Shown here piece by piece: positions 1 through 64,000 of a DNA stretch of 64,000 nucleotides (position 1 is its first letter; every line of letters begins with the position of its first letter). Origin of the DNA: Pristiophorus japonicus (lineage: Eukaryota); contig NC_091995.1 of assembly GCF_044704955.1 (NCBI RefSeq), positions 434,001 to 498,000 on the forward strand, in the 5' to 3' direction. The notes under the pieces were generated by a model. That model was not told the origin of the DNA and searched no databases. It saw only the letters and a list, made by a program, of their open reading frames with translations. Made by a program: the position numbers and the translations under genes.

Positions 1-2672
1 CGGAAGGACATTAGCTTGGATGATGTGGAATCTATATGGGTAGAGCTGCAGAACACTAAAGGACAAAAAACGTTAGTGGGAGTTGTGTACAGACCTCCAA
101 ACAGTAGTAGTGATGTTGGGGAGGGCATCAAACAGGAAATTAGGAGTGCGTGCAATAAAGGTGCAGCAGTTATAATGGGTGACTTTAATATGCACATAGA
201 TTGGGCTAGCCAAACTGGAAGCAATACGGTGGAGGAGGATTTCCTGGAATGCATAAGGGATGGTTTTCTAGACCAATATGTCGAGGAACCAACTAGGGGG
301 GAGGCCATCTTAGACTGGGTGTTGTGTAATGAGAGAGGATTAATTAGTAATCTCGTTGTGCGAGGCCCCTTGGGGAAGAGTGACCATAATATGGTGGAAT
401 TCTGCATTAGGATGGAGAATGAAACAGTTAATTCAGAGACCATGGTCCAGAACTTAAAGAAGGGTAACTTTGAAGGTATGAGGCGTGAATTGGCTAGGAT
501 AGATTGGCTAATGATACTTAAGGGGTTGACTGTGGATGGGCAATGGCAGACATTTAGAGACCGCATGGATGAATTACAACAATTGTACATTCCTGTCTGG
601 CGTAAAAATAAAAAAGGGAAGGTGGCTCAACCGTGGCTATCAAGGGAAATCAGGGATAGTATTAAAGCCAAGGAAGTGGCATACAAATTGGCCAGAAATA
701 GCAGCGAACCTGGGGACTGGGAGAAATTTAGAACTCAGCAGAGGAGGACAAACGGTTTGATTAGGGCAGGGAAAATGGAGTACGAGAAGAAGCTTGCAGG
801 GAACATTAAGGCGGATTGCAAAAGTTTCTATAGGTATGTAAAGAGAAAAAGGTTAGTAAAGACAAACGTAGGTCCCCTGCAGTCAGAATCAGGGGAAGTC
901 ATAACGGGGAACAAAGAAATGGCGGACCAATTGAACAAGTACTTTGGTTCGGTATTCACTAAGGAGGACACAAACAACCTTCCGGATATAAAAGTGGTCT
1001 GAGGGTCTATTAAGGAGGAGGAACTGAGGGAAATCTTTATTAGTCGGGAAATTGTGTTGGGGAAATTGATGGGATTGAAGGCCGATAAATCCCCAGGGCC
1101 TGATGGACTGCATCCCAGAGTACTTAAGGAGGTGGCCTTGGAAATAGCGGATGCATTGACAGTCATTTTCCAACATTCCATTGACTCTGGATCAGTTCCT
1201 ATCGAGTGGAGGGTAGCCAATGTAACCCCACTTTTTAAAAAAGGAGGGAGAGAGAAAGCAGGGAATTATAGACCGGTCAGCCTGACCTCAGTAGTGGGTA
1301 AAATGATGGAATCAATTATTAAAGATGTCATAGCAGCGCATTTGGAAAATGGTGACATGATAGGTCCAAGTCAGCATGGATTTGTGAAAGGGAGATCATG
1401 CTTGACAAATCTTCTGGAATTTTTTGAGGATGTTTCCAATAAAGTGGACAAAGGAGTACCAGTTGATGTGGTATATTTGGACTTTCAGAAGGCTTTCGAC
1501 AAGGTCCCGCACAGGAGATTAATGTGCAAAGTTAAAGCACATGGGATTGGGGGTAGTGTGCTGACGTGGATTGAGAACTGGTTGCCAGACAGGAAGCAAA
1601 GAGTAGGAGTAAATGGGTACTTTTCGGAATGGCAGGCAGTGACTAGTGGGGTACCGCAGGGTTCTGTGCTGGGGCCCCAGCTGTTTACATTGTACATTAA
1701 TGATTTAGACGAGGGGATTAAATGTAGTATCTCCAAATTTGCGGATGACACTAAGTTGGGTGGCAGTGTGAGCTGCGAGGAGGATGCTATGAGGCTACAG
1801 AGTGACTTGGATAGGTTAGGTGAGTGGGCAAATGCGTGGCAGATGAAGTATAATGTGGATAAATGTGAGGTTATCCACTTTGGTGGTAAAAACAGAGAGA
1901 CAGACTATTATCTGAATGGTGACAGATTAGGAAAAGGGAAGGTGCAACGAGATCTGGGTGTCATGGTACATCAGTCATTGAAGGTTGGCATGCAGGTACA
2001 GCAGGCGGTTAAGAAAGCAAATGGCATGTTGGCCTTCATAGTGAGGGGATTTGAGTACAGGGGCAGGGAGGTGTTGCTACAGTTGTACAGGGCCTTGGTG
2101 AGGCCACACCTGGAGTATTGTGTACAGTTTTGGTCTCCTAACTTGAGGAAGGACATTCTTGCTATTGAGGGAGTGCAGCGAAGATTCACCAGACTGATTC
2201 CCGGGATGGTGGGACTGACCTATCAAGAAAGACTGGATCAACTGGGCTTGTATTCACTGGAGTTCAGAAGAGTGAGAGGGGACCTCATAGAAACGTTTAA
2301 AATTCTGACGGGTTTGGACAGGTTGGATGCAGGAAGAATGTTCCCAATGTTGGGGAAGTCCAGAACCAGGGGTCACAGTCTGAGGATAAGGGGTAAGCCA
2401 TTTAGGACCGAGATGAGGAGAAACTTCTTCACCCAGAGAGTGGTGAACCTGTGGAATTCTCTACCACAGAAAGTAGTTGAGGCCAATTCACTAAATATAT
2501 TCAAAAGGGAGTTAGATGAAGTCCTTACTACTCGGGGGATCAAGGGGTATGGCGAGAAAGCAGGAAGGGGGTACTGAAGTTTCATGTTCAGCCATGAACT
2601 CATTGAATGGCGGTGCAGGCTAGAAGGGCTGAATGGCCTGCTCCTGCACCTATTTTCTATGTTTCTATGTTT
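1..2672 (+). mobile_element. CR1-type LINE, near-intact ORF2 (APE endonuclease + reverse transcriptase) with 3' UTR; 5' end lies outside the window
   Basis: ORFs 16-1002 (GVVYRPP, GDFN, SDH endonuclease motifs) and 1054-2577 (QHGF, YLDFQKAFD, GVPQGSVLGP, FADD) are in the same frame, separated by one TGA at 1000-1002. Ends in a (TTTCTATG)n tail at ~2653-2672. Confidence 0.95.
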
Positions 2673-3912
2673 CAGCACAGTCAGGACCACCTACGGCCCA
2701 AGCACCCAAAGCCCCACCCCACAACGGGCCAAGAACAGGGAGATACTCAAGGACACCGAGGCAGTCGGGGCCTGCTGGAAGGAGCACTTCGAGGATCTCC
2801 TCAACCGAGACGCTGTCTTCGACGCGAGTGTCCTGGACTCCATCGCACAGCATGCTACCCGTCACCACCTCGGCACAACCCCAGCCCGGCACGAGGTAGA
2901 AAAGGCCATCCGTCAGCTGAAGAACAACAAGGCCTCAGGAGCAGAAGGAATCCCCGCTGAAGCACTAAAGCATAGCGGAGAAGTACTCTTGGCCTGAATT
3001 CACGACCTCATCTCTCTGATCTGGAGGGAGGAGAGCATGCTGGGGGATCTCAGAGACGCCCGTAATCGTGACCATCTTCAAGAAAGGGGACAAGTCCGAC
3101 TGCGGTAATTACAGAGGCATTTCCCTGCTATCTGCCACAGATTGGCCACAGAGTTAACTCCTTCCACTGATCATTGCAGGCAGTCCCTCGGGATCGAGGA
3201 AGACTTGCTTCCACTCTAAAAGTGAGTTCTCAGGTGACTGAACAGTCCAATACGAGAACCACAGTCCCTGTCACAGGTGGGACAGATAGTCAGTGGAGGA
3301 AAGGGGAGGGTGGGACTGGCTTGCCGCACGCTCCTTCCGCTGCAGAGGGCCAGTAGTTACATTGGGGTTGTGGACAGAGGGATAGCCTGGGAGGACAGAC
3401 GCACCAACGTTAGCATCCTCGACCAGGCCAACATCCCCAGCATCGAAGCACTGACCACACTCGACCAGCTCCGCTGGGCAGGGCCACATTGTCCGCATGT
3501 CAGACACGAGACTCCCAAAGCAAGCGCTCTACTCGGAACCCCTTCACGGCAAACGAGCCAAAGGTGGGCAGAGGAAACGTTACAGGGACACCCTCAAAGC
3601 CTCCCTGATAAAGTGCAACATCCCCACCGACACCTGGGAGTCCCTGGCCAAAGACCACCCTAAGTGGAGGAAGTGCATCCGGGAGGGCGCTGAGCACCTC
3701 GAGTCTCGTCGCCGAGAGCATGCAGAAACCAAGCGCAGGCAGCGGAAGGAGCGTGCGGCAAACCAGTCCCACCCTCCCCTTCCCCCAACCACTGTCTGTC
3801 CCACCTGTGACAGGGACTGTGGTTCCCGTATTGGACGGTTCAGCCACCTGAGGACTCATGTTAAGAGTGGAAGCAAGTCTTCCTCGATCCCGAGGGACGG
3901 CCTGTGATGATG
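2673..3912 (+). mobile_element. RTE-clade LINE fragments: internal piece 2673-3140, inverted 3' piece ~3170-3345, 3' end 3385-3912
   Basis: WKEHFEDLLN...KASGAEGIPAEALK; C-terminal CPTCDRDCGSRIG..SHLRTH C2H2-like motif; GTGGAAGCAAGTCTTCCTCGAT...(TGA)n tail shared with other copies. Confidence 0.8.
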
Positions 3913-4117
3913 GTGGGCTGCTTGACCCCAGTGCTGCGAGATTTAGCTCCCTAACCTCGACAACCCTGAGCCACAGGCCCTGGGCCTCCTGACCGGCTCC
4001 TCGATGAGGAGCGGAGGAACGGCGGCGGCCTGATATGAAAGCGCACAGAAGACGCAAGGTCGCCCCCTTCCCCCCTATACCCCCCCTCCACCCTCCACAG
4101 GCACAGCCCAGTCCCAC

Positions 4118-4224
4118 CTGGTTGGTTCTGCTGTCGTATAACCGGATGTGGCGATCCTTCCCGGCCGTGGCGTATACACCCCCGTCAGAGCAGAAATCCA
4201 GAGCGTGAATCTCATTGTCCTCCT
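4118..4224 (-). CDS. Uncharacterised WD40-repeat protein, coding exon 3 (gene continues past the left window edge)
   Basis: ccccag|AG acceptor and CAG|gtggga donor. EEDNEIHALDFCSDGGVYATAGKDRHIRLYDSRTNQ is a WD40 repeat. Phase 1 start matches the end of exon 2. Confidence 0.85.
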
Positions 4225-4392
4225 CTGGGGAAAGATGTGACACAGGACACACGCCGTGAACACAAGGCACTCATTGCACACTGGCTATCTCAACCCATCG
4301 TTACAGCCTTTCCTCACTCAACATCCACTGCAACAATCTCACACCATCGCCTCTGCTCCCCATTCTTTCTGACCGCATCTAATAAGATCATC

Positions 4393-4780
4393 AGAAATAG
4401 GAGCAGGAGCAGGCCATACGGCCCCTCGAGCCTGCTCCGCCATTTAATACGACCATGGCTGATCCCATCATGGACTCAGCTCCACTTCCCTGCCCGTTCC
4501 CCGTAACCCTTCACTCCCTTATCGTTCAAAAATCTGTCCATCTCCACCTTCAATGTCCCGGCTTCCACAGCTCTCTGAGGCAGAGAATTCCACAGGTTTA
4601 CAACCCTCTGAGAGAAGAAATTCCTCCTCATCTCAGTTTTAAATGGGCGGCCCCTTATTCTAAGACCATGCCCCCTAGTTCTAGTCTCCCCCATCAGTGG
4701 AAATATACCCTCTGCGTCCACCTTGTCAAGCCCCCTCATAATCTGATACGTTTCGATAAGATCACCTCTCATTCTTCGGA
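4393..4780 (-). mobile_element. CR1 LINE 3' fragment (subfamily ending GYGERAGKWS)
   Basis: RRMRGDLIETY...TRGH..K...RRNFFSQRVVNLWNSLP plus CR1 3' UTR. Confidence 0.9.
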
Positions 4781-4865
4781 GCTGTAATAATTTTAACCCC
4801 TCACGGATGCTGAAGCAGTACCCAGTGGCGTTGTCAGGCCAGAGACAAGCACTGTCACACTGTAC

Positions 4866-5046
4866 CCTTGATCCCAGCGACCTGACGTCCGGTCTCTGTG
4901 TTGTAGACGGAGATGATCCCATCAGCCCCAGCAGCCACGAGGAAGTTGGCGTATTTGGGATAGTAGCCCATGGCGGTGACAGCTTCCCGGTTCCGGTGTC
5001 CCGCAAACAGTTCGGAAGTAAGTTTTCCCGTCTCCGCATTCAGTAT
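4866..5046 (-). CDS. Uncharacterised WD40-repeat protein, coding exon 2
   Basis: Polypyrimidine tract + tcag| acceptor; AGG|gtacag donor; 181 nt. ILNAETGKLTSELFAGHRNREAVTAMGYYPKYANFLVAAGADGIISVYNTETGRQVAGIK. Confidence 0.85.
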
Positions 5047-5138
5047 CTGACAGGAGAGAGGGAGGGAGGAGGAAGGCAGGGGGAAATTAGACACATCCGC
5101 CAAACAAATATGTCGACTGAAGTGGAGCTGTCAAGCTC

Positions 5139-5701
5139 TGTTATAATTAAAGGGTTAAGAATAGATCTCGGAACTGAAGCACCGTGACATCGGCTTTTGT
5201 CGTGGCCAACTTTCTAAAGGTGTTGAAAGGGAAATAACACGACAGAATGATTTATTGATATAAGCTGCGTAACCCGAGGACAATTACAGGAAGCCCAACT
5301 GTTGAACACAGGAAGCCCAGAGGGGCAGCTAAACAGGGCAAGGGGTCAAATGTGACACATTGGAAAAGCTCCACCTGGTCAAGGCAAGAGAGATAAAATA
5401 ACATTCCAAATGTGCTAATGAACCTTTGGGACACAGTGAGGTTTCTGGAAACGTACTGGGGATAGGAGTGGTCAGGCTTTGAGTGACAGGGGTTTTGACC
5501 ATTCAAATCAATGAATGTCTCATGTATTGAATGCCGGCCATTATAGGCCGAGGAACTGTATAAAAACCCTGTGTGTTCTTTGTTCAGGGAGAGCGAGTGA
5601 GGACAACTCAGCAACAGGTCGACGCAACTCTCCCCAGTCAGTAATTAATGACGACTTGAATCTTCGAAGTGTTGAGTGTTAATTGTCAATACTCCACGAC
5701 A
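5139..5701 (+). mobile_element. Possible solo LTR
   Basis: Starts TGTTATA, ends ACGACA, with a TATAAAAA box at ~5559. No clear target-site duplication found. Confidence 0.3.
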
Positions 5702-5939
5702 CAGACAAGCAGCTGTCAAAGGCCAAAGCAGACTGTCTCCGTTAGATAGGGAGAGGCTGCAGGGTGAGGTAAGGCAGCAAGTGATCGCAGAGGGTGTGGG
5801 TAATGATGCCAATCGCAGAATGAAACTGGGCCTGTTCACCTGAGCAATGCTCAATGCTGATCCACATCACATCTTCAAAATACTCTCGAAACCATATATA
5901 CACGGGCATATATATCAAGGTCGTTTCATTTCATTCCCC

Positions 5940-6490
5940 GGTCCCTGCCCAATTACCCTGCCCCCTCGCCCTGTACAACTCCCCTGCCCCCTCGCCCTGT
6001 ACAATTCCCCTACCCCCTCGCCCTGTCCAACTCCCCGGCCGCCTCGCCCTGACTAATTCCCCTGCCCCCTCACCCTGTCCAATTCCCCTGCCCCCTCACC
6101 CTGTACAATTCCCCTGCCCCCTCGTCCTGTACAATTACCCTGCCCCCTCACCCTGTACAATTCCCCTGCCCCGTTGCCCTGTACAATTCCCCTGCCCCCT
6201 TGCCCTGTCCAATTACCCTGCCCCCTTGCCTTGTACAATTCCCCTGCCCCCTTGCCCTGCCCCGTTGCCCTGTACAATTCCCCTGCCCCCTTGCCCTGCC
6301 CCATTGCCCTGTACAATTCCCCTGCCCCCTTGCCCTGCCCGCTTGCCCTGCCCCATTGCCCTGTACAATTCCCCTGCCCCCTTGCCCTGCCCGCTTGCCC
6401 TGCCCCGTTGCCCTGTACAATTCCCCTGCCCCCTTGCCCTGCCCCCCTGCCCCATTGCCCTGTACAATTCCCCTGCCCCCTTGCCCTGCC
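5940..6490. repeat. C-rich minisatellite (~26-bp CCCTGTACAATTCCCCTGCCCCCTTG and sub-units) abutting the WD40 exon-1 donor
   Basis: Tandem copies directly visible. Confidence 0.95.
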
Positions 6491-6504
6491 CACATCGCCC
6501 ATAC

Positions 6505-6711
6505 CTGAATGGCTCCATTGCCAAAGCCGACAGCCAGGTGCTGTGTGTCGGGGGAGAAGCGCAGGCTGTAAATACCGCACGGGTCCTTGTTGAGGAAGAC
6601 CCGCTGTCTCACACACAGCTCGGTGTGAGCCTCCCGGCCCGGCTGGTTTTCCGCGTTGACCCCCAACTCTTCAGCTGCCGAGATGGCGTCCTCCAGCTTC
6701 CGACGGGCCAT
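6505..6711 (-). CDS. Uncharacterised WD40-repeat protein, coding exon 1 (exon acceptor at ~6744)
   Basis: ATG at 6711; 207 nt; MARRKLEDAISAAEELG...IYSLRFSPDTQHLAVGFGNGAIQ then CAG|gtatgg donor. Phase 0 joins exon 2. Confidence 0.8.
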
Positions 6712-7154
6712 CTCGGACGGAGGCAGTCACTCCATCGAGGAGGCCTAGTGTTTGGGGGGGAAACGGCAGGGAGTCTAACTATTGTGCTACAATTAGCAAC
6801 ACCTTTTCCTGAGGTACCCAAAGGGATGCAAAGCTGCGGGGGGGGGGCGAGGTATCGCAGCAGCAGTTGTTACCATCAAGTCTGAAGGAAAATATAGAGG
6901 GGGAGTAAGCTGTCCATTTCTCAGTCTCTCTTAGCTAGTTCGAGGCAGGCTGTGAGCCTGCCTTCCCTCTTGGGGCAGATCCCGGCTGTATTCGAGGTGC
7001 AGACACTGCCGCAGAACCAAGGGCTGTTCCATTTCCTCCCCTGGCTGATGTGTCCAGAACCAGGGGTCGCAGTCCCAGGATAAGGGCTCAGCCATTTAGG
7101 ACTGAGAAGAGGAGAAATGTCTTCACTCAGAGGGTGGTGCAGCTATGAAATTCT

Positions 7155-7500
7155 TTGGTTTATTTGTTCCGGGATGTGGGCGTCGCTGGCAAGGCCGGCA
7201 TTTATTGCCCGTCCCTAAGTGCCCCTCTAGCTGGTGGTGAGCCGCCGCCTTGAACCACAGGGGCAGCGATTGCACACCGTCCCATATCGGCCAGACCGGG
7301 TAAGGGCGGTGGATTGGTGAACCAGTTGGGTTTTTACCACAATCCGGCAGTTTAACGGTCACCATGACTGATACAGGGGACTAGCTTCTTATTCCGGATT
7401 TATTTAATGGAGTGAGTTTAAATTCCCCAGCTGCCGTGGTGGGATTATGGAGTGGAGTCCCAGGATCAGGGGTCCTACACCACGACCACTCTGCGACCGT
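7155..7500 (-). mobile_element. Elasmobranch SINE fragment (HE1-like, HER1-LINE-type tail)
   Basis: GGGATGTGGGCGTCGCTGGCAAGGCC.GCATTTATTG tail also present at ~45235. Family assignment is from recall. Confidence 0.55.
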
Positions 7501-7699
7501 ACCTCCGTCGTCACACACATTACTTTTAGCTCACCGCTGATGTGTTGGAATAATAATCCTGCTCGGTACCAGAGGGACCGCTGGCTCTGACATTTGGTGC
7601 ACGTGCTCGGCCTACACACTCTCCACCCCAAAGGGCTGGGGAGCCTCAGTCGTTGAGTATATTCAAGAGACTTTTGGGGACTAAGGGAACTGAGGGACA

Positions 7700-10600
7700 T
7701 GGAGAGGGGTGAGGGAGAGAGGGGGGAGAGGAGGGAGGGAGGGAGAGGGGGGAGGGAGANNNNNNNNNNNNNNNNNNNNNNNNNNNNNNNNNNNNNNNNN
7801 NNNNNNNNNNNNNNNNNNNNNNNNNNNNNNNNNNNNNNNNNNNNNNNNNNNNNNNNNNNNNNNNNNNNNNNNNNNNNNNNNNNNNNNGAGGGGGGAGGGA
7901 GAGGGGGGGGGGGAGAAGAGGGGTTGAGGGAGAGGGGGGAGGGAGAGGGGGAGGGAGAGGGGGTGAGGGAGAGGAGAGAAGGGAGAGGGAGAGGGGGGAG
8001 GGAGAGGGGGTGAGGGAGAGGGGGGGGGGAAGGGGGGAGTGACCGGGGGGAGGGAGAGGGGGGGGTAGAGGGGGTGAGGGAGAGGGGGTGAGGGAGAGGG
8101 GGGGGGGGGGAGAGGGGGGAGTGACCAGGGGGAGGGGGGGGAGGGAGAGGGGGGGGAGAGGGGGGAGGGAGAGGGGGTGAGGGAGAGGGGGTGAGGGAGA
8201 GGGGGGAGGGAGAGGGGGGAGTGAGAGGGGGGAGGGAGAGGGGGGAGGGATAGGGGGTGAGGGAGAGGGGGGAAGGGAGAGGGAGAGGGGGGAAGGGAGA
8301 GGGAGAGGGGGGAGGGAGAGGGGGGGGGAAAGGGGGGAGTGACCGGGGGGGAGGGAGAGGGGTGGAGGGAGAGGGGGGGGGGAGAGGGGGTGAGGGAGAG
8401 GGGGTGAGGGAGAGGAGGGGGGAGTGACCGGGGGGAGGGAGATGGGGGGAGGGAGGGGTGGGGAGAGGGGGGAGGGAGAGGGGGGGGAAGAGGGGGGAGG
8501 GAGAGGGGGGGTGGGGAGGGAGAGGGGGTGAGGGAGAGGGGGGGGGGAGAGGGGGGGAGTGACCAGGGAGAGGGAGGGGGGGGGGGGAGTGACCGGGGGG
8601 GGAGTGACCGGGGGGAGGGAGAGGGGGGGAGTGACCGGGGGGAGGGAGAGGGGGGGAGGGAGAGGGGTGAGGGAGAGGAGGGGAGGGAGAGGGTGGAGTG
8701 ACCAGTGGGAGAGGGAGAGGGGTGGGGACTGACCAGGGGAAGAGAGGGGGGGGGAGTGACCGGGGAGAGGGAGGGGGGGGTGGGAGAGGGGGAAAGACCG
8801 GGGGGAGGGAGAGGGGGAGTGACCGGGGGGAGAGTGACCAGGGGGAGAGAGGGGGAGTGACCGGGGGGAGAGAAGGGGAGAGTGACCAGGGGGAGGGAGA
8901 GGGGGAGTGACCGGGGAGAGGGAGAGGGGGAGTGACCGGGGGGAGAGTGACCGGGGGGAGAGAGGGAGGCAGTGACCGGGGGGAGAGGGGGGAGAGTGAC
9001 CGGGGGGAGGGAGAGGGGGAGAGTGACCGGGGAGAGGGAGAGGGGGAGTGACTGGCGGGAGAGTGACCGGGGTGAGAGGGGGGAGAATGACCGGGGGGAG
9101 GGAGAGGGGGAGTGACCGGGTGATGGGGGAGAGGGGGGCGGAGTGACCAGGGAGAGGGAGAGGGGGAGTGACCGGGGGGAGAGTGACCAGGGGGAGTGAC
9201 CGGGGGGAGAGAGGGGGAGAGTGACCGGGGGGAGAGAGGGGGAGAGTGACCGGGGGGAGGGAGAGGGGGAGTGACCGGGGAGAGGGAGAGGGGGAGTGAC
9301 CGGGGGGAGAGTGACCGGGGGGAGAGAGGGGGAGTGACCGGGGGGAGAGAGGGGGAGAGTGACCGGGGGGACAGGGGGGAGAGTGACCGGGGGGAGGGAG
9401 AGGAGGAGTGACCGGGGGGAGAGAGGGGGAGAGTGACCGGGGGAGTGACCGGGGGGAGACAGGGGGAGAGTGACCGGGGGGCGGGAGAGGGGGAGTGACC
9501 GGGGGAGTGACCGGGGGGGGAGTGACCGGGGGAGTGACCGGGGGGAGTGACCGGGGGAGTAACCGGGGGGGGGGGGAGAGGGGGGGGAGTGACCGGGGGG
9601 AGAGGGGGGGGGAGAGTGACCGGGGGGAGAGGGGGGGAGAGTGACCGGGGGAGTGACCGGGGGGAGAGGGGGGGGGAGTGACCGGGGGAGTGACCGGGGG
9701 GGGAGTGACCGGGGGGAGTAACCGGGGAGTGACGGGGGGAGTGACCGGGCGGAGAGATGGGGGAGTGACCGGGGGAGTGACCGGGGGGAGAGGGGGGGGG
9801 GAGTGACCGGGGGAGTGACCGGGGGGGGAGAGGGGGAAGTGACCGGGGGAGTGACCGGGGGGGGAGTGACCGGGGGGAGAGGGGGGGGGGGAGTGACCGG
9901 GGGGAGTGACCGGGGGGGGAGTGACCGGGGGGAGGGGGGGGGAGTGACCGGGGGGAGTGACCGGGGGGAGAGGGGGGGGGAGTGACCGGGGGAGTGACCA
10001 GAGGGAGAGGGGGGGGGGGAGAGTGACCGGGGGAGTGACCGGGGGGAGAGGGGGGGGAAGTGACCGGGGGGGGAGAGTGACCGAGGGGAGTTACCGGTGG
10101 AGTGACCGGGGGAGAGGGGAGGAGAGTGACCGGGGGAGAGTGACCGGGGGAGTGACCGGGGGGAGAGGGGGGGAGTGACCGGGGGGAGAGGGGGGGGAGA
10201 GTGACCGGGGGAGTGACCGGGGGGAGAGTGACCGGGGGGGAGTTACCGGGGGAGTGACCGGGGGGAGAGGGGGAGGAGTGACCGGGGGAGTGACCGGGGG
10301 GAGAGGGGGAGGAGTGACCGGGGGAGTGACCGGGGGGAGAGGGGGAGGAGTGACCGGGGGAGTGACCGGGGGGAGTTACCGGGGGAGTGACCGGGGGGAG
10401 AGGGGGGGAGAGTGACCGGGGGAGTGACCGGGGGGAGTTACCGGGGGAGTGACCGGGGGGAGAGGGGGGGGAGAGTGACCGGGGGAGTGACCGGGGGGAG
10501 TTACCGGGGGAGTGACCGGGGGGAGAGGGGGGGAGAGTGACCGGGGGAGTGACCGGGGGGAGTTACCGGGGGAGTGACCGGGGGGAGAGCGGGGGGAAGA

Positions 10601-11225
10601 GTGACCCGGGGAGTGACCGGGGGGAGTTACCGGGGGAGTGACCGGGGGGAGAGGGGGAGGAGTGACCGGGGGGAGTTACCGGGGGAGTGACCGGGGGGAG
10701 AGGGGGGGAGAGTGACCGGGGGGAGAGGGGGGGAGAGTGACCGGGGGAGTGACCGGGGGGAGAGTGACCGGGGGAGTGACCGGGGGGAGTTACCGGGGGA
10801 GAGTGACCGGGGGAGTGACCGGGGGGAGTTACCGGGGGAGTGACCGGGGGAGTGACCGGGGGAGAGTGACCGGGGGAGAGTGACCGGGGGAGAGTGACCG
10901 GGGGAGTGACCGGGGGAGTGACCGGGGGGAGTTACCGGGGGAGTGACCGGGGGGAGAGGGGGGGAGAGTGACCGGGGGAGTGACCGGGGGGAGTTACCGG
11001 GGGAGAGTGACCGGGGGAGTGACCGGGGGGAGTTACCGGGGGAGTGACCGGGGGGAGAGGGGGGGGAGTGACCGGGGGAGTGACCGGGGGGAGTTACCGG
11101 GGGAGTGACCGGGGGAGTGACCGGGGGGAGAGGGGGGGGAGTGACCGGGGGAGTGACCGGGGGGGAGAGGGGGAGGAGTGACCGGGGGAGTGACCGGGGG
11201 GAGAGGGGGGGGAGTGACCGGGGGG
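7700..11225. repeat. ~3.5-kb polypurine / G-rich minisatellite (GAGTGACCGGGGG core); includes assembly gap 7760-7887
   Basis: GA-rich tract grading into 13-15 bp GAGTGACCG(G)n units. Confidence 0.95.
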
Positions 11226-11317
11226 ACTAATGACCAGTGGGGGGGTCATGGTGATGGGGTCCAGGGTCAGGGTGATAGGGGTCAAGGGTCAAGGGTCAGG
11301 GTGATGGGGTCACTGAC

Positions 11318-11600
11318 CTTTCCCCGCATCCGTCCAACCGCCGTTAGAGGGAGCGCATGCGCACCAGCGGCACCGCCCGGAAGGTACACACATGCGCACT
11401 GGCGAGCGAGGACCAGTTACACACATGCGCACTGGCGAGCGAGGACCAGTTACACACATGCGCACTGGCGAGCGAGGACCGGTTACACACATGCGCACTG
11501 GCGAGCGAGCACCGGTTACACACATGCGCACTGGCGAGCGAGGACCGGTTACACACATGCGCACTGGCGAGCGAGGACCGGTTACACACGTGCGCAGTCT
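11318..11600 (-). promoter_or_regulatory. Putative CpG-rich promoter and first (5' UTR) exon of the WD40 gene, with a 33-bp tandem repeat
   Basis: Minus-strand donor AAG|gtcagt at 11318/11317. Perfect NRF1 palindrome GCGCATGCGC at ~11353. About 6 copies of ACACATGCGCACTGGCGAGCGAGGACCGGTTAC at 11387-11596. Confidence 0.55.
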
Positions 11601-11719
11601 CCTGTCCCGGTTCCCGCCTGTCCCTCTCCCCTGCAGCACATGCGCACTGAGCAGGGTGCATTGAGTGTCGATGATCCACATTGCCTGCTCCTGGTGCACA
11701 TTCACATTGTTCACACACA

Positions 11720-13790
11720 CCGGCATTTATATAGCGCCTTGCTCAACCGCCTAACTCCCACAGCCCTCGACAGCCAATCACGTCCTTGTGCAGTGTGCTC
11801 ACTGGTGTATTGTGGGTAACGCGGCAGTCAATCTGTGCACAGCAAGATCCCACACACAGCACTGTGACAATGGCCAGACAATCTGTTTGTGTTGTTGGTC
11901 GAGGGATCAATATTGTCCCAGGACACCGGGGAACTCTTCTTCAAATAGTGCCCTGGGATCTTTTACATCCACCCGAGAGGGCAGGGGCCCTCGGTTTAAC
12001 GTCTCATCCAAAACACAGCACCTCCGACAGTGCGGCACTCCCTCAGTACTGCCCCTCCGACACTGTGGCACTCCCTCAGTACTGCCCCTCCGACAGTGCA
12101 GCACTCCCTCAGCACTGCCCCTCCGACAGTGCGGTACTCCCTCAGTACTGCCCCTCCGACACTGTGGCACTCCCTCAGTACTGCCCCTCCGACAGTGCGG
12201 TACTCCCTCAGTACTGCCCCTCCGACAGTGCAGCACTCCCTCAGCACTGCCCCTCCGACAGTGCGGCGCTCCCTCAGTACTGCCCCTCCGACAGTGCGGT
12301 GCTCCCTCAGCACTGCCCCTCCGATAGTGCAGCACTCCCTCAGTACTGCCCCTCTGACAGTGCAGCACTCCCTCAGTACTGCCCCTCCGACAGTACGGCA
12401 CTCCCTCAGTACTGCCCCTCCGACAGTGCGGCACTCCCTCAGTACTGCCCCTCCGACAGTGCGGTGCTCCCTCAGTACTGCCCCTTTGACAGTGCGGCAC
12501 TCCCTCAGTACTGCCCCTCCGACAGTGCGGTGCTCCCTCAGTACTGCCCCTCCGACAGTGCGGCACTCCCTCAGTACTGCTCCCCCGACAGTGCGGCACT
12601 CCCTCAGTGCTGCCCCTCCGACAGTGCAACACTCCCTCAGTGCTGCCCCTCCGACAGTGCGGTGCTCCCTCAGTACTGCCCCTCCGACAGTGCGGTGCTC
12701 CCTCAGTACTGCCCCTCCGACAGTGCAACACTCCCTCAGTGCTGCCCCTCCGACAGTGCGGTGCTCCCTCAGTACTGCCCCTCCGACAGTGCAACACTCC
12801 CTCAGTGCTGCCCCTCCGACAGTGCGGTGCTCCCTCAGTACTGCCCCTTTGACAGTGCGGCACTCCCTCAGTATTGCCCCTCCGACAGTGCAGCACTCCC
12901 TCTGTACTGCCCCTCCGACAGTGCAGCACTCCCTCAGTACTGCCCCTCCGACAGTGCGGCGCTCCCTCAGTACTGCCCCTCCGACAGTGCGGCACTCCCT
13001 CAGTACTGCCCCTCCGACAGTGCGGCGCTCCCTCAGTACTGCCCCTCCGACAGTGCGGCACTCCCTCAGTATTGCCCCTCCGACAGTGCGGCGCTCCCTC
13101 AGTACTGCCCCTCCGACAGTGCGGCGCTCCCTCAGTACTGCCCCTCCGACAGTGCGGCACTCCCTCAGTACTGCCCCTCCGACAGTGCAGCGCTCCCTCA
13201 GTACTGCCCCTCCGACAGTGCGGCGCTCCCTCAGTACTGCCCCTCCGACAGTGAGGCACTCCCTCAGTACTGCCCCTCCGACAGTGCGGAGCTCCCTCAG
13301 TACTGCCCCTCCGACAGTGAGGCACTCCCTCAGTACTGCCCCTCCGACAGTGCGGCGCTCCCTCAGTACTGCCCCTCCGACAGTGAGGCACTCCCTCAGT
13401 ACTGCCCCTCCGACAGTGCGGCGCTCCCTCAGTACTACCCCTTCGACAGTGCGGTACTCCCTCAGTACTACCCCTCCGACAGTGCGGTACTCCCTCAGTA
13501 CTACCCCTCCGACAGTGCGGTACTCCCTCAGTACTACCCCTCCGACAGTGCGGCACTCCCTCAGCACTGCCCCTCCGACAGTGCGGCGCTCCCTCAGTAC
13601 TGCCCCTCCGACAGTGCGGCACTCCCTCAGTACTGCCCCTCCGACAGTGCGGTACTCCCTCAGTACTGCCCCTCCGACAGTGCGGTACTCCCTCAGTACT
13701 GCACTGGATTTATGTGGTCCTGTCCCTGGAGTGGGACCTGAACCTCCTGACTCAGAGGTGAGACTGCCACCGAGTGACACACAGCAGACT
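11720..13790 (-). mobile_element. DeuSINE (SacSINE1/AmnSINE-like) with internal 33-bp array (~51 copies, 12020-13700)
   Basis: tRNA-like head at ~13700-13780; Deu domain (GGATGAGACGTTAAACCGAGG...) at 11900-12015; AAGGCGCTATATAAATG tail at ~11725-11740. Confidence 0.8.
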
Positions 13791-13934
13791 TAAAACTATC
13801 GAATGATACAGTACTGAAGGGGGCCGTTCAGCCCCCTGCTTCCAGATCTCGCCAGCCTTGTGCAACAGCTGGCAAACCTGAGGTTGTCGGGGGATTGATT
13901 TTACACATTCCGGTTCATTTTAGAATCTTTTTAA

Positions 13935-14385
13935 TAGAATCCTAAAATCCGAGAAAGGTTACAGCACAGCAGGAGGCCATTCGGCCCGTCCAGCCCGTGC
14001 TGGCTCTCGGTAAGAGCACTCGGCCAGTCCCACTCCCCCGCCCTTTCCCCGTAGCCCAGCAAATCTTTTTCCTTCAGGTATTTATCCAACTCCCCTTTGA
14101 AAGCCACGATCGAGTCTGCCTCCCTCACCCTCTCAGGCCGTGCATTCCAGATCCTAAACACTCGCTGCGTGAAATGTTTTTCATGTCGCCTTTTGCCAAT
14201 CACCTTAAACCTGTGTCCCTCTGGTTCCCGACCCTTCCACCAATGGGAACAGTCTCTCGCGATCGACTCTGTCCAGACCCCTCATGATTTTGAACATCTC
14301 GATCAAATCTCCTCTCAACCTTCTCTGCTCCCAGGAGAACAACCCCAGCTTCTCCAGTCTATCCACGGAACTGAAGTCCCTCATC
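13935..14385 (-). mobile_element. CR1 LINE 3' fragment
   Basis: LEKLGLFSWEQRRLRGDLIE...GYGERAGEWD. Confidence 0.85.
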
Positions 14386-14564
14386 CGTAAAGGTTGATAA
14401 ATTTTAAATCTGTACAATAAAACCCATTTTGAGCGAATTTAGATGCGGTATCTGAAGTTGAACATTAAGATTCTGTCAATTGGATGAAAATTGCCAGATA
14501 CCTAACGCAGTTCATGCGCAATTAGTATGACATTGAAGACGGAATTAATTGACGATATCTCAGT

Positions 14565-15290
14565 TACACGTTGGTGGTATTTCTCCAGCGACTTGAGATG
14601 TCTACTGTACATGGTCCATGTCTCTGAGCCATACAGGAGGGCGGGTATTACTACAGCCCTGTAGACCATGAGCTTGGTGGTAGATTTGAGGGCCTGGTCT
14701 TCAAACACTCTTTTCCTCAGGCAGCTGAAGGATGTCTCCGCAAGATCCTACAAATCCCCTGGGAGGACAGACGCACCAACGTTAGCGTCCTCGACCAGGC
14801 CAACATCCCCAGCATTGAAGCACTGACCGCACTCGACCAGCTCCGCTGGGCAGGTCACATTGGCCGCATGCCCCGACACGAGACTCCCAAAGCAAGCGTT
14901 CTACTCTGAACTCCTTCACGGCAAACGAGCCCCAGGTGGGCAGAGGAAACGTTACAGGGACACCCTCAAAGCCTCCCTGATAAAGTGCACCATCCCCACC
15001 GACACCTGGGAGTCCCTGGCCAAAGACCGCCCTAAGTGGAGGAAGTGCATCCGGGAGGGCGCTGAGCACCTCGAGTCTCGTCGCCGAGAGCATGCAGAAA
15101 CCAAGCGCAGGCAGCGGAAGGAGCGTGCGGCAAACCAGTCCCACCCTCCCCTTCCCTCAACCACTGTCTGTCCCACCTGTGACAGGGACTGTGGCTCCCG
15201 TATTGGACTGTTCAGTCACCTAAGGACTCATGCTTAGAGTGGAAGCAAATCTTCCTCGATCCCGAGGGACTGCCTGTGATAATAATGATG
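14565..15290 (+). mobile_element. RTE LINE 3' end with inverted 5' segment
   Basis: 14569-14730 is the reverse complement of the sequence that precedes 14731 in the intact copy at 23525-23690. (TGA/TAA)n tail. Confidence 0.85.
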
Positions 15291-15527
15291 ACACTCCCAA
15301 CACTCTCAAAAAGAAACAAGCAAGGGAACACACACGCAAACACTTTGTTCACTGTAAGTGTAAATGATTCAACAAATCCTGAGTCGATGTAACAGCAGAG
15401 AAATTTAATAACAATAGTAATTTCGAGTCAGTGGAGATGGTTGCAGCTCCATGAAAGTTGTCAGGAAGCCAAGCAGCCAAGTGCTCCAAACAATGGTCGA
15501 TCACGCTGGTGGGGTGCGTTTGCGGGC

Positions 15528-15620
15528 TCAGAAGGGCCACTGGGGGGGTTGGGTCAGCTCGCTCTCCCAAACTCTGTGTCCATTGGGATTGTGATCCAGG
15601 AGCCACTGTGCCAGCCAGAT
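15528..15620 (-). CDS. NME5: NME5-like, last coding exon (end of Dpy-30 domain)
   Basis: cctgtcacag|ATC acceptor; IWLAQWLLDHNPN...WPF*. Candidate ATTAAA polyA signal at 15404-15409 (-). Confidence 0.85.
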   Translation of the reverse strand: MWLAQWLLDHNPNGHRVWESELTQPPQWPF

Positions 15621-15894
15621 CTGTGACAGGGAAGTGAAACCACGCAGTGTGAGAAGCTTGAGACCATCGATAAACATTTTGCGTCTGCTGTGTGTTTCCC
15701 ATGTCATCAAGCTCAAACGTGCACAGACACCACAAAGCATAAGAATATATTCCTGCAGGACACAAATAGCTGAGGATCGTCTGATAATGTTTACACCACT
15801 AAAATACGGCTTTGAGCAGGGAAACTGGATTGGACATCACCAAGGTCCAGGTCGGTGATTGGAGCGTGGGGCAGGTCTGGGCAAAGCACGTCTG

Positions 15895-17023
15895 GCCGCA
15901 GTTGTACAGGGCCTTGGTGAGAGCACTCTGAGTATTGTGTTCAGTTTTGGTCTCCTAATCTGAGGAAGGACGTTCTTGTTATTGAGGGAGTGCAGCGAAG
16001 GTTCACCAGACTGATTCCCGGGATGGCCTTCATCTAACTCCTTTTTGAATATATTTAGTGAATTAGCCTCAACAACTCTCTGTGGTAGAGAATTCCACAG
16101 GTTCACCACTCTCTGGGTGAAGAAGTTTCTCCTCATCTCGGTCCTAAATGGCTTACCCCTTATCCTTAGATTGTGACCCCTGGTTCTGGACTTCCCCAAC
16201 ATTGAGAACATTCTTCCTGCATCTAACCTGTCCAGTCCCGTCAGAATTTAAAACGTTTCTATGAGATCCCCTCTCATTCTTCTGAACTCCAGTGAATACA
16301 AGCCCAGTTGATCCAATCTTTCTTGAGATGTCAGTCCCGCCATCCTGGGAATCAGTCTGGCGAACCTTCGCTGCACTCCCTCAATAGCAAAAATGTCCTT
16401 CCTCAGGTTAGGAGACCAAAACTGTACACAATACTCCAGGTGTGGCCTCACCAAGGCCCTGTACAACTGTAGCAACACCTCCCTGCCCCTGTACTCAAAT
16501 CCCCTCGCTATGAAGGCCAACATGCCATTTGCTTTCTTAACCGCCTGCTGTACCTGCATGCCAACCTTCAATGACTGATGTACCACGACACCCAGGTCTC
16601 TTTGCACCTACCCTTTTCCTAATCTGTCACCATTCAGATAATAGTCTGTCTCTCTGTTTTTACCACCAAAGTGGATAACCTCACATTTATCCACATTATA
16701 CTTCATCTGCCAGAACCAGGGGACAGAGTCTAAGGATAAGGGGTAGGTCATTTAGGACCGAGATGAGGAGAAACTTCTTCACCCAGAGAGTTGTGAACCT
16801 GTGGAATTCCCTGCCGCAGAGAGTTGTTGATGCCAGTTCATTGGATATATTCAAGAAGGAGTTAGATATGGCCCTTACGGCTAAAGGGATCAAGGGGTAT
16901 GGAGAGAAAGCAGGAAAGGGGTACTGAGGGAATGATCAGCCATGATCATATCGAATGGTGGTGCAGGCTCGAAGGGCCGAATGGCCTACTCCTGCACCTA
17001 TTTTCTATGTTTCTATGTTTCTA
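15895..17023. mobile_element. Mosaic of CR1 fragments in both orientations
   Basis: + 15895-16028, - 16029-16247, - 16248-16710, + 16710-17023 ending in a (TTTCTATG)n tail. Confidence 0.85.
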
Positions 17024-17224
17024 TAAACATTTTGCGTCTGCTGTGTGTTTTCCATGTCATCAAGCTCAAACGTGCATGAACACCACAAAGCATAAGAATA
17101 TATTCCTGCAGGACACAAATAGCTGAGGATCGTCTGATAATGTTTACACCACTAAAATACGGCTTTGAGGAGGGAGACTGGATTGGACATCACCAAGGTC
17201 CAGGTCGGTGATTGGAGCGCGGGA

Positions 17225-18337
17225 CAGGTACAGCAGGAGCGGCGAGAGATCGCGGAGTGATGTAATCTGGGCCTAGGAGAGGCGAGAGTTCGGGGCCCAG
17301 GAGAGGCGAGAGTTCGGGGCCCAGGAGAGGCGAGAGTTCGGGGCCTAGGAGAGGCGAGAGTTCGGGGCCCAGGAGAGGCGTGAGTTAGGGGCCCAGGAGA
17401 GGTGCGAGTTAGGGGCCCAGGAGAGGTGCGAGTTAGGGGCCCAGGAGAGGCGAGGGTTCGGGGCCTAGGAGAGGCGAGGGTTCGGGGCCCAGGAGAGGCG
17501 AGGGTTCGGGGGCCAGGAGAGGCGAGAGTTCGGGGCCCAGGAGAGGCGAGGGTTCGGGGCCCAGGAGAGGCGAGAGTTCGGGGCCCAGGAGAGGCGAGAG
17601 TTCGGGGCCCAGGAGAGGCGAGAGTTCGGGGCCCAGGAGAGGCGAGAGTTCGGGGCCCAGGAGAGGCGAGAGTTCGGGGCCCAGGAGAGGCGAGAGTTCG
17701 GGGCCCAGGAGAGGCGAGAGTTCGGGGCCCAGGAGAGGCGAGAGTTCGGGGCCCAGGAGAGGCGAGAGTTCGGGGCCCAGGAGAGGCGAGAGTTCGGGGC
17801 CCAGGAGAGGCGAGAGTTCGGGGCCCAGGAGAGGCGAGAGTTCGGGGCCCAGGAGAGGCGGGAGTTCGGGGGCCAGGAGAGGCGAGAGTTCGGGGCCCAG
17901 GAGAGGCGAGAGTTCGGGGCCCAGGAGAGGCGAGAGTTCGGGGCCCAGGAGAGGTGAGAGTTCGGGGCCCAGGAGAGGCGAGAGTTCGGGGCCCAGGAGA
18001 GGCGAGAGTTCGGGGCCCAGGAGAGGCGAGGGGTAGCACGGACCAGCCCACACTGCGATGTGGGCACACTGGGTCCGTGCAGCAGAGCTGGTCTCCAGGG
18101 GTCCTGGTTAACCCTTGCCCCTGGACCCAGACCTAGCTCTGTCAAGCCCGTGTGGTGGCTGGTGTGCAACGGTCACCCCACGTTAAACAAATCTACGCAC
18201 AGGCATCTTCCACCCTTCAGGATGTAGTTCGGGATCTGGAATATCTCGTCCTTCACTGAAACACCTGTGAACTCATCCGTTTTTGCCGTGGAAGCAAGTC
18301 ATCCTCGCCTCGAGGGACTGCCGATGATGATGTTGAT
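17225..18337 (+). mobile_element. Non-autonomous element with RTE-type 3' tail, carrying a 24-bp array (~31 copies, 17275-18030)
   Basis: Unit GGCGAGAGTTCGGGGCCCAGGAGA. 3' end GTGGAAGCAAGTCATCCTCG..CGAGGGACTGCC.ATGATGATG matches the RTE tails in this window. Confidence 0.7.
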
Positions 18338-18477
18338 GTGTCCTGGGAAACCTCAGAGACTGAACTCGTGCTTGGATCTCGAGTGGCTTCTCATAGCATG
18401 GCCCAGGGCCCAGACGCTCTCACACTGTAACTGGCCTCAGCTCCCGCAGCTTATCAGAACAGAATCATGGAATTGTA

Positions 18478-19040
18478 CATAAGAATATAAGAAATAGGAG
18501 CAGGAGTCGGCCATTCGGCCCCTCGAGCCTGCTCCACCATTTAATACGATCATGGCTGATCCGATCATGGACTCAGCTCCACTTCCCTGCCCGCTCCCCA
18601 TAACCCTTCACTCCCTTATCGGTTAAGAAACTGTCTATCTCTGTCTTAAATATATTCAATGTCCCAGCTTCCACAGCTCTGAGGCAGAGAATTCCACAGA
18701 TTTACAACCCTCTGAGAGAAGAAATTCCTCCTCATCTCAGTTTTAAATGGGCGGCCCCTTATTCTAAGACCATGCCCCCTAGTTCTAGTCTCCCCCATCA
18801 GTGGGAACATCCTCTCTGCATCCACCTTGTCAAGCCCCCTCATAATCTGATACGTTTCGATAAGATCACCTCTCATTCTTCTGAATTCCAATGAGTAGAG
18901 GCCCAACCTCCTCAACCTTTCCTCATAAGTCAACCCCCTCATCCCCGGAATCAACCGAGTGAACCTTCTCTGAACTGCCTCCAAAACAAGTATATCCTTT
19001 CGTAAATATGGAAACCAAAACTGCACGCAGTATTCCAGGT
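18478..19040 (-). mobile_element. CR1 LINE 3' fragment
   Basis: QFWFPYLRKD...WNSLPQ plus 3' UTR. Confidence 0.9.
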
Positions 19041-19042
19041 AT

Positions 19043-21025
19043 ACAACAACAACTTGTATTTATATAGCGCCTTTAATGTAGTAAAATGTCCCAAGATGCT
19101 TCACAGCAGCGTTACAGACAAACAGATAAAATTTGACCCCGAGCCACATAAGTAGAAATTAACGCAGGTGACCAAAAGCTGGGTCACAGAGGGAGGGTTT
19201 AAGGAGTGTCTTGGAGGAGGGAAGAGAGGGAGAGAGGAGGAGAGGTTTAGGGAGGGAGTTCCAGAGCTTGGGGCCCAGGCAGCTGAAGGTACGGCCACCG
19301 ATTGTGGAGCGATTATAATCAGGGATGGTCAGGAGGGCAGAATTAGAGGAGCGCAGAGATCTCGGGGGTTGTGGGGCTGGAGGAGGTTACAGAGATAGGG
19401 AGGGGTGTAGGGGCTGGAGGAGGTTACAGAGATAGGGAAGGCTGTAGGGGCTGGAGGAGGTTACAGAGACAGAGGGGCAAGGGCCACGGAGGGATTTGTA
19501 ACAGAGGATGAGAATTTTGAAATCGAGGTGTTGTTTAACCAGGAGCCAATGTAGGTCAGTGAGCACAGGGGGTGATGGGTGAGTGAGACTTGGTGCGAGT
19601 TAGGACACGGAGTCAGTGAGCACATGGGGTGATGGGTGAGTGGGACTGGGTGCGAGTTAAGACATGGGTCAGTGAGCACAGGGGGTGATGGTTGAGCGGG
19701 ACTGTGTGTGAGTTAGGACACGGGTCAGTGAGCACAGGGGGTGATGGGTGAGCGGGACTGGGTGCGAGTTAGGACACGGGGGCAGTGAGCACAGGGGGTG
19801 ATGGGTGAGTGGGACTCGGTGTGAGTTAGGACACGGAGTCAGTGAGCACAGGGGGTGATGGGTGAGTGGGACTGGGTGCGAGTTAAGACATGGGTCAGTG
19901 AGCACAGGGGGTGATGGTTGAGCGGGACTGTGTGCGAGTTAGGACACGGGTCAGTGAGCACAGGGGGTGATGGGTGAGCGGGACTGGGTGCGAGTTAGGA
20001 CACGGGGGCAGTGAGCACAGGGGGTGATGGGTGAGTGGGACTCGGTGCGAGTTAGGACACAGGGCAGTGAGCTCAGGGGGTGATGGGTGAGTGGGACTGG
20101 GTGTGAGTTAGGACACGGGGCAGTGAGCACAGGGGGTGATGGGTGAGTGGGACTCGGTGTGAGTTAGGACACGGGGGCAGTGAGCACAGGGGGTGATGGG
20201 TGAGCGGGACTTGGTGCGAGTTAGGACATGGGTCAGTGAACACAGGGGGTGATGGGTGAGTGGGACTGGGTGTGAGTTAGGACACGGGGCAGTGAGCACA
20301 GGGGGTGATGGGTGAGTGGGACTGGGTGTGAGTTAGGACACGGGGACACAGGGGGTGATGGGTGAGTGGGACTCGGTGCGAGTTAGGACACAGGGCAGTG
20401 AGCTCAGGGGGTGATGGGTGAGTGGGACTGGGTGTGAGTTAGGACACGGGGGCAGTGAGCACAGGGGGTGATGGGTGAGTGGGACTCGGTGCGAGTTAGG
20501 ACACAGGGCAGTGAGCTCAGGGGGTGATGGGTGAGTGGGACTGGGTGTGAGTTAGGACACGGGGGCAGTGAGCACAGGGGGTGATGGGTGAGTGGGACTC
20601 GGTGCGAGTTAGGACACAGGGCAGTGAGCACAGGGGGTGATGGGTGAGCGGGACTGGGTGCGAGTTAGGACACGGGGGCAGCCGAGTTTTGGATCACCTC
20701 TAGTTTACGTCGGGTAGAATGTGGGAGGCCGGCCAGGAGAGTGTTGGAATGGTCAAGTCCGGAGGTAACAGAGGCATGGGTGAGGGTTTCAGCAGTGGAT
20801 GAGCTGAGGCAAGGGGTGTAGACTGGCGATGTTACACAGTTTCCACGTGTACACTGATGACACCCAGCTCTACCTCACCCCCATTGTGTTCGGTCCCCAT
20901 CATAAACTGCGTTCCCTAGCCACCGAGTCTGTCCCTCTCCCCAGCATCTATCTGAGGCTAAACCAGACTGTTTGCAACCTTGGCTTCATATCTGACCCTG
21001 AAATCAGCTTCCGGCCACATATCCT
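19043..21025 (-). mobile_element. L2-type LINE 3' region with internal ~56-57-bp array (~20 copies, 19557-20680)
   Basis: Minus strand reads IQNSAA.(R)VLTRT(K)S.SPITP...FKILIL, typical of the L2 ORF2 C-terminus. AAAGGCGCTATATAAATACAAG(TTG)n tail. A YTDDTQLY fragment lies at 20850-20875 in + orientation. Confidence 0.75.
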
Positions 21026-21059
21026 CATAAGAACATATGAATTAGGAGTCGGCCATTTG

Positions 21060-21750
21060 GCTGGGGAGTCTAGAACCAGGGGTCACAGTCTCAGACTCAG
21101 GGGTCGGCCATTTAGGACTGAGATGAGGAGAAACTTCTTCACTCAGAGGGGGGTGAATCTCTGGAATTCTCTGCCCCAGAGGGCTGTGGAGACTCAGTCG
21201 TTGAGTATATTCAAGGCTCAGATCGATAGATTTTTGGGCACTAAGAGAATATGGGGATTGGCAGTAAAATAAGAAACATAAGAATTAGGAGCAGGAGCAG
21301 GCCATTCGGCCCCTCGAGCCTGCTCCACCATTCAGTGAGATCATGGCTGATCTTCCACCTCAACTCCACTTTCCTGCACTGTCCCCAAATCCCTTGATTT
21401 CCATAATATCCAAAAATCTATCGATCTCTGCCTTGAATATACTCAGCGACTGAGCCTCCACAGCCCTCTGGGGCAGAGAATTCCAGAGATTCACCACCCT
21501 CAGTGAAGACATTCCTCCTCATCTCAGTCCCAAATGGCCGACCCCTTATCCTGAGATTGTGACCCCTGGTTCCAGACTCCCCAGCCCGGGAGGGAACACC
21601 CTCCCTGCATCTACTCGGTCAATCCCCGTAAGGATTTTGTATGTTTCAATGAGATCACTAAACTCTTCTAAACGCTACAGAATACAGGCCCAGTCTACTC
21701 AATCTCTCCTCATCCCAGGAATCAGTCTGGTGAACCTTTGCTGCACTTTC
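21060..21750. mobile_element. Tail-to-tail CR1 foldback composite, copy 1
   Basis: + CR1 3' piece joined at GGATTGGCAGTAAAATAAGAAACATAA to a - CR1 3' end. The same junction recurs at ~45650. Confidence 0.8.
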
Positions 21751-22284
21751 ATTACGGCAATTGAGGGGGCCATTTGAACGTAAGAACATAAGAATTAGGA
21801 ACAGGAGTAGGCCATCTAGCCCCTCGAGCCTGCTCCGCTTTGAGGGGGCTGTGTCGGCTCTTTGAAAGAGCTGTTGAGTTTAGGGGACACAGATTTAAGG
21901 TGATTGGTTAAAGACACAGCGGGTGCATTATTTACGCAGCGAGTTGTGACGATCTGGAACACGAGGCCTGAGAGGGCGCTGGGAGCTGAGTCAATCGTCC
22001 CGGGAATTGGCTATATACTTGGAGGGGAACGAGTTACAGGGCTCTGGGGAAAGGGGCAAGGTAGTGCAATTTATTGACTAGCTCAAGCACAGGCATGGTG
22101 GGCTGAATGTGTTCCTTCTGTGCTCTATCATCCTAGCCTCTATGTAACAAAGATATTCATCGCCTTCCATATAAGTAAATATTTAACGGATATCATTGCA
22201 CCTAACTGCCCCCCCACCCCAGGCACCCACCCTAGGCACCCACCCCCAGGCACCCACCCTCCCTACACCCCTCACCCATTCCCC

Positions 22285-22517
22285 TGCCATGTATCCTACA
22301 TGGCCACTGTTGGTACTATGTCAAGGTGTTCCACCAGAGGGCACTGCAGTGGGAGACTTGTAGGTTACCTGTACAGGTGTGCTTGGCCTAGTATAAAAGG
22401 CAGGCCACCAGGTGTGATCCTCACTCTGGAGTTACCAATAAAGGACGAAGGTCTCTACAGGTCAAGTACAATACACTGCCTGGTGGAGTCATTGTTAGAG
22501 CAGCCAAGGACACAACA
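22285..22517 (+). mobile_element. Solo LTR
   Basis: TG...CA ends with CCCC flanks, TATAAAAG at ~22393, AATAAA at ~22437. Related to the LTR at 33396-33661. Confidence 0.7.
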
Positions 22518-22539
22518 CCCCCCACCAGCCACACCCCCC

Positions 22540-22808
22540 TCGCCCGCTCTCCCCACCCCAGGCATTCGCCCCCCACCCCTCGCCCGCTGCCCCACATGCT
22601 CCCCCCCCCCCACCCCTCGCCCGCTGTCCCCACCCATGCTCCCCCCCCCCACCCCTCGCCCGCTGCCCCACCCATGCTCCCCCCCCCCCCCACCCCTCGC
22701 CCGCTGCCCCACCCATGCTCCCCCCCCACCCCTCGCCCGCTGCCCCACCCATGCTCCCCCCCCCCCCCACCCCTCGCCCGCTGCCCCACCCATGCTCCCC
22801 CCCCCCCA
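22540..22808. repeat. C-rich ~40-bp minisatellite next to the NME5 exon-4 donor
   Basis: About 6 copies of CCCCTCGCCCGCTGCCCCACCCATGCT(C)nA. Confidence 0.9.
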
Positions 22809-22824
22809 CTCGACAGGTACTTAC

Positions 22825-22943
22825 AATCGGCTCGGCTGGCTTCTGTTTGCACAATTCAGTCAGGCCTCTGAGCAATGTGGGATTGACATACTTACTCAGG
22901 TAGTCCTCCGCAGCCTGGCCCGCTGGAAATGGCTCGATGGTAA
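22825..22943 (-). CDS. NME5: NME5-like, coding exon 4 (Dpy-30 domain)
   Basis: 119 nt; VTIEPFPAGQAAEDYLSKYVNPTLLRGLTELCKQKPAEPI; cag| acceptor and |gtaagt donor. Confidence 0.92.
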
Positions 22944-23484
22944 CTGTAGGCGTTTGGAAAACACAGAGCAAGTAGTATCCAGCATGTCCCTCCAACAGCA
23001 CGCTAACACCATTTCATGGACCTTCCTAAAGCTTCACCTTTGAAATTCTTCTTCAATTCCTTCATTTGTTAACTTCAAGAAATAAATTAGGCCTCCCCGC
23101 CCCCCTCCCCCCACCCCCCCTCCCCCCACCCCCTCCCCCTCCCGCCCCCATCCCCCCACCCCCTCTCCCCCATCCCCCCTCCCCACCCCCCCACCNNNNN
23201 NNNNNNNNNNNNNNNNNNNNNNNNNNNNNNNNNNNNNNNNNNNNNNNNNNNNNNNNNNNNNNNNNNNNNNNNNNNNNNNNNNNNNNNNNNNNNNNNNNNN
23301 NNNNNNNNNNNNNNNNNNNNNNNNNNNNNNNNNNNNNNNNNNNNNNNNNNNNNNNNNNNNNNNNNNNNNNNNNNNNNNNNNNNNNNNNNNNNNNNCTCGC
23401 CCTGGTGTACTCTACAGTGGAGCACTGCTCTCCGGCATGGCTATCCAGTCTGCAGGTCAAATCCGCTGATGTCCAGCTGAATCT

Positions 23485-24245
23485 GACGACGAGATCCAAC
23501 ACCGCCTCCAGTGCGCCAGTGCAGCCTTCGGCCGCCTGAGGAAAAGAGTGTTTGAAGACCAGGCCCTCAAATCCACCAGCGAGCTCATGGTCTACAGGGC
23601 TGTAGTAATACCCGCCCTCCTGTATGTCTCAGAGACATGGACCATGTACAGTAGACACCTCAAGTCGCTGGAGAAATACCACCAACGATGTCTCCGCAAG
23701 ATCCTACAAATCCCCTGGGAGGACAGACGCACCAACGTTAGTGTCCTCGACCAGGCCAACATCCCCAGCATCGAAGCACTGACCACACTCGACCAGCTCC
23801 GCTGGGCAGGCCACATTGTCCACATGTCAGTCACGAGACTCCCAAAGCAAGCGCTCTACTCGGAACTCCTTCACGGCAAACGAACCAAAAGTGGGCAGAG
23901 GAAACGTTACAGGGACACCCTCAAAGCCTCCCTGATAAAGTGCAACATCCCCACCGACACCTGGGAGTCCCTGGCCAAAGACCGCCCTAAGTGGAGGAAG
24001 TGCATCCGGGAGGGCGCTGAGCACCTCGAGTCTCGTCGCCGGGAGCATGCAGAAACCAAGCGCAGACAGCGGAAGGAGCGTGCGGCAAACCAGTCCCACC
24101 CTCCCCTTCCCTCAACCACTGTCTGTCCCACCTGTGACAGGGACTGTGGCTCTCGTATTGGACTGTTCAGCCACCTAAGGACTCACTTTTAGAGTGGAAG
24201 CAAGTCTTCCTCGATCCCGAGGGACTGCCTACGATGCTGGTGATG
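23485..24245 (+). mobile_element. RTE LINE 3' fragment
   Basis: ORF 23548-24192: KLMVYRAVV..LLY.SETWT...QLRWAGHI...SHLRTHF. Confidence 0.9.
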
Positions 24246-24494
24246 GATAGGGATGTCCATGGAGCCTTATCTTCCCGTTAGTTGTTCAATGGTTCACCAC
24301 CAATCACGGCTGGGTGTAGCAGGACCACAGAGCTTTGACCTGATCCGTTGGTTGTGGGATCACTTAGCTGAACGACCTCCTCCTGTTTGTCGGTTCCTTG
24401 TGAAGGTGGTCATATGGATGAGGTACCCTGGAGTCACAAGCTGTTGGAGATGTGATGGGTGTGGAGAGAGCAGTGACAGTAGGTAATGGCCACC

Positions 24495-24987
24495 CATCAT
24501 CATCATAGGAGGTCCCTCGGGATCGAGGAAGACTTGCTTCCACTCTTAGAATGAATCCTTAGGTGGCTGAACAGTCCAATACGAGAGCCACAGTCCCTGT
24601 CACAGGTGGGACAGACAGTGGTTGAGGGAAGGGGAGGGTGGGACTGGTTTGCCGCACGCTCCTTCCGCTGCCTGCGCTTGGTTTCTGCATGCTCTCGGCG
24701 ACGAGACTCGAGGTGCTCAGCACCCTCCCGGATGCACTTCCTCCACTTAGGGTGGTCTTTGGCCAGGGACTCCCAGGTGTCGGTGGGGATGTTGCACTTT
24801 ATCAGGGAGGCTTTGAGGGTGTCCCTGTAACGTTTCCTCTGCCCACCTTTGGCTCGTTTGCCGTGAAGGAGTTCCGAGTAGACCGCTTGCTTTGGGAGTC
24901 TCGTGTCTGGCATGTGGACAATGTGGCCCTGCCCAGCGGAGCTGGTCGAGTGTGGTCAGTGCTTCGATGCTGGGGATGTTGGCCTGG
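24495..24987 (-). mobile_element. RTE LINE 3' fragment, inverted relative to its neighbour
   Basis: ORF 24503-24913 is nearly identical to the + copy. Confidence 0.9.
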
Positions 24988-25082
24988 TGGCTAATGTCCC
25001 AACACCTATCGCCCTCCAAACATCTATCTACCAAAATATCATAGCAATAAAGAATCATTTATGTTATCGCACAGAAACTCAC

Positions 25083-25183
25083 CGTTGGGGAACATAAAGT
25101 TAATCTCTCTCTCAGCTGTGTTAAAGCACGCACTGCCATGGAAAGCATTCTGAATTTTATCCGTTCCATAGATCGCCCTCAGA
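25083..25183 (-). CDS. NME5: NME5-like, coding exon 3 (NDPK active-site His)
   Basis: 101 nt; SLRAIYGTDKIQNAFHGSACFNTAEREINFMFPN; tttctag| and |gtgagt. Not present in the ORF track. Confidence 0.92.
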
Positions 25184-25309
25184 CTAGAAACAAGAGATAT
25201 TTAGAGTCAGGTTAATCACCGTGAGCTCCATCAGCTCCTTCCACGTGCACAAGGCCACAGGCTGTAACCCAAAGGGCTGGAGACATTGACACATGTCACT
25301 GAACCTCAA

Positions 25310-25950
25310 CCCACCACTCCCAATTATTGGGCCACCATAGGGGGGTATGTACACCCCTCCCTATATACCCCACCCCTCCCAATTACTGGGCCACCATAGG
25401 GGGTATGTACACCCCTCCCTATATAACCCACTTCTCCCAATTACTGGGCCACCATAGGGGGTATGTACACCCCTCCATATATACCCCACCTCTCCCAATT
25501 ACTGGGCCACCAGAGGGGGTATGTACACCCCTCCCTATATACCCCACCTCTCCCAATTACTGGGCCACCAGAGGGGGTATGTACACCCCTCCCTATATAC
25601 CCCACCTCTCCCAATTACTGGGCCACCAGAGGGGGTATGTACACCCCTCCCTATATACCCCACCTCTCCCAATTACTGGGCCACCAGAGGGGGTATGTAC
25701 ACCCCTCCCTATATACCCCACCTCTCCCAATTACTGGGCCACCAGAGGGGGTATGTACACCCCTCCCTATATACCCCACCTCTCCCAATTACTGGGCCAC
25801 CAGAGGGGGTATGTACACCCCTCCCTATATACCCCACCTCTCCCAATTACTGGGCCACCATAGGGGGTATGTACACCCCTCCCTATATACCCCACCTCTC
25901 CCAATTACTGGGCCACCATAGGGGGTATGTACACCCCTCCCTATATACCC
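25310..25950. repeat. 58-bp minisatellite (~11 copies)
   Basis: TTACTGGGCCACCAGAGGGGGTATGTACACCCCTCCCTATATACCCCACCTCTCCCAA. Confidence 0.95.
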
Positions 25951-26229
25951 TACCCGACTGGGATAAACAAGATGTGCACTGCCTCCCTGTATACTCCACC
26001 ATACAACAACAAATAACAACTTGTATTTATATAGCACCTTTAACGTAGTGAAAGGTCCCAGGATGCTTCACGGCAGTGTCACAAGACAAATTAAATATAT
26101 TTGACACCGAGCCATGCAAGAAGAAATGAAAGCAGATGACCAAAAGTTTGGTTAAAGAGGTCGGTTTCAAGGAGCATCTCCACGAGAAGAGGAGACTAAT
26201 TGATGTCACGTTACTGGCTGCTTCATTCT

Positions 26230-28380
26230 TGATCGGGGCGGAGGAGCGGCGTGAGATCGGGGCGGAGGAGGGGCGAGAGATCGGGGGGCGGAGGAGGGGC
26301 GAGAGATCGGGGCGGAGGAGGGGCGAGAGATCGGGGCGGAGGAGCGGCGCGAGAGATCGGGGCGGAGGAGGGGCGAGAGATCGGGGCGGAGGAGGGGCAA
26401 GAGATCGGGAGGAGGAGGGGCGAGAGATCGGGAGGAGGAGGGGCGAGAGATCGGGGCGGAGGAGTATCGAGAGATCGGGGCGGAGGAGCGGCGAGAGATC
26501 GGGGGAGGAGGAGTATCGAGAGATCGGGGGAGGAGGAGTATCGAGAGATCGGGGCGGAGGAGCGGCGAGAGATCAGGGCGGAGGAGGGGCGAGAGATCGG
26601 GGCGGAGGAGTATCGAGAGATCGGGGGCGGAGGAGCGGCGAGAGATCGGGGGAGGAGGAGTATCGAGAGATCGGGGGAGGAGGAGTATCGAGAGATCGGG
26701 GCGGAGGAGCGGCGAGAGATCGGGGCGGAGGAGTATCGAGAGATCGGGGCGGAGGAGCGGCGAGAGATCGGGGGAGGAGGAGCGGCGAGAGATCGGGGCG
26801 GAGGAGGGAGAGAGATCGGGGCGGAGGAGGGGCGAGAGATCGGGGGCGGAGGAGCGGCGAGAGATCGGGGCGGAGGAGTATCGAGAGATCGGGGCGGAGG
26901 AGCGGCGAGAGATCGGGGGAGGAGGAGTATCGAGAGATCGGGGGAGGAGGAGTATCGAGAGATCGGGGCGGAGGAGCGGCGAGAGATCGGGGGAGGAGGA
27001 GTATCGAGAGATCGGGGGAGGAGGAGTATCGAGAGATCGGGGCGGAGGAGCGGCGAGAGATCGGGGCGGAGGAGTATCGAGAGATCGGGGCGGAGGAGCG
27101 GCGAGAGATCGGGGGAGGAGGAGCGGCGAGAGATCGGGGCGGAGGAGGGAGAGAGATCGGGGCGGAGGAGGGGCGAGAGATCGGGGCGGAGGAGCGGCGA
27201 GAGATCGGGGCGGAGGAGGGGCGAGAGATCGGGGCGGAGGAGGGGCGAGAGATCGGGGCGGAGGAGGGGCGAGAGATCGGGGCGGAGGAGCGGCGGGAGA
27301 TCGGGGCGGAGGAGGGGCGAGAGATCGGGGCGGAGGAGTATCGAGAGATCGGGGCGGAGGAGCGGCGAGAGATCGGGGCGGAGGAGGGGCGAGAGATCGG
27401 GGCGGAGGAGGGGCGAGAGATCGGGGCGGAGGAGCGGCGAGAGATCGGGGCGGAGGAGGGGCGAGAGATCGGGGCGGAGGAGTATCGAGAGATCGGGGCG
27501 GAGGAGCGGCGAGGGATCGGGGCGGAGGAGGGGCGAGAGATCGGGGCGGAGGAGCGGCGAGAGATCGGGGCGGAGGAGGGGCGAGAGATCGGGGCGGAGG
27601 AGCGGCGAGAGATCGGGGCGGAGGAGGGGCGAGAGATCGGGGCGGAGGAGTATCGAGAGATCGGGGCGGAGGAGTATCGAGAGATCGGGGCGGAGGAGTA
27701 TCGAGAGATCGGGGCGGAGGAGGGGCGAGAGATCGGGGCGGAGGAGCGGCGAGAGATCGGGGCGGAGGAGTATCGAGAGATCGGGGCGGAGGAGGGGCGA
27801 GAGTTCGGGGCGGAGGAGGGGCGAGAGATCGGGGCGGAGGTGTATCGAGAGATCGGGGCGGAGGAGGGGTGAGAGATCGGGGCGGAGGAGGGGTGAGAGA
27901 TCGGGGCGGAGGAGGGGCGAGAGATCGGGGCGGAGGAGGGGCGAGAGATCGGGGCGGAGGAGCGGCCAGAGATCGGGGCGGAGGAGTATCGAGAGATCGG
28001 GGCGGAGGAGTATCGAGAGATCGGGGCGGAGGAGTATCGAGAGATCGGGGCGGAGGAGCGGCGAGAGATCGGGGTGGAGGAGCGGCGAGGGATCGGGTGG
28101 AGGAGGGGCGAGGGATCGGGTGGAGGAGGGGCGAGGGATCGGGTGGAGGAGGGGCGAGAGATCGGGGCGGAGGAGTATCGAGAGATCGGGGCGGAGGAGT
28201 GGCGAGAGATCGGGGTGGAGGAGCGGCGAGGGATCGGGTGGAGGAGGGGCGAGGGATCGGGTGGAGGAGGGGCGAGGGATCGGGTGGAGGAGGGGCGAGG
28301 GATCGGGTGAAGGAGGGGCGAGGGATCGGGTGAAGGAGGGGCGAGGGATCGGGGCCAGTCCACACTGCGATCTGTGTGCG
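26230..28380 (+). repeat. 24/25-bp G-rich minisatellite (~88 copies), homologous to the 17275-18030 array
   Basis: Unit GCGAGAGATCGGGGCGGAGGAG(CG/GG/TA). Followed by CCAGTCCACACTGCGATCTG, as at ~18043. Confidence 0.9.
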
Positions 28381-30316
28381 CAGTGGTTCATTGGGAAAAT
28401 GTTGGAGTCCATTATTAAAGAAGCAGTAACAGGACATTTGGAAAAGCAAAATTCGGTCAGGCAGAGTCAGCATGGATTTATGAATGGGAAGTCATGTTTG
28501 ACAAATCTGCTGGAATTCTTTGATGATGTAATGAACAGGGTGGATAAAGGGGAACCAGTGGATGTGGTGTATTTGGATTTCCAGAAGGTATTTGACAAGG
28601 TGCCACATAAAAGGTTACTGTACAAGATTAAAGTTCACAGGGTTGGGGGTAATATATTAGCATGGATAGAGGATTGACTAACTAACAGAAAACAGAGCGT
28701 CGGGATAAATGGTTCATTCTCTGGTTGGCAACCAGTAACCAGTGGGGTGCCGCAGGGATCAGTGCTGGGACCCCAACTATTTACAATCTATATTAACGAC
28801 TTGGATAAAGAGACCGAGAAATTTGCTAATGATACAAAGATAGGTGGTAAAGCAAGTTGTGAGGAGGACGCAAAGAATCTACAAAGGGATAGAGACAGGC
28901 TAAGTGAGTGGGCAAAGATTTGGCAGATGGAGTATCATGTGGGAAAATGTGAGGTTATCCACTTTGGTAGGAAAAATCAAAGAGCAAGTTATTATTTAAA
29001 TGGAGAAAGATTGCAAAGTGCCGCAGTACAGTGGGACCTGGGGGTACTTGTACATGAAACACAAAAGGTTAGTATGCAGGTACAGCAAGTGATCAGGAAG
29101 GCCAATGGAATCTTGGCCTTTATTGCAAAGGGGATGGAGTATAAAAGCAGGGAAGTCTTGCTACAGTTATACAGGGTATTGGTGAGGCCACACCTGGAGT
29201 ACTGCGTGCAGTTTTGGTTTCCATATTTACGAAAGGATAGACTTGCTTTGGAGACAGTTCAGAGGAGGTTCACTCGGTTGATTCCGGGATGAGGGGGTTG
29301 ACTTATGAGGAAAGGTTGAGGAGGTTGGGTCTCTACTCATTGGAATTCAGCAGAATGAGAGGTGATCTTATCGAAACGTATAAGATTATGAGGGGGCTTG
29401 ACAAGGTGGATGCAGAGAGGATGTTTCCACTGATGGGGGAGACTAGAACTAGGGGGCATAGTCTTAGAATAAGGGGCCACCCATTTAAAACTGAGATGAG
29501 GAGGAATTTCTTCTCAGAGGGTTGTAAATCTGTGGAATTCGCTGCCTCAGAGAGCTGTGGAGGCTGGGTCATTGAATATATTTAAGACAGAGATAGACAG
29601 ATTTTTGAGCGATAAGGGGTTATGGGGAGCGGGCGGGGAAGTGGAGCTGAGTCCATGATCGGATCAGCCATGATCGTATTAAATGGTGGAGCAGGCTCGA
29701 GGGTCCGAATGTCTGAATCCTGCTCCTATTTCTTATGTTCTTCTATATAGTCCACCCTACTGGGATAAGGGCAGGTGTATGTCGACCCCTCCATATACAG
29801 CCCACCCTATTGGCATTGAGGGAGAACAGAGAAGGTTCACCAGACTGATTCCCGGGATGGCAGGACTGACATATGAGGAGAGACTGGATCGACTAGGCTT
29901 ATATTCACTGGAGTTTAGAAGGATGAGAGGGGATCTCATAGAAACATATAAAATTCTGACGGGACGAGACAGGTTAGATGCAGGAAGAATGTTCCCGATG
30001 TTGGGGAAGTCCAGAACCAGGGGTCACAGTCTAAGGATAAGGGGTAAGCCATTTAGGACCGAGATGAGGAGAAACTTCTTCACTCAGAGAGTTGTGAACC
30101 TGTGGAATTCTCTACCACAGAAAGTTGTTGAGACCAGTTTGTTAGATATATTCAAAAGGGAGTTAGATGTGGCCCTTACGGCTAAAGGGATCAAGGGGCA
30201 TGGAGAGAAAGCAGGAAAGGGGTACTGAGGGAATGATCAGCCATGATCATAATGAATGGTGGTGCAGGCTCGAAGGGCCGAATGGCCTACTCCTGCACCG
30301 ATTTTCTATGTTTCTA
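28381..30316 (+). mobile_element. Two CR1 fragments (28381-29742, decayed RT; 29812-30316, 3' end)
   Basis: QHGF, YLDFQK, PQGSVLGP motifs with stops and frameshifts; two CR1 tails. Confidence 0.9.
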
Positions 30317-30376
30317 TAAGGGCAGGTGTATGAAGACCCCCTCAATCTATAGCCCCTCCGTTGCGGGATCACTCAC

Positions 30377-30582
30377 CTCTTGGGCTGGGTTACCTTTGCC
30401 TTCTCGCTGTCGGACGGCCCGAGCAGGTTGTTCCATTGCTGGATGGCAGAGTCCCGAGCAATCATCATGGCCACCAATGGCCCCGAGCAGAGGTGGGCAG
30501 TCAGGCTGGGGAAGAACATCTTCCCGCTGTGCTCCACGTAAAACTCACTGGCCACCTCTGGGCTCAGGTGCAGTTTTCTTCT
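30377..30582 (-). CDS. NME5: NME5-like, coding exon 2
   Basis: 206 nt; RRKLHLSPEVASEFYVEHSGKMFFPSLTAHLCSGPLVAMMIARDSAIQQWNNLLGPSDSEKAKVTQPK; cccag| and |gtgagt. Confidence 0.92.
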
Positions 30583-30619
30583 CTGGGTGAAGAAAGTCGT
30601 TTTTAGTTCAATACGTCAC

Positions 30620-32725
30620 GGGGCAGTACTGAGGGAGTGCCGCACTGTCGGAGGGGCAGTACTGAGGGAGTGCCGCACTGTCTGAGGGGCAGTACTGAGG
30701 GAGCGCCGCACTGTCGGAGGGGCAGTACTGAGGGAGCGCCGCACTGTCGGAGGGGCAGTACTGAGGGAGCGCCGCACTGTCGGAGGGGCAGTACTGAGGG
30801 AGCGCCGCACTGTCGGAGGGGCAGTACTGAGGGAGCGCCGCACTGTCGGAGGGGCAGTACTGAGGGAGTGCCGCACTGTCGGAGGGGCAGTACTGAGGGA
30901 GCGCCGCACTGTCGGAAGGGCAGTACTGAGGGAGTGCCGTATTGTGGGAGGGACAGTACTGAGGGAGTGCCACACTGTCGGAGGGGCAGTACTGAGGGAG
31001 CGCCGCACTGTCGGAAGGGCAGTACTGAGGGAGTGCCGTATTGTCGGAGGGACAGTACTGAGGGAGTGCCACACTGTCGGAGGGGCAGTACTGAGGGAGT
31101 GCCGCACTGTCGGAGGGGCAGTACTGAGGGAGCGCCGCACTGTCGGAGGGGCAGTACTGAGGGAGCGCCGCACTGTCGGAGGGGCAGTACTGAGGGAGTG
31201 CCGCACTGTCGGAGGGGCAGTACTGAGGGAGCGCCGCACTGTCGGAAGGGCAGTACTGAGGGAGTGCCACACTGTCGGAGGGGCAGTACTGAGGGAGTGC
31301 CACACTGTCGGAGGGGCAGTACTGAGGGTGCGCCGCACTGTCGGAGGGGCTGTACTGAGGGAGAGCCGTATTGTCGGAGGGGCAGTACTGAGGGAGTGCC
31401 GCACTGTCGGAGGGGCTGTACTGAGGGAGAGCCGTATTGTCGGAGGGACAGTACTGAGGGAGTGCCACACTGTCGGAGGGGCAGTACTGAGGGAGTGCCA
31501 CACTGTCGGAGGGGCAGTACTGAGGGTGCGCCGCACTGTCGGAGGGGCTGTACTGAGGGAGAGCCGTATTGTCGGAGGGGCAGTACTGATGGAGTGCCAC
31601 ACTGTCGGAGGGGCAGTACTGAGGGTGCGCCACACTGTTGGAGGGGCTGTACTGAGGGAGAGCCGTATTGTCGGAGGGGCAGTACTGAGGGTGCGCCACA
31701 CTGTCGGAGGGGCAGTACTGAGGGAGCGCCACACTGTCGGAGGGCCAGTACTGAGGGAGCGCCACACTGTCGGAGGGGCAGTACTGAGGCAGTGCCGCAC
31801 TGTCGGAGGGGCAGTACTGAGGGAGTGCCGCACTGTTGGAGGGGCAGTACTGAGGCAGTGCCGCACTGTCGGAGGGGCAGTACTGAGGGAGTGCCGCACT
31901 GTTGGAGGGGCAGTACTGAGGGAGTGCCGCACTGTCGGAGGGGCAGTATTGAGGGAGTGCCGCACTGTATGAGGGGCAGTACTGAGGGAGTGCCGTACTG
32001 TTGGAGGGGCAGTACTGAAGGATTCCTGCACTGTCAGAGGGGCAGTGCTGAGGGAGTGCTGCACTTTCGGAGGGGCAGTACTGAGGGAGCGCCGCACTGT
32101 CGGTGGGGCAGTACTGAGGGAGCGCCGCACTGTCGGTGGGGCAGTACTGAGGGAGCGCCTCACTGTCGGAGGGGCAGTACTGAGGGAGTGCCGCACTGTC
32201 GGAGGGGCAGTACTGAGGGTGTGCCGCACTGTCGGAGGGGCAGTACTGAGGGAGCGCCGCACTGTCGGAGGGGCAGTACTGAGGGAGTGCCACAGTGTCG
32301 GAGGGGCAGTACTGAGGGAGTGCCACACTGTCGGAAGGGCATACTGAGGGAGCGCCGCACTGTCGGAGGGGCAGTACTGAGGGAGTGCCGCACTGTTGGA
32401 GGGGCAGTACTGAGGGAGCGCCGCACTGTCGGAAGGGCCATCATTCGGATGAAACATTAAACCGGGGCCCTGTCTGCCCTCAAAGGTGTATGTAAAGAAT
32501 TCTCCCCGATGTCCTGGGGCCAATGTTTATCCCTCTACCTCCAACGCAAAGAACCAGATTGTCTGGGTCATTATCACATTGCTGTGTGTGGGAGCTTGCT
32601 GTGCGCAAATTGGCTGCCGCGTTTCCCACAATACAACAGTGACTACACTCCAAAAGTACTTCATTGGCTGTAAAGCACTTTGGGACGTCCTGATGTTGGG
32701 AAAGGTGCTATATATATGTCAGTCT
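30620..32725 (+). mobile_element. DeuSINE (head missing) with 33-bp array (~55 copies, 30620-32437)
   Basis: Array followed by Deu domain CGGATGAAACATTAAACCGGGGCCC... and tail AAAGGTGCTATATAT. Fills almost the entire NME5 intron. Confidence 0.85.
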
Positions 32726-32756
32726 TACATAATATATATACACAGTTTGCCGATAC

Positions 32757-32873
32757 CTGGACTATGCTGAACCCAGAATGCAGAATGATCTCCGTGATTT
32801 CAATCTCTTTGTCACTGGCATCTGGTTTAATTATCGCCAGTGTGCTCTCCACGTAAATGCGAGGTTTTATCAT
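32757..32873 (-). CDS. NME5: NME5-like, coding exon 1 (exon acceptor at 32945 implies an upstream UTR exon)
   Basis: MIKPRIYVESTLAIIKPDASDKEIEITEIILHSGFSIVQ|gtatcg. The five exons total 636 nt = 211 aa + stop, with consistent phases. Confidence 0.92.
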
Positions 32874-32999
32874 CTTGGAGCACAGTCGGTCCACTCAGGA
32901 AGATGCAAAATACTGAAGGCTGGGGGTGCTTTGTCGATGGCGAGACTGAAAAAGAAGATGAATCGTACTGAGAGCTGGGGGTCATTGATCTTCAAGCTT

Positions 33000-35820
33000 A
33001 GCTAAGGCTGTGGGCCCCGACAACATCTGACGGGATTGGACAGGTTAGAGGCAGGAAGAATGTTCCCAATGTTGGGGAAGTCCAGAACCAGGGGTCACAG
33101 TCTAAGGATAAGGGGTAAGCCATTTAGGACCGAGATGAGGAGAAACTTCTTCACCCAGAGAGTGGTGAACCTGTGGAATTCTCTACCACAGAAAGTTGTT
33201 GAGGCCAGTTCGTTGGATATATTTAAGAGGGAGTTAGATATGGTCCTTACGGCTAAAGGGATCAAAGGGTATGGAGAGAAAGCAGGAAAGGGGTACTGAG
33301 GGAATGATCAGCCATGATCTTATTGAATGGTGGTGCAGGCTCGAAGGGCCGAATGGCCTACTCCTGCACCTATTTTCCATCCCGGCTGTCGTTCTTGTAG
33401 TATATGCAAGCACTCTAATAACAACTCCACGAGGTAAGGGTATAATACTTGAACTGTAGTGACCTTAGTCCTTTATCTCAGCTCCTAGAGTGAGGACACC
33501 AAGAGGTGAGCTCCCTTTTATACTGGGTTACCTGCAGTGTACAGGTGACCCTCAGGTCTCCAGCAGCAGCACCCTCTGGTGTACAGGTAAGGTGTGTACA
33601 GGGTGAAGGTACAGTCAGTGGTCTCGTGTTACAGTACATACATTAACATGCATACATAACAGTGCTGAAGACTTGTGTTCCAGAACTAGCCGAGCCTCTA
33701 GCCCAGCTGTTCCAGTACAGCCACAACACTGGCATCTACCCGACAATGTGGAAAACTGCCCAGCTAGGTCCTGTCCACAAAAAGCAGGACAAATCCAATC
33801 CGGCCAATTACCGCCCCATCAGTCTACTCTCAATCATCAGCAAAGTGATGGAAGGGGTCATCGACAGGGCTATCAAGCGGCACTCACTCACCAAAGGCAG
33901 ACATCGACGGCGAGATCCAACACCGCCTCCAGTGCGCCAGTGCAGCCTTCGGCCGCCTGAGGAAAAGCGTGTTCGAAGACCAGGCCCTCAAATCTACCAC
34001 CAAGCTCATGGTCTACAGGGCTGTAGTGATACCCACCCTCCTGTATGGCTCAGAGATATGGACCATGTACAGTAGACACCTCAAGTCACTGGAGAAATAC
34101 CACCAACGCTGTCTCCGCAAGATCCTGCAAATCCCCTGGGAGGACAGACGCACCAACGTTAGTGTCCTCGACCAGGCCCAACATCCCCAGCATTGAAGCA
34201 CTGACCACACTTGATCAGCTCCGCTGGGCAGGGCCACATTGTCCGCATGTCCTCCGACACGAGACTCCCAAAGCAAATGCTTTATGCGGAGCTCCTTCAT
34301 GGTAAACGAGCCAAAGGAGGACAGCGGAAACGTTATAAGGACACCCTCAAAGCCTCCCTGGTAAAGTGTGACATCACCACTGACACCTGGGAGACCCTGG
34401 CCGCAGACCACCCGAGGTGGAGAAAGTCCATCCGGGAGGGTGTTGAGTTCTTCGAGTCTCACCGCAAAGAGCGTGAAGAGGCCAAGCGCAGGCAGCGGAA
34501 GGAGCGCGCGGCAAACCAGCCCCACCCACCCCTTCCCTCGACGACTGTCTGTCCCACCTGTAACAGGGTCTGTGGCTCTCGTATCGGACTGTTCAGCCAC
34601 CAGAGAACTCACTTTGGGAGTGGAAGCAGGTCCTCCTCGATTCCGAGGCACTGCCTATGATGATGATGATGATGTGACTCACCAATAGCCCGCTCACCGA
34701 TGCCCAGTTTGGGTCTGCCAGGACCACTCGGCTCCAGACCTCATTACAGCCTTGGTCCAAACACGGACACAAGAGCTGAATTCCAGAGGTGAGGTGAGAG
34801 TGACTGCTGTTGACATCAATGCAGCATTTGACCCAGTGTGGCTTCAATGAGCCCTCGTAAAACTGGTCAATGGGAACAGGGGGAAAACGCTCGACTGGCT
34901 GGAGTCATAACTAAGACAAAGGAAGATGGTTGTGGTGGTTGGAGGTCAATCATCACAGCCCCAGGACATCACTGCAGAGATTCCTCAGGGCAGTGTCCTC
35001 GGCCCAACCAGCTTCAGCTGTTCATCAATGACCTTCCCTCCATCATAAGGTCAGAAGTGGGGATGTTCGCTGATGACTGCACAGTGTTCAGTTCCATTTA
35101 CAACTCCTCAGATAATGGAGCAGTCCATGCCCGCATGCACCAAGACCTGGACAACATTTAGGCTTGGATTGATAAGTGGTAAGTAACATTCACACCACAC
35201 AAGTGCCAGGCAATGACTATCTCCAACAAGAGAGAGTCTAACCACCGCCCCTTGACATTCAGTAGCATTACCATCACCGAATCCCCCACCATCAACATCT
35301 GGGGGTCACCATTGACCAGAAAACTTAACTGGACCAGCCACATAAATACTGTGGCCACAAGAGCGGGTCAGAGGCTGGGTATTCTGCAACGAGTGTCTCA
35401 CCTCCTGACTCCCCAAAGCCTTTCCACCATCTACAAGGCACAAGTCAGGAGTGTGATGGAATACTCTCCACTTGCCTAGATGAGTGCAGCTCCAACAACA
35501 CTCGAGAAGCTCAACACCATCCAGGACAAAGCAGCCACTTGATCGACACCCCATCCACCACCTTCAACACTCACTCCCTCCACCACCGGCGCCCCCTGGC
35601 TGCAGTGTGTACCATCTACAAGATGCACTGCAGCAACTCGCCAAGGCTTCTTCGGCAGCACCTCCCAAACCCGCGACCTCTACCACCTAGAAGGACAAGG
35701 GCAGCAGGCGCATGGGAACACCACCACCTCCACGTTCCCCTCCCGGTCACACACCATCCCGACTGGGAAATATATCGGCCGTTCCTTCATCGTCGCTGGG
35801 TCACAATCCTGGAACTCCCT
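33000..35820 (+). mobile_element. HER1-like CR1-group LINE interrupted by nested insertions (CR1 33026-33377, LTR 33396-33661, RTE 33893-34673)
   Basis: KAVGPDNI|PAV|VLKTCVPELAEPL..NYRPISLLS|..QFG..FADD..QVRSVMEYSP resumes after each insertion. Confidence 0.75.
33396..33661 (-). mobile_element. Solo LTR
   Basis: TG...CA ends; GTTCT/GTGCT flanks (imperfect 5-bp TSD); TATAAAAG on the minus strand; shares CACCAGAGGG and GGTCACTACAG.TCAAGTA blocks with the 22285 LTR. Confidence 0.7.
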
Positions 35821-35914
35821 CCGCTGCACTAACTAACACCCTGAGATGTTTACAGCATGGAGAGAGCCCATTTGACCCATCATATCAGTGCTGGCTGTTT
35901 ACCAGTGCAATGCA

Positions 35915-37245
35915 GAACTAATCCCACGGCCCCGCGCTCTCCCCATGGCCCTGTATCAACCCCCAAACTAATCCCACTGCCCCGCTCTCTCCCCATAGTC
36001 CTGTATCAATCCCCAAACTAATCCCACTGCCCCGCTCTCTCCCCATAGTCCTGTATCAATCTCCAAACTAATCCCACTGCCCCGCTCTCTCCCCATGGTC
36101 CTGTATCAATCCCCAAACTAATCCCACTGCCCCGCTCTCTCCCCATAGTCCTGTATCAACCCCCAAACTAATCCCACTGCCCCGCTCTCTCCCCATAGTC
36201 CTGTATCAATCTCCAAACTAATCCCACTGCCCCGCTCTCTCCCCATAGTCCTGTATCAATCCACAAACTAATCCCACTGCCCCGCTCTCTCCCCATAACC
36301 CTGTATCAATCCACAAACTAATCCCACTGCCCCGCTCTCTCCCCATAGTCCTGTATCAATCCACAAACTAATCCCACTGCCCCGCTCTCTCCCCATAACC
36401 CTGTATCAATCCACAAACTAATCCCACTGCCCTGCTCTCTCCCCATAGTCCTGTATCAATCCCCAAACTAATCCCACTGCCCCACTCACCCCCCATGGTC
36501 CTGTATCAATCCCCAAACTAATCCCACTGCCCCGCTCTCTCCCCATAGTCCTGTATCAATCCCCAAACTAATCCCACTGCCCCGCTCTCTCCCCATAGCC
36601 CTGTATCAATCCCCAAACTAATCCCACTGCCCCGCTCTCTCCCCATAGTCCTGTATCAATCCCCAAACTAATCCCACTGCCCCACTCACCCCCCATGGTC
36701 CTGTATCAATCCCCAAACTAATCCCACTGCTCCGCTCTCTCCCCATAGTCCTGTATCAATCCCCAAACTAATCGAACTGCCCCGCTCTCTCCCCATAGTC
36801 CTGTATCAATCCCCAAACTAATCCCACTGCCCCGCTCTCTCCCCATAGTCCTGTATCAATCCCCAAACTAATCGAACTGCCCCGCTCTCTCCTCATAGTC
36901 CTGTATCAATCCCCAAACTATTCGAACTGCCCCGCTCTCTGCCCATAGCCCTGTATCAATCCCCAAACTAATCACACTGCCCCGCTCTCTCCCCATAGCC
37001 CTGTATCAATCCCCAAACTAATCGAACTGCCCCGCTCTCTCCCCATAGTCCTGTATCAATCCCCAAACTAATCCCACTGCCCCGCTCTCTCCCCATAGTC
37101 CTGTATCAATCCCCAAACTAATCGAACTGCCCCGCTCTCTCCTCATAGTCCTGTATCAATCCCCAAACTATTCGAACTGCCCCGCTCTCTCCCCATAGCC
37201 CTGTATCAATCCCCAAACTGATCCCACTGCCCCGCTCTCTCCCCC
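35915..37245. repeat. 50-bp minisatellite (~26 copies) derived from a CR1 ORF2 stop region
   Basis: CCCCAAACTAATCCCACTGCCCCGCTCTCTCCCCATAGTCCTGTATCAAT; reverse complement encodes QGYGERAGQWD*. Confidence 0.9.
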
Positions 37246-37646
37246 TGACCCATTATTTTGAAGTATAACAGTAATCATGCTCCCCCTAAGTAAAAGGGGG
37301 TCAATAAAACTGAGAAACTTAAAGAAATTAAACTTTCGAAAGTAAGTTTGAATCCAATGAAAGTTTGGTTGCTGGGGGCGATGGTGTCCCCATGTCCCAG
37401 GTGTGTTCATCACCTGTGCTGCTCCAAGGCCCCACCCTCCTGTTGCCTGGAAACCAGTTCTGGCCCCACCCATCCCTGACATCACTATGGGGCGGGGCTT
37501 TCCCTTTGAGTGACAACAGGTGTTCCTCCTCCTCCCCCCTCTCCTTGGAGGCGGCTGGCCGAGCGAAACCCTTTTCCGGAGTTTCACCTTCAAATTGTAG
37601 AATTTGGTCATTGAGAAGGAATAAACCGGGCCGGGGGAGGGTATAA

Positions 37647-38622
37647 ATGTACATTAATGATTTAGATGAAGGAATTGAGTGTAATATCTCCAAGTTTGCA
37701 GATGACACTAAGCTGGGTGGCGGTGTGAGCTGTGAGGAGGACGCTAAGAGGCTGCAGGGTGACCTGGACAGGTTAGGTGAGTGGGCAAATACATGGCAGA
37801 TGCAGTATAATGTGGATAAATGTGAGGTTATCCACTTTGGGGGCAAAAACAGGAAGGCTGATTATTATCTGAATGGCGGCAGATTAGGAAAAGGGGAGGT
37901 GCAACGAGACCTGGGTGTCATGGTACATCAGTCATTGAAAGTGGGCATGCAGGTACAGCAGGTGGTGAAGAAGGCAAATGGCATGTTGGCCTTCCTAGCG
38001 AGGGGATTTGAGTATAGGAGCAGGGAGGTCTTACTGCAGTTGTACAGGGCCTTAGTGAGGCCTCACCTGGAATATTGTGTTCAATTTTTTTTGGTCTCCT
38101 AATCTGAGGAAGGATGTTCTTGCTATTGAGGGAGTGCAGCGAAGGTTCACCAGACTGATTCCCGGATGGCTGGACTGACATATGAGGAGAGACTGGATCG
38201 ACTGGGCCTTTATACATTGGGAGTTTAGAAGGATGAGAGGGGATCTCATAGAAACATATAAAATTCTGACGGGACGGGACAGGTTAGATGCAGGAAGAAT
38301 GTTCCCGATGTTGGGGAAGTCCAGAACCAGGCGTCACAGTCTAAGGATAAGGGGGAAGCCATTTAGGACTGAGATGAGAAACTTCTTCACCCAGAGAATT
38401 GTGAACCTGTGGAATTCCCTGCCGCAGAAAGTTGTTGAGGCCAATTCATTGGATATATTTAAGAGGGAGTTAGATGTGACCCTTACGGCTAAAGGGATCA
38501 AGGGGTATGGAGAGAAAGCAGGAAAGGGGTACTGAGGTGAATGATCAGCCATGATCATATTGAATGGTGGTGCAGGCTCGAAGGGCCGAATGGCCGACTC
38601 CTGCACCTATTTTCTATGTTTT
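37647..38622 (+). mobile_element. CR1 LINE 3' ~1 kb
   Basis: YINDL..FADD..GYGEKAGKGY with frameshifts, plus tail. Confidence 0.92.
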
Positions 38623-38639
38623 GTGAAAGTTGCAACTCC

Positions 38640-38948
38640 GGGGAAAGCCTTCGGTCGGCCACCTCCCCCTCCCCCCGCCGCTTGCCTTCAGGGCGATGTG
38701 CGCATGCGGCGTCTTTGAAAAATCGGGCGCGAAGGGCAGTGGCAACGGTCGGCGGCGACCGTTGGAGGCCACGTGATGTGATGGGCGCGCGCATGCTCGA
38801 CGTCCGGCCGACCGCCTGCGCGCATGCTCGACGTCCGGCCGACCGCCTGCGCGCTTGCTCGACGTCCGGCCGACCGCCTGCGCGCATGCTCAAAGCTGCC
38901 CTCCGAGCGCCGGGCACGGCCGCGTGTGCGCATGCTCGCTGAGCGCGG
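38640..38948 (+). promoter_or_regulatory. ERCC6L CpG-island promoter with CHR and NRF1-like motifs
   Basis: TGCGCATGCGG at ~38699; GCGGCGTC-TTTGAA (CDE/CHR-like) at ~38706-38719; E-box CACGTG at 38770; about 3 copies of a 31-bp unit with GCGCATGCTC at 38787-38890. Confidence 0.65.
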
Positions 38949-39504
38949 ATGGCGGCCGGCGAGCAAGGGGAGAGCGGCCGGGGCCGGGGCCGGGGCCCGC
39001 CGCTGGGGCCCGAGGACGCGCGGCTGTACGGCGACTACGTGCGGCTCGGCAAGGAGCAGGCGGCGGCCGGCGAGCTGCGGCGGGCGGCCGAGCTGCTGAG
39101 GCGGGCGTGGGCGCTGCGGCCGAGCGACAAGCTGAGGCGGCGGCTGGAGCGGCTGCGGGCGGCGGAGGCCGAGCGGGAGGCCGAGGAGGAGCAGGCCCAG
39201 GAGGAGGATGAGTTTGTGGCGCTGCCCGGCTGCGGCCTGCGGCTGTACGCCGGCCTGTACCGCCGCCTGTACCCGCACCAGCGGGCCGGCGTGGCCTTCC
39301 TGCACCGCCTGCACACGGCGGGCCGCGCCGGCGGCATCCTGGCCGACGACATGGGGCTCGGCAAAACCGTGCAGCTCATCGCCTTCGTGTGCGGCATGGT
39401 GGACGCCGGCCTGCTCCGCCACTGCCTGCTGCTGCTGCCCGGCACCTTGCTCAGCACCTGGCGGGCAGAGTTCCAGCGCTGGGCGCCCGGCCTCCGCCTC
39501 AAAG
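38949..39504 (+). CDS. ERCC6L: ERCC6L/PICH exon 1 (N-terminal TPR, Walker A)
   Basis: LYPHQRAGVAFL...GGILADDMGLGKT; AAG|gtcagc donor, phase 1. Confidence 0.93.
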
Positions 39505-40395
39505 GTCAGCGCTAACCGGGGGGAGTAATGTGGGGCGGGACGTTAAACCCGGCGCTAACACCGCCCCCTCACCTCCCTCCGCCTCAACGGTCAGGCGCTA
39601 ACCGGGGGGGGGGGGGGGCAATGTGGGGCGTTAAACCCGGCGTTAACACCGCCCCCTCACCTCCCTCCGCCTCAACGGTCAGGCGCTAACCGGGGGGCAA
39701 TGTGGGGCGTTAAACCCGGCGCTAACACCGCCCCCTCACCTCCCTCCGCTTCAACGGTCAGGCGCTAACCGGGGGGGCAATGTGGGGCGGGGCGTTAAAC
39801 CCGGCGTTAACACCGCCCCCTCACCTCCCTCCGCCTCAACGGTCAGGCGCTAACCGGGGGGGGGCAATGTGGGGCGTTAAACCCGACGCTAACCGGGAGG
39901 CAATGTGGGGCGGGGGAGGGGCGCTAACCAGAGGGCAATGTGGGGTGGGGCGTTAAACCCGGCGCTAACACCGCCCCCTCACCTCCCTCCGCCTCAACGG
40001 TCAGGCGCTAACCGGGGGGGGGCAATGTGGGGCGTTAAACCCGACGCTAACCGGGAGGCAATGTGGGGCGGGGGAGGGGCGCTAACCAGAGGGCAATGTG
40101 GGGTGGGGCGTTAAACCCGGCGCTAACACCACCCCCTCACCTCCCTCCGCCTCAACGGTCAGGCGCTAACCGGGGGGGGGGGGGCAATGTGGGGCGTTAA
40201 ACTCGACGCTAACCGGGAGGCAATGTGGGGCGGGGGAGGGGCGCTAACCAGAGGGCAATGTGGGGTGGGGCGTTAAACCCGGCGCTAACACCGCCCCCTC
40301 ACCTCCCTCCGCCTCAACAGTCAGGCGCTAACCGGGGGGCAATGTGGGGCGGGGCGTTAAACCCGGCGCTAACACCGCCCCCTCACCTCCCTCAA
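39505..40395 (+). repeat. Compound tandem repeat containing copies of the ERCC6L exon1/intron1 junction
   Basis: CCTCCGCCTCAACGGTCAGGCGCTAACCGG repeated ~7 times, versus the true junction CCTCCGCCTCAAAG|GTCAGCGCTAACCGG. Confidence 0.85.
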
Positions 40396-40399
40396 TCTC

Positions 40400-41195
40400 C
40401 ATAAGAACATTCGGCCCCTCGAGCCTGCTCCGCCATTTAATACGATCATGGCTGATCTGATCATGGACTCAGCTCCACTTCCCTGCCCACTCCCTTACTC
40501 CCTTATCGGTTAAGAAACTGTCTATCTCCGCCTTAAATTTATTCAATGTCCCAGCTTCCACAGCTCTCTGAGGCAGCGAATTCCACAGATTTACAACCCT
40601 CTGAGAGAAGAAATTCCTCCTCATCTCAGTTTTAAATGGGCGGCCCCTTATTCTAAGACCATGCCCCCTAGTTCTAGTCTCCCCCATCAGTGGGAACATC
40701 CTCTCTGCATCCACCTTGTCAAGCCCCCTCATAATCTTACACGTTTCGATAAGATCGCCTCTCATTCTTCTGAATTCCAATGAGTAGAGGCCCAATCTCC
40801 TCAACCTTTCCTCATAAGTCAACCCCCTCATCTCCAGAATCAACCGAGTGAACCTTCTCTGAACTGCCTCCAAAGCAAGTATATCCTTTTGTAAATATGG
40901 AAACCAAAACTGCATGCAGTACTCCAGGTGTGGCCTCACCAATACCCTGTATAACTGTAGCAAGACTTCCCTGCTTTTATACTCCATCCCCTTTGCAATA
41001 AAGGCCAAGATTCCATTGGCCTTCCTGATCACTTGCTGTACCTGCATACTATCCTTTTGTGTTTCATGCACAAGTACCCCCAGGTCCCGCTGTACTGCAG
41101 CACTTTGTAATCTTTCTCCATTTAAATAATAACTTGCTCTTTGAATTTTTTCTGCCAAACTGCATGACCTCACACTTCCCAACATTATACTCCAT
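40400..41195 (-). mobile_element. CR1 LINE 3' fragment
   Basis: ORF 40469-41185. Confidence 0.92.
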
Positions 41196-41409
41196 CCTCC
41201 CTCAATCTCCCTCCACCTGCTGGGCGCCTGGGCTGTGCCTCGAAGGTCAGGCGCTAAAGGAGGATAAGGTGGGGCAGGAAAGGGGTCCCTAAACCTGGCA
41301 CTAGCAGCACCCCCTCACCTTCACTTTCATCCCTCCCTCGATCTCCCTGCGCCCTCAATCCTCTTTCCTCCCCCTCAATCTTGCCTCACCGCTTTTTTCC
41401 ACCTCTAAC

Positions 41410-42745
41410 ATCTCCCGTCTCCGCCCCCTGCCTCAGCTCATCCACTGCTGAAACCCTCATCCATGCCTTTATTACCTCCAGACTTGTCTATTCCAACACA
41501 CTCCTGGCCGGCTTCCCACATTCTACCCGACGTAAGCCAGAGGTGATCCAAAACTCAGCTGCCCCCGTGGCCTAACTCGCACCGAGTCCCACTCACCCAT
41601 CACCCCCTGTGCTCACTGCCCTGTGTCCTAACTCGCACCCAGTCCCACTCACCCATCACCCCCTGTGCTCACTGCCCCGTGTCCTAACTCACACCGAGTC
41701 CCACTCACCCATCACCCCCTGTGCTCACTGCCCCGTGTCCTAACTCACACCCAGTCCCACTCACCCATCACCCCCTGTGCTCACTGACCCCGTGTCCTAA
41801 CTCACACCCAGTCCCACTCACCCATCACCCCCTGTGCTCACTGACCCCGTGTCCTAACTCACACCCAGTCCCACTCACCCATCACCCCCTGTGCTCACTG
41901 CCACCGTGTCCTAACTCACACCCAGTCCCACTCACCCATCACCCCCTGTGCTCACTGACCCGTGTCCTAACTCGCACCCAGTCCCGCTCACCCATCACCC
42001 CCTGTGCTCACTGCCCCGTGTCCTAACTCACACCCAGTCCCACTCACCCATCACCCCCTGTGCTCACTGACCCCGTGTCCTAACTCACACCCAGTCCCAC
42101 TCACCCATCACCCCCTGTGCTCACTGCCCCGTGTCCTAACTCACACCCAGTCCTGCTCACCCATCACCCCCTGTGCTCACTGCCCCGTGTCCTAACTCAC
42201 ACCCAGTCCCACTCACCCATCACCCCCTGTGCTCACTGACCCGTGTCCTAACTCACACCCAGTCCCACTCACCCATCACCCCCTGTGCTCACTGCCCCGT
42301 GTCCTAACTCACACCCAGTCCCGCTCACCCATCACCCCCTGTGCTCACTGCCCCGTGTCCTAACTCACACCCAGTCCCACTCACCCATCACCCCCTGTGT
42401 CCCGTGTCCTAACTCACACCCAGTCCCACTCACCCATCACCCCCTGTGCTCACTGCCCCGTGTCCTAACTCACACCCAGTCCCGCTCACCCATCACCCCC
42501 TGTGCTCACTGACCCCGTGTCCTAACTCACACCCAGTCCCACTCACCCATCACCCCCTGTGCTCACTGCCCCGTGTCCTAACTCACACCCAGTCCCGCTC
42601 ACCCATCACCCCCTGTGCTCGCCGACCTACATTGGGTCCCAGTTAATCAATACCTCAATTTCAAAATTCTCATCCTTGTTTACAAATCCCTCCATGGCCC
42701 ATGTTCCCTCCCTATCTCTCTAACCTCCTCCAGCCCCAACACCCC
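41410..42745 (+). mobile_element. L2-type LINE fragment with internal ~56-57-bp array (~18 copies, 41570-42620)
   Basis: AETLIHAFITSRLVYSN..IQNSAA, then the array, then LADLHWVPV..FKILILVYKSLHG. Confidence 0.8.
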
Positions 42746-42858
42746 TCCCTACCTCGGCGGCCACCCCTCCCCAGAGTCTCCCCCCCCCCCCTGAGCTGCA
42801 GCTGACACTGTGTATTAATGTCCCACTGTCTCGTGTCCCCCCTGCTCTCTCTCTCCAG

Positions 42859-44097
42859 AGTTCCACGGCTCGAAGCGGGAGCGGACGCAGAACCTGGAGC
42901 GGGTGCAGCGGCGGGAGGGGGTGGTGCTGACCACGTACCCCATGGTGCTCCACAACTGGCAGCAGCTGTCCTGCCTGGACGGCCGGCCGTTCACCTGGGA
43001 CTACCTGGTGCTGGACGAGGCCCACAAGATCAAGAGCACGTCGGCCAAGACCACGCGGTGCGCCGCGGCCATCCCGGCCCACAACCGCGTCCTGCTGACC
43101 GGCACGCCCGTCCAGAACAACCTGCAGGAGATGTGGGCCCTCTTCGACTTCGCCTGCCAGGGCTCGCTGCTGGGCAGCGCCAAGACCTTCAAGAGCGAGT
43201 ACGAGAACCCCATCACCCGGGCCCGGGAGCGGGACGCTACACCCGGCGAGAAGGCCCTGGGCCTGCGCATCGCCGAGAACCTGATGCAGATCATCCAGCC
43301 CTACTTCCTGCGGCGGACCAAGGAGGACGTGCGGGGGGGCGACGCCCCCGGGGAGTCCCCCTCGGCCCGCATGCCCAGCCTGACCCGCAAGAACGATCTG
43401 ATCGTCTGGGTCCACCTCAGCCCGGTCCAGGAGGAGATCTACCAGCGCTTCGTGTCGTCCGACCAGATCCAGGAGCTGCTGCAGACCCAGCGCTCGCCCC
43501 TGGTGCAGCTCAACAACCTGAAGAAGCTGTGCGACCACCCCCGCCTGCTGCCCCGACGCATCTGGGAGGAGCTGGGCCTGGGCGGCGGAGGGACGGGGGG
43601 GGAGGAGGAGGGGGGCGAGCAGGCCGGCGACATCGGCCGAGTGCCCGACGCCGAGCTGATCCGGGAGTCGGGCAAGCTGGACTTTGTGCTGGGGCTGCTG
43701 GAGCAGCTGAGGGCGGAGGGCAACCGCACGCTGGTCTTCTCCCAGTCGCGCAAGATGCTGGACATCCTCCAGCGCATCCTGACCAACCGGGGCTTTCAGG
43801 TGGCCCGCCTGGACGGTACCACTGCCCTCGCCGACCGCCAGCGGAAGATCAACTGCTTCCAGCAGCAAGGGGGCGGCTTCTGCGTCTTCCTGCTCACCAC
43901 CCAGGTGGGCGGGGTGGGCCTCACCCTGACCGCCGCCAATCGCGTGGTGGTCTTCGACCCCAGCTGGAACCCGGCCACCGACGCCCAGGCCGTGGACCGT
44001 GCCTACAGGATCGGGCAGACCGACAACGTGGTCATCTACAGGCTGGTCACCTGCGGCAGTGTGGAGGAGAAGATCTACAGGCGGCAGATCTTCAAAG
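42859..44097 (+). CDS. ERCC6L: ERCC6L/PICH exon 2 (SNF2 ATPase lobes)
   Basis: ctctccag| acceptor; LDEAH, LLTGTPVQN, LKKLCDHPRLL, LLTTQVGGVGLTLTAA, DPSWNPATDAQAVDRAYRIGQ; AAG|gtaact donor. Confidence 0.97.
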
Positions 44098-44104
44098 GTA
44101 ACTC

Positions 44105-45450
44105 TTCCGACCGGGACTGGACAGGTTAGATGCAGGAAGAATGTTCCCAATGTTGGGGAAGTCCAGAACCAGGGGTCACAGTCTAAGGATAAGGGGTAAG
44201 CCATTTAGGGCCAAGATGAGGAGAAACTTCTTCACTCAGAGAATTGTGAACCTGTGGAATTCTCTACCACAGAAAGTTGTTGAGGCCAGTTCGATGGATA
44301 TATTCAAGAGGGAGTTAGATGTGGTCCTTACGGCTAAAGGGAACAAGGGGTATGGAAAGAAAGCAGGAAAGGGGTACTGAGGGAATGATCAGCCATGATC
44401 ATATTGAATGGTGGTGCAGGCTCGAAGGGCCGAATGACCTACTCCTGCACTTATTTTCTGTATTTCTATGTTTTCCTGTTTTTTTTTTAAACAATCATTC
44501 CTTCATTATTCTTTCTATCGAGAGAGGAAATTACAAAGTGCTGCAGTACAGCGGGACCTGGGGGTACTTGTGCATGAAACACAAAAGGTTAGTGTGCAGG
44601 TACAGCAAGTGATCAGGAAGGCCAATGGTATCTTGGCCTTTATTGCAAAGGGGATGGAGTATAAAAGCAGGGAAGTCTTGCTACAGTTATACAGAGTATT
44701 GGTGAGGCCACACCTGGAGTACTGCGTGCAGTTTTGGTTTCCATATTTACGAAAGGATATACTTGCTTTGGAGGCAGTTCAGAGAAGGTTCACTCGGTTG
44801 ATTCCGGAGATGAGGGGGTTGACTTATGAGGAAAGGTTGGGCCTCTACTCATTGGAATTTAGAAGAATGAGAGGGGATATTGAAACATAAGATACTGAGG
44901 GGGCTTGACGGGTAGATGCAGAGAGGATGTTTCCCCTCGTGGGGGAATCTAGAACTAGGGGGCATAGATTCCGAGTAAGGGGTCGCCCATTTAAAACTGA
45001 GATGAGGAGGAATTTCTTCTCTGAGGGTCATGAATCTGGAATTCTCCCAGAGACTGGGTCTTTGAATATATTTAAGGTGGAGATAGACAGATTTTTGAAT
45101 GATAAGGGAGTCGAGGGTTATGGGGAGTGGGCAGGGAAGTGGAGCTGAGTCCATGATCAGATCAGCAATGATTGTATTAAATGGCGGAGCAGGCTCGAGG
45201 GGCCGTATGGCCGACTCCTACTATTTCTTTTGTTCATGGGATGTAGGCGTCACTGGCAAGGCCAACATTTATTGTCCAAAACTCGTTGTCCTCTTGAGAA
45301 GGTGGTGGTGAGCTGCCTTCTTGAACCGCTGCAGTCCGTGTGGTGAAGGTGCTCCCACAGTGCTGTTAGGGAGGGAGTTCCAGGATTGTGACCCAGCGAC
45401 GATGAAGGAACGGCCGATATATTTCCAAGTCAGGATGGTGTGTGTGACTT
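44105..45450 (+). mobile_element. CR1 fragments (44105-44470, 44520-45230) and a HER1-like 3' end on the minus strand (45230-45450)
   Basis: CR1 ORF2 C-terminal translations and tails. Confidence 0.85.
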
Positions 45451-45484
45451 GCCGTTCTTTGTTTAGCGGTAAACTCCCTGCAGG

Positions 45485-46155
45485 TCTCAGGATAAGGGGT
45501 CAGCCATTTAGGACTGAGATGAGGAGAAACTTCTTCACTCAGAGGGTGGTGAATCTCTGGAATTCTCTGCCCCAGAGGGCTGTGGAGGCTCAGTCGTTGA
45601 GTATATTCAAGGCTCAGATCGATAGATTTTTGGGCACTAAGAGAATATGGGGATTGGCAGTAAAATAAGAAACATAACCAGAATTAGGAGCAGGAGCAGG
45701 CCATTCGGCCCCTCGAGCCTGCTCCACCATTCAGTGAGATCATGGCTGATCTTCGACCTCAACTCCACTTTCCTGCACTGTCCCCATATCCCTTGAATTC
45801 CTTAATATCCAAAAATCTTCGTCTTGAATATACTCAGTGACTGAGCCTCCACAGCCCTCTGGGGCAGAGAATTCCAAAGATTCACCAGCCTCTGAGTGAA
45901 GAAATTCCTCCTCACCTCAGTCCTAAATGTCCGACCCCTTATCCTGAGACTGTGATCCCTTATTCCAGACTCCCCAGCCCGGGGGAAACATCCTCCCTGC
46001 ATCTACCCCGTCAAGTCCTATAAGAATTTTGTATGTTTCAATGTGATCTCCTCTCTTTCTTAAACGCCAGAGAATATCGGCCTAGCCTACTCAATCTCTC
46101 CTCCATAGGACAATTTCCCCATCCCAGGAATCAGTCTGGTGAACCTTCGTTGCAG
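45485..46155. mobile_element. Tail-to-tail CR1 foldback composite, copy 2
   Basis: Same junction and arms as 21085-21750. Confidence 0.8.
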
Positions 46156-46749
46156 TAACTGTACACATACTCCAGAGGTGCGGGGTCTCAAACCTGAAAA
46201 CGACCTGTTTATTCCTACTCTGGTTTCTGTCCGTTTACTAATCCTCAATCCATGCGAGTATATTACCCCCAATTCCATTTTGTTCAATAACCTCTTGTGT
46301 GGCTCCTTATCGAATGCCTTCTGAAAATCCAAATACACCACATCCACTGGTTACCCCTTTATCTATTCTGCTCGTTATAAGCTCAAAAACCTCTAACAGA
46401 TTTGTCAAACATGATTTCTCTTTCATAAATCCGTGTTTACTCTGCCCAATCTTATTATTTTCTAAGTGTCCTGTTACCAGGTCCTTGATACATTTGAGCT
46501 TTTTCCCGATTATCAGACTAACTGGTTTTTAATTCCCCCTTTTCTCTCTCCCTCCTTTCTTAAATAGCGGGGTTACTTTAGCTACCTTCCAATCCACGGG
46601 AACCGTTCTAGAATCTGGAATTTTGAAAGATGACAACCACTGCATCCACTATCTCTGTAGGCCATTGGGTCCAGGGGATTTATCAGCTTTCAGTCTCATT
46701 AATTTCATCGTATTTTTTTTTAACTAATACTCATTTTCGCTGAACCCTT

Positions 46750-48500
46750 GGTCCCTTGCAGTCAGAATCAGGTGAATTTATAATGGGGAACAAAGAAATG
46801 GCAGACCAGTTGAACAAATACGGTCTTCACTAAGGAAGACACAAATAGCCTTCCGGACATACTAGGGGACCGAGGGTCTAGCGAGAAGGAGGAACTGAAG
46901 GAAATCCTTATTAGTCAGGAAATTGTGTTAGGGAAATTGATGTGATTGAAGGCCGATAAATCCCCAGGGCCTGATAGTCTGCATCCCAGAGTACTTAAGG
47001 AAGTGGCCCTAGAAATAGTGGATGCATTGGTGGTCATTTTCCAACATTCTATAGATTCTGGATCAGTTCCTCTGGTCTGGAGGGTAGCTAATGTAACACC
47101 ACTTTTTAAAAAAGGAGGGAGAGAGAAAACAGTGAATTATAGACTGACATCAGTAGTGGGGAAAATGTTGGCATCAATTATTAAAGATGAAATAACAGCG
47201 CATTTGGAAAGCAGCGACGGGATCGGTCCATGTATGGATTTATGAAAGGGAAATCATGCTTGACAAATCTTCTGGAATTTTTTGAGGATGTAACTAGTAG
47301 ATTGGACAAGGGAGAACCAGTGGATGTGGTGTATTTGGACTTTCAAAAGGCTTTTGACAAGGCCCCACACAAGAGATTGGTGTGCAAAATCAAAGCACAT
47401 GGTATTGGGGGTAGTGTATTGACGTGGATAGAGAACTGGTTGGCAGACAGGAAGCAGAGAGTTGGGATAAATGGGCCCTTTTCAGAATGGCAGGCAGTGA
47501 CTAGTGGGGTGCTGCAGGGCTCAGTGCTGGGACCCCAGCTATTTACAATATACATTAATGAGTTGGATGAAGGAATTGAATGTAATATCTCCAAGTTTGC
47601 AGATGACACTAATCTGGGTGGCGGTGTGAGCTGTGAGGAGGATGCTAAGAGGCTGCAGGATGACTTGGACAGGTTCGGTGAGTGGGCAAATACATGGCAG
47701 ATGCAGTATAATGTGGATAAATGTGAGCTTATCCACTTTGGTGGCAAAAACAGGAAGGCAGAATATTATCTGAATGGTGACAGATTAGGAAAAGGGGAGA
47801 CCTGGGTACATCAGATATTGAAGGTTGGCATGCAGGTACAGCAGGCGGTGAAGAAGGCAAATGGTATGTTGGCCTTCATAGCGAGAGGATTTGAGTATAG
47901 GAGCAGGGAGGTCTTACTGCAGTTGTACAGGGCCTTGGTGAGGCCTCACCTGGAATATTGTGCTCCGTTTTGGTCTTCTAATCTGAGGAAGGACATTCTT
48001 GCTATTGAGGGAGTGCAGCGAAGGTTCACCAGACTGATTCCTGGGATGGCAGGACTGACATATGAAGAAAGACTGGATCGACTGGGCTTATACTCACTGG
48101 AGTTTAGAAGGATGAGAGAGGATCTCATTGAAACATATAAAATTCTGACGGGACAGGACAGGTTAGATGCAGGAAGAATGTTCCCGATGTTGGGGAAGTC
48201 CAGAACCAGGGGACACAGTCTAAGGATAAGGGGTAGGCCATTTAGGATCGAAATGAGGAGAAACTTCTTCACTCAGAGAGTGGTGAACCTGTGGAATTCT
48301 CTACCTCAGAAAGTTGTTGAGGCCAGTTCGTTAGATATATTCAAAAGAAAGTTAGATGTGGCCCTTACGGCTAAAGGGATCAAGGGGTATGGAGAGAAAG
48401 CAGGAAAGGGGTACTGAGGGAATGCTCAGCCATGATCTGATTGAATGGCGGTGCAGGCTCGCAGGGCCGAATGGCCTACTCCTGCACCTATTTTCTATGT
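46750..48500 (+). mobile_element. CR1 LINE RT region, 5' truncated and frameshifted
   Basis: ORFs 46946-47245 and 47230-48417. Confidence 0.93.
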
Positions 48501-48559
48501 TACCCGCAAAAGCTATGTGAATGATGTAATCGCGCTCGCTCGCTCTCTCTCTCTGGCAG

Positions 48560-48982
48560 ATTCGCTGATCCGCCAGTCCGTTGGGGAGAAGAAGAATCCT
48601 TTTCGTTACTTCAGCAGCCAGGAGTTGCGGGAGCTGTTCATCCTGGAGGACCCGCGGACCTCCAGCACCCAGCTCCAGCTGCAGTCCATGCACGCCAGCC
48701 AGCGGAAGACTGACAGCGCGCTGGACCAGCACATCGCCTTCCTGCACACCCTGCCCATGTTCGGGGTGACTGACCACGACCTCATCTACTCCCAGGACGT
48801 GCCCCCCGATGAGGAGAACGCCGTCAGCGACCCCCAGGCCTGCCAGTACATCCGCCAGCGGGTGCAAAAAGCCCAGGAGCTGGTGGCCGCCGAGTCCCAA
48901 CTGCAACAGCAGCTGGTCCAGAACCTCCAGACCGACACTGAACCAGCCTGGCTCAAACCCAGGGAGCCTGCGACAATCCCAG
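48560..48982 (+). CDS. ERCC6L: ERCC6L/PICH exon 3 (PICH-family domain)
   Basis: DSLIRQSVGEKKNPFRYFSSQELRELF...YIRQRVQKAQELV..ESQ; ggcag| acceptor and CAG|gtacag donor. Confidence 0.95.
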
Positions 48983-49044
48983 GTACAGTCCGTCTGTTGT
49001 ATTCTGTTTCCCCCTTCCCCCCCACCAACCCCCATGGGTCTTGA

Positions 49045-52000
49045 GAAGTAGCGGCAGGGATAGTGGATGCACTGGTTGTAATTTACCAAAATTCCCTGGA
49101 TTCTGGGGCAGTCCCAGCGGATTGGAAAACCGCAAATGTAACACCCCTATTTTTTTTTTTAAAAAAGGAGGCAGACAAAAAGCAGGAAACTATCGACCAG
49201 TTAGCCTAACATCTGTGGTTGGGAAAATGTTGCAGTCCATTATTAAAGAAGCAGTAGCAGGACATTTGGAAAAGCAAAATTCGATCAGGCAGAGTCAGCA
49301 TGGATTTATGAAGGGAAGTCATGTTTGACAAATTTGCTGGAATTCTTTGAGGATGTAATGAACAGGGTGGATAAAGGGGAACCAGTGGATGTGGTGTATT
49401 TGGACTTCCAGAAGATATTCGACAAGGTGCCATATAAAAGGTTACTGCACAAGATTAAAGTTCACGGTGTTGGGGGTAATATATTAACATGGATAGAGGA
49501 TTGGCTAACTAACAGAAAACAGAGAGTCGGGATAAATGGTTAATTCTCTGGTTGGCAATCAGTAACTAGTGGGGTGCCGCAGGGATCAGTGCTGGGACCC
49601 CAACTATTTACAATCTATATTAACGACTTGGAAGAAGGGACTGAGTGTAACGTAGCCAAGTTTGCTGACGAGACAAAGATGGGAGGAAAAGCAATGTGTG
49701 AGGTGGACACAAATAATCTGCAAAAGGACATAGACAGGCGAAGTGTGTGGGCAAAAATTTGGCAGATGGAGTATAATGTGGGAAAGTGAGAGGTCATGCA
49801 CTTTGGCAGAAAAAAAATCAAAGAGCAAGTTATTATTTAAGTGGAGAAGATTGCAAAGTGCCGCAGTACAGCGGGACCTGGGGGTCATCATTGGCAGTCC
49901 CTCGGAATCGAGGAAAACTTGCTTCCACTCAAAATGAGTCCTCAGGTGACTGAACAGTCCAATACGAGAACCACAGTCCCTGTCACAGGTGGGACAGACA
50001 GTGGTTGAGGGAAGGGGAGGGTGGGACTGGTTTGCCGCACGCTCCTTCCGCTGCCTGTGCTTGCTTTCTGCATGCTCTCGGCGACGAGACTCGAGGTGCT
50101 CAGCGCCCTCCCGGATGCACTTCCTCCACTTAGTGCGGTCTTTGGCCAGGGACTCCCAGGTGTCAGTGGGGATGTTGCACTTTATCAGGGAGGCTTTGAG
50201 GGTGTCCTTGTAACGTTTGCTCTGCCCACCTTTTGGCTCGTTTGCCATGAAGGAGTTCCAAGCACTGACCACACTCGATCAGCTCCGCTGGGCAGGCCAC
50301 GTTGTTCACATGTCAGACACGAGACTCCCAAAGCAAACGCTCTACTCGGAACTCCTTCGCGGCAAGCCAGCCTTTGGGTGCAGCTGGAAGTTGATTGGCC
50401 ATCCCGAGTTTCCTCACCAAGGTGGCCATACCTCTGTCTTGCTCGAGGGCTACTAAATGTCACACCGAGGCCCAGGTAAGGAAAGGGCATCGGTGAACCA
50501 GTTGGGTTTTAGCGACAATCCCACAGTTTCAGAGCAAGAGGATAACTTGAGAAAGCATGGGGCCTATTAGAGACCACAAAGGAAATCTCTGTGGAGGCAG
50601 AAGACATGGGTAGGATTCTCAATGAATACTTTGCATCTGTTTTCACGAGAGAGGGGCGATGCAGACTTTGCAATGAGGGGGGAGGAGCGTGAAATATTAG
50701 ACAAGATAAACATAGTGAGAGAGGAAGTATTAAGGGGCATAGCAGCTTTGAAAGTGGATAAATCCCCAGCCCCGGATGAAATGAATCTCAGGCTGTTAAG
50801 CGAAGCAAAAGAGGAAATAGCAGAGGCTCTGACCATCATTTTCCAATCCTCTTTGGCTACAGGTGTGGTGCCACAGGACTGGAAGATGGCTAATGTGGTA
50901 CCTTTGTTTAAAAAAATAAGAAAGGGATAGACCGAGTAATTACAGGCCAGTCAGCCTTACCTCAGTGGTGGGAAAGTTATTGGAAAAAATCCTGAGGGAC
51001 AGGATAAATCTTCATTTAGAAAGACACGGATTAATCAAGGACAGTCAGCATGAATTTGTTAAGGGAAGGTCGTGCCTGACTAACTTGACTGAATTTTTCG
51101 AGGAGGTAACAAGGAGAATCGATGAGGGCAGTGTGTTTGATGTAGTGTATATGGATTTTAGCAAATGGCAGATTGGTCACAAAGGTAAAAGCCCATGGGA
51201 TCCAGGGCAAAGTGGCAAGTTGTAACTAGCAGAGTGGACAAGGGAGAACCAGTGGATGTGGTATATTTGGACTTTCATAGGCTTTTGACTAGGTCCCACA
51301 CAAGGGATTAGTGTGCAAAATCAAAGCGGGGGTTATTGGGGGTAATGTACTGACGTGGATAGAGAACTGGTTGGCAGACAGGAAGCAGAGAGTCGGGATA
51401 AACGGGTCCTTTTCAGAATGGCAGGCAGTGACTAGTGGAGTGCCACAGGGCTCAGTGCTGGGACCCCAGCTCTTTACAATATATATTAATGATTTGGACA
51501 AAGGAATTGAGTGTAATATCTCCAAGTTTGCAGATGACACTAAACTGGGTGGCGGTGTGAGCTATGAGGAGGACGCTAAGAGGCTGCAGGGTGACTTGGA
51601 TAGGTTAACTGAGTGGGCAAATGCATGCAGATGCAGTATAATGTGGATAAATGTGAGGTTATCCATTTTGGGGGCAAAAACACGAAGGCAGAATATTATC
51701 TGAATGGCAGATTAGGAAAAGGGGGGAGGTGCAACGAGACCTGGGTGTCATGGTTCATCAGTCATTGAAAGTTGGCATGCAGGTACAGCAGGTGGTGAAG
51801 AAGGCAAATGTTATGTTGGCCTTCATAGCTAGGGGATTTGAGTATAGGAGCAGGGAGGTCTTAACTGCAGTTGTACAGGGCCTTGGTGAGGCCTCACCTG
51901 GAATATTGTGCTCAGTTTTGGTCTCCTAATCTGAGGAAGGACGTTCTTGCTATTGAGGGATTGCAGCGAAGGTTCACCAGACTGATTCCAGGAATGGCTG

Positions 52001-54540
52001 GGCTGTCATATGAGGAGAGACTGGATCGACTGGGCCTTTATTCACTGGAGTTTAGAAGGATGAGAGGGGATCTCATAGAAACGTATAAGATTCTGACAGG
52101 ACTGGACAGGTTAGATGCAGGAAGAATGTTCCCGATGTTGGGGAAGTCCAGCATCAGGGGACATAGTCTTAAGATAAGGGGTAGGCCATTTAGGACTGAG
52201 ATGAGGAGAAACTTCTTCACTGAGTTGTTAACCTGTGGAATTCCCTGCCGCAGAGAGTTGTTGAGGCCAGTTCGTTAGATATATTCAAGAGGGAGTTAGA
52301 TGTGGCCCTTACGGCTAAAGGGATCAAGGGGTATGGAGAGAAAGCAGGAAAGGGGTACTGAGGGAGTGATCAGCCATGATCTTATTGAATGGCGGTGCAG
52401 GTTCGAAGGGCCGAATGGCCTACTCCTGCACCTATTTTCTATGTTGGATCCAAAATTGGCTCAGGCAGGAAGCAAAGGGTAATGGTCGATGGGTGTTTTT
52501 GTGACTGGAAAGATGTTTCCAGTGGGCTTCCGCAGGGCTCAGTACTGGGTCCCTTGCTTTTTGTGGTATATCAATGACTTGGACTTGAATGTTGGGGGTA
52601 TGATTAAGAATAATATATATAAGAACATAAGAATTAGGAACAAGAGTAGGCCATCTAGCCCCTCGAGCCTGCTCCGCCATTCAACAAGATCATGGCTGAT
52701 CTGGCCGTGGACTCAGCTCCACTTACCCGCCCGCTCCCCGTAACCCTTAATTCCCTTATTGGTTAAAAATCTATCTATCTGTGACTTGAATACATTCAAT
52801 GAGCTAGCCTCAACTGCTTCCTTGGGCAGAGAATTCCACAGATTCACAACCCTCTGGGAGAAGAAATTCCTTCTCAACTCGGTTTTAAATTGGCTCCCCC
52901 GTATTTTGAGGCTGTGCCCCCTAGTTCTAGTCTCCCCGACCAGTGGAAACAACCTTTCTGCCTCTATCTTGTCTATCCCTTTCATTATTTTAAATGTTTC
53001 TATAAGATCACCCCTCATCCTTCTGAACTCCAATGAGTAAAGACCCAGTCTACTCAATCTATCATCATAAGGTAAACCCCTCATCTCCGGAATCAGCCTC
53101 GTGAATCGTCTCTGTACCCCCTCCAAAGCTAGTATATCCTTCCTTAAGTAAGGTGACCAAAACTGCACGCAGTACTCCAGGTGCGGCCTCACCAAGAAGT
53201 TTGCAGCTGACACTAAAATAGGCCGTGTGGTTGATAATGAAGAAGAAAGCTGCGGACTGCAGGAAGATATCGATGAACTGGTCAGGGGGTACAACAGTGT
53301 GAAGTGATAGATTTTGGTATAAACTAAAAGGGGTGCATGTGCAGAAATCGTTGGAGGTGGCGGGGTGGGTTGAGAAAGTACTTAAAAAAGCTTACGGGAT
53401 CGTGGGCTTCATAAGTAGAGGTACAAAAGCAAGGTCTCTGAGGGTTGTAAATCTGGAATTCGCTGCCTCAGGGAGCTGTGGAAGCTGGGATATTGAATAA
53501 ATTTAAGATGGAGATAGACAGTTTCTTAACCGATAAGGGAATAGGGGGGCGGGCAGGGAATGGAGCTGAGTCTATGATCAGATCTTATCTTATCTGAGGA
53601 GGTTCACTCGGTTGATTCCGGAGATGAGGGGGTTGACTTATGAGGAAAGGTTGAGGAGGTTGGGCCTCTACTCATTGGAATTCAGAAGAATGAGAGGTGA
53701 TCTTATCGAAACGTATCAGATTATGAGGGGGCTTGACAAGGTGGATGCAGAGAGGATGTTTCCACTGATGGGGGAGACTAGAACTAGGGGACATAATCTT
53801 AGAATAAGGGGCCGCCCATTTAAAACTGAGATGAGGAGGAATTTCTTCTGAGGGTTGTAAATCTGTGAAATTCACTGAGAGCTGTGGAAGCTGGGACATT
53901 GAATAAATTTAAGATGGAGATCGACATATGTTTAAATGACAAGGGAGTGAAGGGTTATGGGGAGCGGGCGGGGAAGTGGAGCTGAGTCCATGATCAGATC
54001 AGCCATGATCGTATTAAATGGCGGAGCAGGCTCGAGGGGCCGTATGGCCGACTCCTGCTTCTATTTCTTATGTTCTGTAACAGCAAGGACGTTAGGTTGG
54101 AGCTTTATAAAACACTGGTTCGGCCTCAACTGGAGTATTGTGTCCAATTCTGGGCACGGCACTTTACGAAGGATGTGATGGCCTTAGAGAGGGCGCAGGA
54201 AAGATTTACACTGTGTGGATAGACTGGAGAAGCTGGGCTTGTTCTTCTTGGAGCAGAGAAGGTTGAAAGAACATTTGATAAAGGCGTTCAGAATCATGAG
54301 GGGTCTGGACAAAGTAGGTTGGCTAAGTGTAGCCATCTGATCAGAACTGGAGGCCATTCAGCCCCTCGAGCCTGTTCCGCCATACAATGAGATCATGGCT
54401 GATCTGTATCCCAACACTTATCCATACCTCCCGCCTTGTATCCATAACCCTCAATACCCTTGGCTACCAAAATCCATCCATCTTCGACTTAACAAATTCA
54501 TTGACCGAGCATCTACTGCTTTGTGTGGAAGAGAGTTCCA
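49045..54540. mobile_element. Cluster of nested CR1 and RTE fragments (RTE - 49886-50260; CR1 + 50570-52445; CR1 - 52620-53195; CR1 + 53590-54075)
   Basis: Repeated RT and C-terminal motifs in both orientations. Confidence 0.85.
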
Positions 54541-54654
54541 CATTTCTACTACCCGTCATTATTAAGTTGTGTGTGATGTTCCTGCTGGGTCAAGCCTGTA
54601 TACCGTGGCTTGTGTTTGTGGTTGGTTGTCAGGACGACCCACCAGTTGAAGGCT

Positions 54655-56870
54655 GTGCGATGTCCGTAGCTCGGTGGGTAGCATTCGCACCTCTGAGACA
54701 CAAGGTTGTGGATTCGAGTCCCACTCCAGGGACTTGGGCACAAAAATCTAGGCTGACACTGCAGTGCAGTGCTGAGGGAGCGCCGCACTGTCGGAGGAGC
54801 AATACTGAAGGGGGGCAGTGCTGAGGGAGCGCGGCAGTGCTGAGGGAGCGCCGCACTGTCGGAGGGGCAGTACTGAAGGGGGGCAGTGCTGAGGGAGCGC
54901 CGCACTGTCGGAGGGGCAGTGCTGAGGGAGCGCCGCACTGTCGGAGGGGCAGTGCTGAGGGAGCGCCGCACTGTCGGAGGGGCAGTACTGAGGGAGTGCC
55001 GCACTGTCGGAGGGGCAGTACTGAGGGACTGTCGCATTGTCGGAGGGTCAGTACTGAGGGACTGTCGCACTGTCGGAGGGGCAGTACTGAGGGAGCGCCG
55101 CACTGTCGGAGGGGCAGTACTGAGGGAGCGCCGCACTGTCGGAGGGTCAGTACTGAGGGAGCGCCGCACTGTCGGAGGGGCAGTACTAAGGGAGCGCCGC
55201 ACTGTCGGAGGGGCAGTACTGAGGGAGCGCCGCACTGTCGGAGGGGCAGTACTGAGGGAGCGCCGCACTGTCGGAGGGGCAGTACTGAGGGTGTGCCGCA
55301 CTGTCGGAGGGGCAGTACTGAGGGAGTGCCGCACTGTCGGTGGGACAGTACTGAGGGAGTGCCGCACTGTCGGAGGGGCAGTGCTGAGGGAGTGCCGCAC
55401 TGTCGGAGGGGCAGTACTGAGGGAGTGCCGCACTGTCGGTGGGACAGTACTGAGGGAGTGCCGCACTGTCGGAGGGGCAGTACTGAGGGATTGCCGCACT
55501 GTCGGAGGGGCAGTGCTGAGGGAGTGCCGCACTGTCGGAGGGGCAGTACTGAGGGTGTGCCGCACTGTCGGAGGGGCAGTACTGAGGGAGTGCCGCACTG
55601 TCGGTGGGACAGTACTGAGGGAGTGCCGCACTGTCGGAGGGGCAGTGCTGAGGGAGTGCCGCACTGTCGGAGGGGCAGTGCTGAGGGAGTGCCGCACTGT
55701 CGGAGGGGCAGTACTGAGGGTGTGCCGCACTGTCGGAGGGGCAGTACTGAGGGAGTGCCGCACTGTCGGAGGGTCAGTACTGAGGGTGTGCCGCACTGTC
55801 GGAGGGACAGTACTGAGGGAGTGCCGCACTGTCGGAGGGGCAGTACTGAGGGAGTGCCGTACTGTCAGAGGGGCAGTACTGAGGGAGCGCCGCACTGTCG
55901 GAGGGGCAGTACTGAGGGAGTGTCGCACTGTCGGAGGGGCAGTACTGAGGGAGCGCCGCACTGTCGGAGGGGCAGTACTGAGGGAGTGCCGCACTGTCGG
56001 AGGGGCAGTACTGAGGGAGTGCCGCACTGTCGGAGGGGCAGTACTGAGGGACTGTCGCATTGTCGGAGGGTCAGTACTGAGGGACTGTCGCACTGTCGGA
56101 GGGGCAGTACTGAGGGAGCGCCGCACTGTCGGAGGGGCAGTACTGAGGGAGCGCCGCACTGTCGGAGGGTCAGTACTGAGGGAGCGCCGCACTGTCGGAG
56201 GGGCAGTACTAAGGGAGTGCCGCACTGTCGGAGGGGCAGTACTGAGGGAGCGCCGCACTGTCGGAGGGGCAGTACTGAGGGAGCGCCGCACTGTCGGAGG
56301 GGCAGTACTGAGGGTGTGCCGCACTGTCGGAGGGGCAGTACTGAGGGAGTGCCGCACTGTCGGTGGGACAGTACTGAGGGAGTGCCGCACTGTCGGAGGG
56401 GCAGTGCTGAGGGAGTGCCGCACTGTCGGAGGGGCAGTACTGAGGGTGTGCCGCACTGTCGGAGGGGCAGTACTGAGGGAGTGCCGCACTGTCGGTGGGA
56501 CAGTACTGAGGGAGTGCCGCACTGTCGGAGGGGCAGTGCTGAGGGAGTGCCGCACTGTCGGAGGGGCAGTACTGAGGGTGTGCCGCACTGTCGGAGGGGC
56601 AGTACTGAGGGAGTGCCGCACTGTCGGAGGGTCAGTACTGAGGGTGTGCCGCACTGTCGGAGGGACAGTACTGAGGGAGTGCCGCACTGTCGGAGGGGCA
56701 GTACTGAGGGAGTGCCGTACTGTCAGAGGGGCAGTACTGAGGGAGCGCCGCACTGTCGGAGGGGCAGTACTGAGGGAGTGTCGCACTGTCGGAGGGGCAG
56801 TACTGAGGGAGTGTCGCACTGTCGGAGGGGCAGTACTGAGGGAGTGCCGCACTGTCAGAGGGGTGGCACT
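54655..56870 (+). mobile_element. DeuSINE 5' part with 33-bp array (~63 copies, 54770-56865); Deu domain absent
   Basis: tRNA-like A/B boxes TAGCTCGGTGGGTAG...GGATTCGAGTCCC at 54667-54722, then the array. Confidence 0.85.
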
Positions 56871-56953
56871 GAGGAGGGAGCGTCGTGAGCAGTCAGCTTA
56901 AAATGTTTCTGTTTTTAATTCCACCCCTCTTGGGGTTTTTTTTGTCTTTACAG

Positions 56954-58407
56954 GCCGAGGAGAGAGGCCCAAAAGAGTGCTGGCTTATCCCAGCCCCGCC
57001 CTGCCGACAGTGTTAAACGTCAGAGCCGAAACCCCCTCTCCGGTTACCGTGGACCTGACCCGGCCATTCAATGGCGAGGGCTCGGACGAGGTGTTTGACC
57101 TGAGCTGCAAATTAGCTGAGCTGCCGCTCGAGGAGGGGCAGGAGGAGGAGGAGGGGCAGGAGGAGGAGGAGGAGGGGCAGGAGGACGAGGACGAGGAGGT
57201 GGAAGTGGACGACAGGCAGGAGAACAACGTGGTGTTGCTGGACAGTTTCGAGTCGCTCGGCCCCACCAGCGCTCCCGGGGGAGTGGCTGACCCTGATGAC
57301 TCCCTCTCCCCAATCCCCGGACCCCTTCCCCGCGGCGGATCACGGCGGCTCTGCTCCGAGGGCCGGGCCGACCAGTCTGATGCCGAGGCGCTTGCCTCAG
57401 AGTTCGACTCTCCCGCCTCCAAGCCCCTGTTCCAGTCGGATTTCAACCTGGTGCTGGAGGAGACGGAGGAGGAGGAGGAGGAGGAGGACGAGGAGGAACC
57501 GGTGTCCGAGGTGCTCTCGGCCGATGGCTTGGGTGACGACTCCCGGCCGGGAGATGTTCAGCCGTCCCCCTCGGTGGGCGAGGGTGAAGAATCCCCCTAC
57601 ATCCGGCAGCCTCGCAAGAAATGCAGGCGCCAAGTGAGCGGGAGCGAGGAGGAGGAGGACATGGAGGAGGAACTCGAGTCCCGGAGCTCCCCCGGCCTGT
57701 CCACGCGAAGTCCGCAGCCGCAGGCCTTCCGGGTGACCGCTGCCTCTACCCCCAAAGGGCTCGGCTCGCCCCTCCTCCCCGGCCTGCTGAATGTCAGCAG
57801 CAGGCGCTCGGTGGCGTCCAGGACGTCCTTGATCGCCGCAGTCATCGACGAGGTGGAGGAGCTGGACGAGGAGGCGGCCGGCAGCGCCCCGGACAACGAC
57901 AGCGACGGCGGCAGCGACGACGGAGTCTTCTACATCAGTAGTCAGAGCGACGGAGAGGCCAGCGTCGGCGGCCAGGAAAGCCGATCGGAGCAAGAGCCCC
58001 AGGCCGGGGGGTCGTCGCTGGAGGACTCCGCTGTCAGCGAGGGCGAGCGTTCGGGCACCTTCGACCCCGAGCTGGGCTCCGACGAGCAGCTGGAGAGTTT
58101 CACCAGGGCCGAGGAGCCTCCTCCTCCCACCCTGCTGGATACCAGGGCCGCAGGCGACAGGGCGACACCACCGGAGCCTCGTCCCCCCGCCCTGCTGGAT
58201 ACCGGGGCCGCAGGCGACAGGGTGACACCACCGGAGCCTGCCCCCGACGACTACCAGGCCCTGGTGCAGTGCGGCAGGGAGCAGGCAGAGCGAGGGGAGT
58301 GGAAGGCGGCCCTGAACTGCCTGCTCAGAGCTCTGGACCTGCAGAGCGGGGACCCTGAGGTGCAGCTGATGACCATCAAGCTGTATCGGCGCCTGGACTG
58401 TAGCTGA
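56954..58407 (+). CDS. ERCC6L: ERCC6L/PICH exon 4 (acidic disordered region, STP motif, C-terminal TPR)
   Basis: tttacag| acceptor, phase 1; AASTPK, SRRSVASRTSL, DDYQALV...ALNCLLRALDLQSGDPEVQLMTIKLYRRL. Total CDS 3672 nt = 1223 aa. Confidence 0.93.
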
Positions 58408-58910
58408 GGGGTCGAGTGCATGCTCCCCCGGACGTCCCCTCTCTGTCCCAGCAGGAGCACTCGCTTCACTCCCCTCCCATTGCCGAGCACGTCGCGAGGG
58501 ACCAGACACTAAGCAGACCATCTGTTTTCCTGCGTGTGTGTGTGTGGAGAGCTGTGATACTGCTCTGCGGACTGTGGATACATAGCCCGACGGCTTATTG
58601 AGGCTTCCAGACCATTAACCGAGACCTGAAGGCTCCACAACAGCAGGAGCTGTTCACATTCGAAAGCTCAATGTAAAGTCCCCTGTTTAAAGCAAAATCT
58701 TTATCTCTTGCTGACTGCCTTGTATATATTTGTGTCTTCCCCCTCGACTTTACTCCCAGTCTCGCCCCGCCCTCTCTATTCCCAGTTCTCTCTCTCTTCC
58801 CCCCCCCCACCCACCTTTAGTGGGTGATTGGGTCGTGCTCTGGCCTCGTGCTGTCGAATATGAATACGGTGCCGCGATCGTTTTGTGTGTGTTGATTTTT
58901 TTTTACAATG

Positions 58911-58921
58911 AATAAAATAAA
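58911..58921 (+). promoter_or_regulatory. ERCC6L polyadenylation signal (overlapping AATAAA x2)
   Basis: AATAAAATAAA about 500 nt after the stop, followed by GT-rich sequence. Confidence 0.75.
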
Positions 58922-60459
58922 TGTTCACTTGACCTGTCTGTGTTGATTCAGGAGAATGGGCATGGATTTGTCAATGAGAAGTCGCACCCCATCGATCGTC
59001 ATACTGGGGGCAAGAAGCCCCTCCCAGCCTAGGTCGTCGCCCCCGGATCGAGAGAAGGTACGAAGGCCAGTGACCAGCTTCCCTGTGGTAGGCAGGTTGT
59101 CTCCTCTCAGTACAGGAAGGGAGGGTTAACCCAGACTGGCTATCATTGACCGGGGTCAGCCAGCCCTTGTCTGGGTTTTGGTTACAGTCGCTACTAAACG
59201 CTGGTGTTTCACTCCGGAGACAGAGGGGGGGGGGGGGGGGGGGGCCTGGACTTTGTTTCGCTGCTTGACTTGATCTGCTCCAGAATCATTCGTGCAACAA
59301 AATAACGGGAGCCCTATTGGGACTGAGCCGTGCCGATGTGGGGGTGACACATCCGGGGGGGGGGGGGGGGGGGGAGAAAGAGAGAGAGAGAGAGTGCGCC
59401 CGGGGAGCAGGGCGCGATCTTCTGTGAGGGTGACTCTCCGCAGGGGAAGTGGTTTCCCCAACCTATCCCTCACCCCCAAAAGACCTGGAATAAAGGGCCC
59501 CATCTCGCGCCTCAGTACAGTAATCATCGAGATCCATTTATTCAGGACGGCAGAATATGCTACATTCAAATACTAAATAGTTGGTTGACCCAACGCAAAT
59601 TACAATAATGTACAAGAATCGTTTCGGCGGCTTAAAAGTCATTTTGCCGATTTGGGAAGTGAGCGGGAGCAGGTTGCACTGTTACTGCATGGGCTGGGTG
59701 GGAAGGGCTGTACCCCTCCAATGTCCATTCTGTTGATCCACACTTCCCTCTTCAGCCATCTCACCCCTCCGGGAGTGAGAGTAACCGATTGCTTCATGGT
59801 GTCTGGCATCGAGGGAGGGAGAGGGCAGCTGTGGAGTCTTGTGGAGAAAGTACCTCGGGAGTTGAACCCATCGCGATCACCCATTCGCCTGTGGGGGCAA
59901 GACTGTCCTCTCTCAATTATCCCCGCTGTACACGCCCCGTTTATCTCAACGTGCAGATCCCCCTTTAAACTTGGGATCGGTATTCCTGGTGGAAAAGCTG
60001 GAGGGGCCTGTGCAGGACAATGCCGATTACTGTGCGCACCCACGGCCTGGGGAGAGAGAGAGAACATTGGTGGTTGAGAACTCACTTTAGGAGTGGAAGC
60101 AAGTCTTCCTCGATTTCGAGGGGCTGCCTGGGATGGTCAGGGTTCGGTGGCTGGGGAAATGAGTGTGGGGCGGGGAGTTGGTCAGGAAAGCTCCGAGCCT
60201 TCAGTGACAGTGATCGGCCAATACACACACACACACACACACGTCTCGCTGACTTGAGCAATGTGGTTGAACGGGGCCGTGTACAGTGTGAACAAGTGCT
60301 CACTTCTGGAGCAAAGTGGGGAAGGCTCAATTTACACAGGACCTGGGTTAGGCCACACTACAAGAAGGATATTGAAGCATAATCTTTTTGTAATGCAGAG
60401 AGAAGCGTAACGAAAAATCGATACGGTTGATACCAGACCTCTGCGAGCAGCAGAGGCTG

Positions 60460-60785
60460 AGGGATACTTGCATTGGAGGCAGTTCAGAGAAGGTTCACCA
60501 GGTTGATTTCTGGGATGAAGGGGTCTTATGAGGAAAGGTTGGGCCTATGGTCACTGGATGAGAGGTGATCTTATGGAAACGTATAGGATTTGGAGGGGGC
60601 TGGACAGGGTAGAGGCAGAGAGGATGTTTCCCCTCGTGGGGGAATGTAGAACTAGGGGGCATAGTCTCAGAATAAGGGGCCGCCCATTTAAAACTGAGAT
60701 GAGGAGGAATTTCTTCTCGGGTTGTAAATCTGTGGAATTCGGGTCATTGAATATATTTAAGATGGCGATAAACAGATTCTTGGGT
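60460..60785 (+). mobile_element. CR1 3' fragment
   Basis: MRGDLMETY...TRGHSLRIRG..RRNFF. Confidence 0.85.
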
Positions 60786-61843
60786 GTTGCGGGTGTAAAT
60801 ATTACCCGAGTGTCCGACCGTACATTTCTCTTTAATTCAGACGCGATGTGATGCTGAGCATCAGCGAACGTGACCCCTGGGGCTGGAGTACGCAGCTTTC
60901 CCCAGCCCCCTTCACAGGGAAGTGTAAGGGGCGTAGCCAACGTATGGGGTTGACCAGCTCGGATCGGTTAAATAAACATTCGGTGAGGACGTTTATATAA
61001 AAAAAAAGAGCTTTTTAGTCGAGGTGGCTTTTTAAACCTACACAGCGTTTCTCAAACAGCAGGCAGAAGGGCTGTGGGGACCACCCATGCAGTTAGTTGC
61101 CAAACTTTGGCTTTTCTCTCTCTCCGCACTGGGCCGACAGGTGATTTTACCCCCTCGGATTACAGTCGGTGTTGGAGAACATCCAGCTGACTACACGGAG
61201 CGAGAGAGGGGGAAGCAGCTGTTCTGGGGGGAAATTCAATGGATCGTCTATAGAACCCCTCCCCCCACAAATCGGGGGGGGGGGGGGGGGAGAGAAATGA
61301 AGGGAGGGGGAGGAGAGAGAAAGGGGAGGTTTGCAACATTTGAGCTAGAGTGACACCAGGAGAAGCTTCCTGTGACCCTATCACCAGTGATGAAAATGTC
61401 CCAGGGATACGTGATCAGGGCTTACACCCCCCGCCCCCTCCACACACATACACAGCAAGCTTGGTGATGGGGGCGGAAGGGACAGCAGACTGGATAAACC
61501 AGTAACTCTCAATCCCAGTGGAGGAACAGTCTGGCCTACTCCCCAGCACCAGGGGAACGGAAACACACACCCCCAAGGCTCTCTCTCTCTGCGGATCGCT
61601 GGGGGCCGGGACATTCGCAGGTCAACCAGCCTGTGTTTACCAACCCAAGTGTACAGTGGCATTTATTAAAGTATGTACAGTGAGAGAAAGTCTTCATCTA
61701 GAGCAGGGAGGGGCTTTTGGGGGAGAGGGGACATTTTTCTCGTCTGCGCGCATTTCCGTTTATTGATCAGTCTGAGGGAGACACGGCCCACCGCAGCGCG
61801 TTTGAGATCGGAGGTTACCGCAGGGGGTGGCAAACTCGGCCAA

Positions 61844-61992
61844 TCACACGCTGAGGAGCCAGAAGAAGAAGAAGATGGCAACGAAGAGGAAGAGAGAGTC
61901 CCAGTTGTTGCTGGTGTTGTTGCCGCCGCCACGGTTTGCCCCAAACCACGACTCCCAGTCCATGCTCCCGTTGGCAGGGTGATTCCGCTCAT
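61844..61992 (-). CDS. RNF5: RNF5 (RING E3 ligase) last coding exon with C-terminal transmembrane anchor; upstream exons lie beyond the window
   Basis: tttttatttacag| acceptor; ...NNWDSLFLFVAIFFFFWLLSV* matches the recalled human RNF5 end (WQDSLFLFLAIFFFFWLLSI). Minus-strand AATAAA at 61759-61764, 61662-61667 and 59537-59542. Confidence 0.8.
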
Positions 61993-62199
61993 CTGTAAAT
62001 AAAAATCGGGAGGAGAGAGAAAAGGCCAAGATTAGTTAATGAGGGGGGGGGGGGGGGGGGGTCAAAGGTCACTCGCTGATAACCTTCTGCATTGGATCGG
62101 CCGCCATCTTATTGAATGGCGGAGCAGGCTCGAGGGGCCGAATGGCGAGCTCCCATTTCTTAATGTCCTTATCGCCACCTCCCTCAGTCCCTGGGACAG

Positions 62200-64000
62200 T
62201 AAGGAAGGATATACTTGTCATAGTTCAATGAAGGCTCACCAGACTGATTCCTGGGATGGGGGGATTGTCCTATGAGGAGGGATTGAGTAGACTAGGCCTA
62301 TATTCTCAAGAGTTTAAAAGAATGAGGTGTGAAACATTCAAAATTCTTACAGACCTTGACAGGGTAGATGCGGGGAGGATGTTTCCCAGGGCTGGGGAGT
62401 CTAGAACCAGGGGTCACAGTCTCAGGATAAGGGGTCAGCCATTTAGAACTGAGATGAGGAGAAATTTCTTCATTCAGAGGGTGGTGAATCTCTGGAATTC
62501 TCTGCCCCAGAGGGCTGTGGAGGCTCAATCGTTGTATATATTCAAGACAGCGATCGATAGATTTTTAAGTATTAACATAGAAAATAGGTGCAGGAGTCGG
62601 CCCTTCGAGCCTGCACCACCATTCAATAAGATCATGGCTGATCATTCAACCTCAGTACCCCATTTCTGCTTTCTCTCCATACCCCTTGATCCCTTTAGCC
62701 GTAAGGGCCATATCTAAATCCCTTTTGAATATATCTAACGAACTGGCCTCAACAACTTTCTGTGGTAGAGAATTCCACAGGTTCACAATTCTCTGAGTGA
62801 AGAAGTTTCTCCTCATCTTGGTCCTAAATGGCCTGGACCATGTACAGTAGACACCTCAAGTCGCTGGAGATATATCACCAATGATGTCTCCGCAAGATCC
62901 TGCAAATCCCCTGGGAGGACAGACGCGCCAACATCCCCAGTATTGAAGCACTGACCACATTCGATCAGCTTCGCTGGGCAGGCCACATAGTACGCATGCC
63001 ATATACGAGACTCCCAAAGCAAATGCTTTATGCGGAGCTCCTTCATGGTAAACGAGCCAAAGGTGGGCAGCGGAAACGTTATAAGGACACCCTCAAAGCC
63101 TCCCTGGTAAAGTGTGACATCACCACTGACACCTGGGAGCACCTGGCCGCAGACTTCCCGAGGTGGAGAAAGTCCATCCGGGAGGGCGCTGAGCTCTTCG
63201 AGTCTCAACGCAAAGAACGTGAAGAGGCCAAGCGCAGGCAGCGGAAGGAGCGCGCGGCAAACCAGCCCCACCCACCCCTTCCCTCGATAAATGTCTGTCC
63301 CACCTGTAACAGGGTCTGTGGCTCTCGTATTGGACTGTTCAGCCACCAGAGAACTCACTTTGGGAGTGGAAGCAAGTCCTCCTCGATTCCGAGGGACTGC
63401 CTATGATGATGAGACTGACCCCTGATTCTGGACTTCCCCAACATCGGGAACAAATCAAGGGATATGAGGATCGGGTGGGAAAGTGGAGTTGAGGTCAAAG
63501 ATCAGCTGTGATCTCGTTGAATGGCGGAGCAGGCTCGCGGGGCCGAATGGCCTGCTCCTAATTCTTGTGTAACAACCATCCATCACCTGGTGCCAGGACT
63601 TCACAGAATCAGAGATACGCAACAACACAGGAGGCCATTTGTCCCATCGTGCCAGTGCCAGCTCTTTGAAAGAGCTGTTGTAGTTCGTCCCACACCCTCG
63701 TTTTTTGTGTCTGTGACCCTCCAGCACATGTCCAACTCCCTTCGCAAATTATTTAATGAATCAGCTTCCACCAGATCCCGACAACGAAAAAATGTCTCCT
63801 CCTCACCCCTCCAGATCCTTTGCCAAGGATTCCGGGGATGAGGAGGTTGACTTATGAGGAAAGGTTGAGGAGGTTGGGCCTCTACTCATTGAAATTCAGA
63901 AGAATGAGAGGTGATCTTATCGAAACGTATAAGATTATGAGGGGACTTGACAAGGTGGATGCAGAGAGGATGTTTCCACTGATGGGGGAGACTAGAACTA
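62200..64000. mobile_element. CR1 (+ 62200-62575, - 62575-62832, + 63832-64000) and RTE (+ 62833-63410) fragments in an RNF5 intron
   Basis: Translations match the other CR1 and RTE copies in the window. Confidence 0.85.

Follow-up and report, generated by a model that had tools for sequence, protein, structure and literature searches.

The distal several megabases of Pristiophorus japonicus chromosomes contain minisatellites within old retroposon copies, and it is probable, if by no means secure, that these expanded by recombination after insertion of their hosts, with the 33-bp unit of a SINE likely having had a single origin and then been passed between copies by ectopic gene conversion. 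The phenomenon itself is already published for Xenopus and squamates. What is new here is the sharing of derived bases by the SINE units, their younger look than the flanks and the replacement of a native hairpin. The window analysed (64,000 nts, contig NC_091995.1, positions 434,001 to 498,000) is 0.45 Mb from the end of C19 (a location on a microchromosome was rejected as C19 is 100 Mb).

All eight large arrays in the window are real and are members of genome-wide families (Table 1). Each was recovered by TRF in or beside the kind of element to which a preliminary description had assigned it, and, as it had also stated, one strand of each unit is G-rich (skew 0.35–0.68) and contains GGG runs (1.2–4.8 per unit). 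Its list of hotspots was incomplete, lacking a second L2 hotspot, the 37-mer, which attains 114 units just outside the window. The 50-bp unit had been ascribed to a CR1 stop region; it is instead the continuation of a ~95-bp degenerate CR1 3′ piece on the minus strand and not of the preceding plus-strand CR1 ORF. Amplification of one constant segment throughout a family holds for SINE and L2, while the 24-bp arrays repeat two adjacent, paralogous segments within a stretch that is natively repetitive, type B amplifying the neighbour of the type A segment (units 20/24 identical on reading the TRF consensus). The labels L2, CR1, RTE and Deu are our assumption from characteristic motifs, the preliminary description and RVT_1 hits; Pfam found no domain in the L2 ORF2 end and Rfam gave chance or palindrome matches only. 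Taken as a candidate SacSINE1-like DeuSINE, the SINE has visible A- and B-box-like motifs in its head (Rfam tRNA E 0.019, below the gathering score; ARAGORN, no genes at 6 loci), and its 3′ tail agrees at 21 of 23 bases with the 3′ terminus of the L2 copy at 19040, with no match to a second L2 end.

Table 1. Array-bearing elements and host genes in the window.
Feature	Position	Strand	Remarks
SINE copy A, tRNA-headed and L2-tailed, complete, array-bearing	11724..13771	-	
33-bp array of SINE copy A	12021..13702	-	51 units (TRF)
RTE-tailed non-autonomous element	17180..18340	+	24-bp type A array 17269-18030 (32 units, TRF); tail 44/52 identical to RTE-like 3′ end in window
L2-type LINE 3′ fragment	19040..20834	-	contains both L2 hotspots
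L2 37-bp hotspot	19366..19469	-	2.8 units (TRF)
56-bp array within L2 ORF2 end	19557..20681	-	20 units (TRF)
Host gene, NDK and Dpy-30 domains	22823..32970	-	ends approximate; presumably NME5-like
Piece of RTE-tailed element family	26231..28389	+	24-bp type B array 26231-28355 (88 units, TRF)
SINE copy B, headless	30620..32718	+	array 30620-32438 (55 units, TRF), then 3′ body; most of a ~2.17 kb intron of the NDK/Dpy-30 gene
Degenerate CR1-type 3′ piece and 50-bp array	35820..37244	-	piece 35820-35915, continued by array 35916-37244 (27 units, TRF)
Host gene, SNF2 helicase of ERCC6 group, C-terminal TPR	38946..58404	+	four exons read; presumably ERCC6L/PICH-like
L2-type fragment	41406..42755	+	56-bp array 41554-42620 (19 units, TRF); intron 1 of the SNF2 helicase gene
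SINE copy C	54677..56874	+	head, then array 54766-56874 (~62 units, TRF), without 3′ body; intron 3 of the SNF2 helicase gene

The lengths given for single arrays in the window are those of the assembly, and an assembly artefact was considered on that ground. It is scarcely credible, as units differ within arrays (88–97% matches by TRF for the window arrays) and raw-read contigs from four runs, labelled as four organisms, span unit junctions at ~10-fold or more over flank.

Genome-wide the SINE 33-mer has 189,508 exact junctions and the CR1 50-mer 92,810, with none in either reversed-pattern control, and a third pattern gave 36,621 against 17 in its control, all well above what chance would give. 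Counted by first junctions, the loci number 4,344 for SINE and 2,893 for L2 (56-mer), both figures being somewhat inflated by segmental duplicates. The parent elements are found genome-wide and the arrays, at many loci and each with a fixed part of an interspersed element as its unit, are distal, so the suggestion that a chromosomal domain is involved is supported. Array coverage in 98 sampled 10-kb stretches was 34%, 4.4% and 0.1% at <1, 1–10 and >10 Mb from an end respectively (20 of the 50 stretches at 1–10 Mb were sited in zones already known for dense arrays, and all 5 at <1 Mb border on the window). The share of SINE copies with arrays falls from 7 of 7 nearest the ends to 1 of 25 in interior samples, and since total SINE density is near constant (61, 72 and 58 per Mb) arrays replace single copies rather than add to them. 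On C1, for which array positions are complete (they are partial for C2, C3 and C19), there are 27 SINE arrays and 2 single-unit copies at 0–9 Mb versus 11 and 93 at 11–25.9 Mb (Fisher p 3e-17 for the contrast between the zones, the search patterns for arrays and single copies differing in stringency). At 26–532 Mb of C1 there are only 6 SINE arrays, and 44 of its 49 L2 arrays are distal. In chromosomes of 8–95 Mb arrays are present in 4 of 18 stretches, all 3–7 Mb from the end. GC climbs from 46% to 54% toward chromosome ends.

The array hosts are old, about 10% diverged: SINE flanks differ from the majority sequence by 10.1% for arrays and 10.9% for singles. With 40 flanks scored in each of two sets, the best non-self identity was 82% in one and 95% in the other; the near-identical copies are segmental duplicates, and no young near-identical dispersed copies are among those scored. 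A mobile array-bearing subfamily had been one of the two proposals of the preliminary description, and a tree of the flanks its recommended check. For L2 that proposal fails, array copies being polyphyletic and a single array-bearing clade being rejected (AU p 0.014 for 14 vs 33 copies; 0.022 for 4 vs 11). As array-bearing L2 copies are not one clade, array growth there was mainly in place. For SINE a mobile subfamily is disfavoured: 330 flank bases hold no fixed diagnostic for arrays, and in favour of polyphyly the array label makes 30 changes on the SINE tree versus 34.9 when shuffled. But this tree is star-like (3/102 branches starred) and does not reject a single array clade (AU p 0.31), and some association with flanks does exist. 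One flank variant occurs in 11 array copies out of 40 versus 1 single out of 44, and of a group of 14 copies 13 bear arrays. Five duplicates whose flanks are 98.7–99.5% identical have 24–40 units, which shows that array length changes in place.

Among the L2 and the 24-bp arrays, several arose independently and in place. The two L2 hotspots are the most G-rich stretches of the ORF2 end and coincide with two G4Hunter peaks; their arrays have junctions of several types, and some of the unit variants are private. In the RTE-tailed element one to three loose 24-bp units are native, and its array units vary by locus. These features fit independent slippage at short direct repeats, after which G-rich variants could have prevailed at each locus through G4-linked instability or GC-biased conversion, and a T-to-G change extending a G run, present in both SINE and L2 units, also fits. 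As a general account it is improbable, because thousands of SINE loci would each have had to undergo an identical transversion, A/T sites elsewhere in the SINE unit remain A/T at >=92% and this unit lacks a compact G4 motif. A four-G3-tract motif was present in the L2 56-mer, the CR1 50-mer and 24-mer B and absent from 24-mer A and the SINE 33-mer (motif scan only, with loops <=12 nt; G4Hunter 0.75 for the SINE unit). The G4-linked process formerly suggested thus suits L2, CR1 and one 24-mer, but is not the general cause, because the commonest unit has no compact motif. General GC-biased conversion in flanks was rejected: SINE array-host flanks have no excess of weak-to-strong changes (0.059 vs 0.057–0.069).

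For the 50-mer the possibility arises that arrays are mobile as free minisatellite DNA, in the form of circles or of templates for repair, whose landing site is a homologous element only in some cases. There is no CR1 sequence on the right of the window 50-mer array, and most inspected 50-mer arrays have no clear CR1 flank on one or both sides, though they share the unit. Flanks can, however, be removed by later insertions and deletions, and both SINE and L2 arrays are in exact register within their hosts (25/30 best flank matches for SINE), so that such mobility is very improbable.

The amplified SINE segment is 33 bp and is flanked by a short direct repeat. Of the slippage process previously put forward, plain repeated slippage fails for SINE units since the junction base is not the T that it would give. 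The first-junction base is G in 98, A in 2 and T in none of 100 copies, and T occurs at 58 of 2,650 SINE junctions overall. Slippage would give a G junction if the precursor had G at the corresponding exit base, but such a precursor was rejected, none of the 48 unselected single-unit copies counted having G there. Position 19 is C in 69% of first units versus 1 of 38 interior singles. At position 6 first units have G in 55%, much as singles do (58%), and internal units have A in 90%. Non-CpG divergence is 2.8% in array units versus 6.5% in their own flanks, and 4.7% versus 7.1% in singles.

These shared derived bases, the younger look of units than of flanks and the replacement of the native hairpin favour one origin of the SINE unit and its spread by ectopic conversion, a reading with about an even chance, over ancient retrotransposition of a master that already had two or more units and the G junction, whose copies would then have grown distally and collapsed to one unit, or been rare, in the interior. 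Such a master is rather unlikely. It accounts for the universal G junction, which is in all 8 complete SINE arrays of 2–4 units; first units with G followed by A units are what a two-unit master would leave; the partial flank association and the unrejected clade agree with it; and time for collapse was ample. Set against it are the lack of any fixed difference in the 330 flank bases beside four shifted sites within 33 unit bases, and the near absence of the array allele at position 19 from interior singles. Among 68 unselected complete SINE copies 48 have one unit, none has two or three and 20 have 4–42; the 30 copies nearest one young single copy include 7 with 9–40 units and none with 2–4. 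Flat SINE density also means that singles are depleted distally. For L2 a master is further opposed by rejection of the single clade and by the 56- and 37-bp units, which disrupt the ORF2 frame. Conversion in turn meets the objections that array edge effects could preserve an ancestral first unit, and selection for pure units could make units look young, without traffic between loci; the star-like tree, the unrejected clade and the partial flank signal also count against it.

It is the element itself that sets which segment is amplified. The same derived unit, seen in SINE hosts across the family tree, was then probably acquired through a break in a single-unit copy and repair templated by an array-bearing copy, and array length afterwards shifts in place. 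Distal restriction may reflect high recombination and contacts among chromosome ends. The native single unit is the strongest predicted DNA hairpin of the SINE (−13 and −15 kcal/mol in two copies; −1 to −12 in other 61-nt windows), with modest z-scores (−1.7, −3.3) to which that of the head window is comparable (−3.1). Deletions overlap it in 12/63 copies versus 45/642 window-copies elsewhere, an excess recognised post hoc. A hairpin within the array itself was rejected, as the array, unlike the native single unit, folds no better than shuffles. Tentatively, the unit may be a homing minisatellite: cutting of the hairpin near its loop would lead to copying of several units from an array SINE on another end, and the imported junction G and position-19 C would weaken the hairpin, giving one-way conversion over most end-proximal SINEs in several shark species.

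The spread of a minisatellite over thousands of dispersed loci is usually credited to ‘concerted evolution’, untried by test. In this genome array copies in their thousands can be set beside thousands of related single-unit copies, which serve as controls along a sharp gradient of position, and several species share the unit, so that orthologous loci offer a direct test of conversion versus master inheritance. The array fraction may also preserve a record of past recombination and of former chromosome fusions, and the arrays account for some of the excess of simple repeats described from shark chromosome ends. The intron inflation foreseen for them is real locally, arrays making up 84%, 55%, 37%, 26% and 0% of five introns; exact matches to three units, which give a minimum, total only ~12 Mb (0.2% of the genome), and the arrays explain local intron growth but not the 5.9-Gb genome size.

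SVA-like elements are mobile retroposons that carry a VNTR. The shark arrays differ in having no subfamily with diagnostic flanks (rejected for L2; no fixed diagnostic for SINE, AU p 0.31) and no young near-identical dispersed copies among the scored flanks. No paper on these shark arrays was found in the openly accessible literature; a Repbase/Dfam consensus may already hold the arrays. In sharks, GC, substitution rate and simple-repeat content are higher toward ends and on short chromosomes (PMC10620051, PMC13100897, PMC11406177), the relevant passages of these papers identifying neither the repeats nor a retroposon origin. Mammalian minisatellites derived from Alu, B1 and MaLR were seeded at predisposed retroposon sites, among them a B1-derived VNTR family present at many mouse loci (as cited in PMC9659126); the human repeats are reported to come from any part of an element, and the passages concerned describe no near-saturation of a chromosomal domain.

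Closer are squamate sSat1-3, where part of a SINE is tandemly repeated at many subtelomeric loci, longer arrays being more uniform within and between loci and copy number differing at orthologous loci (PMC10702118). The sSat units are 70–290 nt and usually retain one SINE end, whereas shark units are 24–56 nt, often with both host ends intact, and concerted evolution is invoked generally, without flank phylogeny in the relevant passages. Closest is Xenopus, where expansion of a constant 52-bp segment of SINE/tRNA-V is restricted to subtelomeric copies, intact copies being genome-wide, and where CR1- and Kolobok-derived arrays with TGGG/AGGG enrichment are likewise ascribed to recombination (bioRxiv 10.1101/2021.10.18.464293). 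Main-text passages of that account analyse neither the sharing of derived bases nor transfer from one copy to another. In the shark the distal zone extends ~10–15 Mb on C1, 75–100% of sampled SINE copies there are occupied, and L2 and the RTE-tailed element participate as well.

All eight arrays of the preliminary description were found in the window where it had placed them, and they do lie in or beside the named kinds of element. Tandem arrays make up 29% of the window (C19:434,001-498,000), which, C19 being 100.1 Mb long (assembly size 5.92 Gb), lies ~0.45 Mb from the start of the chromosome and includes WD40-like, NDK plus Dpy-30 and SNF2 helicase genes. The repeat families point to a cartilaginous fish. 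The labels Deu, L2, CR1 and RTE for the elements of the window are assumed, some of them carried over from that description; the SINE tail is L2-like (21/23 bases match), an open frame of 234 codons in a single-unit L2 copy spans both L2 hotspots, and RVT_1 is present in two CR1-type copies. The 24-bp segment, stated to be alike in both RTE-tailed copies, is not so: the sources are two adjacent paralogous segments of one element, which natively has one to three loose 24-bp units. The 50-bp unit assigned to the CR1 stop region does adjoin a short minus-strand CR1-type tail, but on its right side there is no CR1. L2 carries a second hotspot, of 37 bp, absent from the earlier list; its arrays, present in 10/23 distal and 0/8 interior copies, reach up to 114 units, and their state is independent of that of the 56-bp hotspot. 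Six further window arrays, for which no element source was found, are mostly strongly G-skewed.

In the NDK gene, arrays constitute ~84% of one intron (2.17 kb) and 37% of another (7.4 kb); their shares of the three helicase introns are 55%, 0% and 26% (boundaries exact to a few bases). The proposal that they inflate introns holds for these large local shares, but the three counted units come to ~12 Mb, 0.2% of the genome, as a lower bound.

Locations of features in the window (plain positions), on chromosomes or contigs (C) and in stretches of genome fetched for analysis (L)
Feature	Location	Observation
CR1-type copy	1-2670	524-codon open stretch with RVT_1; apparently young
Array, no element source found	5943-6488	
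Array, no element source found	7888-11224	
Array, no element source found	11385-11596	no skew, no GGG run
Array, no element source found	22536-22809	
Array, no element source found	25310-25954	
Array, no element source found	39623-40393	
37-bp L2 hotspot	19366-19469; L153:2006-6327	
Palindrome	24160-24950	inverted RTE-type pair, tail-to-tail
Palindrome	L015:1329-1433	inverted SINE pair, head-to-head
Gene, presumably ERCC6L-like	38946-58404	at least 4 coding exons; coding sequence very GC-rich
Array of 65-68-bp units	L165:6894-7614; L164:4374-4631; L023:2308-2893; L003:2565-3318; others	7 loci with nearly the same unit; family probably also derived from an element
Segmental duplicates	C1:0.27-3.3 Mb (L121-L125, L261-L278)	about five, near-identical, some inverted
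Larger duplicated unit	C363, C381, C391, C467, C1038, C1328, other small contigs (L011, L012, L016-L018, L022, L025, L027-L030)	every 6-28 kb; one SINE array, length differing per copy
Wholly tandem 10-kb stretches	C19 at 6, 60, 70, 80 Mb (L167, L180, L182, L184)	four, unrelated units

Exact counts over the whole genome are 189,508 for 33-mer (SINE unit) junctions, 92,810 for 50-mer junctions and 36,621 for triple 24-mers. With the SINE head pattern, a second unit follows the first in 4,344 copies, whereas 19,638 leave after one; for L2, 2,893 copies have a second unit versus 6,626 with one. The array fractions, 18% (SINE) and 30% (L2), are only rough since the array and single patterns differ in stringency. 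In 4 of the 24 runs listed, which carry the labels of four organisms, raw-read contigs span the unit junction, with no alternative junction base at 10% or more. The array class is therefore not the product of assembly inflation, and is common to several species; this check applies to the class rather than to individual array lengths, and summed contig depth does not equal copy number.

The arrays are restricted to distal regions. On C1 (546 Mb), 45 of 50 multi-unit SINE exits are in the first 16 Mb or the last 14 Mb (2 of 30 fetched turned out to be single-unit). SINE arrays versus singles there number 27 vs 2 at 0-9 Mb and 11 vs 93 at 11-25.9 Mb or, with segmental duplicates collapsed, 23 vs 2 and 4 vs 93. 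L2 arrays are distal in 44/49 cases, 95 of the first 100 L2 singles listed are at 9-73 Mb, and of the 8 loci of the CR1 50-mer on C1, 7 are no more than ~10 Mb from an end. Among 98 sampled 10-kb stretches (20 of the 50 at 1-10 Mb being picked in array-dense places), coverage by seven unit types is 34% at <1 Mb, 4.4% at 1-10 Mb and 0.1% at >10 Mb from an end, and the ratio of SINE arrays to short clusters is 5:0, 27:9 and 1:24 respectively. One of the arrays at <1 Mb spans two stretches; with the window added, 7/7 SINE copies have arrays. Overall SINE density is near-constant, ~60-70 per Mb, so singles are depleted where arrays are abundant. The few interior arrays on C1 cluster near 218-223, 295, 328-333 and 404-428 Mb, and by analogy with frogs could possibly be relic chromosome ends from old fusions. 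The interior of C19 is not repeat-poor; it is just these element-derived arrays that are missing from it.

The length of an array alters in situ. At the tip of C1, five duplicates whose flanks are 98.7-99.5% identical have 40, 38, 24, 28 and 34 units, and 11 copies on small contigs, with 3′ flanks 97.5-99.4% identical, have from 5 to 45 or more. The hosts are old and mixed. From 161 SINE 3′ flanks found, 46 were too short and 115 were aligned, of which 10 near-identical duplicates were dropped; in the remaining 105, divergence from the majority is 10.1% for array copies and 10.9% for singles. A tree of the flanks had been proposed to distinguish a mobile array-bearing subfamily from expansion in situ. 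For L2, either flank rejects a single array clade (p 0.014 with 14 vs 33 copies; p 0.022 with 4 vs 11), array copies and singles differ at no flank column at p<0.005, and units of 56 and 37 bp cannot stay in frame with ORF2. For the SINE, the test does not reject a single array clade (p 0.31), on a tree with little power; on this star-like tree the array label changes 30 times vs 34.9 in shuffles, 27/500 of which were as low. No base is fixed in array copies in the 105-copy flank alignment, and one variant is enriched with arrays (11/40 vs 1/44 singles). Among 40 scored SINE flanks the best non-self match is 95%; in the first 30 scored matches, 7 have 9-40 units, 16 have one and none has 2-4, the other 7 having a deletion, truncation or unscored unit. 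That a source copy already with two or more units was retrotransposed, with collapse to one unit in the interior, is an unlikely though not negligible alternative.

The SINE unit common to the arrays is derived and probably has a single origin. The native segment is flanked by a short direct repeat with a one-base mismatch, slippage between which would give junction T. Of 100 listed copies, 98 have G at the first junction, 2 have A and none has T (all junctions gathered: G 2,513, A 64, T 58, C 15); the junction base is G in 8/8 complete arrays of 2-4 units, and the exit base is G in 0/48 unselected singles. Locus consensus differs from global consensus at 1.1/30 bases in 100 arrays, nearly all at three shared sites, and at 2.6 in singles. 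At position 6, first units resemble singles, with G in 55% and 58% respectively, but internal units have A in 90% and last units in 93%. Array units are 2.8% diverged vs 6.5% in their own flanks, and singles 4.7% vs 7.1% (array vs single: units p 0.011, flanks p 0.37). Units are locus-specific in the 24-bp arrays, and among L2 arrays there are several types of junction and some private unit variants, as expected from independent in-place origins. Recombination may drive array growth, and ectopic conversion, to which we give about an even chance, may have passed the SINE unit between copies, though part of its signal can be imitated by edge effects and by selection for unit purity. Spread of the 33-mer between copies is testable, and partly supported.

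The seeds are fixed. The native SINE segment has a predicted 11-12-bp hairpin whose 5-nt loop occupies unit positions 9-13. Its energies of -13.2 and -15 kcal/mol (z -1.7 and -3.3) compare with -12 for the head window and only -1 to -6 for five body windows. In first units the predicted loop separates host-type site 6 from array-type sites 16 and 19, and the junction G and position-19 C would each break a stem pair of the hairpin. Deletions hit the segment in 12/63 non-array copies vs 45/642 elsewhere (p 0.003, post hoc with two adjacent windows excluded). The suggested G4-linked process fits L2, whose two hotspots are the two highest G4Hunter peaks over ~750 bp, but not the SINE and one of the two 24-bp units (24-mer A), which have no compact G4 motif.

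Squamate sSats are, in the excerpted account (PMC10702118), subtelomeric SINE-derived repeats, more uniform with greater length; as there described, they resemble the 33-mer arrays in being part of a SINE, tandem and placed at chromosome ends. Excerpts of shark genome papers (PMC10620051, PMC13100897, PMC11406177) have simple repeats enriched at ends and on short chromosomes and do not name them; neither 'tandem' nor 'minisatellite' occurs in the main text of PMC5499810. The arrays are real and genome-wide, and belong to a kind already known.
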